Source of the DNA: a virus
Lineage: Duplodnaviria > Caudoviricetes
Virus record (IMG/VR): IMGVR_UViG_3300048597_000384
Coordinates: 1-54,046 of that record
Direction: 5' to 3' (one strand)
DNA: 54,046 bases
This document shows positions 1-54,046 of this stretch, one piece after another (within the stretch, counting starts at the first letter, position 1; every line of letters starts with the position of its first letter). The notes under the pieces were generated by a model. It ran no database searches and was not told where the DNA came from. It saw only the letters and a program-made list of their open reading frames with translations. A program made the translations under genes and the position numbers.

Positions 1-67
1 GATAGTCCAGGGCCGGCCAGGGCTCATCCGGCTGCGGGAAACGCGGGGCGCCGTGATCCGCTGTCAT
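1..67 (-). CDS. N-terminus of a host gene running off the window (MTADHGAPRFPQPDEPWPALDY...), possibly DUF5996-like
   Basis: GGAGG Shine-Dalgarno just upstream of an ATG on the minus strand; only 22 codons visible. Confidence 0.35.
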   Translation of the reverse strand, partial: MTADHGAPRFPQPDEPWPALDY

Positions 68-639
68 CCGAACCTCCCTGGTACTCCCTGGACAAGATAT
101 GCCCGAACTTGGGCTTGCCTAGCTGACTTTGCCTACCTCACGACGGTGGGCGGTTGCCATGGCATGACGATCGGCCACCGATTCCGAACAGTACAACGTC
201 CTCGCGAAGCTCGAGGCGACGGGAGATGAAGGCTGAACCCCCTGGCCAGGGTGACGTTGCCGCCATGATCGTCCGGGGTTCGTCCAAGCACAGGCTTTGG
301 TGATTATACTGGCGACGCCGGCATCGGATGGTGAACTAGGCTTGGCCGTCAGAGTAATGCCGGTGGAGGAGATTTCTGCCGTACTGCCCGGGGCTGACCC
401 GGCGTGCCCGTTGGTTAAGGTCTCCACAACACTGAGAAGAGGGTGGGTCCTTGGTAGCGCAGGACCGAGGAGCGGGCGCTGGTGGGCCGGACCAGGAGCG
501 GCAGCCCGCGCACGGTGCCGTCGGGGTGGCGGCCCGGCTTGGCGGCGCGGACGGCGCGACCGGTGAGCGACGCCTTGTCTGCTAAGTGCCTGCTAAGGCG
601 AGGCAAGCTGGACGGCTGCGAACGCGTACGGACGTGATC

Positions 640-727
640 TGGCGGATGGGGTGGGATTCGAACCCACGAGGGGTTGCCCCCTGGCGGTTTTCAAGACCGC
701 TGCCATCGACCGCTCGGCCACCCATCC
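640..727 (-). tRNA. tRNA-Ser(TGA), 88 nt with encoded CCA
   Basis: Reverse complement GGATGGGTGGCCGAGCGGTCGATGGCAGCGGTCTTGAAAACCGCCAGGGGGCAACCCCTCGTGGGTTCGAATCCCACCCCATCCGCCA: acceptor stem, TGA anticodon, long variable arm, TTCGAAT T-loop. Confidence 0.97.
685..727. repeat. att site (left junction), 43-bp direct repeat equal to the 5' half of tRNA-Ser
   Basis: CGGTTTTCAAGACCGCTGCCATCGACCGCTCGGCCACCCATCC matches 48385-48427 with one mismatch (712 g vs 48412 a). Confidence 0.93.
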
Positions 728-742
728 TTCGCGCGCAAAGCC

Positions 743-771
743 TTACTAGGCGGGGCTCGCGCCCGTTTCAA
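743..771 (-). promoter_or_regulatory. Putative phage-supplied sigma70 promoter for the rebuilt tRNA-Ser
   Basis: TTGAAA (766-771) - 17 nt - TAGTAA (743-748), ending 15 nt upstream of the tRNA 5' end. Confidence 0.6.
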
Positions 772-772
772 C

Positions 773-812
773 CTGTGCCGAACCGCTGCCGTCTGTGCCG
801 TGTTCTGTGCCG
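773..812. repeat. Putative integrase arm-type sites (CTGTGCCG repeats)
   Basis: Three CTGTGCCG copies plus a CGCTGCCG variant next to the left att; the same motif recurs at 48271-48278 inside the right att. Confidence 0.5.
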
Positions 813-1054
813 GGGCGTTCCGGGTCGAGGGCCAGGCGGATCCCTAGCCTGCGCCCGTTGGGCGGGGGCTGGCCGAAGTTGTCTGGCATGCTCGGCTCGG
901 GGACCCCAGGGCGCAGCGCGGGCGACCGGCCACTCAAGGATCTGCGCGCCGAGCTGATCGATGCGGCCTGTCGGAGCAACCCCAATAAGCGGCCGACGCT
1001 TATGGTTGCGCTTTCGCACTACCGTGAGTGGCTCGCCCGCGCTAGCGTCGCGGC

Positions 1055-1735
1055 ATGTGGGAGCGCATCAAAAAGATTGCGGCCGAGTGGGGCTCAAACC
1101 TCACGTTCGGCGATTACCTTATCCGCCTCGGGAGCGCTGGATTGTCTCTTGGCGGGGGCGGCATAATGAGTTGGGCCGCCTCAGTCACAGGCTGGCTCCA
1201 AGAATGGGGGCCGATTGCAACGGTAGCGGCCGGTGTGCTTGGCTCTTGTTTGGTTGCTCTGTCTCTGGCCATCATCTACGCTCTAGTCAGTTTTGGCCGG
1301 ATGAAGCGCGCTCAAGCGTCATACCACGATTTATTGGCATCGACTGCCCATACGGTAAATCCACTTGCTCGGGGGTTCTCCACTATGAAGATCAGCTTGG
1401 CTGATCTTCAAATACATCACTCTGCAGTGGACTTCCCGCAGCAAGATAAGATCTTTTCTGACTGTGTAATTGTGGGGCCTGGAACAATGGCTTTTTCTAA
1501 TTGCACACTTACCAATATAAAGTTTCCTATGTCAAATATTGCCAAATTCAACGGCTTTGGCCTATTCTTCCCGAACGTTTTCTTTCATAGATGTACCTTT
1601 GTGAATTGCACATTTCTCCACCTGACTCTGTTTATTCGTACGCAAGACGCGGAAAATTTCAGCATGGAATTTCCTGGGCTAAAGTTCACCGAGGAAGCGC
1701 AGCCTATCGAATTACCGGCGGAGGTGAGTAGGTAA
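1055..1735 (+). CDS. Low-GC moron membrane protein (N-terminal TM segments, C-terminal F-x-x-C-repeat beta-rich domain)
   Basis: 226-aa ORF, clearly lower GC, convergent with int; FSDCVIVGPG...FSNCTL...FHRCTFVNCTF. Confidence 0.75.
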   Translation: MWERIKKIAAEWGSNLTFGDYLIRLGSAGLSLGGGGIMSWAASVTGWLQEWGPIATVAAGVLGSCLVALSLAIIYALVSFGRMKRAQASYHDLLASTAHTVNPLARGFSTMKISLADLQIHHSAVDFPQQDKIFSDCVIVGPGTMAFSNCTLTNIKFPMSNIAKFNGFGLFFPNVFFHRCTFVNCTFLHLTLFIRTQDAENFSMEFPGLKFTEEAQPIELPAEVSR

Positions 1736-1868
1736 GTCGCGGAAGATATCTGAGGCAGCTTCATTCACGCGCAGCCCACAGGTCCTGTGCCCTGCGCGAA
1801 AGTCAGATCAATCACGCGCCGCTGCCTGTAGGTTCACGCCATATGCTGTTTATTGTCAGCGCCGCTGC

Positions 1869-2873
1869 TCACGCCCCGGCCGCCAGGCGCTTGGCCGTGA
1901 CGGCTTCCTCGGGCGTGAGGAAGTCGAGGTAGAGCTCGGTGGTGGCGATGGTGCTGTGGCCCAGGATCTGCTGCAAGGCGTAGATCGAGCCGCCATCGCG
2001 CAAGTAGCGGACCGCGAACAGGTGGCGCAGGTCGTGGGTGCGGAAGGGCACGCCGGCGGCCTTCCTGAGCTGGTGCAGGTAGCTGGCGAGGTTGTGGTAG
2101 CGGTCCGCACCGCCGTCGCGGGTCGGGTGCCAGAAGACCCAGGCGCAGCCCAGCCTGCGGGGTGTGCCGTGAAGTGTGCCGGCGGCCGCCGGCGAGAGCG
2201 GCACGGAACGGGCCCGGCCGGTCTTGCTGCGCTCGACCTGCAGGGCAGCACGGTGCAGGTCGACCTGGCGCCAGCTGAGGCTTGCCGCCTCCTCGAGGCG
2301 CAGGCCGGTCTGCTCGAGCAGGCGCACCAGCGGGCGCAGGCGGGCGGGCAGGGAGCGGTGCAGCTGCTCGACCTGGTTGTCGGTGGGCAGCACGATCGGG
2401 TCGCGGCGCTCGCGGATCAGGCCGCGATCAAAGGCGCGCGCCGGGTTGGCCTGGAGCCACTCCCAGCCGACGGCCGCCTGCAGCACGGCCGAGACGGCGG
2501 TGAGGTCGCGGCGGCGGGTGGCGTTGGTGATACCGGGCCGGCCGGCGATGCGCGCCAGCACCTTGCGGTCGATCTCGTCCAGGTGCAGCGGGGCCAGGAC
2601 GTCGCCGGCGACCTTCAGGCTCGACAGGTAGCGGCGCAGCGTGGCCGGGCGCAGGGCAGCCAAGGCGACCTCGGCATGCCAGCGGACCACGGCTTCCTTC
2701 CAGGTCCGGCGCTCGTCGCCCCAGTCCGCCCTCTGCAGCCGCTCGAGCTCTGCCTTGGCCCGCTCGGCCGCTAGCTTGCGAACAGGCGTGCGTAGGCTGC
2801 GTCGATGCTCGCGACCGGCAATGGTGACGCGCAGCCACCAGACCTTGCCGCGCCGGTAGAGATGTTGCGGCAC
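1869..2873 (-). CDS. int: Tyrosine recombinase / phage integrase
   Basis: TGLRLEE, HDLRH, LGHS and TELY catalytic motifs; N-terminal arm-binding beta-sheet (LYRRGKVWWLRV). Confidence 0.95.
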   Translation of the reverse strand: MPQHLYRRGKVWWLRVTIAGREHRRSLRTPVRKLAAERAKAELERLQRADWGDERRTWKEAVVRWHAEVALAALRPATLRRYLSSLKVAGDVLAPLHLDEIDRKVLARIAGRPGITNATRRRDLTAVSAVLQAAVGWEWLQANPARAFDRGLIRERRDPIVLPTDNQVEQLHRSLPARLRPLVRLLEQTGLRLEEAASLSWRQVDLHRAALQVERSKTGRARSVPLSPAAAGTLHGTPRRLGCAWVFWHPTRDGGADRYHNLASYLHQLRKAAGVPFRTHDLRHLFAVRYLRDGGSIYALQQILGHSTIATTELYLDFLTPEEAVTAKRLAAGA

Positions 2874-3049
2874 CGGGCAGCCCTCCCCTCGGCATCCTCG
2901 ATCCAGCGTAGCACCGCGTCGCGGCGGAATGTCCAGAGCCGGCCCAGCCGGGCAGCGCTCGGGATCTCTCCGCGGGCCGCCATCTGCTGCACGGCGCGCT
3001 CGCCCAGGCCGGTGAGCTCGACCACCTCGGCGACGCGGATACGGGTCAC
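2771..3049 (-). CDS. xis: Excisionase / HTH recombination directionality factor
   Basis: GTG start; VAEVVELTGLGERAVQQMAARGEIPSAARLGRLWTFRR winged-HTH; overlaps the int start. Confidence 0.8.
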   Translation of the reverse strand: MTRIRVAEVVELTGLGERAVQQMAARGEIPSAARLGRLWTFRRDAVLRWIEDAEGRAARCRNISTGAARSGGCASPLPVASIDAAYARLFAS

Positions 3050-3216
3050 GACCCGCTCATCCTGCCGGCGAAGAAGGCGAGGGCGGCCAGGCCGACGATC
3101 GGGGCCACCGACCAGAAATCGAACCCGAACAGGTTGGCTACCGCCCCGGCAAGGAAGGCGTAGAGCACCGCCGCGACGATCGACATCGCTACGCACAAGT
3201 GGACGAGCTTCTCCAT
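3046..3216 (-). CDS. Small 2-TM membrane protein
   Basis: MEKLVHLCVAMSIVAAVLY...; stop overlaps the xis start. Confidence 0.6.
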   Translation of the reverse strand: MEKLVHLCVAMSIVAAVLYAFLAGAVANLFGFDFWSVAPIVGLAALAFFAGRMSGS

Positions 3217-3229
3217 GGCCGTGCTCAGC

Positions 3230-3496
3230 TCACCATCTCTGTTGGGCGTCCCATTCGGCGATGTCGGCGGCGACGTCGGCCGAGAAGCGGAGCGGGGCAG
3301 GCACCGGCCCTGGGTCCTGGGCCGGTGCCTGGCGCGCGCGGCGGAGATCCTCGATCTTGCCGGCAAGGATGCCGAGCTGCTCGAGGATCTGGCCGCGGTG
3401 GAACGCGGGGTAGTCGGGGCCGGCCAGCTGGAGCCTGGTGAGCTCGCGGCCGACGTCGTCGAGGGCCTGCAGGTAGGGGTCGGCGCTCATGGCCAT
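3230..3496 (-). CDS. Hypothetical early phage protein
   Basis: Tightly packed in the leftward operon. Confidence 0.55.
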   Translation of the reverse strand: MAMSADPYLQALDDVGRELTRLQLAGPDYPAFHRGQILEQLGILAGKIEDLRRARQAPAQDPGPVPAPLRFSADVAADIAEWDAQQRW

Positions 3497-3912
3497 GCCT
3501 TCATGATCCGGCCGCTGCCGATGTAGGGGAGGTCGTGCGGATGGCTGGCCGCGGCGGCGCCACCGGAGATGGGGCAGCGCTCGGGGTCCGTGGGTTTATC
3601 CGTGGGTTTATCCGTAAGTTTGTCCGGGGTTTTATCCGGGTCCGCGCCCATGTCCGCCCAGTCGGACGGCAGGGGCAGCGGCTCCGCCGCGAAGGCGTCG
3701 ATCGGCTCGACCACGGCCTCGAGCAGGCGGTCGTGGAGATGGGCCTCGGCCTGCTCGTAGATGCGGGTGCGCTCCGTGGCCGGGTGCTCGGGCTCGGCGT
3801 CGAGGCCAGCCCAGCACAGGACCAGCTCGATCGCCGCGGCGCCGATCGCCGCCTGCTGCCCGGGCGTGAGCCTGGCCCACTCGGCCGAGCCGGAGAGGGT
3901 GGGGCTGGTCAT
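3487..3912 (-). CDS. Hypothetical early phage protein containing TDKP-type repeats
   Basis: 141-aa ORF with an ATGA overlap to the upstream gene. Confidence 0.6.
   Translation of the reverse strand: MTSPTLSGSAEWARLTPGQQAAIGAAAIELVLCWAGLDAEPEHPATERTRIYEQAEAHLHDRLLEAVVEPIDAFAAEPLPLPSDWADMGADPDKTPDKLTDKPTDKPTDPERCPISGGAAAASHPHDLPYIGSGRIMKAWP
3587..3644. repeat. 12-bp tandem repeat (TCCGTGGGTTTA-like, four units plus a partial)
   Basis: TCCGTGGGTTTA TCCGTGGGTTTA TCCGTAAGTTTG TCCGGGGTTTTA TCCGGGTCCG. Confidence 0.85.
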
Positions 3913-4169
3913 GCGACGGGTGCTTCGGCGGCGAGCGCGGCGCGGATGGCGTCCCGGCTCATCCGCAGCGCAGCCACAGTCGGCGCCGGCAGGCCTTGGC
4001 AGATGTCATAGAGCGCGCAATCGACCGCCAGGTTGACGCCCTCGGGTGCCACCAGCTCGCGGCCGGCCCGGGCGGCAAACTTCGGGGTGAGCTTCTCGGC
4101 CAGCCAGTCGCCGCCGATCGCCTTGAAGCGCTCGCGGAGGGTGTCCTGGTCGGCAACGGTGATCATCAT
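3909..4169 (-). CDS. Hypothetical phage protein
   Basis: MMITVADQDTLRERFKAIGG..., coupled to the downstream ORF. Confidence 0.6.
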   Translation of the reverse strand: MMITVADQDTLRERFKAIGGDWLAEKLTPKFAARAGRELVAPEGVNLAVDCALYDICQGLPAPTVAALRMSRDAIRAALAAEAPVA

Positions 4170-4230
4170 CGGTTGGCGCTCTCGCTTGGTGGGGTGCCGG
4201 GTTCCTCTCAACCCGGCGAAGTCACGGTGC

Positions 4231-4327
4231 TGGGTGGGCCCGACTTACACGGGCTGGCGCGATCACCGTTTCGCGCGCGGCGGCTTTCCCTTTTGCGTGG
4301 TAGGTGCCCGCCGCAGCCGTCTCCACC
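4231..4327 (-). ncRNA. Candidate tRNA-like / multibranch structured RNA
   Basis: GGTGG/CCACC closing stem, two internal hairpins, a 5-bp stem with 7-nt loop (GCCCG-TGTAAGT-CGGGC) and a 3' CCACCCA, in an intergenic gap. Confidence 0.45.
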
Positions 4328-4350
4328 TCGGACGCCCTCGCGGGCGAAGC

Positions 4351-4692
4351 TCATCGGTTCGCAAGCTCCAGCAGCACGTCGGCGTGGCACGGCTGGTGCA
4401 GCGAGCACCAGCAGGCGAGATCCTTGCCGCGCAGGTCCTTCAGGCAGGTGCGGGCCCAGTCGCCCCAGGCCCAGTGCAGGGTGTCGGGGTGGGCGTTCTT
4501 CGCGAACTGCACCGTGTCGGGGCCGCACGAGATCCGGACGGGGCCTGGTCCGATCAGCTGGCGGTACGCCTCGACCGCGAGGTCGGGCTTGCCGACGAAG
4601 GGGTTGCCCCACCTGGTGGGCCGGCCGACATAGACCGCACCCTCGGGCATCCGCCAGCCCTTGGCCCGACTGCGCTGGATCCGCTCAGCCAT
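4351..4692 (-). CDS. DUF4326-family protein
   Basis: VYVGRPTRWGNPF ... LRGKDLACWC...PCHADVL signature. Confidence 0.85.
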   Translation of the reverse strand: MAERIQRSRAKGWRMPEGAVYVGRPTRWGNPFVGKPDLAVEAYRQLIGPGPVRISCGPDTVQFAKNAHPDTLHWAWGDWARTCLKDLRGKDLACWCSLHQPCHADVLLELANR

Positions 4693-4972
4693 GGCCGGGC
4701 TTCCTTTCGATGCCGGAGCGGATCAGGTGCTGACCCATCTCGTCGGCCACGCGGCCGGCGATCCGGCGCAGCATGGGGCGCCACTCGTCATGGGTGCCGC
4801 CGCTCACGACCTGGATGCCGTGGTCGGTCATGACGATGCAGGCAAAGCCGGCGATGTCGGCAGCCTTGGCTTCGCTGCCCACGACGCGGGCGAACAGCTC
4901 GAGCCGCTCGCCGAAAGCGGTCCTGGCCTGCTCGGGCGTGATGACGGGCGGGGACACGGGTTCATCGGCCAT
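4685..4972 (-). CDS. Hypothetical phage protein
   Basis: MADEPVSPP..., overlapping neighbours. Confidence 0.55.
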   Translation of the reverse strand: MADEPVSPPVITPEQARTAFGERLELFARVVGSEAKAADIAGFACIVMTDHGIQVVSGGTHDEWRPMLRRIAGRVADEMGQHLIRSGIERKPGHG

Positions 4973-5216
4973 CAGCGCCTCAGCCATCGCTTGATCAGAA
5001 AGTGAATGGCGCCCGTCGCCGCGAGCTGTGGCCAGGGCCAGAGCCACCAACCGGACAGGCCGCCCAAGCCAAGCAGGACAAAGGTTCCGCCGGCGATCTG
5101 CAGGAGCTTCGGTCCCATCAGCGCCTCACCACGAACAGGAGGAACAGGGCGACGCCGGCGACGAGCTCGACCAGGGCGGTGGCGGCGATCACCAGGAGGG
5201 TGGGGTCGGGGCTCAT
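4972..5216 (-). CDS. Two tiny hydrophobic ORFs (4972-5118, 48 aa; 5118-5216, 32 aa)
   Basis: Stop/start overlaps (TGATG); single TM-like stretches. Confidence 0.5.
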
Positions 5217-5485
5217 GCGTCGATCCCGTGGGCGCGGCGCAGCGCCTGGACGCGGCCGCAGGGCCGGTCGAACCAGGCGGGTGCTTCCATGGGCTCGGGC
5301 GGGCGGCCAGGCCTGCGGTGCCCGATGCCGGCCTCGGCCAGGAGCTCCTGGCAGCGGCCGCGGCCGATCCCGACGGCGGCGGCGATGCGGCCGGCCGACC
5401 ACTTCGGGTTCTCCCGCTTGAGGGCGATGGCCTGGGCGTCGCGGGGATCGTCGGCGGCGTAGCGGCAGGAGGGGCTGGCACTCAC
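5213..5485 (-). CDS. Small HTH-like protein
   Basis: NPKWSAGRIAAAVGIGRGRCQELLAEAG; GTG start overlapping the upstream stop. Confidence 0.55.
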   Translation of the reverse strand: MSASPSCRYAADDPRDAQAIALKRENPKWSAGRIAAAVGIGRGRCQELLAEAGIGHRRPGRPPEPMEAPAWFDRPCGRVQALRRAHGIDA

Positions 5486-5907
5486 AGTGCTATCCCCTCG
5501 GGCGGGAAGCCGGGGAGGGGCTCGGGGCGGACGGTGCCGAGGAAGCGGGAGAGGGCGCGCTGCTGTTCGGGCTCGAGCTCGACCAGGTGGCTGAGAAGGC
5601 GCTCGGGGATGGCGCGGGCGTGGTGGCGGGATGTGGTGGGTGCCGCGGCGTCGAGGCACTGCTCGACCAGCTCGACCGGGTCGAGCTGCAGCTCGGCGAT
5701 CGCCAGGATCAGGGTGCCGGCCGACAGGCGGTTGCGGCCGAGCTCGACCTTGGCCCACTGCTGCGGCAGCATGCCCAGGCTGCGGGCGACCTGGCCCTGG
5801 CTGAGGCCCGCCAGCAGCCGCCGCCGGCGCAGGGCGGCACCCAGCCGGGCATTGACGTCGCGCACGAGCTGGCGGAGTGCGGTCCGGTCGTGGGCGGGCT
5901 CACGCAT
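5482..5907 (-). CDS. XRE-family HTH transcriptional regulator
   Basis: LRRRRLLAGLSQGQVARSLGMLPQQWAKVELGRNRLS. Confidence 0.85.
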   Translation of the reverse strand: MREPAHDRTALRQLVRDVNARLGAALRRRRLLAGLSQGQVARSLGMLPQQWAKVELGRNRLSAGTLILAIAELQLDPVELVEQCLDAAAPTTSRHHARAIPERLLSHLVELEPEQQRALSRFLGTVRPEPLPGFPPEGIAL

Positions 5908-6169
5908 GGTGGGGTCCTGTGTCGGCCTCGGGCAGGGCGGTCAGGCGGTCGGCCGGGACCAGGAGGCACCGGCCGGACATCACCACCGCCGCACCGGGCG
6001 CGTCGCGGCCGGGTGCCTCGGCCACCGGGGCGAGGCGCACGACGCGGACCAGGTGCACGTCCCCGCCGGACCAGAGCCAGGCGGTGCAGCCGGCCTCGAG
6101 GCAGAAGTCCGGGCCGCCGAACATCTGGGCGGCGAGCGTAGGGGTGGCAGGTTTGGCCGGGGCGCTCAC
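5900..6169 (-). CDS. Hypothetical phage protein
   Basis: GTGA coupling with the upstream ORF. Confidence 0.45.
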   Translation of the reverse strand: MSAPAKPATPTLAAQMFGGPDFCLEAGCTAWLWSGGDVHLVRVVRLAPVAEAPGRDAPGAAVVMSGRCLLVPADRLTALPEADTGPHHA

Positions 6170-6528
6170 GAGAAGAACTGCCACCAGGCGGCCGCGCCCA
6201 GGAGGCAGGCCAGGACCAGCCACAGCCCGCTGCCGGCGGCACGCTCGCCGGCGCCGAGCGGGCGGTCGCCGTCTTCCTCCTCGCCCTGGTCGTGCGGGCC
6301 GGCGTAGAGCCCGTGCACCGCGAGGTTCATGACCGCGTCGTCGACGGCGGCCTGGGCGGTGGCGTGGCTGCCGCTGTCGAGCAGCGGGCCGCTGCGGCCG
6401 TGGATGGCGGCGACGTAGCCGGCGCCGGGCCGGTACTCCAGCGACCAGGCCGTGTCGCCCGGCAGCTCGGCGAGCTCGACCCGGTTGCCCGGGCCGGGCC
6501 TCGCCTTGTGGATGTGCGTAACGCTCAT
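6166..6528 (-). CDS. Hypothetical protein with C-terminal TM helix
   Basis: MSVTHIHKA...GLWLVLACLLGAAAWWQFFS. Confidence 0.6.
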   Translation of the reverse strand: MSVTHIHKARPGPGNRVELAELPGDTAWSLEYRPGAGYVAAIHGRSGPLLDSGSHATAQAAVDDAVMNLAVHGLYAGPHDQGEEEDGDRPLGAGERAAGSGLWLVLACLLGAAAWWQFFS

Positions 6529-6851
6529 TTCGCGCCCCGCTGGCTGGCAGGGTGAGGTTGGCAATAGATCACCGCGCCGCCCTTGGTGATCACCAGCTCT
6601 TCCCAGTCGGTTTCGAAGCTGTAGGTTTCCGTGAGGTCGCGGAAGCGCACCCGGATCGAGTCCGGCTCGTCCACGAACACCTTTCGACCGTTGAAGCCGC
6701 GCAGAGGCCTCTGCAGGCTGGCGGCATCGACCCGCCCCGGTCCGGGCAATACGGCGACGGCCGTCATCGCGAGCCCTTGCAGGACCAGCCGGCGGCGCGG
6801 CCCCACGGCCTTCGCCGCGGCACTCACCTTGTCGATGTGGGTAACGTCCAT
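6525..6851 (-). CDS. First gene of the leftward early operon; possible twin-arginine signal
   Basis: RRRLVLQGLAMTAVAVLP; directly downstream of the PL-like promoter. Confidence 0.6.
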   Translation of the reverse strand: MDVTHIDKVSAAAKAVGPRRRLVLQGLAMTAVAVLPGPGRVDAASLQRPLRGFNGRKVFVDEPDSIRVRFRDLTETYSFETDWEELVITKGGAVIYCQPHPASQRGAK

Positions 6852-6881
6852 TTCGCCCCCGTCGGTTGGTGACGGGAACGC

Positions 6882-6931
6882 AGGCTACCTCATTTCAGTG
6901 AGGCGTCAAGCAGCAACCGCATTTTTATGAG
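6882..6931 (-). promoter_or_regulatory. PL-like promoter with two operators
   Basis: TTGACG (6904-6909) - 16 nt - TAGCCT (6882-6887); CTCA-TTTCAG-TGAG (6889-6902) in the spacer and CGCA-TTTTTA-TGAG (6918-6931). Confidence 0.75.
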
Positions 6932-7410
6932 GCACTCGGTGCGGCGGTGTTCTCGCTTGCTTGGGCGATAGCCTCATCGACGGTTAAACCGTTCCGGTAG
7001 TGTAGACCACCATCGACCCAGGGAATGAAGCGCAGGAGATCCTTAAAGCCGTAGCGTCGGCCGCGAAGATAAGCTCGAACCGCAGAATTGAGGGTTCTGT
7101 GTTCAGAGAACACATATGGGTTGCCGGCCTCACGAGAAAAGCGAACGATAGCCCATCCCAGTCGATATGCTGAGCGACTGGATAAATCGTGACCTGTGTA
7201 AGTGTTGATGGCAGCGCAAGAGACCCAAATGCCATGCTTCGGGTCTCTTGCAGCAAGATAGGTTATCTGAACCTTAGGCCACTCTTGCCCGAAGGATGCC
7301 AAAATCTGTGTCCGAGCTAAGCTCTCATTCTCGGCGCAGATTTCCCCAGTACTGCTTGGGCGATCGCGGATCTTTCCTTCGCCACTGTCAACGACGAACA
7401 GGAAGTCCAT
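6925..7410 (-). CDS. Low-GC accessory protein co-oriented downstream of the repressor
   Basis: 161-aa ORF with atypical composition, in the position of lambda rexAB. Confidence 0.7.
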   Translation of the reverse strand: MDFLFVVDSGEGKIRDRPSSTGEICAENESLARTQILASFGQEWPKVQITYLAARDPKHGIWVSCAAINTYTGHDLSSRSAYRLGWAIVRFSREAGNPYVFSEHRTLNSAVRAYLRGRRYGFKDLLRFIPWVDGGLHYRNGLTVDEAIAQASENTAAPSAS

Positions 7411-7427
7411 GCGATCGCCTCGGCATT

Positions 7428-7817
7428 CTATCGAGTAATCGCTCTATGTCTCGGCGCAGTCAGTGCTTGCAGTAGCTCATTGTTCTGCTGCAGTAGCGCG
7501 CGTTGGTCATTCATCAACGCGCGGATGTCCTGTAGAACGGAAAGAACTATCTGCAGGTCATTGCTCGCGCGGGGCGTCGCATTGTCGCCGGTACCGGGGG
7601 ACCTTTCGTCTCCATCCTGGAGAAGCTCGGGGATGGAAATGCCTTCCGCGTCCGCCAGCTTTTCTAGGGTGCGGGCCGTGATCGAGCGGTTGGGTTCGTT
7701 GAGGAAGGTCGCAAGGGTGTTCTCGGACAAGCCAGCACGGGCCGCCCATGGATACGGCTTCAGGTCCTTGCGCTTCATGTAGGCCCTGAGCCGGGTGCGA
7801 ATGAACTCCGGTGTCAT
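7428..7817 (-). CDS. CI-like repressor (XRE HTH plus C-terminal coiled coil)
   Basis: MTPEFIRTRLRAYMKRKDLKPYPWAARAGLSENTLATFLN; divergent from cro. Confidence 0.8.
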   Translation of the reverse strand: MTPEFIRTRLRAYMKRKDLKPYPWAARAGLSENTLATFLNEPNRSITARTLEKLADAEGISIPELLQDGDERSPGTGDNATPRASNDLQIVLSVLQDIRALMNDQRALLQQNNELLQALTAPRHRAITR

Positions 7818-7819
7818 GC

Positions 7820-7901
7820 CGCATTTTTGTGAGCTGGCATCGATGCCAGCAACCTCATCGTTGTGAGCCCCATTGCAAACCTCAAAAGAATGAGGTAAGC
7901 G
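7820..7901. promoter_or_regulatory. OR-like switch: three operators, an 18-bp palindrome and a PR-like promoter
   Basis: CGCA-N6-TGAG (7820-7833), CTCA-N6-TGAG (7854-7867, 7881-7894), GCTGGCATCGATGCCAGC (7833-7850), TTGCAA (7873-7878) - 17 nt - TAAGCG (7896-7901). Confidence 0.75.
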
Positions 7902-7907
7902 GGCTCG

Positions 7908-8141
7908 ATGAGCGTGAACGCCACCCTCCAGCACATCCGTGGGCGCCTGCTGAGCAGCGGCCTGCCGCTCCGGCGCGTCGCACAGGAAGCCGAACTGGCC
8001 GAGAACACCGTGGCGAAGGTTGCCAGGGCCAGCCCCAGGGTCACCGTCGACACGCTGCGCCGTATCGAGCGCGTTCTGGATCGTCTCGCATCCGAGCCCG
8101 CTGAGAGCGCCCCCAGCGCGAGCAGCGACAGTGTCCAATAG
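7908..8141 (+). CDS. Cro-like HTH protein
   Basis: 77 aa, LPLRRVAQEAELAENTVAKV...TVDTLRRIE; divergent from cI. Confidence 0.8.
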   Translation: MSVNATLQHIRGRLLSSGLPLRRVAQEAELAENTVAKVARASPRVTVDTLRRIERVLDRLASEPAESAPSASSDSVQ

Positions 8142-8555
8142 CTTCCCCCGCGCGTTGCGCCGTGCTGGCCGATCGTGTGCTGTGGGGAGAGGCGTCGTTG
8201 CCACGACACGTAGCTTGGGCTCGGCCGTTCGGCCAGCCTTGCCGTCGCCCAATCCCGGCGAAGTGACGGGAAAGGCCGCTCGCTGATGCAGCATGGTCTC
8301 ACCAGCGGCCGCCGCAGCGTTGTCGATCGCCAACCGTGGAAATCTACGGTTCTTCGTGCGCACGATTGCCTCCGCCTTATGGTTGTTCTGTCGCACGCCT
8401 TGGGCTGTGAAATCGTTTTTCTCGTTCTACTCCGCGGCTACAGCCTGCCGCGCACCTCGTGCGCCCGGCAAGTCGGTTCATGTGGCGGCGACGTGCTACC
8501 AAAAGGTTATCCATTCACTCCGGAGGGGTGCGTGACACCGCCACTCTAGGAGCGG

Positions 8556-8608
8556 GGCCGGGGCGGCGTCGCGGGGGATCGGACCTGCCCGCGAACGCCG
8601 CCCCGGCC
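8556..8608. other. Long GC-rich inverted repeat / hairpin
   Basis: GGCCGGGGCGGCGTCGCGGG ... CCCGCG-A-ACGCCGCCCCGGCC. Confidence 0.6.
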
Positions 8609-8680
8609 GGCTGCATCTGAACCGGGCCAGCAAGGCCCGACGGCAACGGGCGCCGACAGCCCGGGGAACTGGAGCGGTCC

Positions 8681-9115
8681 ATGGATGGCGGACTCTGCGC
8701 TGTGACCCAACCTGGGGTAGCGCACCACAGCATCGTGCTCCCGGTGAGCGATACCGCCGGGCCGGTAGCCGGCGATCCGCTGCAGCCGCTGCAGCTGGCT
8801 GCCACAGCCGGGCGCACGGCGCTCGACCGGGTCGCTGCGGCGATCGCCGTCGCCTTCGGGCCGCGGGCGCGCCTCCCGGCGAACTGGGCCCTTGCCCTGG
8901 TGCGGCTCGAGGCCTTGGGCCGGCCGGTCACGGTCGGCGAGTTCCAGGACCTCTGCCTGCTCGACAGCAATGCGAGCTACGCGATCGGCCGGTTGGTCCA
9001 GGCGGGGCAGTTGCGGCGCGAGCCCGTGCCGGACGACCGGCGGCTGGTGCAGGTCGCTCTCACGCCCTCGGCGGCCGCCTGGCTCGCAGCCCTACGCGCG
9101 GCACTGGGGCCATGA
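8681..9115 (+). CDS. MarR-like winged-helix protein (start uncertain)
   Basis: NASYAIGRLVQAGQLRREPVPDDRRLVQVALTP. Confidence 0.75.
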   Translation: MDGGLCAVTQPGVAHHSIVLPVSDTAGPVAGDPLQPLQLAATAGRTALDRVAAAIAVAFGPRARLPANWALALVRLEALGRPVTVGEFQDLCLLDSNASYAIGRLVQAGQLRREPVPDDRRLVQVALTPSAAAWLAALRAALGP

Positions 9116-9288
9116 GCGTGCACGAAGACCTGCGCCAGCTCACCGCCCAGGCAAGGCAACTCTACTGGGCGGCCTACCGGGCCGGCGACACGCCCGCCCG
9201 GATGCAGGCGCTGAACCTCCTGGCCCGGCTCAGCGCCCTGCGCGCGCAGCGGGCAGCGCGAGCGGTGGAGACAAGGATATGCGCGTAG
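9112..9288 (+). CDS. Small hypothetical protein (58 aa)
   Basis: ATGA overlap with the upstream gene; MSVHEDLRQLTAQARQLYW. Confidence 0.45.
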   Translation: MSVHEDLRQLTAQARQLYWAAYRAGDTPARMQALNLLARLSALRAQRAARAVETRICA

Positions 9289-9563
9289 CGGCGATGGCAG
9301 CCATGCTGGCGGTGGCGCACGGGACGGCGCTCGCCGGCGACCGGGAGCATGTCCGGGGCAACGGAACGACCCGCGGCCTCGGCGACAGCGCATCGGGCAA
9401 CGGCACCGGCGGCACCGCGGGGACGGGCCTCTACCGCGGCTGGACGCTGCAGGCCGACGGGAGCTGGCGCTACACGGGCGGCACCAGCGGCGGCGGGGGC
9501 AACGGTGCGGCCGGCGGCTGCGGCTGCGGCATCGACGGTGGTGCCAACGAGAACCGCCGATGA
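9279..9563 (+). CDS. Small secreted Gly-rich protein
   Basis: AAGGA SD; signal-peptide-like MRVAAMAAMLAVAHGTALA. Confidence 0.55.
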   Translation: MRVAAMAAMLAVAHGTALAGDREHVRGNGTTRGLGDSASGNGTGGTAGTGLYRGWTLQADGSWRYTGGTSGGGGNGAAGGCGCGIDGGANENRR

Positions 9564-10483
9564 CGCCGGTCTACGCGCTGAAGCTCCTGCCCGAGCTGGT
9601 GGAGCGCAAGATCCATCACCTGGGCGAGCTCGCCGCCGTCGAGCGCGAGATCGGCGAGGCGATCGCCGCCTTCGGGCCGCAGGGCTGGCACTACGAGCAG
9701 CTGGTGGCGGCGCTGACCAGGCCGGAGCCGGCGCAGGTTGCCGCCCCGGCGCCTGCGGTCGCGGTCCTGCCGCAAGAGGACCCCCACGAGTGGGCCGGCG
9801 ACGTCGTGGCCAGGATGATGGCCCGGCTGGCGCCTACGGCGGTCGAGCCTGAAGAGCCGGAGATCCCGGTTGCACCGGAGCCGGTGGACCAGCTCGCCGC
9901 AGCCGCTCCCGAACCGGCCCAGCCTGAGGCGGCGGCAGCGCCGGCCGAACCGGAACCGGCCCAGGCGGCACCGGTGGCCGAGATCGCCCAGCCCCCGGCA
10001 CCGCAGCGCCCCGCTCCTGACCCTGCCCGCACGGCGGCGGAGCCGACGTGCGACGAAGACGGCTGGGTGTCCTGCAAGGTCTACGCGGCCGCCTGCGGCG
10101 TCTCGGAGCCGGTGATCTACAACGCGATCGGCAAGGGCGTGCTCGACGGCGACGCGGTCCAGGCCGGGCCGCCCAAGCGGGTGCGGCCGGAGCTGGCCGA
10201 CCGGCAGATCCTGGAGCGCGCACCCGCCGGCATCCTGCGCATGAACGTCGCCAAGCGGGTCGAGCGGACCGTGGTGCTCGAGGCGGCGAGCGAGCCCGCG
10301 GCCATGAGCCTGGGTGAGGCGGTGCGGATCCTGCGCGGCTTCGGCTACCAGGTGCTCGAGCTGGAAGGCGAGCTGTTCGACGTCAACGGGGCGCGGCTGG
10401 GGCCGGGCCGTGTGGTCGAGAAGGCGACCTCGCTCAAGAGCCGCGAGGAGCGCCTGGCCGCGGCCCGGCGGAGCGCGGCATGA
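9560..10483 (+). CDS. Hypothetical protein with Pro/Ala/Glu linker and HTH-like C-terminal part
   Basis: 307-aa ORF with ATGA overlaps on both sides. Confidence 0.7.
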   Translation: MTPVYALKLLPELVERKIHHLGELAAVEREIGEAIAAFGPQGWHYEQLVAALTRPEPAQVAAPAPAVAVLPQEDPHEWAGDVVARMMARLAPTAVEPEEPEIPVAPEPVDQLAAAAPEPAQPEAAAAPAEPEPAQAAPVAEIAQPPAPQRPAPDPARTAAEPTCDEDGWVSCKVYAAACGVSEPVIYNAIGKGVLDGDAVQAGPPKRVRPELADRQILERAPAGILRMNVAKRVERTVVLEAASEPAAMSLGEAVRILRGFGYQVLELEGELFDVNGARLGPGRVVEKATSLKSREERLAAARRSAA

Positions 10484-10964
10484 ACGGGGAGACATTTCCC
10501 TGGGCGGCCCTGGCCTACGTCCTGGCCGGGGTGCTGACGGCCCGGATGATCAAGGGCGTGAGCCCGTCGCCCTGGCGGGCGTGGGTGTGGGCGCTCGCCG
10601 TCCTGGGCTGGCCCGTCTGGTGGGCCGCCCTGGTGTGGGGGCTGCTGACCCCCGGCGTGCGGGGGCGCCGATGAGGCGGGCGAAGGCGGAGCCGGCCGCG
10701 GGCGAGATCGAGGCCATCCGGGTCCTGGCCAGCCGGCTGGGGCAGAAGTTCGGGCCCGGGCAGAAGCTGGTCTACGCCACGGGCTCGCTCGCCACCTTGT
10801 GCGGCGAGTATGGGCCTCCGCGCAACGAGGCCGAGCGGGCCTGGCGCGAGGTGCGGGCGGCCGCCTGGCGGGCGCAGGAAGAGGGCCGGGCCGCGCTGCT
10901 GCAGCGGCGGCTGCCGGACGGTGCGACCGAATACCTGGCCGTGGGCCTGGGGCGACGGCGATGA
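10480..10964 (+). CDS. Two small ORFs (10480-10674 membrane protein; 10671-10964 hypothetical)
   Basis: Coupled ATGA overlaps. Confidence 0.6.
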
Positions 10965-11264
10965 CGACACGGGCGGCGCGCGACGTGGCGATGGTCGGCC
11001 GGCTCTATTTCGAGGCGGGCTGGGAGCCGGTGGCGATCGCCGCGCAGATCAACCGCGATCCGGGCTGGGTGGCGGCGACCGTGGCGCGCTTAAGGGCGGA
11101 ACCGGGGGGGGGCGGACCGGGAAGCACGCCGCGCCCTGAGCCTGCGCGGCCCCATCCGGCGGCACGCGCTGCGGACCCAGATCAGCTCGCTGCACCAGCG
11201 GATCGCCGGCCTGCAGGCCGAGGCGGCCCGCCTCGCGGCGGCCTGCCCGGAGCGGCGGGCGTGA
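10961..11264 (+). pseudogene. HTH/coiled-coil ORF apparently frameshifted at a G9 tract (11104-11112)
   Basis: Removing one G gives ...AEPGGADREARRALSLRGPIRRHALRTQISSLHQRIAGLQAEAARLAAACPERRA* whose stop overlaps the next GTG. Confidence 0.55.
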
Positions 11265-11437
11265 GTGCGGCCGTGCTGGTGATCCTGGCCTGCCTGGGCG
11301 GCGGCACTTGCCAGCGGTTCGAGGTGCCGGTCGAGGCCTGCACCGCCGGCGGCCAGCCGGCCGTCCTGGCCTGGCGGATGCTCCATCCCGATTGGACCGT
11401 GCGCCGCTGGCGCTGCGAACAGGGAACCCCCGCATGA
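11261..11437 (+). CDS. Small Cys-rich exported-type protein
   Basis: VSAAVLVILACLGGGTCQRFEVPVEAC...WTVRRWRCE. Confidence 0.55.
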   Translation: MSAAVLVILACLGGGTCQRFEVPVEACTAGGQPAVLAWRMLHPDWTVRRWRCEQGTPA

Positions 11438-12261
11438 TCGAGAACCGCGAGGCGTGGATGGATCTGCTGTTCTCGGACGAGGTCGAGGGCGGCTGGTCCG
11501 ACCGCCCGAAGAACGAAGACCCCGGCGGCAAGACGATGCGGGGCATCACGCTCGGCTGCTACTCGGATTTCCTGGGGCGGGCGGCGACGCCGGAAGAGCT
11601 GCGCCAGATCACCGAGGAGAAGGCCCGGGAGATCGCGATCACGATGTTCTGGAACCCGGTCAGCGGCGACTTCCTGCCCGGCGGCGTGGACGTGCTCGCG
11701 GCCGACTTCGCCTTCCACAGCCATTGGACCAGGGCGGCGAAGGAGCTGCAGGAGCTGGTCGGCGTCAAGGTCGACGGCTTCGTCGGCCCGAACACGATCT
11801 CGGCCGTGCGGCGGCACAACCAGCGCGACCTGGTGCTGCGCTACTACGACGCCCGCATGGACTTCATGGAGGGCCTGCCGAACTGGGAGGCCAACGCGCG
11901 GGGCTGGCGCAAGCGGGCCAAGCTGATGCGCGACCTGGCCCTCAAGAAGGTCCAGGCGCGCCCGACGCTGGTGGCGGCGCTGAAGAACCCCGAGGCGGTC
12001 GGCACGGCCACGGCCGCGGCCGCGGGTGCCACCGGCATCGCCTGGTACCTGGACCAGGCCGGCCCCCTGATCGAGGCCATCAAGGGCCTGCTCGGGCCGG
12101 AGCAGCTGCAGAAGCTGCAGTCGATCGACGACACGGTGGCGGCCGCCGGCGCCGGCGACCCGCTGCCGGCCTTGCTCCTGGTCGCCTACATGACCGCCAC
12201 CAGCGGGTTCGCGGTCTACCGGATCATCCAGACCTTCCGGAAGGGCCGGGTGATCGCATGA
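11434..12261 (+). CDS. Endolysin, glycoside hydrolase family 108, with PG-binding and C-terminal hydrophobic segments
   Basis: EGGWSDRPKNEDPGGKTMRGIT motif; LQELVGVKVDGFVGPNTI; NARGWRKR. Confidence 0.85.
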   Translation: MIENREAWMDLLFSDEVEGGWSDRPKNEDPGGKTMRGITLGCYSDFLGRAATPEELRQITEEKAREIAITMFWNPVSGDFLPGGVDVLAADFAFHSHWTRAAKELQELVGVKVDGFVGPNTISAVRRHNQRDLVLRYYDARMDFMEGLPNWEANARGWRKRAKLMRDLALKKVQARPTLVAALKNPEAVGTATAAAAGATGIAWYLDQAGPLIEAIKGLLGPEQLQKLQSIDDTVAAAGAGDPLPALLLVAYMTATSGFAVYRIIQTFRKGRVIA

Positions 12262-12280
12262 TCCCGATGGAGGGCTTCCC

Positions 12281-12529
12281 ATGCTGCTGCGCTTCCTCGG
12301 CGCCATCGGCGCCATTCCCGGGCTCCTGGCCGGCCTCGGCCGGGCGATCGCCGGGCTCGGCATCTACCTGCTGGGCCGGCGCGAGCAGTCCGCGGCCGAC
12401 ACCATCCGGGCCCTGGAGCGGCGGGTCGAGGGCGACCGGCAGGGGCGCAAGGTCCAGGAGGATCTGCGCCGGCTTGCTCCTGACGCTCGCCGCGACCGGT
12501 TGCGGCGGTGGGAGCGCCCGGATCGCTGA
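12281..12529 (+). CDS. Putative inner-membrane spanin (Rz-like)
   Basis: N-terminal TM, charged helical C-terminus, directly after the endolysin. Confidence 0.6.
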   Translation: MLLRFLGAIGAIPGLLAGLGRAIAGLGIYLLGRREQSAADTIRALERRVEGDRQGRKVQEDLRRLAPDARRDRLRRWERPDR

Positions 12530-12689
12530 GCGGGGTGCCGCCGCCGACTGGTGCGCCACGCACCGGATGATCGTGCTCGGCCCCGGCGAGGTCGACCGGC
12601 TCGACCAGGACACCGTCGACCGGCTGCTCGAGGAAAACGAGCGCGGACAGATCGAGTGCGGCTGGGTGCCGCCGGGGGACGAACCGTGA
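12462..12689 (+). CDS. Putative outer-membrane lipoprotein spanin (Rz1-like), start codon uncertain
   Basis: Lipobox-like LLLTLAATGC (Cys codon 12501) in a frame overlapping the Rz-like gene. Confidence 0.55.
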   Translation: MCAGLLLTLAATGCGGGSARIAERGAAADWCATHRMIVLGPGEVDRLDQDTVDRLLEENERGQIECGWVPPGDEP

Positions 12690-12904
12690 TGCCGCCGACC
12701 AGCCCGCTGCGGCGCGCCTGCGCCCAGCTCGCCTATCTCGCCGAGACGCTGAGCCCGACCTGGCCCGAGACGCCGGCGCAGCGGCGGGCCTGGCTAGAGG
12801 AGATGAAAAAGCGCCTGGCCGAGGTCGAGGCGGCGTGCCCGGAGGCGTTCGCCGAGACGGTGGACCCGACCGGTACGGACCCGGCACCGGTGGAGGAAGG
12901 CTGA
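12689..12904 (+). CDS. Hypothetical phage protein
   Basis: TGATG coupling at both ends. Confidence 0.5.
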   Translation: MPPTSPLRRACAQLAYLAETLSPTWPETPAQRRAWLEEMKKRLAEVEAACPEAFAETVDPTGTDPAPVEEG

Positions 12905-14067
12905 TGGCGGCGCGCAAGCTGAAGCCCGCCGCGGGCGGGGTGCCCACGGCCACCGTGGTCAAGGAAGACCTGGCCGCGGCCCTGGCCCTGCCGCGCTCGG
13001 TGGTGGCCAAGCGCAGCACGATCCCGATCCTGGCCTGCCTGCTGCTGCGGCAGAGCCGTGGCGAGCTGCATGTGGTCGGGACCGACATGGACATCGGGGT
13101 GGCCACACGCTGCCCCCTGCGGGACCATGACTGGCCGGACGGCGGGGCCGGGGTGGCGGTCGACGCCGACCTCCTGGCCGCCGTGGTGGCGGCCGCACCC
13201 AAGGGCGGCGAGATCAGGCTGGCGTCGGGGCCGAGCGGGCTCCTGGTCAGCCACGCGCTCGAGCGGGCGCGCCTGCCGGTGCTCCAGGGCGACGAATTCC
13301 CCTCGCTGAAGGAGCCGGACGGTACGGCGGTCGAGATCGCGGCCGAGGGCGGCAAGGTGGCCGCGGCCCTGGCGCGCGTGTCGGCCGCGATCAGCCGCGA
13401 GGAGACGCGCTACTACCTGAACGGCGTGTTCGTCGAGGTCCAGCGGCACCATGTCGAGCTGACCGCCACCGACGGCCACCGGCTGCACCACACGTGGTTG
13501 GAACCGGACGGGATCGAGGGCGAGGCGCCGGGCGTCATCCTGCCGCGGCGCCTGGTCGAGCTCCTGGCCGGGATCGAGGGCGAGGTCACGCTGCGGATCG
13601 GGGCGACGGGCGTCTCGGTGGCCGGCGGCTTCGGGCGGATCACCAGCCGGGTGATCGACGGGAGCTTCCCCGAGTGGCGCCGGATCGTCCCGCCGCCCTC
13701 GTCGGACGGGCTCGAGCTGTCGGGCGGCGACGTCGAGGCCGCCGTCAAGCGGCTGCGCGGCTTCGGCGACGGGGCGCTCGGCCTGTGGCTGGAAAAGGAG
13801 CGGCTGAGCCTCCAGGCCGCGACCGAGGAAGCGGCGGCGATCGCGGAGACCAGCATCGCCGGGGTGGCGCGCGGGGCGGCGGAGCCGCTGCAGACCGGCG
13901 TCAAGGGCCGCTACCTCGCCGATGCCGCCGCCGTCGCCGGTGGCGGGCGCATGGTGGTGAGCTGGTCGACCTCCAGTGCGGCCATGCGGGTCGCCTTCGC
14001 GGACCGGCCCGACGACGTCGTGGTGCTGATGCCCATGCGCATGGGTGCGTGGCGCGAGGTGGAATGA
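12904..14067 (+). CDS. dnaN: Phage-encoded DNA polymerase III beta sliding clamp homolog
   Basis: KRSTIPILACLLL, TDMD, EETRYYLNGV, ATDGHRL, IDGSFPEWRRIVP, VLMPMR. Confidence 0.9.
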   Translation: MAARKLKPAAGGVPTATVVKEDLAAALALPRSVVAKRSTIPILACLLLRQSRGELHVVGTDMDIGVATRCPLRDHDWPDGGAGVAVDADLLAAVVAAAPKGGEIRLASGPSGLLVSHALERARLPVLQGDEFPSLKEPDGTAVEIAAEGGKVAAALARVSAAISREETRYYLNGVFVEVQRHHVELTATDGHRLHHTWLEPDGIEGEAPGVILPRRLVELLAGIEGEVTLRIGATGVSVAGGFGRITSRVIDGSFPEWRRIVPPPSSDGLELSGGDVEAAVKRLRGFGDGALGLWLEKERLSLQAATEEAAAIAETSIAGVARGAAEPLQTGVKGRYLADAAAVAGGGRMVVSWSTSSAAMRVAFADRPDDVVVLMPMRMGAWREVE

Positions 14068-14501
14068 GCGAGGCCGGCAGCATGGGCTGGGCGGTCGAGA
14101 TCCCGGCCGACCGGGCGGACGGCTTCGCGCTGTGTTGCGACGAATGCGGCCGGGTGGAGCGGTTCAAGGCCCGGTTCATGGGCTGCCGGGTGCGCGAGCT
14201 CGGCCGGGCCAGGCGGGAAGGCTGGGGCTGGCGTCGGGACGGCCGGCTGGTCGACCACCCGCTGCCGGACGGCAGCATCGGCCGCCGGGTGGCGCGGCTG
14301 TGCCCGGCCTGCGACGCGATCGAGCGGCAGGCGGCCGAAGGCGGGCTGTGGGGTCATCTGCTGGCCGGGTTGCGCGCGTTCCGTGCCGGGCTGGTCGAGC
14401 CGGTGAAGCGTGAGGTCGGTTGCGGCCCGGAAAGCAAAGCGTGCGAGCCGGTGCACCTGCACCCGTCGGGCCAGCTCGACCTGTTCGGGCATCCGTCCTA
14501 G
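14064..14501 (+). CDS. Hypothetical Zn-finger-like protein
   Basis: CDEC ... CPAC; ends in QLDLF, which resembles a clamp-binding motif. Confidence 0.6.
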   Translation: MSEAGSMGWAVEIPADRADGFALCCDECGRVERFKARFMGCRVRELGRARREGWGWRRDGRLVDHPLPDGSIGRRVARLCPACDAIERQAAEGGLWGHLLAGLRAFRAGLVEPVKREVGCGPESKACEPVHLHPSGQLDLFGHPS

Positions 14502-14571
14502 CAATGCGGACACCAGTCCCAATGGGTAGGATCGGCGGAAGCTGCGCTGCGCGCGACCGGGGCCGGCGAGC

Positions 14572-15243
14572 GTGAGCGAGCTGCTCGCGAGCGTGGAGCC
14601 AGGGCCGCTGCCGTTCCCGGCCGGCGAGCCGTCGCGCGAAGCGTTGTGCCCGGCTGGGACGCCGCCGGGGGGCCTTGCCTATCTGGGGGCCAGGGCGACG
14701 GTGCGCTGCTGGATGGTGTCCTGCCCGGAATGTCTCGCCGGCTGGCTCGCCGTCCTGCCGTCGGGCAGCCCGTTCGGCTATCGGCCGGCGGTCAGCCTTG
14801 GCTGCAGCCGCGGCTGCCCGCCGGACCTGGTCGAGTGGGCGTGGCACTGGAGGCTCGGCAATCTGGCCGAGCTGCGCCGCCTGGGCGGGCCGCCGGAACA
14901 GGTGGTCGGGGCCGAGCCGCAGGCCGGCTTCGCTGCCGCTCCCGTCCACTCGGGCGTGCGCTTCACGGGCGCCCCGGTCGACGCCGCGCGGCTTGCGGAG
15001 GCCATGCGCCGGTCGCACGCGGCGCAGCGGGTCTGGACGGGGGCCTGGTACGCCCGGCGGCCCGACCAGGCCCGCCTGCAGCTGTGCCGCGGGCTGGTGC
15101 GCGCCGGGGTGCGCGAGCCCGACGCGCTGCGCGCGGCACTGGTCGCCTACGAGCGGCGGCAGGGCCGCGATCCGGCGCTGAGCCTGCCGGAAACCATCGC
15201 CGCGGCCGCGATCGGTGCCGCCATTTCTGGGAGACGGGCATGA
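14572..15243 (+). CDS. Putative replication accessory protein (Zn-binding, primase-associated-like)
   Basis: CPEC...LGCSRGCP; coupled to the helicase gene. Confidence 0.55.
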   Translation: MSELLASVEPGPLPFPAGEPSREALCPAGTPPGGLAYLGARATVRCWMVSCPECLAGWLAVLPSGSPFGYRPAVSLGCSRGCPPDLVEWAWHWRLGNLAELRRLGGPPEQVVGAEPQAGFAAAPVHSGVRFTGAPVDAARLAEAMRRSHAAQRVWTGAWYARRPDQARLQLCRGLVRAGVREPDALRAALVAYERRQGRDPALSLPETIAAAAIGAAISGRRA

Positions 15244-16493
15244 TCGGCGACGACTTCGTCGACCAGCTCGACCGCGCCGCGCGCTCGCCCGACTGGCGCT
15301 CGACGCTGATCTGTGGCGACAACGGGCCGAAAGCCAACCTCTACAACGTCCTGATGGCGCTGCGCCACTGCCCGGACCTCAAGGGCACCATCCGGCTCAA
15401 CGCCTTCCGGCTCGAGATCGACGTGGTGGCCCCGTTGCCCTGGGACGATCGCATCGGCCGGGAATGGTCGCGGCACGACGATCTGCACCTCACCGAGTGG
15501 CTGCAGCATCACGGCATCGGGGTGAAGGTCGGCGACACCGCCGACGGGGTCGAGGCGGTGGCGGCCGAGAGCAAGTACCATCCGGTGCGCGACTGGTTGG
15601 AAGGGCTCGCCTGGGACGGCCAGCCGCGGGTGCGGACCTGGCTGACCTACTATCTGGGCGTCGAGGACGGCGACTACAGCCAGGCCGTCGGCGCCAGGTG
15701 GCTGATCTCGGCCGTGGCCCGGGTGATGCGGCCCGGCTGCAAGGCCGACCATTGCCTGGTGCTCGAGGGCGACCAGGGGCGCGGCAAGAGCTCGGCCCTG
15801 CGCATCCTGGTCGGCGACGACTGGTTCACCGACGAGCTCGCCGACCTCGGCAGCAAGGATGCGGCGATGCAGACCCGCGGCGTGTGGGTGGTGGAGCTCG
15901 CCGAGCTCGAGCATCTCAGCCGCGGCGAGGTCGGGCGGATCAAGGCCTTCCTGACCCGCACCGTCGACCGCTACCGGCCGCCCTACGGCCGGCGGCTGGT
16001 GATGGCGCCGCGCGAGTGCGTGTTCGCCGGCACGGTCAACGACCGCCAGTACCTGAAGGACGAAACCGGCAACCGCCGGTTCTGGCCGGTCCGGGTAGGC
16101 CAGAGCATCGACCTCGCCGCCCTGCGCCACGACCGCGAGCAGATCTGGGCGGAAGCGGTCCAGCTGTGGCGCGACGGGGTGCGCTGGTGGCTGGAAGGGC
16201 GCTCGCTGGTCGAGCTCGCGCGCGAAGAGCAGGAGGGCCGCGCTAGCGTCGACCCGTGGGGGGACAAGGTGGCGGACCACGTCGCGGACAAGGGCGAGGT
16301 CACCGTGGCCTCGATCCTCACCGAGGGTGTCGGCAAGCGCCTGGGCGAGTGCACCCGCGCGGACGAGATGCGGATCGCCAAGATCATGCAGCAGCTCGGC
16401 TGGCGGCGAGGGCGGCAGAGCCAGCCGCCGCGGCGATGGTGCTACCTGCGCACCGCCGATGCCGGGCCGGCGGAGACGCACGATGCGCCATAG
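15240..16493 (+). CDS. VapE-family (virulence-associated E) P-loop helicase
   Basis: LEGDQGRGKSS Walker A, WVVELAEL, RPPYGR, GTVN...LKDETGNRRFWP. Confidence 0.9.
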   Translation: MIGDDFVDQLDRAARSPDWRSTLICGDNGPKANLYNVLMALRHCPDLKGTIRLNAFRLEIDVVAPLPWDDRIGREWSRHDDLHLTEWLQHHGIGVKVGDTADGVEAVAAESKYHPVRDWLEGLAWDGQPRVRTWLTYYLGVEDGDYSQAVGARWLISAVARVMRPGCKADHCLVLEGDQGRGKSSALRILVGDDWFTDELADLGSKDAAMQTRGVWVVELAELEHLSRGEVGRIKAFLTRTVDRYRPPYGRRLVMAPRECVFAGTVNDRQYLKDETGNRRFWPVRVGQSIDLAALRHDREQIWAEAVQLWRDGVRWWLEGRSLVELAREEQEGRASVDPWGDKVADHVADKGEVTVASILTEGVGKRLGECTRADEMRIAKIMQQLGWRRGRQSQPPRRWCYLRTADAGPAETHDAP

Positions 16494-16803
16494 GCGATCC
16501 GTCCCAACGGGGGTCGGGACGGCCAAGCCGTTGGCTGGCCTGCGGAATTTCCGTTTCGCGGCGATCCGTCCCAACCTCTGGCGGCGAGGTTGGGACGGCC
16601 AAAGCATTGCCATGAAAGGATAATCGGCCGCCGTCCCAACCGTCCCAACCTTTTCGGCATGCACCCGCACGCACAGGCACGCGCGAGCGCACAGGCAATC
16701 ATCAGATTCAGGTTGGGACATCAATAAAGGTTGGGACGGGCGTGGGAAATCAAAGGGTTATTCGTCCCAACCTCCCCTTTCGAGGTTGGGACGAGGTTGG
16801 GAC
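16494..16803. repeat. Probable replication origin: GTCCCAAC iterons in both orientations
   Basis: GTCCCAAC at 16501, 16568, 16633, 16642, 16764; GTTGGGAC at 16589, 16712, 16730, 16785, 16796; variant GTCGGGAC at 16513. Confidence 0.8.
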
Positions 16804-16825
16804 GGATGGAACAGGTGGGGGATCG

Positions 16826-17233
16826 ATGGTCACGACGACGGTGCGGATGGGCGACTGGCTGCAGGAACAGGCGAACCGCGGCCACCTGCTGCGCTCGCAG
16901 GTCGAGGCGGCCCGGCTGTGGGCCAGCGATCTCGCCGAGCTGGGCACCGAGCTGCGCAGCACCCGGGTCACGCGCGAGGTGCGGGGCGGGGCGGCGGACG
17001 ACATCATGCGGGTGGCCACAGCCAGGCGGGTGGCGCAGGCCGAGGCCAAGCTCGGCGGCAAGGGCGGGCCGGTCTATGCGGCGGTGCATGTGGTGGCGGT
17101 CGAGGGCGGCAGCGCCGGCGACGTCGCCACCAGGCTCGAGATGCGGACCACCTCGGCCATGGACCTGATCAGGTGGGGACTGGGGCAGCTGGTGGGGGTT
17201 TACCAAATACGCGAACGGCGGTTGACTGGGTGA
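16826..17233 (+). CDS. Putative late-gene activator / antiterminator (C-terminal HTH)
   Basis: VAVEGGSAGDVATRLEMRTTSAMDLIRWGLGQL; lambda Q-like position before the late promoter. Confidence 0.6.
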   Translation: MVTTTVRMGDWLQEQANRGHLLRSQVEAARLWASDLAELGTELRSTRVTREVRGGAADDIMRVATARRVAQAEAKLGGKGGPVYAAVHVVAVEGGSAGDVATRLEMRTTSAMDLIRWGLGQLVGVYQIRERRLTG

Positions 17234-17250
17234 AACCCAAAGTGTATAGG
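17222..17250 (+). promoter_or_regulatory. Late promoter (PR'-like)
   Basis: TTGACT - 17 nt - TATAGG. Confidence 0.75.
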
Positions 17251-17273
17251 GCACCCACACTGCAGCATCAGGT

Positions 17274-17315
17274 CATGGCCCCGGTCGCCGAAAGGCACCG
17301 GGGCCGTGGCGTTTC
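17274..17315 (+). terminator. Hairpin downstream of the late promoter (tR'-like)
   Basis: CATGGCCCCGGTCGCC-GAAA-GGCACCGGGGCCGTG; weak U-tract. Confidence 0.55.
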
Positions 17316-17433
17316 ATGGGGTCGCGACCATGCCCGCCAAGGCTCAGCCCTGATCGCAAAGCCCAGCACGGCAGCCCCAGGTGCACGCGAGCACCTGGGG
17401 CTTACCGTAGCACTGCAAGATGGCGAGTGTGGT

Positions 17434-17472
17434 GGGTCCTTCCCGGCCCAGAACGTATGCGGGCGGCGGCAG
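17434..17472 (+). other. Lambda-like cos site (cosQ and cosN)
   Basis: GGGTCCT (same as lambda cosQ) followed by GGGCGGCGGCAG (lambda cohesive end is GGGCGGCGACCT), just upstream of the small terminase. Confidence 0.75.
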
Positions 17473-17531
17473 CGCGCGATTTCGGCAGTGAAACCGTCCG
17501 GGCGGAGGGTTAAAGGCTGACCCAGCTGCCG

Positions 17532-18065
17532 TTGGAGGTGCCCGCGAACGGGCGCCGCCTGGTGCGCAAGTCGGCCTTCGCCAAGCTCCGCGGCTGGTCG
17601 CCGGCCAACGTCACCAAGCTCACCAAGCCCGGCGGCAAGCTCGCCGAGGCCGTCACCCCCGAGGGGCTGCTCGACCTGGACCTCGCGGAGCGGCTGCTGG
17701 CCGCCCGAACCAACCCGGCGCGGGTGCCGGTGGCGGCCGGCGCGCTGCCGGAGCTGGCGGGGCCGAGCTTCGCCGACGCCAAGACCCGCCGGGCCCTCGC
17801 CGACGCCGAGGCCGCCGAGATCAACCTGCAGCGGATGCGCGCCCGGCTGGTCGAGGTCGAGGGCGTGCGCCAGGCCGGGGCCGACTTCGGCGCCCTGCTG
17901 CCGCAGCTCCTCGAGGAGGGGCTGGTCGACGCGGTTGCCCGGATCCGGCAGGCCGCCACCACGGCCGACGCGACCAAGCTGGCCAAGCCCGTGGCCCTGG
18001 CCCTGTGCGCGCGGATTGTCCAGGAGCTCGAGCGCACGGTGCGCGAGGTGGCCGCCGATGCGTGA
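17532..18065 (+). CDS. terS: Terminase small subunit (Nu1-like)
   Basis: N-terminal wHTH (KSAFAKLRGWSPANVTKL), coiled coil, position before GpA. Confidence 0.8.
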   Translation: MEVPANGRRLVRKSAFAKLRGWSPANVTKLTKPGGKLAEAVTPEGLLDLDLAERLLAARTNPARVPVAAGALPELAGPSFADAKTRRALADAEAAEINLQRMRARLVEVEGVRQAGADFGALLPQLLEEGLVDAVARIRQAATTADATKLAKPVALALCARIVQELERTVREVAADA

Positions 18066-20142
18066 CCTAGCGCGTGCCGGCTACGCCGCCTTCCTGCTCG
18101 CGATCGCCGCCTCGGCCAAGCCGGCGCCGGCGCTGTCGGTCTCGGAGTGGGCCGCCCAGGAGCGCGAGGTCGCGGCCGAGAGCGGCTCGCCCTACCCGGG
18201 CAAGTGGGACAACGAACGGGTGCCCTACCTCGTCGAGGTGATGGACACCTGCGGCATGGATCACCCGGCCCGCTCGGTGGCGATCCTGGCCTCGGCCCAG
18301 TCGGCGAAGTCCGAGGCCGTCCTGAACGCGATCGGGCACACCATCTGCCAGAACCCGGTCCCGATCCTGGTGATGCTGCCGAGCCTGGACGAGGTCAGCA
18401 AGTACAACGCCCACAAGCTCCAGGTCGCGATCGACGCCACGCCGGCCCTGCGGGTCCGCGTGAAGGAGACCGTGACCCGCGACGAGACCGGCTCGACCAC
18501 CAGCTTCAAGCGTTTCCGCGGCGGCTACCTGCGGATCGTCAACGCGGGCAGCTCCAAGGCCCTGCAGATGATCTCGGCCGCCTACCGGGTCTACGAGGAG
18601 CCCACCGGCTATCCCCTGGACGTCGACGGCCGCGGCGACCCGATCAGCCAGGCCGATGCGCGCTCGAAGGCCTGGAAGGAGCGCGGCGAGAAGGCGATCC
18701 TGGTGGGCACGCCCGGCACCAAGGGCCAGTGCCGCGTGTCGGCCGCCTACGAGGCCTCCGACCAGCGGCGCTGGTACGTGCCGTGCCCGCACTGCGGCGC
18801 CTACCAGGTGCTGCTGCCGCAGAACCTGCACCAGGTCGCCGACAAGCCGCCGCACGGCGCCTGGTTCGCCTGTGCGGCTGCCGGGTGCGTGATCGAGCAG
18901 GCCGACAAGGCGGCGATGGTCGCCCGTGGCGCCTGGATCCGCACCTATGCGAGCGAGGATGCGGCGAACCCGGCCCCGCCCGAGCACTTCCCGGCCGCCG
19001 ACCTGGCCCGCTGGGTCGAGCGGGGCCCGGAGCACCGCCAGCCTGGCTTCGCCTGGTGGCAGGCCTACAGCCCGTTCGTCTCCTGGGACGACACCGTGGC
19101 CGAGCGCCAGGCGGCCGAGGGCGACCCGCGCAAGCTCAAGGTGCTGTGGCAGCAGGCCTATGGCGAGGCCTGGGAAGAGCAGGGCGAGGCGCCGGACGCC
19201 GAGCGGCTGCTCGAGCGGCGGCAGAAGTGGCAGGCGGGCCGGATCCCGGCGGGCGTGCTGTTCCTCACCGGCGCCGTGGACGTCCAGGGCGACCGCCTGG
19301 AGTGGGCGGTCTATGGCTGGGACCGGCACCTGGCCGGCTACCACGTCGCCCGTGGCGTGATCGAGGGCGACCCGAACCTGGCCGGGCCGTGGCAGGTGCT
19401 CGACGAGCTCGTGACGCGCCGGTTCCAGGACGCCTGGGGCAAGACCTGGCCGGTCGACGTCTGGGGCGTGGACTCCGGCTTTCTGAGCCAGACGGTCTAT
19501 CGCTGGGCGCTGCGCCACGCGCACACCGGCCGCATCCGGGCACTCGACGGACGCTCCGGCTGGAAGCTGCCGGCGATCGGCACGCCCAAGACGATCGACG
19601 TCGACTGGGACGGCCGCAAGCTGGGCGCGGTGCAGCTCTGGCCGGTCGGCACCTGGGACCTGAAGAGCGAGCTCTACGGCAAGCTGCGGATGACGCTGAA
19701 GGGCCCGGACGATACCGGCGCCTGGCCGCGCGAGTGCATGTGGTTCGGCGAGAGCTGCGACCGCGGCTTCTTCGAGCAGCTCACGGCCGAGTTCCTCACC
19801 GACGTCGAGCGCCGCTCGGGCTACGTCGAGAAGGCCTGGGTGAAGATCAAGGGCCGGCGGAACGAGCAGCACGACCTGGCGGTCTACGCGCTAGGCCTCG
19901 CCCGCCATGCGAGCGACCCGCTCACCGATGGCGACTGGGCGCAGCTCGAGCAGCAGCGGCTGGGTCCGGCGGCCGAGGCGCAGCTCGACCTGGCCGCGAT
20001 CTGGGCGCCCGGCCTCGCCAGCGAACACCCCACCGTGAAAGTGCCGGCTGGGGTGGTACCGCCTCAGCCGGCCACGGTCGCCACAGGCTCGGGCGAAGAG
20101 CAGGGCGCCCGACGCCGCGTGATCCGGTCGAGCTATCTCTGA
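18058..20142 (+). CDS. terL: Terminase large subunit, GpA family
   Basis: ASAQSAKSE, CPHCG, GAVDVQGDRLE, VDSG, RNEQHDLAVY. Confidence 0.95.
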   Translation: MRDLARAGYAAFLLAIAASAKPAPALSVSEWAAQEREVAAESGSPYPGKWDNERVPYLVEVMDTCGMDHPARSVAILASAQSAKSEAVLNAIGHTICQNPVPILVMLPSLDEVSKYNAHKLQVAIDATPALRVRVKETVTRDETGSTTSFKRFRGGYLRIVNAGSSKALQMISAAYRVYEEPTGYPLDVDGRGDPISQADARSKAWKERGEKAILVGTPGTKGQCRVSAAYEASDQRRWYVPCPHCGAYQVLLPQNLHQVADKPPHGAWFACAAAGCVIEQADKAAMVARGAWIRTYASEDAANPAPPEHFPAADLARWVERGPEHRQPGFAWWQAYSPFVSWDDTVAERQAAEGDPRKLKVLWQQAYGEAWEEQGEAPDAERLLERRQKWQAGRIPAGVLFLTGAVDVQGDRLEWAVYGWDRHLAGYHVARGVIEGDPNLAGPWQVLDELVTRRFQDAWGKTWPVDVWGVDSGFLSQTVYRWALRHAHTGRIRALDGRSGWKLPAIGTPKTIDVDWDGRKLGAVQLWPVGTWDLKSELYGKLRMTLKGPDDTGAWPRECMWFGESCDRGFFEQLTAEFLTDVERRSGYVEKAWVKIKGRRNEQHDLAVYALGLARHASDPLTDGDWAQLEQQRLGPAAEAQLDLAAIWAPGLASEHPTVKVPAGVVPPQPATVATGSGEEQGARRRVIRSSYL

Positions 20143-20354
20143 TGGCGGTGACCCAGGCTGATCGCGACAAGCTGCTGCGCGAGCTCCTCGACGCGGAGCG
20201 GCGGGTGGAGAAGGGCGACTACAGCGTCACCTTCCGGCCCGTGGAAGAAATCCGGTCCGCCCTGGAGCTCATCGATCGCGAGCTCGGTGCGCAGACGGAC
20301 CCGGTGCGGCCCCGGACGCGGCAGGTCCGGATCTTCAGCGAGAAGGGTCTCTAG
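20142..20354 (+). CDS. Head completion protein gpW-like
   Basis: 70 aa, RVEKGDYSVTFRPVEEIRSAL, between terL and portal. Confidence 0.8.
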   Translation: MAVTQADRDKLLRELLDAERRVEKGDYSVTFRPVEEIRSALELIDRELGAQTDPVRPRTRQVRIFSEKGL

Positions 20355-20372
20355 CTGAAGCCGCGCTATCGG

Positions 20373-21917
20373 GTGCCGGTCGGGTTCGACCCGACCCGTT
20401 CCCTGCCTCGCGAGATCGGCCCTGCGCCCCTGGTCAGGGCCAGCTTCGATGGTGCCCAGGGCAGCCGCCGCCTGTCGCGGTGGACACCGAGCCGCGAGCA
20501 CGTCAACGGCCTCCTGGCGCTGCAAGGCGGCCGGCTGCTCTCCAGGACCCGCGACCTCGCGCGGAACAATCCCTATGTCGTCAGCGCGCGCGAGAGCTTC
20601 GTCGCCAACACGGTCGGCGCCGGCATACTGCCGAGCTGGCTGGATCTGAGGCCGCGACAGAAGAAGGCCCTGGAGACAGCCTGGCTCGACTGGACCGACG
20701 AAGCCGACGCCGACGGCGTGGTCGACTTCTACGGCATGGAGGCACTGGCCGCCGGCGCCCTGTTCGAGGCGGGCGAGTGCTTCTTCCGGCTGATGCCGGG
20801 CGCCGGACCGACCGGCACTCTCCAGCTGCGGATCATCGAAAGCGAGCAGTGCCCGGTCGAGCTCGCGCGGACCGAGGCCAACGGCAACCGCACCCGGGCG
20901 GGGATCGAGTTCACGCCAGATGGCACGCGCGCGGCCTACTGGTTCCATCGGCGGCACCCGGATGATTCCACCATGCTGGCCGAGTATGGCGACCATGTGC
21001 GTGTGCCGGCGAAGGAGGTGATCCACCTCTTCCGGCCGACCCGGCCCGGTCAGATCCGTGGCGTGCCCTGGGTCTCGGCGGCGGTGGTCAAGGCGTTCCT
21101 GCTCGACCGGTACGATGACGCCGAGCTGGACCGCAAGGGCACGGCGGCCCTGTTCGCGGGCTTCATTATCTCGCCCGCCCGCTCGCAGACGCCATTGTCC
21201 GGACAGAAGGACGTGCCAGGCGAGCCCGGCGTGGCGATGGCCGGCCTGCAGCCCGGAACCATGCAGATCCTCGAGCCCGGCGAGGACATCAAATTCAGCG
21301 CCCCGGCCGACGTGGGCGGCCAGTACGAGGCCTTCCAGTATCGCAACCTGCTGGCCCTCTGCGCCGCGACCGGCGTGCCCTACACCGCCGTGACCGGCGA
21401 TCTCCGCCAGGCGAACTACAGCAGCCTGCGCGCCGGCCTGGTCGAGTTCCGCCGCCGGATCGAGCAGCTGCAGCACAACACGCTGGTGTTTCAGCTGTGC
21501 CGGCCGGTGGCGCAGGCCTGGGTTCGGCAGGCGGTCCTGGCGGAACGGATCCGGCTGCCCGGCTTCCAGTCCGAACCGGCCCGCTACACCAGGATCAAAT
21601 GGATCCCGCCGCGCTTCGAGTGGGTCGACCCCTGGAAGGACCGCAAGGCGGAAGAGCTGGCGGTCAACAATGGCTGGAAGAGCCGGTCCGACGTGATCGA
21701 GGCCGAGGGTGCCGACGCCGAGCAGGTGGACGCCCGGATCGCCGGCGACGCGGAACGCGAGCGCCGGCACGGGATCGGGCCGTTCCCCAAGGCAGCCAAG
21801 GCCGCGGCCGCTCCCAGCCCGGGCAAGGAAGCCGTGCTCGGCGACCCACTGGACGAGGGTGAGGCCGAGGGCGGCCGGACCGACGAGCAGGATCTCGAAA
21901 CGGAGCGCGCCGCATGA
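20373..21917 (+). CDS. Portal protein, lambda family
   Basis: RTRDLARNNP, RPGQIRGVPW, TGDLRQANYSSLRAG, WVDPWKD. Confidence 0.95.
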   Translation: MPVGFDPTRSLPREIGPAPLVRASFDGAQGSRRLSRWTPSREHVNGLLALQGGRLLSRTRDLARNNPYVVSARESFVANTVGAGILPSWLDLRPRQKKALETAWLDWTDEADADGVVDFYGMEALAAGALFEAGECFFRLMPGAGPTGTLQLRIIESEQCPVELARTEANGNRTRAGIEFTPDGTRAAYWFHRRHPDDSTMLAEYGDHVRVPAKEVIHLFRPTRPGQIRGVPWVSAAVVKAFLLDRYDDAELDRKGTAALFAGFIISPARSQTPLSGQKDVPGEPGVAMAGLQPGTMQILEPGEDIKFSAPADVGGQYEAFQYRNLLALCAATGVPYTAVTGDLRQANYSSLRAGLVEFRRRIEQLQHNTLVFQLCRPVAQAWVRQAVLAERIRLPGFQSEPARYTRIKWIPPRFEWVDPWKDRKAEELAVNNGWKSRSDVIEAEGADAEQVDARIAGDAERERRHGIGPFPKAAKAAAAPSPGKEAVLGDPLDEGEAEGGRTDEQDLETERAA

Positions 21918-23191
21918 TCGGCAGGCATCACATCGCGTCGCGTGTCTTCGGCGTGCCGTTGATGATCACAGGCGACAAGCTGCAGGCGATCCTGGCTGCG
22001 ATCTGGCCGGCGAGCTCGGGCGACGGCGGGCTGCCGGCACTTCGCACCATGGACCAGGAGGACGAGCGCGAGGCGAGCGGGCAGGGTGGCCGCGGGCCCT
22101 ATAGGGTAACCCCCGAGGGTATCGCCGTGCTGCCCATCCTCGACACCCTGGTTCGCCGGGGGTCCTGGGTCGACGCGATGAGCGGCCTCACCAGCTACGA
22201 ATCGATCCGGCGCAACCTGCGCTCCGCCGTGGCCGATCCGGGGGTGCGGGGCATCCTGCTGGACGTCGACAGCCCGGGCGGCGAGGCCGGCGGCGTGCTC
22301 GATCTCAGCGACGAGATCCGGGCGGCCCGGGGCAGGAAGCCCATCTGGGCGATCGCCAACGAATGCGCTTGCAGTGCCGCCTATGCCATCGCCAGTGCCG
22401 CCGACTCGCTGTGGGTGCCGCGCACCGGCCAGGTCGGCAGCATCGGTGTGATGGCGCTCTTCCGCGACCAGTCGGGGCAGGATCAGGCCGAAGGCCTCAG
22501 CTACACGGCCGTCTATGCCGGCGCGCGGAAGAACGATTTCAACCCGCACGAGCCGCTGACCGACGCGGCCCGGCTGGTGCTGCAGGGCGAGGTCGACCGG
22601 CACTACAGCCTGTTCGTCGACACCGTCGCACGAAACCGCCGCCTGGGTGCTGAGGCGGTGCGCGCGACGGAAGCCGGGATCCTCAATTCCGAGCAGGCCC
22701 TGACGGCTAAGCTCGCCGACCGGATCGGTACTTTCGACGACGCGCTCGCCGCGATGGCAGCGCGCGTCAGGCCGCGCCTGGCCTACGGGGCCCAGGCGAG
22801 CTCGGCTGCAACTGCCCCCGATGGATCAGCGATGAGCATGGATGCCGATCAGCCCGGCGCGCCCTCGGGCGACCGGCAGGAGAACGTGGTGGATCTCGAG
22901 GCGGCCCGCCGCGAGGCCCATAGCCAGGGCGAGGCCGCGGCTGGCGCCTACGCGGCCGAGGTGGCCGACCTCTGCGCGCTCGCGGGGCTGCCGCAGATGG
23001 CCGGCGAGCTGATCAAGGCGAAGCCGCCCATCGCCGAGGTCCGCAGCCGCCTGCAGGCGGCGCAGCGCGCCGTCACGGCCAGCAATCCGGTGGACAACCG
23101 CCATCACGCCGGCGGCGACGCGCCGAAGCGGGCCACGCTGGACCCTGTCCGGATCTACGACACGCGCGCCCGCGCCATGGGTCAGCGGTAA
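21914..23191 (+). CDS. S49 head maturation protease / scaffold (gpC-like)
   Basis: LDVDSPGGE, ACSAAYAIASA, GQVGSIGV. Confidence 0.92.
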   Translation: MIGRHHIASRVFGVPLMITGDKLQAILAAIWPASSGDGGLPALRTMDQEDEREASGQGGRGPYRVTPEGIAVLPILDTLVRRGSWVDAMSGLTSYESIRRNLRSAVADPGVRGILLDVDSPGGEAGGVLDLSDEIRAARGRKPIWAIANECACSAAYAIASAADSLWVPRTGQVGSIGVMALFRDQSGQDQAEGLSYTAVYAGARKNDFNPHEPLTDAARLVLQGEVDRHYSLFVDTVARNRRLGAEAVRATEAGILNSEQALTAKLADRIGTFDDALAAMAARVRPRLAYGAQASSAATAPDGSAMSMDADQPGAPSGDRQENVVDLEAARREAHSQGEAAAGAYAAEVADLCALAGLPQMAGELIKAKPPIAEVRSRLQAAQRAVTASNPVDNRHHAGGDAPKRATLDPVRIYDTRARAMGQR

Positions 23192-23231
23192 CCGACCCGC
23201 GATCAGCCACGCCGAACCGAGGTAAGCAGAG

Positions 23232-24143
23232 ATGCCCACGTCCTTCACCCAGGGCCGCCACGCGGCCGAGTTCATCCTGTCCGAGGCGCCCGGCTGGCGC
23301 TCGCGGGAGAACGTCATCGTCACCGGCGCCGCGGCGCTCGGTGCGGGCGCCGTTCTGGGCATGATCCTGGCTTCCGGGATCACCCAGGAGTTCTCCGGCA
23401 CCGGCAACGGCGTGCTCACGCCCGACGCCACCACGCCGCTGCTGGCCGGTGTCCAGGAAGGCGCCTACCGGGTCGTGTGCCTCGAGCCCGGCAGCAATGT
23501 CGGCACCTTCGCGGTCTACGACCCGCAGGGCGTCCACCTCGGGAACCATGTCGTCGCCGGCTCGGCCTTCGCCAACCAGATCAAGTTCGCGATCGCCGAC
23601 GGTGCCACCGACTTCGTCGCCGGGGATACCTTCACGCTGTGGGTCCGGGGCGGCTCGGCTTCGGCGGTTACCGGGACCGGCAACGGGACGCTCACCCTCT
23701 ACGCCACCCGGGAGCCGGCTCAGCCTGGCGTCTACAGCCTGGTGTGCACCGCGGCCGCGGCCAATGGCGGCACGTTCTCGGTGACCGCGCCCGATGGGAC
23801 CGTGCTCGCCCCCGCTACCGTCGGCACCCGCTACGTCGACGGCGGCCTGGAGTTCCGCATCAACGATGGCGGCACGGACTTCATCGTCGGCGACAGCTTC
23901 GCGATCACCGTGGCGCGCGGAAAGATGAAGGCCTGCGACAGCGCCGCGACGGACGGGAGCGGCATCCCGGCCGGGATCCTGATCGCCGCGGTCGACGCCA
24001 GTGCGGCCGACGCCAAGGGTGCCGCCCTGGTCAGGGACGCCGAGGTCACCTTCGCGGAGCTGACCTGGGCGTCGGCGATGGACGCCTCCGAAAAGCAGAC
24101 CGCGCGCCTCGCCCTCGCGGGCCGCGGGATCGTCTGCCGGTAA
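23232..24143 (+). CDS. Head decoration protein with tandemly duplicated insert
   Basis: gpD-like ends (EFILSEA..RSRE; VRDAEV); two TGNG...TF...DG.TDF..GD.F repeats. Confidence 0.85.
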   Translation: MPTSFTQGRHAAEFILSEAPGWRSRENVIVTGAAALGAGAVLGMILASGITQEFSGTGNGVLTPDATTPLLAGVQEGAYRVVCLEPGSNVGTFAVYDPQGVHLGNHVVAGSAFANQIKFAIADGATDFVAGDTFTLWVRGGSASAVTGTGNGTLTLYATREPAQPGVYSLVCTAAAANGGTFSVTAPDGTVLAPATVGTRYVDGGLEFRINDGGTDFIVGDSFAITVARGKMKACDSAATDGSGIPAGILIAAVDASAADAKGAALVRDAEVTFAELTWASAMDASEKQTARLALAGRGIVCR

Positions 24144-24181
24144 CCGGCATCACCCCTACAAGCCGGTAAGGAACCGCGCAC

Positions 24182-25198
24182 ATGCCTTCGATGGACGTGT
24201 TCAACTCCGACGCCTTCAGCGTGCAGACCCTGACGGCGGCGGTCAACGAAGTGCCCTTCGTTCCTGGCCGCCTGGGCCAGCTCGGCATCTTCGAGGAGGA
24301 AGGGGTCACCACGACCGCGATCTCGGTCGAGCGCCAGGGCGAGACCCTGGCCCTGGTGCCCGTGACGCCGCGTGCCGGCGTGCCCACGCCGCACTCGCCC
24401 GACAAGCGCAAGCTGACCTTCCTGCCGACGGTGCGCCTGGCGCTCACCGACGCGGTGAACGCCGACGAGGTCCAGAACGTCCGCGCGTTCGGCTCCGAGA
24501 TGCAGATGGAGACCATCCAGAACCTTGTCACCCGCCGCAACGCCCAGATGGCGCGGAAGATCGACGCCACCCTGGAGCACCACCGGATCGGGGCGATCAA
24601 GGGCGTGGTCTACGACGCCGATGGCGCCACCGTGCTCTACAACCTGTTCTCGATCTTCGGCGTCGAACAGCACAGCGAGATCGACTTCGATCTCGACAAC
24701 GCGACGCCGGGGTCGGGCGCGGTGATGAAGAAGTGCAACGACGTGATCCGCAAGATCGAGGACGAGCTGGGTGGTCTGCCGATGGACGGCGTCCACGCGA
24801 TGTGCGGCTCCGCCTGGTTCGACGACCTGGTCGCGCACGGCGAAATCCGTGAGACCTTCCAGGCACAGAACGCCGCCCAGCTGCGCGAGCGCACGGCCAG
24901 GCGCTCCCTGTTCTATGCCGGGATCACCTTCGAGGAGTACCGCGGCAAGGTCGGTACGACCCAGTATGTCGGCGACGACAAGGCCCACTTCTTCCCCGTC
25001 GGGGTGCCCGGCCTCTTCCTGACCCGGTTCGCGCCGGCGGACTACGAGGAGACGGTCAACACCATGGGCCTGCCGCGCTATTCCAAGCAGGCGCCCGATC
25101 CCGACGGCATGGGCCGCAAGCGCGTGCTGGAAGTGCAGAGCAACCCGATCAACCTCTGCACCCGCCCGAAGACCCTGATCAAGGCCAAGCGCACTTAA
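24182..25198 (+). CDS. Major capsid protein (lambda E family)
   Basis: DAFSVQTLTAAVN, DATLEHHRIGAIKG, EVQSNPINLCTRP. Confidence 0.93.
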   Translation: MPSMDVFNSDAFSVQTLTAAVNEVPFVPGRLGQLGIFEEEGVTTTAISVERQGETLALVPVTPRAGVPTPHSPDKRKLTFLPTVRLALTDAVNADEVQNVRAFGSEMQMETIQNLVTRRNAQMARKIDATLEHHRIGAIKGVVYDADGATVLYNLFSIFGVEQHSEIDFDLDNATPGSGAVMKKCNDVIRKIEDELGGLPMDGVHAMCGSAWFDDLVAHGEIRETFQAQNAAQLRERTARRSLFYAGITFEEYRGKVGTTQYVGDDKAHFFPVGVPGLFLTRFAPADYEETVNTMGLPRYSKQAPDPDGMGRKRVLEVQSNPINLCTRPKTLIKAKRT

Positions 25199-25214
25199 GT
25201 CAGGGCTCTTCTGG

Positions 25215-25532
25215 GTGGACTATGGCGCGAGGGCGCGCGACGCGGCGTTCCGCCGGCTGGGCATCGATGCGGTGCACTGGCCGGCGGGAGCTGCGCCGGG
25301 TGCCACGGTGCGGCTGCTACTCGAATCGAACCACCCCGGGTTCCCAGCCGGGGCCGGGCGTGTCGTCGTCGACCGCGTGACCGCAGAGGTCCGGGCGGCG
25401 GAGCTGGCGGCCGTGGCTGCCGGTGATTGGCTCAATGCCGGCGGCATCTGGTACCGAATCGAGCCGAACCCGGAGCGGGATGCCGAGGGCGTCTGGCAGC
25501 TCGGCCTGCGGCGCTCGGAGAGCGGGCCTTGA
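25215..25532 (+). CDS. Head-tail joining protein (FII-like)
   Basis: Size and position after the capsid gene. Confidence 0.7.
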   Translation: MDYGARARDAAFRRLGIDAVHWPAGAAPGATVRLLLESNHPGFPAGAGRVVVDRVTAEVRAAELAAVAAGDWLNAGGIWYRIEPNPERDAEGVWQLGLRRSESGP

Positions 25533-25957
25533 GCACGCGCGAGCCGGCCTACCAGGCGCTGCTCGCGGCCCTGGAGACGGGCCTGCAGCCCTGGCCGGTC
25601 AGCCGCAACGGGACCGCCCCGGTGGAGCTCACCGAGCCCGCGGCAATCCTGCGCGACGGCGAGGCCGAGGCGGACGGCGAGCCCACGCTGGGCGTGCGCG
25701 CCTGGCCCTGGGCGGATCCGGCCCAGGTGGAGCTCTATGCCCAGAGCGACGTGCCCGGTGCGCTGGAAGCGATGGCGCAGGAGCTGGTCGACCGGCTCGA
25801 GGCGGCACTCGCCGACCGGACCCTGGGCGGGGTGGTCGACTGGCTCGAGGTCGGCCCGCCGCGCATGGCGATCGAGGGCGAGCTCGGCGTGGTGCCGTTC
25901 ATGGCCGCGGCCGTGACGGTGACGATGTTCTACACCAGCGCCGCGGCGAGCGGCTGA
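25529..25957 (+). CDS. Tail terminator-like protein
   Basis: STREPAYQALL...ADRTLGGVVDW; position before the tail tube gene. Confidence 0.7.
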   Translation: MSTREPAYQALLAALETGLQPWPVSRNGTAPVELTEPAAILRDGEAEADGEPTLGVRAWPWADPAQVELYAQSDVPGALEAMAQELVDRLEAALADRTLGGVVDWLEVGPPRMAIEGELGVVPFMAAAVTVTMFYTSAAASG

Positions 25958-25968
25958 GGGGCTGAGAG

Positions 25969-26919
25969 ATGGCTTCCAGGGTCAGCGGTGCCAACGCCAA
26001 GATCGCGATCAAGCCCGAGGCGACCTTCAAGACCGCGCCCAGCGGCAACTGGGTCTATGTGCCGTTCATGGAATGCGACCTGGCGCCCAACGACCAGGTG
26101 AGCGACGACGCGGTGCTGGGCCTCGGCCGGCAGGCGCAGCGGCCCGCGCGCGACCTGGTGGAGTATCGCGGCCGGATCACCGTGCCGGTGGACGCCGAGG
26201 CGATCGGCTGGTGGCTCTACGGCCTGTTGGGGGCCGCCACGGTCTCCGGCTCCGGCCCCTACACGCATGTCTGGACCTCGGCCCTCGGCACGCTGCCCAG
26301 CTTCGGCCTGGAGATCCAGCACCCCGACGGGGCCTCGGCGATGTACGAGACCTACACCGGCGTGATGCTGGACGGCTTCTCGGTCGAGTTCGCCGCCACC
26401 GGCCGGCCGCGGCTGTCGATCGACCTCGTGGCCTGCGCCTCGGTCCTGGACGGCACCAGTGCGGCCGGCACGCCCACCACGCCGGCGCTCACCTGGTTCC
26501 ACCAGAAGGTCAACAGCCTGAAGAAGGACACGGTGGCCCTGGCCAAGGTGCCGAGCTTCAGCCTGACCTACGCCAACAACCTGGAGCTCGACCGCTATGT
26601 CGGCGGGGCGGGCGAGGTGGACGCGGTGGTGCCGGGCCTGGCCTCGGCGCGCGGGCAGATCCAGGCCCGGTTCAACGCGCCCACGCTGCACGACCTGGCG
26701 GTGGCGGGCACGGTGTTCGACCTCGAGGCCGGGTGGAGCAACAGCGCCAGCCAGAAGCTGCTGTTCGAGCTCGACCAGGCCGAGCTGCTGCGGCGCGGCC
26801 GGGCGCTGAACGGCCCGGGCGGGATCAGCCAGAGCTACGAGGTCTATGGCAGCCAGGATCCCAGCGAGGGTGCGATGCTGCGCGCGACCCTGATCAACGC
26901 GACGTCCGCCTACAGCTGA
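25969..26919 (+). CDS. Major tail tube protein
   Basis: 316 aa; LGLGR..RD, YTHVWTS, LPSFGLE. Confidence 0.85.
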   Translation: MASRVSGANAKIAIKPEATFKTAPSGNWVYVPFMECDLAPNDQVSDDAVLGLGRQAQRPARDLVEYRGRITVPVDAEAIGWWLYGLLGAATVSGSGPYTHVWTSALGTLPSFGLEIQHPDGASAMYETYTGVMLDGFSVEFAATGRPRLSIDLVACASVLDGTSAAGTPTTPALTWFHQKVNSLKKDTVALAKVPSFSLTYANNLELDRYVGGAGEVDAVVPGLASARGQIQARFNAPTLHDLAVAGTVFDLEAGWSNSASQKLLFELDQAELLRRGRALNGPGGISQSYEVYGSQDPSEGAMLRATLINATSAYS

Positions 26920-27638
26920 TGATCCGGCTGAAGACCGAGCTGGGCAACCTCGCCGCGGTCTGGTCGGGCGAGGTGGCGGAGGTCAAGCGGGGTGTCACCC
27001 GTGCGGTCGACGGTGCCACGGCCCGGCTGCAGGAGCGGCTGCGGGCCGACACGACGGCCGCCGGCCTGGGCGTGGGCAACGCCCGGTCCTGGCGGACGGT
27101 CCGCTACCCCAGGGCGCGCGATTCCGTCAACGCGGCCGGCCTCGCGTACAGCAAGAGCCCGGCCGTGATCGACGGGTTCAACAAGGGTGCCCTGATCACC
27201 CACCGGGGCGGCCGCTACCTCACCATCCCCACCAACTTCAACCGCGTCGGCGGCAGGCGGCGTGCCCGCTCCGAGGGCACAGGAGCCCGGAACTACTGGG
27301 CGAGCGTCCGGGTCACGCCTGCCCAGATGGTGGCCAGCCGGCTGTCCTTCACGCTGCCGCGGCCGGGCGGCGGGCTGCTGTGGTGCCTGAAGATCCTGCA
27401 GGCCCAGGGCAAGACGAAGAAGCGGGGTCGGATCACCACCCAGCTGATCGCCGGCGGCCTGGTGCGGGTCGGCACCGGGCGCGGCGTGGGCAAGGCCGCG
27501 GACATCGCGCGGGCCGGCTTCGTGCCGATGTTCGTCCTGGTCCGTGCGGTGAAGCTGCCCAAGAGCCTCAACCTCGACGGGCGAGCGGGCGAGGCAGCTG
27601 CCGACCTCGCGGCCCAGATCACGCGGGACCTCGGATGA
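26919..27638 (+). CDS. Basic neck/tail completion-type protein (DUF6441-like)
   Basis: Arg-rich; DSVNAAGLAYSKSP, VPMFVLVRAVKLPK. Confidence 0.7.
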   Translation: MIRLKTELGNLAAVWSGEVAEVKRGVTRAVDGATARLQERLRADTTAAGLGVGNARSWRTVRYPRARDSVNAAGLAYSKSPAVIDGFNKGALITHRGGRYLTIPTNFNRVGGRRRARSEGTGARNYWASVRVTPAQMVASRLSFTLPRPGGGLLWCLKILQAQGKTKKRGRITTQLIAGGLVRVGTGRGVGKAADIARAGFVPMFVLVRAVKLPKSLNLDGRAGEAAADLAAQITRDLG

Positions 27639-28320
27639 TCAAGCTCGGCACGCGGCGCGAGCCGCCCTGGCTCGACCTGGCACACGGGGTGCGGGTGCAG
27701 CTGCGCCCGTTCGACCCCGCCTGCGACATCGCCGCCCAGCGGGCGATCGGCATCTCGCTGCGCGACGGCTCGACGGCCGACGAGGCCGAGGCCGCGGGCT
27801 TCCTGGTGGTGGCCGAGCGGCGGATCCTGGCCTGGGAAGGGGTCGCCGGCGACGATGGCGAGCCGGCCCCGTGCACGCCGGGCAACATCCGGATCCTGAT
27901 GCTGCAGATCGACGGGATGCTGGCGCATTTCCGCGAGCGCTACCTGGTCTGGTCTTCCGGGTGGAGTGCGGAGGGAAACGGCTTCGCGAGCTCGCCGAAT
28001 GGCATTTCGGCGAAGGCCCCGACTACTGCCGCGGATGCGTAGAGACCGAAGCGCCGTGCGCCGGGGCGGAGCCCTGGACGTGCCGCTACCGGGAGCTGCA
28101 GGCGCAGAGCGAGGAAGGGGCGGCTGCCTGGGGGCTGATCACGGCCTGCGGCACCGCACTCCGGGTGGGCCCGGCCGGGCCGATCGGGTTCGACTGGCCG
28201 GCGCTCCTGGCCGCGGCGGACGCCTGCGACGTCGAGCGGGCAGCGCTGGTGCGGTTCCTGCCGGAGATCGAGCGCGGGATGGTGGCAGCCCGGCTCGCGG
28301 AGCGCGAGCGTGAAGGCTGA
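27635..28320 (+). CDS. Tail assembly chaperone pair (27635-28042 and -1 frameshift extension to 28320)
   Basis: Slippery GGGAAAC at 27973-27979; the -1 frame continues KRLRELAEWHF... Confidence 0.8.
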
Positions 28321-28323
28321 GGC

Positions 28324-28491
28324 TCAGCCCATGCGGCTCGCGATCGACATGCCGATCAGCACCTCGAGCGCGATGCCGGCGAGCACGATGCCGCCCGCGG
28401 TCCAGCGTAGTGCGGACTGGTTCTGTGGTGCGGCCGCGAAGCTGAAGCCGAATACGGCGATGGCGGCGACGAGCCAGACGATGGTGATCAT
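28324..28491 (-). CDS. Small antisense 2-TM moron
   Basis: 55 aa hydrophobic ORF between chaperone and tape measure genes. Confidence 0.6.
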   Translation of the reverse strand: MITIVWLVAAIAVFGFSFAAAPQNQSALRWTAGGIVLAGIALEVLIGMSIASRMG

Positions 28492-28531
28492 TTCAAGCCC
28501 CGCGGTTTCAATCCCGGCGATGGTAGCGTAG

Positions 28532-30424
28532 ATGGCGGCCGACCGCCAAGCCACGGTGCGCATCAGCGCCGACGGCGCGCAGGTCGTTACCACCTACGAG
28601 GCGATCGGCCAGTCGGCCACCCAGGCCGGGCAGCGGATCGAGGCCGCGACCGCCGCCGCCAACAGCTCGAGCGGCCGCTTCGCCCAGGGCCTGAGCAACG
28701 CCTTCGGCACGGCCCGCAAGAACGTCGCCAACCTCAGCTTCCAGCTGCAGGACGTGGCGGTGCAGCTGCAGGGCGGTGCGAACCCGCTCACCGTGCTGGT
28801 CCAGCAGGGCACCCAGATCGCGAGCGTGTTCGGCCCGGCGGGTGCGGTGGTCGGTGCCGTGGGCGCCGGCCTGGGCCTGATGGCCGGCTACTTCCTGAGT
28901 GCTGCCGACGACGCCGAGACGGCCAAGGAAGAGACCTACAACTTCGGCGACGCGCTGAGCTTCCTGGGCGACACGGCCGTGGCCACGGCCGGCGAGATCG
29001 CCAAGCTCACCGGGGAGTACCGCAAGGCCAGTGCCGCCAGCCAGGAGCTCACCCGACTCAACCTGGAGCGGCAGCAGCGCGAACTCGAAGCACAGCTCGA
29101 GGGCTCGCGCGGGCAAGCCTCGCAGCTGCTGGGCCAGCTCCCCTCGCAGCGCTTCGAGACGGTGACCGGCGGGTTCCTGGTCGAGGGCCGACCGCAGGCC
29201 TACGAGGACACGATCCAGGCCAACATCGACGCGGTGCGGAAGTTCGCCGAGAGCGGCTCGCTGGTGGGTGCCGCGCGTGACCTCGACCAGCTCGCCAAGC
29301 GGGCGGAAGAGGCCGGCAACACCGAACTGCGCGACCTGGCCAACCGCCTCCTCGACGTCGCGAGCGCAGGTGCCGAGACCGAAGCGCAGCTGCAGACCGT
29401 GGGCGACCAGATCCAGGCGCTTGCCGGCGCCACCGGCGAGGGCAGCCAGGGCTTTCCGGTCTCCCTGCAGCGGCAGTTCGGGCCGGATGCCGACAAGCCG
29501 GCGCGCGCGCCGTCCTCGCGTGGCGCGCGCAGTGCCGAAGCGGCCGCCAAGAAGGCCGCGGCGGACACCGCGCGGGCGGCCAAGATCGAGGCGGCGGAAG
29601 AGAAGCGCCGCTACGAGCTGGTGGTCGAGCAGATCAACGACGGTGCCGATGCGAAGTACGCCGCCGACGTGGCCGCGGCCGAGCGGCGCCGGGACTTCAC
29701 GCTGCAGACGCTCGCCGAGGAAGAGGAGCGGCTGAAGAAGAACCCGGCCGAATACTACCGACTGACCGGCGACACCGACCTGGCATCGACCTATAACCCG
29801 CTCGTCGGCGCGGCGGACGCCTTCCGCAAGCTGTCGGACGAAAGCCAGCAGTACGGCAAGATCATCGGCGACAGCATCGCTGCCGGTGCCCAGGTGGCCT
29901 CGCAGGCAATCAGCGCCTTCGTGCTCGAGGGCAAGTCCGGGATCGCCGACCTCGCCAAGACCGTGGCGGACCAGCTGCTGACCGGGGCACTGAGCATCTT
30001 CATCAACGGCATCGTGGGTGCCGGCGGAAGTGCCCTGACCAATTATCTGGCCGGCCCGTCGACCGCCGGCGCCACCGGCGCCTCGCCGCTCACCTATGGC
30101 GGCCCGCGGGCGGCTGGCGGGCCGGTGCGCGGGGACCGCTGGTACTGGGTCGGCGAGAACGGGCCGGAGCGGTTCGTGCCGGACGGGGCAGGGCAGGTGG
30201 AGCCGATGGGCCGCGGCGGCGGCGGTGGCGGGACCACGGTCCAGGTGATCGACCAGCGCGGCCAGAACGCGCCGCCGGTCGAGACGCAGCGCAGCACCGG
30301 CCCGGACGGGCGCGAGCAGATCCGCCTGATCGTGCGGGCCGAGGTGAACCAGGCGCTTGCATCGGGGGCGCACGACAAGGCCCTGCGCGGCCGGTTCGGC
30401 ATGAAGCCGGCGCTGCAGCGGTGA
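28532..30424 (+). CDS. Tail tape measure protein
   Basis: NLSFQLQDVAVQLQGG..LVQQGTQI; C-terminal RAAGGPV...VGENGPERFVP. Confidence 0.9.
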   Translation: MAADRQATVRISADGAQVVTTYEAIGQSATQAGQRIEAATAAANSSSGRFAQGLSNAFGTARKNVANLSFQLQDVAVQLQGGANPLTVLVQQGTQIASVFGPAGAVVGAVGAGLGLMAGYFLSAADDAETAKEETYNFGDALSFLGDTAVATAGEIAKLTGEYRKASAASQELTRLNLERQQRELEAQLEGSRGQASQLLGQLPSQRFETVTGGFLVEGRPQAYEDTIQANIDAVRKFAESGSLVGAARDLDQLAKRAEEAGNTELRDLANRLLDVASAGAETEAQLQTVGDQIQALAGATGEGSQGFPVSLQRQFGPDADKPARAPSSRGARSAEAAAKKAAADTARAAKIEAAEEKRRYELVVEQINDGADAKYAADVAAAERRRDFTLQTLAEEEERLKKNPAEYYRLTGDTDLASTYNPLVGAADAFRKLSDESQQYGKIIGDSIAAGAQVASQAISAFVLEGKSGIADLAKTVADQLLTGALSIFINGIVGAGGSALTNYLAGPSTAGATGASPLTYGGPRAAGGPVRGDRWYWVGENGPERFVPDGAGQVEPMGRGGGGGGTTVQVIDQRGQNAPPVETQRSTGPDGREQIRLIVRAEVNQALASGAHDKALRGRFGMKPALQR

Positions 30425-30435
30425 GGTGCTGAACC

Positions 30436-30795
30436 GTGGCGGTGTGGCCTGCCGGCCTGCCGAAATACCCGCTGCAGGACGGCTTCAGCTTTGCCGAGCC
30501 CAACGGGCTGATCAGCTCGCCGATGGACCAGGGCCCGCCCAAGGTCCGCCGGCGCTTCACCGCAACCCTGGCCCGCTGCCAGTGCAGCTGGAAGCTCACC
30601 GAGGCCCAGCTCGCCATCCTGCGCGGCTTCGTCATCGACGATCTGGCCGGCGGTGCCTTGAGCTTCACCTGGTGGTACCCGCTCTCGACCGTCGAGCTCG
30701 AGTGCTCGGCGCGGTTCGGCCCCGAGGGGCTGCCGGTCTACAGCCCGGCCGGTGCCCGGTGGCTGGCCACGGCCGAAGTGTGGATCCTGCCGTGA
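30436..30795 (+). CDS. Distal tail / minor tail protein
   Basis: WPAGLP..MDQGPPKVRRRFT. Confidence 0.75.
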   Translation: MAVWPAGLPKYPLQDGFSFAEPNGLISSPMDQGPPKVRRRFTATLARCQCSWKLTEAQLAILRGFVIDDLAGGALSFTWWYPLSTVELECSARFGPEGLPVYSPAGARWLATAEVWILP

Positions 30796-30814
30796 GGCCC
30801 CGCCGGTGAGGTCG

Positions 30815-31309
30815 ATGGCGGCGGCCCTGCGCCAGGCCATGATGGCCCCGGACACCGCGGTGGTGCCCTTGTGCCTGCTGACCATCACGCACCCCTCGCT
30901 GGCCGTGCCCATCCGGCTGTGCAACGACGCGGTGAGTGCGGTCTCCGGCGTCACCAACGTGGTGCGCGGCGGGCAGACCTACGTCGCCTACCCGTTCGAC
31001 ATCGTGCTGCCCAGCGACACCGACGAAGGGCCGCCGCGGGCGCGGCTGACCGTCGACAACGTGGCCCGCGAGATCGTCCAGCTGGTGCGCTCGGCCGCAC
31101 CCGCCCCGGAAGTCACGATCGACATCGTCAACGCCGCTGCACCGGACGATGCGGCAGCGACCTTCGGCCCATTCAAGTTCGGGACGCCGGAATATGACGA
31201 CTACCAGGTCACCACCGACCTGGTGATCGCCGACAACACGCTCGAGCCCTACCCGTACAAGCGCTACTCGGCGGAGCATTTCCCTGCGCTGTACCGGCAG
31301 CTGTCGTGA
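30815..31309 (+). CDS. DUF1833-type minor tail protein
   Basis: LLTITHPSL..PIRL..YVAYPFDIVLP..LTVDNV. Confidence 0.8.
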   Translation: MAAALRQAMMAPDTAVVPLCLLTITHPSLAVPIRLCNDAVSAVSGVTNVVRGGQTYVAYPFDIVLPSDTDEGPPRARLTVDNVAREIVQLVRSAAPAPEVTIDIVNAAAPDDAAATFGPFKFGTPEYDDYQVTTDLVIADNTLEPYPYKRYSAEHFPALYRQLS

Positions 31310-31866
31310 TCGACTCCTGCCCCTATGTCGGCCTGGCCTACCGACGGGGCGGGCGGGAGAGGCCGGCGGTCGACTGCTGGGGGCTGGTCCGGCTGGTCTA
31401 TCGCGAGCAGCTCGGGATCGAGCTGGATCCGCACGCCACCGATCCGGATCTGGGGCGGGCGATCGTGGCGGAGCGGTCGGCCTGGGCGGCCGTGCCCCCG
31501 GCCTCGGCCAAGCCGGGCGACGTGGTGCTGGTCAAGCGGCCCGGGCAGCCCTTCCATGTCGGCGTGCTCCTGGCCGGCCGGCGGCTGCTGCATGCCGATG
31601 AGCCCTTCGGCGTCGCCGTCGAGCGGGTCGACCGTGTGCTCGGCAGTGTCGAGTTCTGGCGCCATCCTGCCCTCGCGGCAGGTGATCCTGTCGCATCGGC
31701 CGCACCCGTTCCGGCTGACCCGCGAGACGATCGAGATCCCGGCCGGGCTGACCCTGGGCGAGATGATCGAGATTGCCCAGCCGGACCCGGTGCTGCGGTC
31801 CTGCATGGAGGTGCGGATCGCGGGCCGTCGCTGGCCCAACTCGACGTGGCGCCATGCCCGGCCTAA
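31306..31866 (+). CDS. NlpC/P60 tail-tip protein
   Basis: DCWGLVRLVY...HVGV...LLHA. Confidence 0.85.
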   Translation: MIDSCPYVGLAYRRGGRERPAVDCWGLVRLVYREQLGIELDPHATDPDLGRAIVAERSAWAAVPPASAKPGDVVLVKRPGQPFHVGVLLAGRRLLHADEPFGVAVERVDRVLGSVEFWRHPALAAGDPVASAAPVPADPRDDRDPGRADPGRDDRDCPAGPGAAVLHGGADRGPSLAQLDVAPCPA

Positions 31867-34800
31867 GCCAGGCGTGCTCATCGACATGGTGCCGCTGCCG
31901 CAGGGCGGCGGCGACACGCTGCGCCTGGTGCTTACCATCGCGGTGGTGGCCCTGGCCGTGGCGGCCACGGGCGGGATAGCGGGCCTGGGCGTGTTCGCGG
32001 CCGGCGGAGCGCTTGCCGGCTGGGGTGCGGTGGCGGGAGCGGTCGGCGGGGCGCTGATCAGCACGGTGGGCATGCTGGCGATCAATGCCCTGGTGCCGCC
32101 GGCCCAGGCGCAGATCAACCAGGGCCTGGGCGCCACCTCGGTCACCTATTCGATCGAGGGGGCCAGCAACCGGGCGCGGCCGGACCAGCCGATCCCGCGC
32201 GTGCTCGGCAGGCACCGCTACGTGGCCGACCTGGCGGCACCCTGGGTCACCGAGCTCGACGATCAGGACGAGTACCTGCACGGCATCCTGTGCTGGGGCT
32301 ATGGGCCGGCGAGCGTCTCGGAGATCAAGATCGGCGACACGCCGATCGAGAACTTCCAGGGTGTGCAGCTCGAGCACTATCTGGGCGACAGCGACACCCC
32401 GCCGGCCTTCACGCTCTACCCCAACCAGGTGGCGCTGACCCAGGTGGCCTCGGCGCTGCGCCAGGGTACCAGGGTCCGGCGCACCACCGACACGGCCACG
32501 GCCTACGCGCTCCTGGTCTTCCAGTTCCGGACCGGGGCCATCTCGGTCTCCAGCTCGACCGGCGACCAGCTCGGCGTCGAGGTGAACCTGCGCTACCGCT
32601 GGCGGGCGGTGGGCGGGACCTGGAGTGCGGAAGAGGACTGGCCGATGGGCGGCAAGTCCAGCTCGCCCATCAAGCGGTCGCGCCGGATCGCCTTCCCGGC
32701 CGAGGGCGAATACGAGATCGAGGTCTGGCGGACCACGGCCGACTCGACCAGCGACAACCTCATCAACGCGGTGCACTGGGAGGTCCTGAAATCCGGGAAC
32801 TACCAGGCGCCGCTGCGGGGCATCCTGGGCGTGGTGTTCACCGCGATCCGGATCAAAGCCACCGACCAGCTCAACGGCGTGATCCAGGATCTCTCGGGCC
32901 TGGTCTCCAGCTACGCCATCGCCTGGAACGGCTCGACGTGGATCTATGGCCCGACCGCCCAGCCGGCGGCCCTGTTCCGCAGCGTGCTGCAGGGCCGGGC
33001 CGCCAAGAGCCCGCTGGCCGACGCCAAGATCGACCTTGCCCAGCTGCAGCACTGGGCGGAGCACACCGTGCCGCGCGGCTACGAGTGCGAGCTCGTGGTC
33101 GACCGCGAGCTGAGCCTGGGCGAAACGCTGGATCTGATCGCCGCCACCGGCCGGGCCGCCAAGCTGCAGGTGGACGGCCGCTGGTCGGTGGCGATCGACG
33201 AGCCCAAGAGCGTGCCCGCCCAGCTGTTCACCGCGCGCAACATGCGCGGGTTCCGCGGCCGCCGGCTGTTCGTCGAGGAGCCGCACGCGCTGCGGGTCAG
33301 GTTCGTCGACCGGACCGCCGGCTACACCCAGCAGACGCGACTGGTCTATGCCGACGGCTACAGCGAGGCCAATGCCAGCCTGATCGAGGATGCCGAGTTC
33401 CCCGGCGTCACCAACCCGGCCCTGATCCACGTGTTCGGCCGGATGCGCCTGGCCGAGGGGCGGCTGCGCGCGGAGACCTACACCGCCGAGGTGGATTTCG
33501 AGCACCTGGTGTGCACCCGCGGCGACCTGGTGCTGGTGCAGCACTCGGCCCCGCTATGGGGCCTGGGCTCGGGCCGGGTGAAGAGCCTGGTGCTGGACGG
33601 GACGAACATCGTGGCCGTCGTGCTCGACGAGCGGCTGGTGTTCGACGGGACCGCTGCCGACTACGTGATCCGGATCCGCCGTGCCGACACCAGCCTGTTC
33701 TTCAGCGACATCCACGATCCGGTCGGCGAGGCCGACGCGGTCTACCTGAATCCGGCGGTGCCGGCGGCGAGTGCGGGCATCGCCGCCGGCGACCTGGCGT
33801 CGATCGGGATCCGCGACCGCGACGCGGTGCCCTTGCTGATCCGCTCGATCGAGCCCTCGGGCGACCTTGCCGCCCAGGTGAGCTTCATCCCGTACGCGCC
33901 GGAGATCTTCGCGGCCGCGAGCGGCCCGATCCCGCCCTGGAACCCGAACATCAGCCCGCCCACCGGGTCGCGCGCGCCGATCATCGAGGCGGTGGTCTCG
34001 GGCGAGGCCACGGGTGTGCGCAACGCCGACGGCTCGCTCACCTCGCGGGTCCTGGTGCGGCTGGCCAATGACGGCTCGCGGCCGCTGGCGACCATCGCGG
34101 GCCTGGAGCTCGCCTGGAAGGCCTTCGACGACAGCGGCCCGTTCCTGATCCAGCAGGCCCCGGCCGACGCCAGCCAGGTGGCGATCACCGAGGCCGCCCC
34201 CGGGGCCATCATCCGCATCGCCGCCCGGTTCCGCCTGTTCAGCGGGCATGGGGCCTGGTCGGGCGAGGTGCAGCACCTGGTGGTGGGGCCGACCCTGCCG
34301 CCGCTCGACGTCAAGGGCCTGATCATCGATGGCGTGTTCCTGCGCTGGATCCACACCAGCGGGAAGGACCATCGCGGCTTCCTCCTGAAATGGGCGCCCA
34401 GCGTGGGCCAGCCCTGGGAGGAATGTGCCGACGTCACCGACGAGGTCGTGACACAGCTCGAGTTCCCGACCGCGGGCCTGCCGGACCAGACCAAGCAGGT
34501 GCTGATCAAGGCCGTGACCGTCCACGGCGTCGAGAGCGTCACGCCGGCACGGGCCACCGCCCCGGCGGGCTTCGCCTTCGCGCGGGTCAATCTCGGCAGC
34601 GACAGCCTGCGCGGCCGCGGCTGGCCGGGGAACATCCTCAACGCCCAGCGGATCGGCGGGGCCATCGTCGGCCTGGACAATTCGGAGTGGCTCGGTGCCG
34701 GCGGCATGTGGCTCGAGCCCGGGTCGAACCTGTGGCTGGAGCCGGACTGGGCCGAGGTCAGCTACATCTGCAACGTCTACACGCCGACCACACTGCTGCG

Positions 34801-35332
34801 CACCGACCGGATCTTTCTCGACCACGACATCCAGGGCGACTTCCGGCTCGACTATCGCTGGGGCACCGCTGACCTCGCCTTCGCGGCCTTCGTCGATCCC
34901 GTCCCCGACGCGCTGCTGACCGGCAACTTCAACGACCCGGTGGGTGCAGCCGTCGACGAGGAGGTGCTGCTGGTCTGGCGCCCGTGGCGCCAGGGCATCC
35001 CGGCGCTGCCCGACCAGCCGCTGCAGCTGCGGGTGATCATCGCCGGCGGCGGTGCCCTGCAGCCGATCCTGCGCGAGCTTAGCCTGCGGTTCGACGCCGA
35101 GGAAATCCAGGAGACCTTCAGCAGTCTCCCGATCGGCCCGGCCAGCACGTTCGTGCCCAAGCAGCGGACCTATCGGCGCATCGCCTACGTGCTGGGCAGC
35201 ATCAACGGCGGCGGGACGGCCAGCACGTTCGTGGTCGACGGCAAGGCCCCCGGTGCGATCCGGGTCAGCCTGCGCGATGCGGCCGGCACCAGCGTCGCGG
35301 GCTTCGCCGACGTGCGCATCGGAGGTGGGTGA
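31682..35332 (+). CDS. Central tail fiber / host-specificity protein (TipJ-like), start approximate
   Basis: N.ARP.QPIPRVLG, IKATDQLNG, EHLVCTRGDLV. Confidence 0.9.
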   Translation: MILSHRPHPFRLTRETIEIPAGLTLGEMIEIAQPDPVLRSCMEVRIAGRRWPNSTWRHARPKPGVLIDMVPLPQGGGDTLRLVLTIAVVALAVAATGGIAGLGVFAAGGALAGWGAVAGAVGGALISTVGMLAINALVPPAQAQINQGLGATSVTYSIEGASNRARPDQPIPRVLGRHRYVADLAAPWVTELDDQDEYLHGILCWGYGPASVSEIKIGDTPIENFQGVQLEHYLGDSDTPPAFTLYPNQVALTQVASALRQGTRVRRTTDTATAYALLVFQFRTGAISVSSSTGDQLGVEVNLRYRWRAVGGTWSAEEDWPMGGKSSSPIKRSRRIAFPAEGEYEIEVWRTTADSTSDNLINAVHWEVLKSGNYQAPLRGILGVVFTAIRIKATDQLNGVIQDLSGLVSSYAIAWNGSTWIYGPTAQPAALFRSVLQGRAAKSPLADAKIDLAQLQHWAEHTVPRGYECELVVDRELSLGETLDLIAATGRAAKLQVDGRWSVAIDEPKSVPAQLFTARNMRGFRGRRLFVEEPHALRVRFVDRTAGYTQQTRLVYADGYSEANASLIEDAEFPGVTNPALIHVFGRMRLAEGRLRAETYTAEVDFEHLVCTRGDLVLVQHSAPLWGLGSGRVKSLVLDGTNIVAVVLDERLVFDGTAADYVIRIRRADTSLFFSDIHDPVGEADAVYLNPAVPAASAGIAAGDLASIGIRDRDAVPLLIRSIEPSGDLAAQVSFIPYAPEIFAAASGPIPPWNPNISPPTGSRAPIIEAVVSGEATGVRNADGSLTSRVLVRLANDGSRPLATIAGLELAWKAFDDSGPFLIQQAPADASQVAITEAAPGAIIRIAARFRLFSGHGAWSGEVQHLVVGPTLPPLDVKGLIIDGVFLRWIHTSGKDHRGFLLKWAPSVGQPWEECADVTDEVVTQLEFPTAGLPDQTKQVLIKAVTVHGVESVTPARATAPAGFAFARVNLGSDSLRGRGWPGNILNAQRIGGAIVGLDNSEWLGAGGMWLEPGSNLWLEPDWAEVSYICNVYTPTTLLRTDRIFLDHDIQGDFRLDYRWGTADLAFAAFVDPVPDALLTGNFNDPVGAAVDEEVLLVWRPWRQGIPALPDQPLQLRVIIAGGGALQPILRELSLRFDAEEIQETFSSLPIGPASTFVPKQRTYRRIAYVLGSINGGGTASTFVVDGKAPGAIRVSLRDAAGTSVAGFADVRIGGG

Positions 35333-37318
35333 ATGAGCACGGCTGCAGTTGTTCCCGCCGACGTGGTGTGGGCGGAAGAGCCGCGCTCGCCGTCGCTGGG
35401 CGTGGCCTACCAGGTGTGGGAGGCCCTCTACCGGATGCTGCTGGCGGACCAGCTCCCGCCGGAAGAGATCCGGATCGCCGAAGGCGTGGCAGTCCTGTCC
35501 GCGGCCTCGCAGGCGCGGCTGATCCCGCAGGTCGACGACGAGCCGGACGAGCTGACCTCGATCGACCTCAGCTCGGTGGGCCTCGGCCGCATCATCCGGC
35601 TGTCCTGCCTGGATACCGGCGACAGCGGCGCGCCCCCGGCGATCACCGTGCGCCACAAGGCAGCCGGCATCATCAACAGCGGCGAGCTGGTGCTCGCCGA
35701 CGGTGCCGACATCGTCCTGACCAGCCCTGCGGAATGGCTGTGGCTGCAGCGGCTCGACAGCCAGTTCGTGCAGATCCTGCCCATCGGCGCCGGCCGGCTC
35801 GGCCGGCTCAGCCAGAACCTGGACATGCAGGGCTACGCCGCGTTCGGCGGGGCCTACTTCCTCGACAGCCACGCGGACTCGGCCCGGACCATCACGACTG
35901 CCCACCGCGGCAAGCAGCAGGTGAACACGATCTCCTGCGTCTACACCCTGCCGATGGCGCAGCCGACCGACGGCACCGCCTGGAAGCCCGGCGACTTCGT
36001 CCTGTTCCGGCAGGAAGCGGCGGCCTGCAGCTTCGTGACCTCGCTGGGCTCCACGCCGCGCAACCTCGACAATCACGACCGCGGCCGCGGCGTCGGGGCC
36101 AAGATGGAATGCGAGCTGATCCGGGTCTCGCCCACCTTCCTGTGGCAGCTGGCCGGGCAGACGCAGGCGGCGGGCGGGTCACCGGTCCCAACCGAGCGCA
36201 CCTTCCTGACCGCGGTGTCGACCAGCACGATCAGCACCGACGCCGCCTCGACGGCGTGGAAGAACGCGCTCTCCCTGGCCCATACACCGGGGGCAAGCGA
36301 GCGCTGGCTCTACCTTGCGCATGGCGGGTTCAAGTCCAGCTCGTCGCAGAGCAACACCGGCGGCGAGCTGCGCTTTCGGCGCCTGGAAGCCGCGGCGGGG
36401 CCGCAGCTGGGTGCCCCGCGCTATTCCACGCACCAGTCCGGCATGCTGATGATGACGGCCGCCGAGTATGGCGGCAGCCCCGGCGCCCAGTCGATCGACC
36501 TCGACATCAAGGTCGGCAACGGGACCTATTCGGCCTCGCTGGTGTTGCCGCAGATCGTCGGCATCCGGCTGGAAGCCGACGAGTTCCTCGAGCAGGCGGC
36601 GGGGGCGGACAACAACCTGACCTCGACCACCTATGTGGACCTGCTCACGCTGACCGAGACCTTCGCCGCCGACGACTACTATGTTTTCGCCTGGGGCGAC
36701 TATGCCTCGGTCGACGTCGGCGGTGTGACCATGGCGGTCGATGTCGACGGTGTGCTGCGCCACGAGAAGGCCTTGGGCCGCAACACCGTGCTCAACGGCT
36801 ATTACGGCGTGCTGCACCCGGTGACCTTCACCGCCGGCAGCAAGACCATCAAGCTCAAGGGCAAATCGAACGGGTCGTGGAACTCGACCGTGAAGAACAT
36901 GGGCATCTGCGTCCTGCGCAAGAGCAATTTCGAGGACACGGCCTCGATCAACAACAACGACCCGGCGACCACCTCGGCCACCGCGTATCAGGATTTCGTC
37001 ACCACGTCGAAGACGCTGCTGGACGGGTGGGACTACCTGGTGCTGGCCGACCTGGACACCAAGCTCGACATCGAGGGCTCCACCCCCTTGGTCAAGGCGC
37101 AGATGGTGCGCAACGGCAGCAGGCTTGGCCAGGAGAGCCGCGGCGTCCCCAGGACCGGCGGGCAGTACGTGCCGTGCAGCGCCGGCTTCATGGCGACGGT
37201 GACCAAGGCGCTCGAGGAAGACGCCTTCGCGCTGCAGTACGCCAGCGGCCGCAGCACCGAGACGGCCGAGGGCAAGGAAGGCACCCTCCTGCTGCTGGCC
37301 CTGGCGCGCACCGCCTGA
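35333..37318 (+). CDS. Tail fiber / receptor-binding protein with three C-terminal beta-rich repeats
   Basis: 661 aa after TipJ; repeated S/T-rich ...STAWKN / TSTTYVD / TSATAYQD units. Confidence 0.7.
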   Translation: MSTAAVVPADVVWAEEPRSPSLGVAYQVWEALYRMLLADQLPPEEIRIAEGVAVLSAASQARLIPQVDDEPDELTSIDLSSVGLGRIIRLSCLDTGDSGAPPAITVRHKAAGIINSGELVLADGADIVLTSPAEWLWLQRLDSQFVQILPIGAGRLGRLSQNLDMQGYAAFGGAYFLDSHADSARTITTAHRGKQQVNTISCVYTLPMAQPTDGTAWKPGDFVLFRQEAAACSFVTSLGSTPRNLDNHDRGRGVGAKMECELIRVSPTFLWQLAGQTQAAGGSPVPTERTFLTAVSTSTISTDAASTAWKNALSLAHTPGASERWLYLAHGGFKSSSSQSNTGGELRFRRLEAAAGPQLGAPRYSTHQSGMLMMTAAEYGGSPGAQSIDLDIKVGNGTYSASLVLPQIVGIRLEADEFLEQAAGADNNLTSTTYVDLLTLTETFAADDYYVFAWGDYASVDVGGVTMAVDVDGVLRHEKALGRNTVLNGYYGVLHPVTFTAGSKTIKLKGKSNGSWNSTVKNMGICVLRKSNFEDTASINNNDPATTSATAYQDFVTTSKTLLDGWDYLVLADLDTKLDIEGSTPLVKAQMVRNGSRLGQESRGVPRTGGQYVPCSAGFMATVTKALEEDAFALQYASGRSTETAEGKEGTLLLLALARTA

Positions 37319-40300
37319 TGCTGACCCCCGCCATCGCGGCGATCGTCGGCACCGCCGGCGCTCCGGCCGTGCGGCCGACGCCGAGCCTGGTCTGTGTCGG
37401 CAACTCGGTGCGGATGAGTGCGACCGACCTCGCCTCGATCAGCTTCAACCCGGTGATCGACGACGTCACCAACGATGGCGCCGAGGTCGAGCTGGTGGGG
37501 CTGGATCCGCTCCCGTCCACCCAGGGCACGGTGGGGCGGGTCGGCAACGTGGTGACCTATACCAGGGCACCCGGCTATGCCGGCACGTTCGAGCTCGCCT
37601 ACCACGCGCGCTCGGCCACGGGTGCCGAGGCCAGCGGCCTGATCAGCTTCGTGATCGACGGGGTCACGACGCCGGGCTTCGTGACCGGCGTGGCCGATAC
37701 GCTCGACCTCGAGGTGGGCTCGGCCAGCCGGGACTTCGACGTGCTGGCCAACGACAGCGGCTCGGGGCCGATCGAGATCGCGCCCGGCAGCCTGGTGCAG
37801 CCGGCCGGCGGGCCGACGCTTGCCATCGTCGGCGGTCTGCTGCGGGTGACCCGCAACTCCGCGGCCCTGGGCAGCTACACCGGCGGGTCCTACCGGCCGC
37901 GCCTGACCGACGGCTCGCGCCTGGGCGACCCGGTGCCGGTGACCATCCGGGTGGTCTCGGCGACGGTGACCGCCCCGAACTTCACCGTGGTGGTGCCGAT
38001 CACCGCGGCCTCGCCCTTCGTGATCGACGCCCTGGCGCGCTGCAGCGGCTCCGGGCCCCTGGAGCTCCACCCGACCGGGCTGACCGCACCCACCGGCTCG
38101 GCCGACAGTGCCGCCATCTCCGGCGGCAAGATCAATTATACCCGCAGCACGACCCCGGCCGGCGTCTACACGATGGGCTACAAGGCCCGGCTGGTCGCCA
38201 CCCCGGCGGTCGAGGCCACGGGCACCATCACGATCAGGGTGATCGACAACTGGTGGCACGGCCGGCCGCGGCGCGGCGACCGGATGTGGCCCACCGGTTA
38301 CCACGAGATGGGCAGCTCGGCGGCGACCTGGGTCGCCAACAACGGCAACCTCGACGCCTATAGCGGGCGCATCGCCCGGCCGGGCACGTCGGACGCGACC
38401 TGGGAGGGCATCTGGGGCGGGACCGACACCGAGGCCCTGAGCGCGGTGACGGTGCAGGCGAACTCGCAGCTGGACTGGAGCACCGGCGACTTCGGCGCCC
38501 ACGCCCGGGCCATGCCCGTCGACGGGGGGTTCCTCCTGGCCGAATGCGAGCTGTTCCCGGCCAGCTTCCAGCCCGCCAGTGCGACGGACGTGCGGATCTG
38601 GGACCTGATCGACGGCGGCACGCTCGACGCCGGCTACCAGCGGATGGGTGCGCGGCTGCGCAGCAACCTCGCAGCGCTGGGATGGTGGGACCTCGATCTG
38701 TTCGTCCTGGTGCCGTTCCCGGGCATGAACGCCCAGACCGGGATCTGCCGGGTCTACAGCGGCAGCCGGGCCAGGTTCCGCGCGTCGATGGAGCGGGTCT
38801 ACGCCAAGCTGCGCGAGGGCTTCGGCTCCCGGCTGCGCATCGCCCACGTGGTGGCGCGCAAGAACCGGCTGGGGGCCTCGATCCAGGACTGGACCCCGAA
38901 GAACGCCGCCGGCGGCGTGGACGCGGTCGGCCTGGTCTTCAACCCGAGTGCCCTGGTCACCAACGAGGCGACCTTCGCCACCTATCTCGATGCCTGGGAC
39001 GCCGCCAGCTACGGCATGGACGGCGACGCGGTGCCGGCGGCCGCCAGCCTCGGCGTGCCGCTGATCGTGCCCAAATGGGGGCCGCTGGCCCGCGTCACCG
39101 CCGGCGAGAACCCGTGCCCGGCCGGCGACGTCGTGGTGCAGCAGTTCAGCAAGTTCCTGCGCGCGCGCGCCAAGGCGAAGCTCCTGGTGTGCGATTGCAT
39201 GAGCGGCGCGGACCTGCTGAGCACGACGGCCTACGCCGCCACCGATGCAGCCGGGATCGCGGCCTGGAGCCGGATGGTGGCCGACATCCGCGCCATCTGG
39301 AAGGGTGCCCCGCTGAGCCCGATCCCGCGGCTCACGGCGGGCACCACGACCTTGACCATGGGCTCGTCGGCCACCTCGGTCGACGCCAACCCGCTCGCCG
39401 ATGCGACCGGCTCGGAGACACTGGCGATCCGCCGTGTCGTCGCGGTGCCCACGGGCATGACGGCCTCGGTGGTGGGCTCCGGCACGGCGGCCAGGGTGCG
39501 GATCAACAAGGGTACCGCCAGCTCCGGTCTCAAGCAGATCGTGCCGGAGCTGGCGCTGGGCTCGATCCCGTTCTTCGCCGACGGCGACATCCAGCTGACC
39601 GTGGCCGGGACCGCCTCGACCAGGGCCACGCCCGACAACCCGTTCACCTATCTCTCCGCGCACCACCGGCCGCTGGGGGCTGGCGTGCAGCTTGGGATCC
39701 CGCCGTCGGTGCTCGCCACGGCGATCGGGGCCGCGGATGCGGACGGCGACTACACCGGCGCCACCAACACCCGAGGCCGCATCGCTCAGGTCGGACGGCT
39801 GATGCGCGCCGGCGAAGAAAAGCCGATCCACGTCGTCACGGCTTCCATGACGACCCGGACCGTCAACAAGACCCCCGGCACCGACCCCGCGACGGGGCAC
39901 GATCTGCCGATCAACATCAAGATGCCGGACACCCCCTATGTGCCCTACCCGGGCGTGGGGCACGGCGACTCCGAGGTCAATTTCTGGCCGCGCAACGGGG
40001 ACGCGGACGACGATCTCCTGGACATGTTCTTCCAGTTCCGCTTCGCGAGCTTCACCGACATCAAGGCGTCCAAGGTCCAGACCTGCCGGCTGAGCGGCAT
40101 GGACACGCCGACCGACGGCATGGACGGCGGGCCGAGTGCCTCGCGGATCCGCCTGCCGAGCCATGTCCTCCTGGGCAGCGAGATCAACGGCAGCAACCCG
40201 GGGATCTTCCACCCGCTCAACATCGTCTGCACCCGGCACTCCCATAAGGAGAGGACGTACGCCGACAGCGCGCCGGTGAACTGCCACATCATGAACGATC

Positions 40301-40818
40301 GGGCGGTGTGGCCGGCCTACGGGAAGGACAAATTCAACCCACCCTACGATGCCGGCACGTATCGCGACAACCAGGGCGACATCCCCTACGGCACGCGGCT
40401 GACCTTCACCGACGACGATCTGGATGATCTCCTGGCGCTGCCGGGGCTGACCGCCGCCCAGATCGCCATGATCTGGTGCTGGTACTGCTACGGCGGCATG
40501 GTCGCCGACGGGCACGGCGACCGGGTGGCCAACCCGACGCCGGGCGACGGCCGCGGCCCGTGGCTCTCGGTGCTGCGCGTCCGCGAGGACGGCACGGTGA
40601 GCACCTCGGTCGGCAACAAGCTCACCGACATCTACGAGCATATCTTCCCGCGCCTCTGGCCGGTGAAGAACCCGCGCAAGCACTTCGCCGAGAGCGAGAT
40701 CTTCAACATCCCGGGCAACCCCGGGCACGGCTACCCCTATCTGGGCGGCGGCGGGCCCCGCCATGCCACCAGGTCGATCAACACCGCCTTCGACCGGCCC
40801 ACGGCCGCGGGGATCTGA
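37318..40818 (+). CDS. Large multidomain virion-associated protein: Ig-like repeats, GH26-like barrel, uncharacterised C-terminal domain
   Basis: DVLANDSG and VTYTRAPGYAGTF Ig-like motifs; WDLIDGGTLDAGYQRMGARL; C-terminal domain paralogous to 42312-43673 and 43726-44955. Confidence 0.75.
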   Translation: MLTPAIAAIVGTAGAPAVRPTPSLVCVGNSVRMSATDLASISFNPVIDDVTNDGAEVELVGLDPLPSTQGTVGRVGNVVTYTRAPGYAGTFELAYHARSATGAEASGLISFVIDGVTTPGFVTGVADTLDLEVGSASRDFDVLANDSGSGPIEIAPGSLVQPAGGPTLAIVGGLLRVTRNSAALGSYTGGSYRPRLTDGSRLGDPVPVTIRVVSATVTAPNFTVVVPITAASPFVIDALARCSGSGPLELHPTGLTAPTGSADSAAISGGKINYTRSTTPAGVYTMGYKARLVATPAVEATGTITIRVIDNWWHGRPRRGDRMWPTGYHEMGSSAATWVANNGNLDAYSGRIARPGTSDATWEGIWGGTDTEALSAVTVQANSQLDWSTGDFGAHARAMPVDGGFLLAECELFPASFQPASATDVRIWDLIDGGTLDAGYQRMGARLRSNLAALGWWDLDLFVLVPFPGMNAQTGICRVYSGSRARFRASMERVYAKLREGFGSRLRIAHVVARKNRLGASIQDWTPKNAAGGVDAVGLVFNPSALVTNEATFATYLDAWDAASYGMDGDAVPAAASLGVPLIVPKWGPLARVTAGENPCPAGDVVVQQFSKFLRARAKAKLLVCDCMSGADLLSTTAYAATDAAGIAAWSRMVADIRAIWKGAPLSPIPRLTAGTTTLTMGSSATSVDANPLADATGSETLAIRRVVAVPTGMTASVVGSGTAARVRINKGTASSGLKQIVPELALGSIPFFADGDIQLTVAGTASTRATPDNPFTYLSAHHRPLGAGVQLGIPPSVLATAIGAADADGDYTGATNTRGRIAQVGRLMRAGEEKPIHVVTASMTTRTVNKTPGTDPATGHDLPINIKMPDTPYVPYPGVGHGDSEVNFWPRNGDADDDLLDMFFQFRFASFTDIKASKVQTCRLSGMDTPTDGMDGGPSASRIRLPSHVLLGSEINGSNPGIFHPLNIVCTRHSHKERTYADSAPVNCHIMNDRAVWPAYGKDKFNPPYDAGTYRDNQGDIPYGTRLTFTDDDLDDLLALPGLTAAQIAMIWCWYCYGGMVADGHGDRVANPTPGDGRGPWLSVLRVREDGTVSTSVGNKLTDIYEHIFPRLWPVKNPRKHFAESEIFNIPGNPGHGYPYLGGGGPRHATRSINTAFDRPTAAGI

Positions 40819-40821
40819 GCC

Positions 40822-41853
40822 ATGCCGACTTTCCCAGCCACCGGCGCCTTCGCGGCCAGGTCGGGGAGCAACGCCAGTCGCGGCCCCGAGTTCGAGAAGT
40901 GGCTGGGGGCCACCAAGAACCTGGTTGGCGGCGAGGGCTCCTCGGTGGTGAGTATCCTCGGCGGTGCGATCACGCCCTTGACCTGGCGCGTGGCGGTCGA
41001 CGTGGAAGGCGGTGCGGCGGCCTCGGACGATCTGGACCGGGTCAATGCCGGCAGCGAGTACCACAGCGGTGCCGTGATCGTGCTCTCGGCCGCGGCCGAC
41101 ACCCGCACGATCAACGTGCGCAACCTCACCGGCAACATCGTGCTGAAGTCGAGCAGCTTCCAGCTGAAGGGTGCCTGGGCCCGGCTGTGGCTGGAGCTGC
41201 AGGGCACCAACTGGGTCGAGCTCGCCCGCGACTACGGGCAGGACCGGGCGCAGGAGCGGGCCTTCCTGGGCGTGGACGGTGCGGCGCCGGTCGCGGGCCA
41301 GCCGGCGACCTACAGCCATGCCACCGGTGCCGAGGCCCTCGCCGGCGCCAGCCAGACCGCCGTGATGACGCCCCTGACGAACACGGTGGCGATGCAGTCC
41401 GCGGCGCTGATGATCATGCAGCACGCGGATGCCACTGGCCTCACCGCGGCGGACGAGTTCCTGCTCGCCCGCGGCGGCGTGCTCTACCGGATCAACATCG
41501 TCGAGCTGCTGGCCCCGAGCTTCGCCAACTTCGCCACAACCGGCGAGATCGCCATCACCTCGGCCAACAACGGCTTCGCCGCCCACGGCATGGGCGCGCA
41601 GCCGACCCTCTTGCGGGCCTACTACCGCTGCAAGACGGCCGAGCATGGCTATGCGGTCGGGATGGAGGTCCCGGTCGAGTGCACCAGTCCCGAGGAGACC
41701 TATCGCCGGGTCACCTTCGGGGCAGACGGCACGAACTACTATTTCCAGATGTCCGCCACCACCAACGGGGTGCGCGGCATCCACCGCACCAGCGGTGCCG
41801 CGGTGAACTTCACCAACGCCAACTGGCGCCTGTTCATCCGGATGTGGCGCTGA
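40822..41853 (+). CDS. Second tail fiber-like protein
   Basis: N-terminus resembles that of 35333-37318 (D.L..I...I.L......I.VR...G..VL...WL). Confidence 0.65.
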   Translation: MPTFPATGAFAARSGSNASRGPEFEKWLGATKNLVGGEGSSVVSILGGAITPLTWRVAVDVEGGAAASDDLDRVNAGSEYHSGAVIVLSAAADTRTINVRNLTGNIVLKSSSFQLKGAWARLWLELQGTNWVELARDYGQDRAQERAFLGVDGAAPVAGQPATYSHATGAEALAGASQTAVMTPLTNTVAMQSAALMIMQHADATGLTAADEFLLARGGVLYRINIVELLAPSFANFATTGEIAITSANNGFAAHGMGAQPTLLRAYYRCKTAEHGYAVGMEVPVECTSPEETYRRVTFGADGTNYYFQMSATTNGVRGIHRTSGAAVNFTNANWRLFIRMWR

Positions 41854-41929
41854 GCGCACCCGCCTGGCGCCGGCGGCGCCGGCGTGCCGATCGCGATCCA
41901 AGCCCGACATCGAACCAGAGAGGTTGGCC

Positions 41930-42274
41930 GTGACCACGAAGTCGCTTCGCACCTGCACGGTGGCGAACGGGCAGAGCCTGTCGCCCTACGCCGATTTCCA
42001 GGGCTACTGGCCGGCGGCGTTTCGGGTGCGCGGGCCCGCGCAGGGCACCCACCTGGTGTTCAAGCGCCGGGACTTCGAGATGGAGGGCTACTGGCGGGAC
42101 GCCGGGGCCGCCAAGCAGAGCTGTGCGTTCGTGGTCGACGACTGGTGCGGGCTCGAGCCCGGCCTGCTGCCCTCCTGGGACGATCTGGCCGTCCAGATCT
42201 GCAGCGACGCAAGTGGAACGCCGCAGAACCAGAACCAGGCGGTGGCCATCGACTTCATCGTGATTGCCGACTGA
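41930..42274 (+). CDS. Hypothetical protein
   Basis: GAGG SD, beta-rich, about 114 aa. Confidence 0.65.
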   Translation: MTTKSLRTCTVANGQSLSPYADFQGYWPAAFRVRGPAQGTHLVFKRRDFEMEGYWRDAGAAKQSCAFVVDDWCGLEPGLLPSWDDLAVQICSDASGTPQNQNQAVAIDFIVIAD

Positions 42275-42311
42275 GCGTGCCGATGCCCGCGACGGTGGAC
42301 TGGAGCCAGCA

Positions 42312-43673
42312 ATGACCAGATGGTACGCGTTTGCCGACTTCGCGGAGCGCAATGCCTGCGCCGAGGCCAGGGAGCCCGGCGTGTGCATCTACGTCAACGA
42401 CGACGGCCAGGGGAAGGCCGTGCGCCAGTATTGGGACGGGAGCTGGAAGCGGCTGGCCGGCCCGATCCTGAGCGCGCCGCCGCCGCCCGCCCTCGAGGAG
42501 CCGCCCGCGGAGATCCTGCCGCCCCCGCCTCGGCCGCCCCTTCCTCGGCCGCCGGTCACGGCGGCCGACATCTTCCTGCAGCCGTTCGACGCCGACTCGC
42601 CCTGCAACACACCCTTGGGCAAGGTCCGCTACGGCATCCCGCCCAGCACGCTCGACCCGATGGTGCCGCACCCGGTCTACATGCCCGGCCGGGAGGGCAG
42701 CCGGGGGCGGCTGGTGCTGGTCAAGACCTTCCGCTGCGGTGTCACCAGGCAGGGCAGGAAGTACGCCCACCGGGTCCGGCTGACCGATCCCATGCGCCAG
42801 ATCGAATGGCACGGGCGGGAGCACGGCGGCGGCACGGGCGGCGGGCTGCCCGTGACCCTGCGGATGCCGGTGCCGGGGCCGGGCTGTCCCTATTCGGACG
42901 ATCCGAGCGGCGACAACGAGGTGCTGCTCTATCCCCGCAATGGCGAGGGCGAACTCGCCGACGTGCTCGCGCAGTGCAATTACGACAGCCGCAGGGGCAC
43001 GCCGGGCGTGGCCTCGGCCAGGACGCGCCGGAGCTACTCGCTCAAGGGCCCCGCCGCCCGCAACCGCTTCGACGATCCGGGCGACTGGGGGCCGGGGGCG
43101 ATCGATTTGCGGCACCCGGCGGGCTTCCTGCGCGGCGCCATGGTCGACCTGTCCGGCGGGACTCCGATCCGGCACCTGCTCAACGCCACCGCCACCCGCC
43201 ACTCGCGTGCCGGCGCCAGGCCCTCGCAGCACGTGCTGGGCAGGGGCATGGCCTACCCGGCATGGAACACCGACCGGCCGCTGCGGGCTGAGGACAATCT
43301 GGGCGACATCCCCTACGGGACGATCATCGCCCTGCGCTGGCAGGATCGCGGCCTGCGCGAGACGCTGGGCCTGACCCCCTTCGGCAAGGTGCTGTTCGAC
43401 ACCTTCCTCTACTTCGGCTGCTGCCTGTGCGACGGCCAGGGGCAGGTGGTGGACGATGCGCCGGTCCTGCAGCTCCGGGTGGACTGGGAGCTCACCGCCG
43501 AGAAGGAGGCCGCGGTCGAGGCGGCCCTGGCGAAGCTCCTGCCGCATCTGTGGCCGGTGTTCGATGCCCGCCGCCATGACGAGGACGCGCCGCGCCACAG
43601 CGACGGGCTGATCTATGTCGGCGGCGGCGGCCCGCTCGGGCCGGGCAGCATCAACTCCGCTTGGGACGCGTGA
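42312..43673 (+). CDS. Uncharacterised protein, paralog copy 2 (poly-Pro linker)
   Basis: TRH, DNLGDIPYGT, DGQG, LWP, GGGGPLGPGSINSAWDA. Confidence 0.8.
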   Translation: MTRWYAFADFAERNACAEAREPGVCIYVNDDGQGKAVRQYWDGSWKRLAGPILSAPPPPALEEPPAEILPPPPRPPLPRPPVTAADIFLQPFDADSPCNTPLGKVRYGIPPSTLDPMVPHPVYMPGREGSRGRLVLVKTFRCGVTRQGRKYAHRVRLTDPMRQIEWHGREHGGGTGGGLPVTLRMPVPGPGCPYSDDPSGDNEVLLYPRNGEGELADVLAQCNYDSRRGTPGVASARTRRSYSLKGPAARNRFDDPGDWGPGAIDLRHPAGFLRGAMVDLSGGTPIRHLLNATATRHSRAGARPSQHVLGRGMAYPAWNTDRPLRAEDNLGDIPYGTIIALRWQDRGLRETLGLTPFGKVLFDTFLYFGCCLCDGQGQVVDDAPVLQLRVDWELTAEKEAAVEAALAKLLPHLWPVFDARRHDEDAPRHSDGLIYVGGGGPLGPGSINSAWDA

Positions 43674-43725
43674 TGGTCCCCGGGATCCCGGCGGTCGCCG
43701 GCGCAGGCCGTGTGAGGAGCTGCCG

Positions 43726-44955
43726 ATGCCGTCGCTGATGCAGTGGATGGTGCTCCGGGGCAATCGAGCGGGGCAGGGCGGCGGTGCCCCCGCCCAGGCT
43801 GTGCCGCCCGAGCTGCTGACCCTGCTGCCCAACGGCGGCGCCTACAACCGCCGCGCCCAGCCGCGCTCCTATGCCCTGCCCGACGGTACGGAGGTCGTGA
43901 TCGGCGACCTGGCCGCCGTCGCGCGCCAGCAGGATCTGCTGCTCAATCCATTCGGCGCGCGCAGCGCGCACCACCGGCCGATCGGGCGGGGTGCGGTGAA
44001 GGGCATCCCGGGCACCACCGGTCCGGCCACGCGCGGGCGGCTCGACGTGGTGGGCCGGATCCGCATCCCGAACGCGGCCGACCTGGGCAAGTGGTATTAC
44101 CGGGCGCTCGACGGCGACGACCCGCGCAGCATCACTTCCAGCGGCAGCGGCATCGGCCTGCCCTCGAACGAGAAGATGCCGGCCGGGGTGTTCTACCCGG
44201 ATTCGAGCGACGGCGACTGCATCGTCATCCGTCCGGCGCCGAGCGTGACGGCCGACGCCTGGTATCAGTTCCGAGACGCCGCCAGCACGGCCTCGATCCG
44301 CCGGACCTACACGGTCGACGGCGACGACCTCCCCTGGACGGACGGCCAGGACCGGGGCAACAGCGCCTCGAAGCTGCGCTTCCCGGCGGCCTGCCTGTTC
44401 GCGGACCAGCTCAACCTGGCGAACCCGCCGCCGCAGCGTTACGCGCTGCACCTGACCGCGACGCGGCACGACGGCCAGGGTGCCAACAGCTCGATCCACG
44501 TGCTCGGCAAGACCTGGGTCGCCCCCGCGCTGGGCACGGACGGCGACGCCGGTGACGAGGATCGAAACCTCGGCAACATTCCTTACGGGACCAGGATCTG
44601 GTTGCCTTGGGACGCGCCGTGGCAGGACCTGCGGGAACTGTCCGGCTTCAACCAGCGCCAGAAGGTCTACTTCGACATCTGGCGCCTCTACGGCGCCTAC
44701 ATCCTGGACGGGCAGGGGCAGCACGAGGAAGGCAAGGCAATCCTGCAGCTTCGGCAGACCGGCGGGCTCACGACGGAGGTCATCGCCGAGCTCGAAGCCG
44801 TGCACGCGGTGATCCTCCCTTACCTATGGCCGATGCGGAACGCCCCGGCCTCCTTCACCGACGCCAGCGAGACCTGGGCCGACGGCCTGCCCTACGCCGG
44901 TGGCGACGGCCCGCTCGGCCCGGAATCCATCAACTCCGCCTGGGATGCCCGCTGA
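43726..44955 (+). CDS. Uncharacterised protein, paralog copy 3
   Basis: NPFGARSAHHRPIG, TRH, NLGNIPYGT, DGQG, GGDGPLGPESINSAWDA. Confidence 0.8.
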   Translation: MPSLMQWMVLRGNRAGQGGGAPAQAVPPELLTLLPNGGAYNRRAQPRSYALPDGTEVVIGDLAAVARQQDLLLNPFGARSAHHRPIGRGAVKGIPGTTGPATRGRLDVVGRIRIPNAADLGKWYYRALDGDDPRSITSSGSGIGLPSNEKMPAGVFYPDSSDGDCIVIRPAPSVTADAWYQFRDAASTASIRRTYTVDGDDLPWTDGQDRGNSASKLRFPAACLFADQLNLANPPPQRYALHLTATRHDGQGANSSIHVLGKTWVAPALGTDGDAGDEDRNLGNIPYGTRIWLPWDAPWQDLRELSGFNQRQKVYFDIWRLYGAYILDGQGQHEEGKAILQLRQTGGLTTEVIAELEAVHAVILPYLWPMRNAPASFTDASETWADGLPYAGGDGPLGPESINSAWDAR

Positions 44956-46289
44956 TGGCGATCTACTTCGTCGATCCCGCCGCCGCCGGCGCGAACAACG
45001 GGACCTCCTGGGCCAACGCCTGGACCGGCATGGCGACGGCGCGCGCCGCCTACACGACCCCGACGCCGGGCGACGAGTTCAAGGTCGCCTACACGCTCAA
45101 CGAGACGCTGGCGGCGGCCATGGCTTTCGCGCCCAACGGCTCGGGATCGAACCGCGGCATCCGCTTCACGTCGACCGATCCGGCGAATGATGCCTACCGC
45201 GCCGGTGCCAAGCTCGTCACCGCCGGCTACACCCTGGACCTGTTCGGCCTGGTCGAAGGCTTCACGCTCGACGGCTCGACGTCCGCGGCGCACCTGAACG
45301 TGCGGCCGGGCAACGGTGCCGAGTTCTTCGATTGCACCTTCGTCAAGCAGCCCGGCTACTCTTTTCAGATCGCCGGGACCAGCAATCAGCGGGGCGCGGT
45401 GCGCCAGTGCCTGTTCGACCAGGGCGCCGGCTACACGGCGCCGTGCTTCACGACGAACACCGGGTTCGTCGACCTCGAGCTGTTCAACTGCGTCATGGGC
45501 GGCACGATCGGCGCCACGGCTTCGCTGGTGGCGCAGACCACCAGCTCGGCGTCCGGCCGGTTCCGCTTCGTCAACTGCGACCTGCACGGCTTCACGTCGA
45601 TCCTGGACCAGGCCGCCGGCAGTGCCAACGGCACCCTCGACGTACGGATCGAAGGCGGCCTGGAGCCGGCGAGCTTCGAGGCCGAGGCGGGCAATGGCGA
45701 CCTGCTGCTGCGCAAGGGCTCGCGGCTGGTCATGATCGGCTCGGGCAACGGCACGCTGGCCGCACCGGTGACCAAGCGCACCTATTGGGAGCACTTCGGC
45801 AAGGCCGGGATCCAGTCCACGGTCTACCGCAGCGGCGGCGGCCATGACGGCACCACGCCGCAGGCCTGGGCGGTCTCGGCATGGGCCAACCGCACCTGGC
45901 CGCGCTCGCGGCACGGTATCATCGTGCCGGTCGTCTCGGGCGGCTGGGCGGCCAAGGACCGGGTGACCACGGCGCGCATCTTCTTCGCGCACAGCGGTGC
46001 GGCGCTTACCAATGACGATCTCAGCTTCCGGCCCTACACGCCGAGTAACGCCACGCCGCCGACGGCGCTGCTGTTCACGGCCAACGCCGGCGGCCTGCGC
46101 GGTGCCGCCGCTGCCGCCTACCCGACCGACGCGGCCTCGACCTGGGGCGGCGGGCCCACGGTCAAGCAGTACGCGGACGTCGAATTCACGCCCACGATCT
46201 CCGGCCCGGTGGCGGGCGAGGTGATGTTCCACCCGGGCGGGGCGTCGGATCGCACCATCTACCTCGACGCGCAGATCGTCCTGATCTGA
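44955..46289 (+). CDS. Putative beta-helix tailspike / depolymerase-like protein
   Basis: YFVDPAAAGANNGTSWANAW N-terminus; repeated F.DC.F / L.NC / F.NC rungs. Confidence 0.65.
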   Translation: MAIYFVDPAAAGANNGTSWANAWTGMATARAAYTTPTPGDEFKVAYTLNETLAAAMAFAPNGSGSNRGIRFTSTDPANDAYRAGAKLVTAGYTLDLFGLVEGFTLDGSTSAAHLNVRPGNGAEFFDCTFVKQPGYSFQIAGTSNQRGAVRQCLFDQGAGYTAPCFTTNTGFVDLELFNCVMGGTIGATASLVAQTTSSASGRFRFVNCDLHGFTSILDQAAGSANGTLDVRIEGGLEPASFEAEAGNGDLLLRKGSRLVMIGSGNGTLAAPVTKRTYWEHFGKAGIQSTVYRSGGGHDGTTPQAWAVSAWANRTWPRSRHGIIVPVVSGGWAAKDRVTTARIFFAHSGAALTNDDLSFRPYTPSNATPPTALLFTANAGGLRGAAAAAYPTDAASTWGGGPTVKQYADVEFTPTISGPVAGEVMFHPGGASDRTIYLDAQIVLI

Positions 46290-46302
46290 TGTCGCGGACG
46301 GC

Positions 46303-46452
46303 TCACCTGGTCAGCCGGATCGCGATCAGCAGCACCGCGAAGCCCAGCACCAGGCTGCCCAGCATGAGCGGCCAGTCGGCGGGGCTCAGCGAGAGCATCC
46401 CAACCTGAAATATCAGCGCAGCAGCAGCGAGCGCTATTGGTAGTTTCTGCAC
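46303..46452 (-). CDS. Small antisense 2-TM moron
   Basis: VQKLPIALAAAALIFQVGML...VLLIAIRLTR; GAGGG SD. Confidence 0.5.
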   Translation of the reverse strand: MQKLPIALAAAALIFQVGMLSLSPADWPLMLGSLVLGFAVLLIAIRLTR

Positions 46453-46512
46453 GGTTCCCTCGGCGCGGTTTCTTGGGGCGCCAGGGCGGAGCCTGGTCAT
46501 GAGGCGGCCGGG

Positions 46513-46938
46513 GTGGCGGAAAGTCAAGGCGTGAGGGCGTGCAAGCTCTGTGCGCGGATCGCCGACTGTTCGCCGCTGCTCGAGCTGTTTCTTTCCGGCT
46601 ACGCTTTGCTGTTCGCGGTGGTGCTGGTCCTGCATCCAAGCCTGATGGCGGAGAGCCGGGCCTGGTCCGAGATGCTGGTCTGGGCACCGCAATGGGCCTG
46701 GGCGGCGGCGTTCCTGGCGGTGGGCCTGCTCAAGGCCCTGGCGCTCCTGCTGGTCCGGCCGCGGCTGCAGCTCGCGGCCCTGGGTGCCGGCGTGGCGCTG
46801 TGGACCCTGGTGGCCTACGGCGTCGGCTTCCAGCCCGAAGCGCCCAGCTTCGCGCGCTACGTCTACGGCTACTACGCGTTCGGGTCGTGGGTGTGCGCCT
46901 GTGCCGTGGCCTGGCACATGGGTGCCCGGCATGTTTGA
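46513..46938 (+). CDS. Multi-TM membrane protein (holin candidate)
   Basis: About four hydrophobic helices at the end of the late operon. Confidence 0.6.
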   Translation: MAESQGVRACKLCARIADCSPLLELFLSGYALLFAVVLVLHPSLMAESRAWSEMLVWAPQWAWAAAFLAVGLLKALALLLVRPRLQLAALGAGVALWTLVAYGVGFQPEAPSFARYVYGYYAFGSWVCACAVAWHMGARHV

Positions 46939-47353
46939 GGCCTGGACGCTCGACAGCCTGTGGAAGGCCCTGGGCATCCTGGCGCTGTTCGCCGGGCCGA
47001 CGGTCACCTGGCTGATCGCGCGGTCGTCGCGGCAGTCGTCGATCGACGAGGCGCGCAACGTGGCCAACCGCGAGGCCTTCGAGATCGGGGCCAAGATGCG
47101 CGACGAGCTGCGCGTCGAGATGATCCGCCTGTCGACCGAGGTGAAGCGGCAGGAGAAGGAGATCGAGGGCCTGCAGGTGCAGCTCGGCGAGGCGAAGGAG
47201 ACGCTCGCCCGCGAGAGCGGCCACTGGGAGGCGTTCAAGGCGATGTGGTGCCCGAAGGCCGACTGCCCGGTGCTGCTGCGCCGCCAGCCGATCTGGGACG
47301 GCGTCGAGCGGCGCGAGCGCGATCCGGCGCCCCCGCGGCAGCCGCCACGCTGA
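46931..47353 (+). CDS. Single-TM coiled-coil protein (holin-associated candidate)
   Basis: LGILALFAGPTVTWLI then a heptad-rich helix and a CPKADCP motif. Confidence 0.6.
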   Translation: MFEAWTLDSLWKALGILALFAGPTVTWLIARSSRQSSIDEARNVANREAFEIGAKMRDELRVEMIRLSTEVKRQEKEIEGLQVQLGEAKETLARESGHWEAFKAMWCPKADCPVLLRRQPIWDGVERRERDPAPPRQPPR

Positions 47354-47483
47354 GGCCGCGCCCCGCCATGCACAGGACATGCAGGTGATCTGAGTCCGGC
47401 CCCGCGGCCGGTTCTCCGGCTGCTGCCCGCCCCGGTCGGCGATCGCTCGCCGGGCCCATCGGAGCCCAGATCCCAGACGGAAG

Positions 47484-48260
47484 ATGCCTGCAATGCTCAG
47501 GATCCTGCTGCTGCTGCTCGCGGCCATGGTCTTCGCCAATGCGGCCCAAGCCGCGAACGTGACCCTCCTCTTCGTCTACAGCCCGGGCGCTCGCGACAAG
47601 ATGAACGCCTATGCCGGCAGCGTCTCGCAGTGGACGAAGCTGGCGCTCGAGCAGCTGAACCGGGCGCACTCGATCAGCAACACCGGCCAGACCGTCTCGC
47701 TCTCGCAGAACGCCGCCGGCACTTGGTCGAGGAAGCTGCTCACCAACTACGTCAAGGCGCCGGCCGGCGCTCCGCAAGGTGACAGCCTCGGTAATGATCT
47801 CGTGCGTCTCCAGGCCGATGGCGACGGCTACATGGACAAGGTCCACGAGTGGCGCGACGAATACGCTGCCGACGTGGTGATCGGCGTCTTCGACTACAGC
47901 CCCGGCGAGTTCAACACCGGGCAGGCCTGGGTCCAGGGTACGGACTTCGCCGACGAGGCCTTCCTGGTGGTCGACGTCGACCGGGCGATCGCCATCGGCG
48001 ATCTGATCCTCGGGCACGAGATGGGGCACCTGTACGGCTGCGCGCACGAGAGCGCCGCGATCAGCTCGCGTGGCTATTGCGAGCCGGGCAACCAGTGGCA
48101 CGATCTTATGGCGATCAGCTGCCCGAACGTGTTCTCGACCCGGCTGAACTTCTGGTCGGCCAACATCTCGATCGTCGGCCGGGGGATGATCGGCGACTTC
48201 ACACACAACTGTGCGGCCGCGATCCCCTACTTCTCCAACCGCATGAGCACGTTCCGCTAG
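47484..48260 (+). CDS. Secreted metzincin zinc metalloprotease (reprolysin-like) moron
   Basis: Signal peptide (AQA); HEMGHLYGCAH equals HExxHxxGxxH; Met-turn DLMA. Confidence 0.85.
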   Translation: MPAMLRILLLLLAAMVFANAAQAANVTLLFVYSPGARDKMNAYAGSVSQWTKLALEQLNRAHSISNTGQTVSLSQNAAGTWSRKLLTNYVKAPAGAPQGDSLGNDLVRLQADGDGYMDKVHEWRDEYAADVVIGVFDYSPGEFNTGQAWVQGTDFADEAFLVVDVDRAIAIGDLILGHEMGHLYGCAHESAAISSRGYCEPGNQWHDLMAISCPNVFSTRLNFWSANISIVGRGMIGDFTHNCAAAIPYFSNRMSTFR

Positions 48261-48384
48261 CCCTGCCGGGCTGTGCCGCCGGCCGCTCCGCTGCCGGCGT
48301 CGCTCCGTTCGCCTGATGCGTTAGACGCGCTGCCGGAAAGTCAGGGATCGCCTGGGTTTCGGGCTTCCGGCCGCGATCTCTGCC

Positions 48385-48427
48385 CGGTTTTCAAGACCGC
48401 TGCCATCGACCACTCGGCCACCCATCC
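48385..48427 (-). repeat. att site (right junction): orphaned 5' half of tRNA-Ser
   Basis: GGATGGGTGGCCGAGTGGTCGATGGCAGCGGTCTTGAAAACCG; identity stops within the 3' strand of the anticodon stem. Confidence 0.93.
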
Positions 48428-48441
48428 GTCCCGGCCGACCT

Positions 48442-48469
48442 GAGATAGCATGGCTGCATCTCTCCGCAA
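48442..48469 (-). promoter_or_regulatory. Putative original host tRNA promoter
   Basis: TTGCGG - 16 nt - TATCTC with TGn extended -10, 14 nt upstream of the tRNA fragment. Confidence 0.55.
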
Positions 48470-48698
48470 GCCGGGCAGGTCGGCGCTGATGCCGGACGGA
48501 CCTGTCCGCCTTGCGGAGCCGGAGCATCAGACAGCGGAACTCTACGTCGATGGTGGTAGCCTTAAGCAAGTGGTGCGATGCTCGGGATCGCGCCGTCGAC
48601 TGTGCGGACCCGCCTGAGCGCGATCTGCCGCAAGCCCAGGGTGACGGCCCGGATCGGGCTGCGCCCAGCGCGCCGTCCTTACCTCGACTCCCTCCCGC

Positions 48699-50258
48699 TC
48701 AGGGCTGGAAGCCTGTCTGGGCGCGCCACTGGCCTGTATGGCGCCAGTCCCATCGTGGCAGGGCGGGGGGGCTCGGTCCGAGGCGGACTGGCTGCGCCAG
48801 GATACTGCCGCTGACGGCGTCCAGGCCGTCGTCGCGGCCGCGGCCGCCTGGCAGCCATTCGCGCATCTCGCGGATGAACGGCGTTTCCCAGACCGAGGCG
48901 TGGGCGCGCAGGGCACGGGCGGCAAGGATCGGGTCGAACGCGTTCAGGATGCGCGTGTCCTTGGCCGTGACGCTCACCTGCTCGCTGACCGTGATCGCGA
49001 GGTGCCGGGCCGCGAGTTCGCGGCGCAGCAGTGTCGGCAGGTAGCGGCCCAGGCCGTTGGTCTCGATCGCGATCGCCGGCTGGTGCTGCGCGCGCAGGAA
49101 GGCGATCACCTGCCGGCACAGCTGGGCGGCCTCGTCCTCGACGGCAAGACCGCTCTCGTCGACGCGCAGGTACTGGATGCCGTGGAGCCAGTAGCCCCCG
49201 CTGTCGTCGGTGAACACGGCGGCGACCACGCTGGCGTCGCCCCGGGTCGGCCGGGCCATCGCTGGATCCCACCAGCACGTAGCCCCGACCATCCGCCGCC
49301 CCTCGATAGTGAGGATCGGCTCGCCATTGACCTCGCGCAGGTCGAGCCGGCCCTCGTAGCGCACCAGCCGGTCCGGATCGAGGCGGACGTCCTGGGTGTG
49401 GCCGGGCGTCAGCATCATCTGGCTGCGGAAGCGGTTGGGGCCGGTGTCGCGCTGGATGTCGGCCACCGCCTCGCCGCCGAAGCGGTCCGGCCAGACACCG
49501 TCCAGCGCCTTGTCGACCAGCGGAATGTTCATCCTGGTGTAGCTGGCGAGGAAGGGCACCGCCTCGTCGAGCTCGGGCCGGGGCTCGTCGGCGTAGATCG
49601 AGTAGTAGCTGTGCGGCGTGCCGATGTAGAGCTGGGTGCCGTCGGGCACCAGGACGAACGAGGCCTCGCGCAGGCGTTCGCGCAGCTCCATGCGCTTGTG
49701 GTGGGTGCCGGCGGTGTTGGGCACCTCGACATCGTCGCAGATGATGATGTCGGCGCGGCAGCCGGTGATGTTCGCACCGATGCCACGGGCCATGAGCGAG
49801 GGGTCGCGATGCGCGGCCTCGCGCGCGACGGTGAACTGTGCCGCCGCCCACTCCTCACGCCGCCTGGGCAGAAGATGTCGGGTCAGCTTGTTGCGCTCCA
49901 GCACCCGGCGGACATTGCGGGTCATGCGCGTGGCGAGGCCGGCCTCGGCCGACAGGACGAGCAGGCGCAGGTTCGGGTCCTGGCCCAGGAGCCAGGCACA
50001 GAACAGGCCGACCAGCGTGGACTTGCCCGCGTCGCGGAACACCATCAGCAGGAGCCGTCGGTCGCCGGCGGCCCAGCGCTCGTCGAGCCAGCGCGACATG
50101 CGCAAGTGCACGTCGGGGGTCTCGCGGCCCTGCTGCAGGTTCCAGGCGGTGACGAAGCTGGAAAAGGGCAGCCCGGCCAGAGGCCCGCGACAGGGTCGGG
50201 CCGGTGCTGCGGACGATGCCCGCGCGCCGGCCTCAAGACTGCCTTCGTCAGCGTTCAA
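48699..50258 (-). CDS. terL: Terminase large subunit, T7 gp19-like
   Basis: VFRDAGKST Walker A, ITGCRADIIICDDVE, WDPA, IETNG, RDDGLDA. Confidence 0.9.
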   Translation of the reverse strand: MNADEGSLEAGARASSAAPARPCRGPLAGLPFSSFVTAWNLQQGRETPDVHLRMSRWLDERWAAGDRRLLLMVFRDAGKSTLVGLFCAWLLGQDPNLRLLVLSAEAGLATRMTRNVRRVLERNKLTRHLLPRRREEWAAAQFTVAREAAHRDPSLMARGIGANITGCRADIIICDDVEVPNTAGTHHKRMELRERLREASFVLVPDGTQLYIGTPHSYYSIYADEPRPELDEAVPFLASYTRMNIPLVDKALDGVWPDRFGGEAVADIQRDTGPNRFRSQMMLTPGHTQDVRLDPDRLVRYEGRLDLREVNGEPILTIEGRRMVGATCWWDPAMARPTRGDASVVAAVFTDDSGGYWLHGIQYLRVDESGLAVEDEAAQLCRQVIAFLRAQHQPAIAIETNGLGRYLPTLLRRELAARHLAITVSEQVSVTAKDTRILNAFDPILAARALRAHASVWETPFIREMREWLPGGRGRDDGLDAVSGSILAQPVRLGPSPPALPRWDWRHTGQWRAQTGFQP

Positions 50259-50692
50259 TCGAGCAGGCTCCGCCCCGACCGCGACGAGCCTGCGAACCGG
50301 CTGCCGAGCCTCACGGAGCGGCCGGCGAAGTCGAGCAGGCTGCGCTGACTGCGGTTGTCGAAGGTGTTGCGGATGTCCTCGATCTCGAGGTTCGATTCTT
50401 GCCGGCGCGCCTGCTCGCGCAGGCGGCTCTCCTGCACCAGCCCGGCCAGGATCGCGTCGGCCGAGCCGCCGCTGGAGCCCACGCCGGCCCCGCCCGCGCG
50501 GGCGCGCTCCTCCGCCAGGCGGCGGCGCAATGCCTGCTCCTGCTGCCGCCCCTCCTCGGCGTCACCGATCCTGATCGCCTGGATCTGGCGGTCGCGCTCG
50601 CGGCGCAGATCCTTGGCCTCGTTGGCCTGCGCGCGCTGGTTCAGGGCCAGATTGAGGCCCAACGTGGCCAGGCTGTTCAACGCACCCATCAC
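50255..50692 (-). CDS. Helical virion protein (internal-virion-protein-like)
   Basis: Coiled coil with RARAGGAGVGSSGGSADAIL motif, after tail tubular B. Confidence 0.6.
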   Translation of the reverse strand: MMGALNSLATLGLNLALNQRAQANEAKDLRRERDRQIQAIRIGDAEEGRQQEQALRRRLAEERARAGGAGVGSSGGSADAILAGLVQESRLREQARRQESNLEIEDIRNTFDNRSQRSLLDFAGRSVRLGSRFAGSSRSGRSLLD

Positions 50693-52611
50693 ATGTTCCC
50701 CATGATCTCGGAGGTGACCGAAAGGATGGTGCAGGCGGCCGGGTCGTCCTGGCGGACGCGCCAGGGCGGCTCGGCACTGCCGCGGCGCCAGCCGGAGGCC
50801 CGCAGCTCGGCCTCGCCGGAGTACCGCCTGGCGGCATCGCCTGCACCCAGCGGCAGGGCGTGGAGGCCGCTGCCGGCATCGGCCCGCAGGGCGCCGGTCT
50901 CGTGCAGGCGGAAGACGATCCGGACCGGCCGGTAGGGTCGATCCAGGCTCACGCCCGAACCGCCCGGGACCGCGAGGCTCATCGGCTCGACCTCGTGCGC
51001 GAAGGGCGCGCCGATGGTGACGGACGTGGCGGTGGCGAGAGCGGTCACGGCACCGGCTGCCACCACGGCGCGATGCGCCGGGCCCGGACCCTCCAGAATG
51101 ACCTCGCGCCCTTCCAGATGCTGCAGCCCGCCCCAGGCGATCGTCGGCGTGGGACTGGCGAGCGTCACCGTATGGTCGGTCGTCAGCGCTTCCTCGAAGC
51201 GCTCCAGCAGGATCTGCCCGCCGAGGTCGACCAGGAAATGCGGCTGGCCGTCGTGGATGGCGACCGACCGGAACAGACCGGTGCTCTCGAGCAGGCTCCA
51301 GGCCACGACGTTGCTGTTGCGGTCGAGCGCCACCGTCGCGAGCGTGCCGTCCGCCCGCACGAGCAGGAGCCAGCGCCGCCGCCGGTCGAAGCGCAGGGCC
51401 GTGGGCTCTACCATGAGGTGGCGCGACAGCAGCGCGATGTCAGCCGCCTGGTAGGCCTGTTCGCTCTCGGCGTAGAGGAACTCGCGCAGCTCGCGGCCCG
51501 AGGCGCCCACGAACAGGGCGGCACCGTCGACCTCCACCGGGTCGAGCCGCCGCGTCGCCCAGGAGCCTATCCGGGTCTGCAGCTCGACCGACACGCTTTC
51601 CGCGGTGATCGGCGCGCCGCGCACCACCCACTCGCCGCTGGTGGTGAACACCTGCAGGAGCCTGCCCGGCAGGAGGCCGCGGATCGCGTGCTGCTCGTCG
51701 CCGGCAAGGCGGAAGCTGATCGCCTCGTCGGGAAGTCCTTCGCCGGGGTCGAAGTTGAACGGGTGGCCGGTCCTGGAGAACCACAGGCGGTCCGGTACGT
51801 CGCGCGAGCCGCCGATCACCAGCCGCTCCTGGTGGACCGCGACGCAGGCGGGCCAGCCGCGCGCTTCGCTGAACGCCTGCTCCTGCCAGTCGCGGGTGGG
51901 CTTGCCGTCCTTCAGCTTCTGCAGGGCCACGCCGAACGCGCGCTGCCGGTCGACCGGGTCGGGATTGACGATCCGGATGTGCTTGCCCTTGACCGTGATC
52001 ACCGAGTCGATGTGGTCGGGCGTGAACACGGGCTCGCTGGTCAGCAGCGAGACGAAGCTGCCGGCGGCGATCTCGCCGGCAGCACCGTCGTTCACCTGGA
52101 TCGCGATCTCCGGCCGGACGAAGCGGGCGAACGGGAACAGGCTGCGGGCCTCGCCGTCCTCGTCCAAGGACTGCTCGTACTGCCAGTCCCGCAGCAGCCA
52201 GCCGGACACGCCGTCGCGGATAAGCTCCTTGGGCGGTACCGCCGGATGGCATAGCAGGAGGCGGTCGCCCCAGCGCGCGATGCTCAGGTCCGGCAACTCG
52301 GCCGGTCCCCAGAGGGTGTCGGTGACGGCGTGGACCACGACTCCGCCGCGCAGGATGTCGAGCCGGTAGGAACCAAAGGCCAGGAGCTCGCCGCCCCCCG
52401 AGCCCTCGAAGGTGGCGAGGCGCAGCGCCCCGGGTAGCGACGCGACCAAGCGCAGGCCGGGCCGGCGGCTCACGCCTCCGGAGGGATGAACGACTACGTT
52501 GCGAAGCCTGGCCGCGCCGTCCTCCTGGGCCTTGAGGTCGAGCCGGCCGCGCAGCAGCGGATCGAGCTCGCCCGATGTGAAGCTGGTCTTGGTGACGAAG
52601 GCGCGGGTCAT
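50689..52611 (-). CDS. Tail tubular protein B / nozzle-like
   Basis: TSFTSGELDP..GR.D, RNV..P.GGV.RRPG, GWP..V..HQERL, FTTSGEW. Confidence 0.85.
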   Translation of the reverse strand: MTRAFVTKTSFTSGELDPLLRGRLDLKAQEDGAARLRNVVVHPSGGVSRRPGLRLVASLPGALRLATFEGSGGGELLAFGSYRLDILRGGVVVHAVTDTLWGPAELPDLSIARWGDRLLLCHPAVPPKELIRDGVSGWLLRDWQYEQSLDEDGEARSLFPFARFVRPEIAIQVNDGAAGEIAAGSFVSLLTSEPVFTPDHIDSVITVKGKHIRIVNPDPVDRQRAFGVALQKLKDGKPTRDWQEQAFSEARGWPACVAVHQERLVIGGSRDVPDRLWFSRTGHPFNFDPGEGLPDEAISFRLAGDEQHAIRGLLPGRLLQVFTTSGEWVVRGAPITAESVSVELQTRIGSWATRRLDPVEVDGAALFVGASGRELREFLYAESEQAYQAADIALLSRHLMVEPTALRFDRRRRWLLLVRADGTLATVALDRNSNVVAWSLLESTGLFRSVAIHDGQPHFLVDLGGQILLERFEEALTTDHTVTLASPTPTIAWGGLQHLEGREVILEGPGPAHRAVVAAGAVTALATATSVTIGAPFAHEVEPMSLAVPGGSGVSLDRPYRPVRIVFRLHETGALRADAGSGLHALPLGAGDAARRYSGEAELRASGWRRGSAEPPWRVRQDDPAACTILSVTSEIMGNM

Positions 52612-53180
52612 GCCAGGCGCGCCTCGATGAGCGTGAAATCGTCAAAGGCGCGCGGCGTGGTCTGCTGGCTGTCGATCAGCCGGGCGCCGCGCAGCTCGGC
52701 TTCGGCCAGGCGGTAGAGGTCCATGGCCCGGCTCGAGCCCTCGGTTAGTGGGATGCAGAACTCCGCGGCGAGGCGGGTAACCAGCAGCGGCACGAAGAAG
52801 GGTGGCAGATCGGCCTCGGGCACGCGCCGCTGGTAGTTCAGCACGATCTCCTGGGCGTCGCAGAGGATCTGGCCGGCCTGCACCCGGTAGGCGGTGCCGC
52901 GGCTGCGGCCGCCCGTGCCCACCGAGATGGTGCGCAAATGGTCCTCGGGCAGCGCGAAGGCGTGGACGAAGTCGGCCACCGGTGCGGCCGCATCGGGCGC
53001 CAGCGTCACCTGGGCCAGCGTGAACGACCAGGGATGCACGCCCAAGAGCAGGTCACGCGCGATCGGGTAGAGCCGGCGGGCGCAGGCGGCCTCCGCCGTG
53101 TCCTCCTCGAACGCGGCGAAGGGGCGAGCGCCGATCTTCACCAGGGCCGCGGCGCAGAGCTCGACGGCGGACATCGGCAT
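52608..53180 (-). CDS. Tail tubular protein A / adaptor-like
   Basis: VELCAAALVKIGA..HPWSF..FALPED.LR..RLAAE. Confidence 0.85.
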   Translation of the reverse strand: MPMSAVELCAAALVKIGARPFAAFEEDTAEAACARRLYPIARDLLLGVHPWSFTLAQVTLAPDAAAPVADFVHAFALPEDHLRTISVGTGGRSRGTAYRVQAGQILCDAQEIVLNYQRRVPEADLPPFFVPLLVTRLAAEFCIPLTEGSSRAMDLYRLAEAELRGARLIDSQQTTPRAFDDFTLIEARLA

Positions 53181-53213
53181 GATCGTACTCCGGGCAGGCA
53201 GCTGGGTTCGGGA

Positions 53214-53576
53214 TCAGGCGACCTGGCCGACATGCTGGCGCAGCGTGCGCCAGAGGTCGGCCGGGCGCGTCGGCAGGAGGGCCAGGAGGCAGCCGGCCTG
53301 GCCGAAGGCGATCAGGATCGGCCGGCCGGGCTGGACGAACAGCGCGACGCCGTCGGGGGTGGAGGGCAGGGCCTCACCGCCGCGCTCGCCCCACAGCGAG
53401 AGGAACGGGATGAGCTCGCCCGCGGCATAGTCGAAGCGATGGGTCTCCGGCAGGCGCGCCGCGAGTTGGGCGACGCTCAGGCCCGGACAGCCGATCGCGG
53501 GGGTGGCGGTGAGGCTGGTGGCGAGGAACAGGCCGCGCACCAGGGCGCGGCGCCAGATGCGCATCCGGACCGGCAT
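53214..53576 (-). CDS. Hypothetical exported protein
   Basis: GGAG SD, signal-peptide-like N-terminus, two Cys. Confidence 0.6.
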   Translation of the reverse strand: MPVRMRIWRRALVRGLFLATSLTATPAIGCPGLSVAQLAARLPETHRFDYAAGELIPFLSLWGERGGEALPSTPDGVALFVQPGRPILIAFGQAGCLLALLPTRPADLWRTLRQHVGQVA

Positions 53577-53598
53577 CGCTATCGCTCCAGGAGAAGGT

Positions 53599-53629
53599 GC
53601 CGCCGCCGGGCGACAGGCCCGGCGGCGGC
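53599..53629 (-). terminator. 13-bp stem hairpin after the capsid-proximal gene
   Basis: GCCGCCGCCGGGC-GACAG-GCCCGGCGGCGGC followed on the minus strand by ACCTTCT. Confidence 0.6.
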
Positions 53630-53635
53630 GAGAGG

Positions 53636-53905
53636 TCAGTCGTTGTTGACCGCGCCGTAGGTGGTCACGTTGGTCACATCGACCACGCCGCCTGCATTGG
53701 CGACCACGACCGCCACGCCGTGGGTCGGCGTGCTGTCGATACCGGCATTGAGCAGCACGAAGTCCCCGACCCGGACCATCCGGCTCGCCGGGTTGAAGTA
53801 CCCGGCATTGTCGACCTGGGCAGCGAGGTCGGTGGTCCGGTAGTGCCAGAGGGTAAAGCCGTTGGCGTAGCCCAGGGCACTCAGGTTCTTGGGATCGTAC
53901 GCCAT
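53636..53905 (-). CDS. Small capsid-associated protein (possible decoration protein)
   Basis: MAYDPKNLSALGYANGFTLWHYRT...GYFN; GGAGG SD inside the end of the capsid gene. Confidence 0.75.
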   Translation of the reverse strand: MAYDPKNLSALGYANGFTLWHYRTTDLAAQVDNAGYFNPASRMVRVGDFVLLNAGIDSTPTHGVAVVVANAGGVVDVTNVTTYGAVNND

Positions 53906-53907
53906 GA

Positions 53908-54045
53908 TCAGGCCTCCAGGCAGGGCAGCTTGACGACGCCGGCGGGGTCGATCAGCCCGGCGCCCTGGGACATCGAGTTGGCGACGAAGTGTGCCGCGCG
54001 GTCGCCGTGCCAGGTCACGTCGCTGGTGATCTCCTGGCCGATCGC
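53908..54045 (-). CDS. C-terminus of a podovirus-type major capsid protein (partial)
   Basis: AIGQEITSDVTWHGDRAAHFVANSMSQGAGLIDPAGVVKLPCLEA*; position ahead of tail tubular A/B. Confidence 0.7.
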   Translation of the reverse strand, partial: AIGQEITSDVTWHGDRAAHFVANSMSQGAGLIDPAGVVKLPCLEA

Positions 54046-54046
54046 G

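Follow-up and report, generated by a model that had tools for sequence, protein, structure and literature searches.

The locus analyzed here poses the question of which half of a tRNA-Ser gene is contributed by the prophage inserted in it, and from what DNA the resulting gene is transcribed. The window, i.e., the whole stretch of 54,046 nucleotides (54 kb), holds a single ARAGORN tRNA call, an intact tRNA-Ser(tga) at 640 to 727 on the minus strand, which also provides the only match to Rfam RF00005 reaching the gathering threshold (643 to 727, minus strand; 57.4 bits) and is identical at 88/88 nucleotides to the tRNA of relative L012. A repeat finder paired 685 to 733 with 48385 to 48433 (49 nt, 94% identity; family D8), and direct reading of both copies revealed that 685 to 727 equals 48385 to 48427 over 43 bp except for one base, G at 712 versus A at 48412. 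Because the tRNA lies on the minus strand, this 43-bp core corresponds to tRNA nucleotides 1 to 43, from the 5′ end through the 3′ strand of the anticodon stem, where identity stops after AAAACCG. The sequence-only reading had held that the duplicated segment is tRNA nucleotides 1 to 43, not the 3′ end, and that its copies differ at one D-loop base; both statements are confirmed, the mismatch falling at D-loop position 16 (C in the intact tRNA and U in the fragment). The repeat, the direct reading, and comparison with a related phage place the attL core copy at 685 to 727, within the intact gene, and the displaced U16 variant of the tRNA 5′ fragment, at attR, at 48385 to 48427, both on the minus strand.

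The core copies bound a lambda-like prophage of about 47.7 kb (728 to 48384; prophage A), recognized with Pfam and PHROGs and delimited by the core repeats and the joined form found in the related phage contig L001. Its gene content comprises HTH regulators, a GH108 lysin, a DnaN-like protein, and a VapE-like primase, together with TerL gpA, a lambda-type portal, an S49 protease, gpD, and the gpE capsid, tail tube, tape measure, and gpJ-like proteins; the right end encodes an M12 metallopeptidase. The head, packaging, and tail Pfam set is of the lambda type (GpA_ATPase/GpA_nuclease, Phage_portal_2, Peptidase_S49, HDPD, Phage_cap_E, Phage_tube_2, TMP_2, and GpJ FNIII). Thus, prophage A resembles lambda-like siphoviruses in its gpA-type terminase, lambda-family portal, S49 protease, gpD decoration, gpE capsid, and gpJ-like tip protein, as well as in their order, but differs from them in integrating into a tRNA 5′ half. 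A comparison with 50,697 deposited phage records turned up no close DNA relative; the best match was 67% identical over 29% of a 7.3-kb query. The tyrosine integrase (1869 to 2873, minus strand; PF00589, 2.5e-24; phrog_1, 4.2e-52) is encoded 1.1 kb from the intact tRNA gene and in the same direction. At the opposite end, the M12/reprolysin-like metallopeptidase beside attR (47484 to 48260, plus strand; PF13688, 6.1e-10) is the gene that the earlier reading called the protease moron. Counting of the motif GGCACAG yielded 15 copies across both strands of the 54 kb, three of them packed into 39 nt of the P arm at 773 to 811 (minus strand), with extra copies at 1785 and 48271. This block is kept in L001, and its repeats are candidate arm-type integrase sites.

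The joined and empty forms of the site were both observed in relatives rather than in the strain of this record. L001 encodes an integrase 89% identical to that of prophage A, and its bases 6233 to 6373 match 824 to 685 of the window, whereas bases 6329 to 6488 match 48427 to 48270. Since L001 matches both prophage ends and its 64,344-nt record contains the core once, the two ends are joined there through one core, as expected for attP. The L001 core corresponds in type to the 5′ half of a tRNA-Ser(UGA); its D-arm is different but still self-consistent. None of 107 family genomes matches its 45-nt core at up to 2 mismatches, and no host of L001 was found among them. The tRNA 5′ half is therefore seen directly in a phage attP, which upholds the structure first proposed from the sequence.

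The empty attB occurs in six Geminicoccaceae-family genomes, five retrieved by an exact-match scan (L008 to L012) plus G016. In 5/5 scan genomes, the 5′ end of the intact tRNA directly joins sequence resembling 48428 to 48471, and four of them continue into a homologue of 48682 to 50590 (95.7%, 84.8%, 75.9%, and 75.6% nucleotide identity); G016 shows the same arrangement, and the gene at 48699 to 50258 comes next in five of the six genomes. These six relatives with an empty site preserve the native upstream region, and in none of them does it correspond to 728 to 780. Consistent with empty sites, no prophage A-like integrase was detected in the five scan genomes at E ≤ 1e-10, and these genomes provided no second lysogen. 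Assembled contigs from the 4 best of 20 sequencing runs (these 4 from one study), aligned to 1 to 3000, cover 1 to 653 and the tRNA and break at the tRNA; their ends past 727 are mixed (agreement, 0.55 to 0.64), and over this interval they yielded no usable attB or attP junction. They leave 800 to 1900 uncovered, a gap that carries no weight as evidence.

Comparison of these forms indicates that the phage supplies the tRNA-Ser 5′ half, so the gene at 640 to 727 has its 3′ part from the host and its 5′ part from the phage up to the crossover. In the proposed mechanism, the tyrosine integrase of prophage A would recombine its 43-bp attP core with the chromosomal tRNA-Ser(UGA) gene. Relative to the crossover, the tRNA-like segment of attP would lie toward the integrase gene, oriented like int and preceded by a promoter-like element and the three GGCACAG repeats. 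Integration would then strand the host promoter and 5′ half at the far prophage end (48385 to 48471) and rebuild a full-length wild-type tRNA from the phage-borne 5′ half and the host 3′ half. In the lysogen, this presumably single-copy and essential tRNA would depend on phage DNA for its transcription, the element TTGAAA-17-TAGTAA being the most likely source. We regard this account as a whole, i.e., recombination of a 5′-half attP with the tRNA-Ser gene and transcription of the rebuilt tRNA from phage DNA, as highly probable. Because the two copies cease to match at the 3′ strand of the anticodon stem, the anticodon loop or stem is the most likely place for the crossover. The position 16 mismatch does not locate it; the closest relative, G001, has C16 like attL, and U16 of the fragment could be either the original base of the host or later decay. 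Descent of attP from a whole phage tRNA gene was considered and rejected, as no significant vestige of the missing half was found: the P′ arm of prophage A scored 3.0 against the tRNA 3′ half (shuffle mean, 3.8; 1593/2000 shuffles reached the score), and for the P side of L003 against the tRNA 5′ half, 378/3000 shuffles reached the score, which is not significant.

What drives the rebuilt gene depends on the reading of two promoter-like elements, both of which are conserved. That on the phage side, previously noted upstream of the tRNA, occupies 743 to 771 on the minus strand (TTGAAA at 766 to 771 and TAGTAA at 743 to 748), 15 nt before the tRNA +1. The L001 attP carries TTGAAA-17-TATGTG 14 nt from +1, with the −35 hexamer and spacing of prophage A; therefore, the form conserved between these two phage sequences is TTGAAA-17-TAnnnn at 14 to 15 nt before +1. 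On the host side, the element likewise described as now preceding a truncated half, TTGCGG-16-TATCTC (48442 to 48469, minus strand), lies 14 nt before the fragment +1 and is found with its spacing ahead of the intact tRNA in 5/5 of L008 to L012, as judged by eye, and in G016. A strict sigma-70 scanner called neither element, since neither −10 hexamer has the final T that it requires.

The phage probably supplies a working promoter for the rebuilt tRNA, to judge from its sequence and placement. Alternatively, integration could have proceeded as described but with TTGAAA-17-TAGTAA inactive, the tRNA being served by read-through from int or another phage promoter. Such an arrangement would make tRNA supply depend on transcription of the int region. 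It gains some plausibility from int and the tRNA being codirectional, with no terminator predicted between them on their strand, and from the weak −10, which agrees with TATAAT at only 3/6 positions and is not called by the strict scanner. However, the TTGAAA hexamer, the 17-nt spacer, and the 14- to 15-nt distance persist in L001 while the surrounding bases differ, and the native promoter of the relatives also places its −10 at 14 nt from +1. Moreover, the pattern TTGAAA-N17-TA, although chosen for the shuffle test after being seen, has a single occurrence when both strands of the 54 kb are counted and at least one in 2/100 shuffles. We therefore consider read-through unlikely, if the most credible of the rival explanations, and retain the phage promoter as the preferred source.

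The flanks of prophage A are not plain host DNA, as both carry mobile-element or phage-like genes. Directly downstream of the tRNA 3′ end lies a truncated and decayed remnant of a P4-type integrase N-terminus (450 to 567, minus strand; about 39 codons), identified by ~93% nucleotide identity to the 5′ end of the intact integrase gene that G001 carries beside tRNA-Ser(CGA); that gene product has Pfam Arm-DNA-bind_3 and Phage_int_M domains, whereas the fragment by itself has no Pfam match. On the right, a conserved podovirus-like (T7-like) cluster fills 48699 to 54046 (minus strand) as a chromosomal neighbor, with PHROGs assignments for a TerL (48699 to 50258), a tail tubular B-like protein (50689 to 52611), and a tail tubular A-like protein (52608 to 53180), all on the minus strand. 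The cluster has the same place beside the tRNA in G001 at 96% nucleotide identity, and its TerL has a homologue in 5/5 scan relatives and G016; a single-protein scan of the viral_contigs set found no close relative of this TerL.

Such a locus invites the suspicion that the fragment at 48385 to 48427 is an older scar of another element or rearrangement and that prophage A ends elsewhere. Other fragments of the 5′ half of this tRNA, without a nearby integrase, do occur in relatives, in G003 (inverted, 17 kb from the intact gene) and in contig C648 of G016, and the locus carries other mobile-element remains. Nevertheless, the flanks of both core copies are contiguous across a single core in L001, and in the empty sites of the relatives, the sequence abutting the tRNA is precisely that found outside the fragment here. 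These two observations largely refute an older scar, to which we give hardly any credence. Slightly more room, though still very little, is left for the T7-like cluster being a second prophage with the same 5′ mode of entry, which would make the "native" promoter at 48442 to 48469 phage derived too. The cluster consists of phage structural genes and its TerL ends ~270 bp from the tRNA fragment, but no second core copy exists in G001, G002, G004, or G005. The same location in six species with TerL amino acid identities of 72 to 96% fits vertical inheritance, and the promoter motif is common to all six. Integration of prophage A through its tRNA 5′ half thus remains the favored explanation for this locus.

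In an integrase tree of 74 rows (quick IQ-TREE with SH-aLRT support only), the prophage A integrase belongs to an 11-row clade with a support of 100, which holds all four tree rows in which int is followed by a tRNA on its own strand and 0/42 rows with the usual opposite-strand layout, so that prophage A is separated from 42 relatives with the common int/tRNA arrangement. Within this clade, the G006 integrase (viral record, L003/L014; 39% identical) shares the tRNA-Ser(UGA) site and the anticodon-arm edge, and its gene is likewise codirectional with the tRNA at the tRNA-downstream end of the element. In contrast, the duplicated block of G006 is the 61-bp 3′ part, and its intact tRNA, located at the end away from int, retains its original promoter, an ordinary 3′-restoring outcome. 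A distinct integrase clade might have reversed polarity on the symmetric anticodon stem-loop, its phages carrying promoter plus 5′-half cassettes for several tRNAs, a generalization that we hold to be improbable. If it were true, an essential tRNA present in one copy would come under phage control of transcription in every such case, losing the prophage end imprecisely would be lethal, and the phage could tune UCA decoding in the lysogen. Such a cassette is shown for Ser-UGA; L004, L046, and L018 to L020 hint at others for Ser-GCU and Thr-UGU. A tRNA-Thr query found no match in the records of L002, L004, L005, and L006.

Prophage A is an instance of a known, catalogued minority integration mode. 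A cryptic Mesorhizobium loti element is reportedly another case of 5′-restoring integration. Among tRNA-targeting integrases, the anticodon-loop sublocation class said to have been defined by Williams in 2002, which is characterized by strand exchange within the 7-nt anticodon loop, resembles prophage A in that the identity block is bounded by the anticodon stem on one side and a tRNA gene end on the other, but differs in that the prophage A block reaches the 5′ rather than the 3′ end. As the block runs to the tRNA 5′ end, the promoter must come along. The earlier claim that 5′-restoring integration is rare stands insofar as it is rarer than the 3′ mode, but the mode is already catalogued: Table 1 of the Islander paper counts 159/3919 islands with a 5′ tDNA fragment, its footnote restates three tRNA subsites for integrases, and the configuration filter explicitly permits a 5′ fragment upstream of the intact tDNA (Hudson, Lau, Williams 2015, PMC4383910). 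Prophage A resembles this Islander/TIGER class, as defined in those passages, in having an internal tyrosine integrase (PF00589, 1869 to 2873), an intact tDNA at one end, a co-oriented 5′ fragment on the upstream side of the tRNA at the other (48385 to 48427, minus strand), and 47.7 kb between copies, within the 2- to 200-kb range. What is added here, for a single phage lineage, is documentation of attP, of an empty attB, and of a candidate promoter carried by the element; the same Islander passages do not discuss who supplies the promoter. A literature search, in which phrases with a prime sign were unsearchable, found no paper discussing promoter donation by 5′-type elements.

Because this record is only a 54-kb contig, the copy number of the tRNA gene was taken from relatives. 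A 26-mer reaching from the anticodon arm to the D-arm was found in 59/107 family genomes at up to 3 mismatches and is single copy in 56/59, a tally that includes G094, an unpublished genome, among the single-copy rows and agrees with the initial description of tRNA-Ser(UGA) as typically single copy. Rebuilding such a gene may stabilize the prophage end or affect fitness, although end stabilization is not peculiar to the 5′ mode because prophages of the 3′-restoring kind likewise contain a portion of a required gene. The stranded host promoter may also produce a chimeric 5′-half-tRNA antisense RNA.

To conclude, prophage A provides a clean and fully bounded 5′-restoring example, with attL, attR, the attP of a relative, and the attB of several relatives. 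Boundary callers that assume 3′ fragments only would misplace the ends of such prophages. The locus also offers a handle for studying the way in which attP sites of phages follow the tRNA sequences of their hosts. The 5′-restoring mode forces the element to carry a promoter and, if the phage promoter alone drives the tRNA, the lysogen would need prophage DNA for an essential gene, an addiction-like tie between prophage and host.

The sole tRNA gene in the window, specifying tRNA-Ser(UGA), lies at 640-727 on the minus strand (ARAGORN; Rfam RF00005, 57.4 bits). A repeat finder paired 685-733 with 48385-48433, and base-by-base reading gave a 43-bp identity between 685-727 and 48385-48427 with a single difference (712 G/48412 A). 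Given the gene's minus-strand orientation, the repeated block corresponds to tRNA nt 1-43, covering the acceptor 5' strand, the D-arm, and the anticodon arm through its 3' strand. The mismatch falls at D-loop position 16, where the intact gene has C and the displaced fragment U. The sequence-only reading had described this arrangement correctly in every particular, and its structural interpretation, integration that restores the 5' half of the tRNA gene, is upheld by a joined attachment site (attP) in a related phage and by empty sites (attB) in host relatives.

The attP was found through an integrase scan of viral contigs, which returned seven loci. One of these, the phage contig L001, encodes an integrase 89% identical to that of prophage A, the lambda-like element at 728-48384. 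In BLAST comparison, L001 6233-6373 matches window 824-685 and L001 6329-6488 matches window 48427-48270; the sequences just inside both prophage ends are thus contiguous over a single core in L001, and the core occurs once in its 64,344-nt record. Alignment showed that this core is also a tRNA-Ser(UGA)-type 5' half, with the same acceptor and anticodon-arm strands as the window. Its D-arm differs yet still pairs internally, which suggests adaptation of the core to another host and not decay; no match to it was found among the 107 genomes of the host family. A GGCACAG repeat block lies just upstream in both L001 and the window, the latter having three copies in 773-811 and 15 window-wide.

An exact scan with 72 nt of the tRNA, one genome per species, retrieved five loci, all from Geminicoccaceae or unclassified alphaproteobacterial MAGs. 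In all five, sequence like window 48428-48471 directly abuts the 5' end of the intact tRNA, and a homologue of 48682-50590 comes next in four (95.7%, 84.8%, 75.9%, and 75.6% nucleotide identity). A further relative, G016, has the same empty-site arrangement. The possibility that 728-780 is the native upstream region found no counterpart, as none of these relatives has anything resembling 728-830 there. An integrase like that of prophage A was absent from all five at E <= 1e-10. The rebuilt tRNA-Ser is identical to one relative's tRNA at 88/88 positions, and position 16 of the relatives' intact genes is C in four of five and U in the other, as it is in G016. A 26-mer spanning the anticodon arm to the D-arm occurred with at most 3 mismatches in 59/107 family genomes, once only in 56 of the 59, a tally that takes in one row from the unpublished genome G094. 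Judging from these genomes, the tRNA-Ser(UGA) gene is normally single-copy.

In the mechanism that we propose, attP would comprise the integrase gene, three GGCACAG repeats, a promoter, and tRNA nt 1-43 on one side of the crossover and the P' arm on the other. Recombination with the chromosomal gene would generate attR, joining the native promoter and host 5' half to the P' arm, and attL, joining the phage promoter and phage 5' half to the host 3' half. Identity stops at the anticodon stem, which suggests a crossover in the anticodon loop. On the phage side, the window carries TTGAAA-17-TAGTAA 15 nt from the tRNA +1, and L001 carries TTGAAA-17-TATGTG 14 nt from +1. Read by eye, the relatives share TTGC(G/C)(G/C)-16-TA(T/A)(C/G)(T/A)(C/A), with CCATGC just ahead of the -10 and 14 nt to +1; because this motif and spacing are common to all of them, the element at 48442-48469 is, on sequence grounds, the native tRNA promoter region. 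The phage-side promoter is predicted to be active, given its unique motif, its position kept in two phages, and a distance to +1 as in the native promoter; a strict consensus scan called neither of the two. We infer that the phage may drive tRNA expression, that the prophage end may be stabilized, and that a chimeric antisense RNA may arise. Our literature search, in which prime-sign phrases are not searchable, found nothing on a promoter that 5'-type elements must bring, and we do not present the point as new.

Between the repeats, Pfam (55 ORFs) and PHROGs (29 ORFs) assignments depict a lambda-like temperate phage. A tyrosine integrase (1869-2873, minus strand), DUF4326 (4351-4692), two HTH regulators (5482-5907 and 7428-8396), a GH108 lysin (11308-12261), a DnaN-like sliding clamp (12835-14067, plus strand), and a VapE-like primase (14646-16493) precede the gpA terminase (17935-20142), lambda-family portal (20373-21917), S49 protease (21914-23191), gpD (23232-24143), gpE capsid (24182-25198), tail tube (25969-26919), tape measure (28532-30424), and gpJ-like (31325-35332) genes, and an M12 metallopeptidase (47484-48260) marks the right end. 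No close deposited phage was found, the top match covering 29% of a 7.3-kb query at 67% identity. G+C content is markedly lower at 6001-8000, around the repressor-like gene (0.64), and at 1-2000, a stretch that takes in the 1.1-kb P arm (0.61), than elsewhere (about 0.72).

Neither flank consists simply of host DNA. Directly downstream of the tRNA 3' end, in the left flank, lies a truncated P4-type integrase gene (450-567, minus strand), of which only the N-terminal ~39 residues are encoded; an intact homologue (Arm-DNA-bind_3 plus Phage_int_M) adjoins tRNA-Ser(CGA) in the relative G001. An island of the ordinary kind, since decayed, seems to have occupied the 3' end of the tRNA, and the flank is mosaic, as 1-225 matches a different G001 contig (C38, 91%). 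G016 (contig C519, L108) has both serine tRNA genes on one strand, with tRNA-Ser(UGA) about 2 kb upstream of tRNA-Ser(CGA); such an order may be the reason that the flank found behind tRNA-Ser(CGA) in G001 follows tRNA-Ser(UGA) in the window. The right flank (48699-54046, minus strand) encodes a podovirus-like TerL and T7-like tail tubular A-like and B-like proteins, and the G001 cluster extends with capsid and portal-like genes (L102 10089-19901). A tandem prophage was judged unlikely because G001, G002, G004, and G005 have no second core copy, and for the same reason we read the cluster as vertically inherited and phage-derived, possibly a domesticated or cryptic module. No att repeat flanks it. 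The TerL homologue adjoins the tRNA in those four relatives and G016, and a displaced 5' fragment in G003, with 72-96% amino-acid identity across the six species.

Two relatives carry other tRNA-Ser 5' fragments. In G003 (L104, G003:C18:131000-133000; L106), TerL is followed by a native-like promoter and a decayed fragment, inverted with respect to the intact tRNA and 17 kb away; the interval contains an IS transposase, a Kup transporter, and a GH26 gene and no integrase. The arrangement resembles the outcome of an old 5'-type event and a later rearrangement. G016, besides its unoccupied site, has an isolated tRNA-Ser(UGA) fragment on contig C648 (L107, G016:C648:6000-12000, around 3015-3060), with identity ending in the anticodon loop; GTGACAG occurs three times some 80-110 nt ahead of the fragment's 5' end, and no integrase was found within 3 kb.

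A metagenome scan added 80 integrase loci, giving 87 in all, of which 86 were classed (L093 had no scorable hit). The usual layout, an intact tRNA directly after the integrase gene on the opposite strand, was seen in 47/86; the tRNA was on the same strand in four (L018, L019, L020 [Thr-UGU], and L046 [Ser-GCU]), and 35 loci, many at contig ends, had no tRNA within reach. Integrase phylogeny, proposed as a check in the sequence-only reading, placed the window's integrase apart from all 42 opposite-strand rows: in a quick tree with several long branches (74 rows, 66 distinct; SH-aLRT only), a split with support of 100 separated an 11-row clade, with the window, L001, and every same-strand row, from a 63-row clade holding all 42. 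L019 has DUF4326 upstream of the integrase gene, as in prophage A, and host-like genes after the tRNA, and its near end fits the same layout. The 52.8-kb linear viral contig L004 (identical to L017) has a lone tRNA-Ser(GCU) 5' half (nt 1-43; 5708-5800, minus strand), present once, preceded by TTGACG-17-TAAGGC and 670 nt past a 40%-identical integrase on the other strand; it is possibly a second 5'-type attP, with the integrase across the crossover from the tRNA half. In the same clade, a 16-kb element of record G006 (L014 427-516 and L003 5110-5170), whose integrase is 39% identical and co-directional, targets tRNA-Ser(UGA) at this anticodon-arm site too but duplicates a 61-bp 3' part, the ordinary 3'-restoring way, with the integrase at the end distant from the intact tRNA. 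Tracts of tRNA homology thus lie on differing sides of the crossover within one clade.

A cryptic Mesorhizobium loti element is reportedly another 5'-restoring case. The Islander catalogue admits islands whose 5' fragment lies upstream of the tDNA and lists 159 of these versus 3760 with 3' fragments among 3919 (PMC4383910), so the 5'-restoring mode is known, at about 4% of that set. Prophage A is an addition of moderate interest to this known minority kind of tRNA-gene integration, and its main value lies in the complete att set and in the indication that a dedicated integrase clade may exist.

Follow-up and report, generated by a model that had tools for sequence, protein, structure and literature searches.

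Beyond the right end of a siphovirus prophage, the window analysed here (IMG/VR record IMGVR_UViG_3300048597_000384, all 54,046 nt) carries a second set of virion genes, and the locus raises the question of whether these belong to another phage, to a relic of one, to a satellite or to a particle system kept by the host. An earlier note, made from the sequence of the window, had proposed a vertically inherited, podovirus-derived particle system. The gene set is read here as likely to be such a domesticated system, fixed and vertically inherited, and as a candidate viriform or gene transfer agent (GTA), not a prophage. Domestication is supported; the term gene transfer agent is used in the candidate sense. 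The host family, judged from the nearest relatives, appears to be Geminicoccaceae.

Layout of the particle genes in the window

The siphovirus prophage (728–48384) is real and carries integrase, terS/terL, portal, capsid, tape measure and J. An intact tRNA-Ser lies at 640–727, and a 43-nt copy of the 5' half of tRNA-Ser(UGA) at 48385–48427 (minus strand) forms a direct repeat with 685–727, with one mismatch. In a relative that is 96% identical (L011), the same cluster stands beside one uninterrupted, unoccupied tRNA-Ser. The 43-nt copy is the native promoter-proximal tRNA-Ser half left by insertion of the siphovirus prophage, and it identifies the chromosomal DNA adjoining the cluster. From there a spacer of 271 bp (48428–48698), in which the L011 alignment covers 48428–48471 only, leads to the terL stop at 48699, as in the earlier note, which gave about 270 bp from the tRNA start.

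The gene set (48699–54046, minus strand) is intact, co-oriented and of T7-like podovirus type, and every gene listed in the earlier note was found at or near the position given there. Start and stop codons of neighbouring genes overlap or lie at most 60 nt apart. No promoter-like sites were found in the cluster, and the single terminator-like site was no excess over shuffled sequences (mean 1.2). Measured against the two closest relatives, dN/dS was 0.08–0.23 for six of the seven genes; the cluster is under purifying selection throughout the family.

The major capsid protein is represented by the C-terminal 46 codons (53908–54046) of 272 aa, cut by the record end and 97% identical to the capsid C-terminus of another relative (L002), whose full-length capsid matches PF19821 (E 4e-74) and the capsid protein of Legionella phage LME-1 (9eg4_A, E 2e-23). 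Next to it, p89 (53636–53905, 89 aa, phrog_18004) was modelled with AF2 at a pLDDT of 91.8, and the model matches chain H of the LME-1 capsid (9eg4_H, E 8e-5, TM 0.73), which is the head decoration protein of that phage according to the available part of PMC12407071. The match identifies p89 as a head decoration protein; it has 16 invariant columns among 27 sequences and a dN/dS of 0.09–0.12. The next gene, p120 (53214–53576, 120 aa), has a signal-peptide-like or lipobox-like N-terminal stretch, read by eye from the sequence, and gave no match in family profile searches. Members of its family were identified at just 13 of the 76 loci, all within the compact-form set, and its dN/dS of 0.3–0.6 is the weakest constraint among the window genes; p120 appears to be a lineage-specific insert.

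Tail tubular protein A, the adaptor (52608–53180, 190 aa), matches phrog_394 (E 5e-41; dN/dS 0.08–0.12). Tail tubular protein B, the nozzle (50689–52611, 640 aa), matches phrog_376 (E 1.5e-95) and, among solved structures, 8ck1_A (E 1e-37) and LME-1 orf18 (9efk_M, E 3e-20), and has 76 genomic relatives. The last gene of the cluster encodes a large terminase of T7 type (terL, 48699–50258, 519 aa; phrog_38, E 1e-71), with T7 gp19 as its best solved relative (PDB 4bij, E 3e-20); its translation contains a GKST motif resembling Walker A and an IICDD motif resembling Walker B, and dN/dS is 0.13–0.17.

Between nozzle and terL lies a single gene of 145 aa (p145, 50255–50692), compared with about 8.4 kb between the same two genes in Yersinia phage YeP4, which agrees with the bare interval described in the earlier note. 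The small helical protein reported there is present and is not a blank. Its Elioraea homologue matches phrog_418, 'internal virion protein' (E 0.003), and atlas feature matches score 0.94–0.95, one cluster having PF24072 T7_gp14 in 11% of its members. The protein is conserved from Geminicoccaceae through Elioraea (dN/dS 0.16–0.23), is of coiled-coil type and resembles internal virion or ejection proteins of the T7 gp14 kind, a lead and not proof. A role as packaging subunit was considered and rejected, since the phrog_418 and PF24072 matches point to an internal virion protein.

The complete cluster in relatives

The window holds the distal half of a cluster that in relatives comprises 12 genes in about 10 kb: a divergent CI/LexA-like regulator, a small cysteine-hydrolase-like gene, portal, an 85-aa gene, scaffold, the 272-aa capsid, the decoration protein, the lineage-specific exported protein, adaptor, nozzle, the gp14-like protein and terL. 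The portal (PF12236, E 7e-127), scaffold (PF05396, E 9e-17) and capsid (PF19821) of the relatives were recognised by profile, and the T7-like structural module of portal, scaffold, adaptor, nozzle and gp19-type terminase is present and in T7-like order. In L011 and L002 the full cluster is bounded by host genes. The similar clusters in Rhodospirillales-type chromosomes that the earlier note mentioned do exist, at 76 loci; the 34 relatives from IMG/VR are short contigs of 4–18 kb, with a single exception of 37 kb.

No integrase, replication, lysis, fibre or large ejection genes were found in the Geminicoccaceae form of the cluster, neither in the half inside the window nor in the relatives. The upstream region, named in the earlier note as the place to look, contains portal and scaffold and then the divergent CI-like regulator and host genes, and neither replication genes nor att sites were seen upstream of the cluster in relatives. 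Integrase was absent from the 25 commonest Pfam families among 150 scanned flank proteins (of 249 flank ORFs), in which transport and metabolism families were most frequent. The full clusters of the relatives thus form a structural gene set in the chromosome without means to excise, replicate or integrate, as in GTAs and viriforms. In one relative a VapE primase lies beside the regulator, at that one locus only.

A second intact temperate podovirus, integrated in tandem with the siphovirus at tRNA-Ser and with only its right end in the record, would also account for some of this arrangement: T7-like genomes end with terL, a terL beside an att site at a tRNA gene fits an integrated T7-like phage, and the window ends inside the capsid gene. 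Such a phage is nevertheless extremely improbable. The cluster ends about 5 kb beyond the window end, at the regulator and followed by host genes, in L011 and at least 40 other loci; the whole unit is about 10 kb, and no polymerase (judged from the gene maps, in or beside the mapped clusters), primase, integrase or second att site was seen. The tandem phage is ruled out for the relatives, and the sequence of this genome stops at base 54046.

Distribution and inheritance

The capsid gene was found in 94 of 107 Geminicoccaceae species genomes, and in 90 of these 107 it is near full length and without stops. It occurs once in each of five named genomes that were checked and is almost always single across the family. 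Genome completeness was unreported, so the 13 capsid-negative genomes are not readable as losses. Across 401 evenly drawn Alphaproteobacteria genomes, 80 carried the gene, 65 of them at an identity of at least 51%; homologous clusters are thus present in roughly one sixth of the class sample. A patchy distribution, which according to the earlier note would speak against domestication, was therefore not observed; the distribution is dense, with copies mostly single and unbroken.

Distances of the cluster and of RpoB were correlated (Mantel r 0.58, reached by 0 of 2000 permutations), and the two trees had 9 of 27 splits in common (random mean 0.17, maximum 3). Agreement of phylogenies was thus partial: the other 18 splits differ, some with support (G003/G208, G337/G166), and some horizontal movement or tree error is likely for that reason. 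The context lysK–cluster–pyrD is common to Elioraea and two other genomes, the RpoB of which is only 74–76% identical to that of Elioraea. Five genomes have an intact portal gene and an intact capsid gene at a distance from each other (11 kb, 73 kb, 153 kb, 1.5 Mb and 1.9 Mb), and in these genomes the set cannot move as a single unit. Inheritance with the host and maintenance by selection, as in GTAs and viriforms, were both found, congruence being partial. Neither mobility genes upstream nor a patchy, incongruent distribution was found, which supports the vertically inherited podovirus-derived system of the earlier note.

Several features of the flanks could also occur in a mobile island. Left flanks differ between close species of the subclade of the window, both ends can adjoin tRNA genes (tRNA-Ser in 15 of 60 scanned loci, tRNA-Val in 2), and there is the VapE-like primase of one relative. 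Capsid-forming satellites (cf-PICIs) are mobile between strains and encode integrase, replication and helper-sensing functions. Like them, the cluster is a small gene set making its own capsid and packaging enzyme, without some tail and lysis functions; an island of this kind, still mobile, would obtain fibres, lysis and perhaps packaging initiation from a helper podovirus, and the adaptor and nozzle could accept helper fibres with a T7-type anchor. Head and packaging genes in the absence of fibre and lysis genes are typical of such satellites, but their integrase, replication and helper-sensing genes were not found in the present cluster. Besides the lack of integrase among the commonest flank families, the surroundings of the cluster showed no att repeat; the VapE gene is confined to its single locus, the capsid gene occurs once in 90 of the 107 species genomes, housekeeping flanks are shared across order-level distances, and portal and capsid genes up to 1.9 Mb apart yet intact are not packageable as one unit. 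A satellite is therefore considered unlikely.

Decay of an old podovirus prophage into a cryptic, functionless remnant would fit the losses seen in the Geminicoccaceae form (fibre, lysis genes, terS candidate and catalytic residues of the repressor; see below) and the broken or partial copies in a few genomes (two stops in G494, a split gene in G105, a second, broken copy in G040). Against this, at least nine genes are unbroken in most of the 107 species genomes, dN/dS is low as given above, and capsid identity within Geminicoccaceae is 62–83% where that of RpoB is 82–88%, which indicates constraint. Such persistence over order-level divergence is not expected of remnants, and this explanation is judged quite improbable.

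Reduced and fuller forms, and comparison with known systems

In other lineages (Elioraea, Caenispirillum and others) the cluster is fuller: its repressor is of the self-cleaving SOS type, its tailspike has a T7-type anchor, and it also includes an endolysin, a GTA-type holin (PF11351 GTA_holin_3TM) and a terS candidate. In Elioraea and Caenispirillum the regulator matches PF00717 (E 3e-22) and keeps the catalytic Ser (GDSM-type motif) and Lys. In all seven aligned Geminicoccaceae sequences, for a gene that lies outside the window, both residues are replaced; the Geminicoccaceae regulator is accordingly not of the self-cleaving Peptidase S24 kind, and it looks no longer SOS-cleavable. The terS-candidate profile gave no match in four Geminicoccaceae genomes (control positive) and the holin family none in seven; the fibre anchor domain was absent from seven except for one weak match (E 0.002) on another contig, both controls being positive. 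The fuller form appears to be ancestral, and the Geminicoccaceae form has lost the repressor dyad, tailspike, terS candidate, endolysin and holin. With these losses, trigger, release and attachment would have to rely on genes at other sites or on help from other elements.

If the cluster works as a domesticated particle system, the regulator would release the operon, and portal, scaffold and capsid would build a procapsid, for which homology to LME-1 suggests T=7 and a size of about 60 nm. The decoration protein would then bind the shell, terL would fill the capsid with DNA, and adaptor, nozzle and gp14-like protein would close it. The packaged DNA would be host chromosome, because the locus is unable to excise or replicate and Geminicoccaceae retain no terS candidate. 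This reading is weakened by the result that no fibre, lysis gene or terS was recognisable in the four to seven Geminicoccaceae genomes tested, which makes a working transfer particle harder to picture in this form than in the fuller forms. The locus turned up in no RNA sequencing run, and a T=7 capsid, with room for more than the cluster, would also count against the reading.

The same losses would suit a domesticated particle that serves another purpose than gene transfer, for example a defence that packages or degrades DNA on phage infection or a DNA-filled decoy or killer particle. The reduced form keeps capsid, terminase and channel parts with no means of attachment or release found, another signal must act on a regulator that looks uncleavable by the SOS response, and terminase nuclease acting on incoming or host DNA could abort infection. 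However, the cluster showed no partner genes of a defence type, and the tailspike, endolysin and GTA-type holin give the fuller forms the look of a system made to be released and to deliver; a non-transfer use is regarded as rather unlikely.

LME-1 (PDB 9eg4 and 9efk) is the closest solved virion by its capsid, decoration and nozzle matches, and in the available part of PMC12407071 it has a T=7 capsid and the gene order of the cluster, with the decoration gene directly after the capsid gene. It differs in being infectious: LME-1 is a complete temperate phage that packages a genome of its own and has fibres and internal virion proteins, the cluster being immobile, about 10 kb long and without those genes. 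The best phage relatives of terL and nozzle are temperate T7-like podoviruses without RNA polymerase (Yersinia phages YeP4-6, Alcaligenes phage Piluca, HTVC019P-type pelagiphages and Bordetella BPP-1), at 26–30% identity over 80–100% of the length; the chromosomal clusters share 40–84%. Unlike the cluster, these phages have genomes of 34–43 kb with integrase, replication genes, fibres and large ejection proteins (gene content examined for Piluca). With no single-subunit RNA polymerase seen in the gene maps and no complete lytic genome, the cluster falls outside Autographiviridae. Its ancestor was probably a T7/LME-1-like podovirus.

GTAs of the RcGTA type (Rhodobacter capsulatus; Rhodogtaviriformidae) are likewise phage-derived head–tail–terminase clusters fixed in alphaproteobacterial chromosomes, without integrase or replication genes, with wide, mostly vertical inheritance, purifying selection and parts possibly at other loci, and the holin of the fuller podoviral forms belongs to the same Pfam family. 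They differ in their siphovirus origin, where the present cluster is of T7/LME-1-like podovirus type without tape measure or tail tube; in their portal, capsid and terminase families; in their small head, where the capsid here is probably T=7, with a capacity that would exceed the cluster size, unlike RcGTA; and in regulation, a CI/LexA-like regulator standing beside the operon here. For the present cluster, particle production and transfer are putative.

It is tentatively suggested, as a possibility somewhat short of even, that the cluster belongs to an ancient second family of alphaproteobacterial gene transfer agents of T7/LME-1-like podovirus origin, found in Rhodospirillales-, Acetobacterales- and Geminicoccales-type lineages lacking RcGTA, in which stages of domestication coexist (SOS-triggered with tailspike and holin; scattered; stripped). 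If so, the stripped form may take fibres and lysis functions from resident or incoming phages, for example the adjoining siphovirus. No published description of the cluster was found in a literature search. According to the available part of PMC5721377, large clusters of RcGTA type are missing from that part of the class in which the present cluster occurs. The RcGTA marker PF09343 had 67 carriers in the sampled class genomes, including only 2 of the 80 capsid-positive ones (Fisher p 3e-5), which together with the T7-type gene families places the cluster outside Rhodogtaviriformidae, a family recognised by homology to the RcGTA head–tail genes (HK97-type capsid with protease, tape measure, g12–g15). 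The near-exclusion speaks for a fixed, inherited element, though it may simply follow phylogeny.

Gene content of the cluster and of the complete unit

The gene set beyond the right-hand repeat was mapped to the minus strand and was as the earlier note had described it, running from terL (48699-50258) through a 145-aa gene, p145 (50255-50692), the nozzle or tail tubular B gene (50689-52611), the adaptor or tail tubular A gene (52608-53180), a 120-aa gene with a signal-peptide-like start, p120 (53214-53576), and an 89-aa gene, p89 (53636-53905), to the last 46 codons of a capsid gene (53908-54046). Adjacent genes overlapped or abutted, pattern scanning of the cluster gave no promoter-like sites, and the one terminator-like site was no more than was obtained in shuffled sequences. 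The window's cluster genes read as the end of one operon. Among the sequencing runs listed for the locus none was recognised as RNA, and one provisionally classed as such was probably DNA.

The complete unit was readable in three relative loci carrying the same cluster (L002, L003 and L009) and comprised 12 genes in about 10 kb, followed by host genes. First came a CI/LexA-like gene (212 aa), encoded on the opposite strand; next were F24 (about 150 aa), the portal gene (PF12236, E 7e-127), F11 (about 85 aa), the scaffold gene (PF05396) and the gene for a 272-aa capsid protein (PF19821, E 4e-74), and then the genes seen in the window. The upstream sequence, which had been marked for inspection and was read here in the relatives, thus held portal and scaffold; no polymerase, primase, integrase or att repeat was seen in the three full units. 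Within 6 kb of the cluster, 249 flank ORFs of 150-700 aa were collected, and the first 150 were compared with Pfam; ABC transporters, aminotransferases, permeases and similar were the commonest families, and integrase was absent from the 25 commonest families among these 150 ORFs. Gene maps of lower-GC loci were incomplete, the caller having been trained on the codon usage of the window, and were backed by blastx and tblastn maps.

The closest solved virion to the cluster was that of Legionella phage LME-1. The capsid protein was homologous to the LME-1 capsid (9eg4_A, E 2e-23), and the p89 model (pLDDT 91.8) matched LME-1 capsid chain H (E 8e-5, TM 0.73), which in the LME-1 study is a head decoration protein encoded directly after the capsid gene (PMC12407071). 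The particle described there is of T=7 type and about 60 nm in size, and its portal, adaptor, nozzle and fibre complex is T7-like (PMC12407071). The nozzle matched 8ck1_A (E 1e-37) and LME-1 orf18, and terL matched T7 gp19 with the ATPase motifs kept. p145 was a coiled-coil protein conserved out to Elioraea; from its position right after the nozzle, a weak match to an internal virion protein (E 0.003) and a language-model hint of T7 gp14, it is best read, as a lead, as a gp14-like ejection protein, and on the same three grounds a small terminase is the poorer reading. p120, a lineage-specific insert of exported type, was the least constrained gene of the set. The F24 model (pLDDT 81) resembled NlpC/P60- or papain-like hydrolases using VIA-align (TseH, Z 8.0; YiiX, Z 6.1) and gave no match at E 0.001 using Foldseek; the alignment held invariant His, Cys and Cys columns, and F24 is offered as a lead to a putative papain/NlpC-like hydrolase. 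Sequence comparison of p89, p145 and the small terminase (terS) candidate of fuller forms with solved structures returned chance-level rows only.

Distribution and descent

A nozzle search of species genomes returned 76 loci, at 43-97% identity in Geminicoccaceae (the family of Benzoatithermus) and at about 40% in Elioraea, Caenispirillum, Rhodospira, Roseospira, Paramagnetospirillum and Thalassospiraceae. The capsid was matched in 94 of the 107 species genomes of Geminicoccaceae (90 near full length without stops, four fragments, 13 genomes without a match), a count in which genome completeness was not given and the positives include an unpublished genome (G091). Exactly one copy per genome was present in five of five named genomes. 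Across an even draw of 401 Alphaproteobacteria genomes, capsid matches at E 1e-20 or better were obtained in 80, and 65 of these were at 51% identity or above, one of the 65 with two stops and one in two pieces. The marker of the Rhodobacter capsulatus-type gene transfer agent (RcGTA), PF09343, was present in 67 of the same 401 genomes and both markers in only two (Fisher p 3e-5, a statistic that ignores kinship).

Capsid matches at 41-44% identity were also seen in the 401-genome draw, in genomes G185 (two copies), G170, G340 and G472, and may represent free-living or prophage relatives of the ancestor. The G340 locus (L096) carried adaptor, nozzle and fibre anchor, with no terL in the 13 kb downstream of the capsid gene. 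One further locus (L023), with a nozzle 45% identical to that of the window, lay on a 10-kb contig of a metagenome-assembled genome labelled Planctomycetaceae; for this label, a binning error is more likely than transfer.

Descent was analysed in 30 genomes by comparing RpoB with the concatenated capsid, adaptor, nozzle and terL sequences, using two quick ML trees. Cluster and RpoB were correlated (Mantel r 0.58, reached by none of 2000 permutations), and the trees had 9 of 27 splits in common, compared with a mean of 0.17 and a maximum of 3 for shuffled labels. The remaining 18 splits were discordant, a few of these being supported; descent is therefore mainly but not solely vertical, or else the trees are imperfect. 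The expected congruence with the species tree was accordingly borne out in the correlation and the common splits, and not in the other 18. Flanks were conserved within Elioraea and within one Geminicoccaceae clade. The Elioraea cluster lay between the genes for lysyl-tRNA synthetase and dihydroorotate dehydrogenase, and the same flanks were found in two genomes with RpoB only 74-76% identical to that of Elioraea, so that the proposed synteny was found both within the two clades and, for this context, across orders. dN/dS of the window genes against their two closest relatives was 0.08-0.23, as expected of a retained gene set, except for p120 (0.3-0.6); values were calculated according to Nei-Gojobori, by which the ratio tends to be overstated under such biased codon usage.

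In five genomes an intact portal gene was located away from the capsid gene (by 11 kb, 73 kb, 153 kb, 1.5 Mb and 1.9 Mb), and in L081 and L090 the cluster was interrupted or reordered. Such splitting or reordering is not survivable for a virus and is possible for a gene set kept by the host. Gene content, chromosomal fixation and conservation of the cluster are direct observations. Together with the 94 of 107 genomes, the trees, dN/dS, the flanks and the split loci, they lend good support to the proposal in the earlier note of particle genes that derive from a podovirus, are domesticated and are inherited, and we consider domestication itself probable.

Fuller and reduced forms and the proposed working

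Outside Geminicoccaceae the cluster was longer, the gp14-like gene being followed by a tailspike combining a T7-type N-terminal anchor with a pectate-lyase-like beta-helix, the terS candidate (a helical protein of about 100 aa, in translational coupling with terL and with phrog_31793 as sole match), terL, a 110-aa protein, a cell-wall hydrolase (PF07486) and a holin (PF11351, E 1.5e-14) whose family takes its name from GTA release. In the fuller form the regulator was clearly an S24 peptidase (E 3e-22) and had the Ser and Lys found in repressors that cleave themselves; both catalytic residues were lost in seven of seven Geminicoccaceae sequences aligned. The terS candidate was found in none of four Geminicoccaceae genomes (control positive) and the holin family in none of seven (control Caenispirillum positive, Elioraea negative too). 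The fibre anchor domain was likewise found in none of the seven, both controls being positive, bar one match (E 0.002) on a separate contig that also bore a distant capsid match. Given these losses the window holds the most reduced form known to us, which explains why a single small gene, p145, lies between nozzle and terL, a feature correctly noticed at first reading.

Several observations were made around the regulator. Between the regulator and the first operon gene (L002:4549-4662), TAGGAA/TCCTA-type repeats surrounded a TTGAC box; the same arrangement was seen in this spacer in L003, L005, L009, L011, L014, L031, L037, L051 and L047, from Geminicoccaceae to Elioraea, and the repeats resemble operators to which the CI-like protein would bind. 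In two loci only, L002 (2717-3727, plus strand) and L011 (2633-3673), a 336-346-aa gene lay just upstream of the regulator, matching phrog_17388 'minor tail protein' (E 1e-22) and 25% identical to a distal tail gene of the window's siphovirus (about 44700); a stray prophage fragment and a recruited receptor-binding protein, perhaps the missing fibre, are both possible readings of it. A 787-aa pectate-lyase-like beta-helix protein (L031:895-3258, minus strand), with homologues in L015, L018, L026, L029, L034 and L035, was always encoded upstream of the regulator in one Geminicoccaceae clade and resembled a tailspike body without the T7-type anchor. In Geminicoccaceae bacterium 1502E only, an 850-aa VapE/DUF5906 primase-helicase gene lay beside the regulator (L037:857-3409, minus strand), probably as another island at a tRNA-rich spot.

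As to working, derepression would lead to assembly of a T7/LME-1-like procapsid, which terL would fill, the adaptor, nozzle and gp14-like protein then closing the filled particle. Because the locus is unable to excise or replicate and the window's form has no terS candidate, the DNA packaged would be host DNA. Trigger, release and attachment in the Geminicoccaceae form could be supplied by genes elsewhere, by neighbours such as the 336-aa gene of L002 and L011, or by co-resident phages. True gene transfer by the cluster is a serious but somewhat doubtful prospect, and a particle with a use other than transfer is possible.

The cluster was GTA-like in every respect legible from sequence. With gene families of other kinds it falls outside the RcGTA family, and lacking a polymerase and not being a genome it falls outside the T7 family proper; its closest relatives in phage databases were temperate T7-like phages, at 26-30% identity. 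To our knowledge, GTAs represent a handful of independent domestications, none of them podovirus-derived. No description of a podovirus-type GTA or of the present cluster was found in the main texts of the journals searched, and an earlier mention elsewhere is possible. If particles are made, the cluster would be a new origin for gene transfer agents, would extend GTA-like exchange to a large part of Alphaproteobacteria thought to be without them, and would provide a natural series, from more to less reduced, for studying the takeover of a virus by its host, including how repressor self-cleavage, packaging specificity and the attachment organ were lost. Carriers are in culture (Elioraea tepidiphila, Caenispirillum salinarum, Benzoatithermus flavus and Paramagnetospirillum kuznetsovii), which makes the proposal directly testable. 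Annotation is also affected: the cluster proteins are publicly named only 'phage capsid protein' or 'hypothetical protein', and 34 related IMG/VR loci, all short, have been filed as proviruses by virus-finding pipelines.

The neighbouring siphovirus prophage

The record, filed as a virus record, was a single contig of 54,046 bases with 71% G+C, in which no terminal repeat or circularity was found. A lambda-like siphovirus prophage occupied 728-48384, with an integrase (1869-2873), repressors, helicase-primase, terS, terL, portal, protease, capsid, tape measure and a J-like tip. It was bordered by a 43-nt direct repeat (685-727 and 48385-48427, one mismatch) corresponding to the 5' half of tRNA-Ser(UGA), an intact copy of which was present at 640-727. 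In L011, on a 454-kb contig, sequence of 96% DNA identity aligned to 54046-48682 and was followed directly by an uninterrupted tRNA-Ser; the siphovirus therefore inserted later, into the tRNA that adjoins the cluster.

The duplicated part was the 5' half of the tRNA, from the acceptor 5' strand to the anticodon loop, and not the usual 3' half; the intact tRNA beside the integrase therefore owes its 5' half to the phage and must be transcribed from a promoter on the phage side. Only the 43-nt stump is left to the native tRNA-Ser promoter. Downstream of the J-like gene, at 35363-46289, were six large siphovirus genes (651, 1166, 343, 453, 409 and 444 aa) without a PHROG match.
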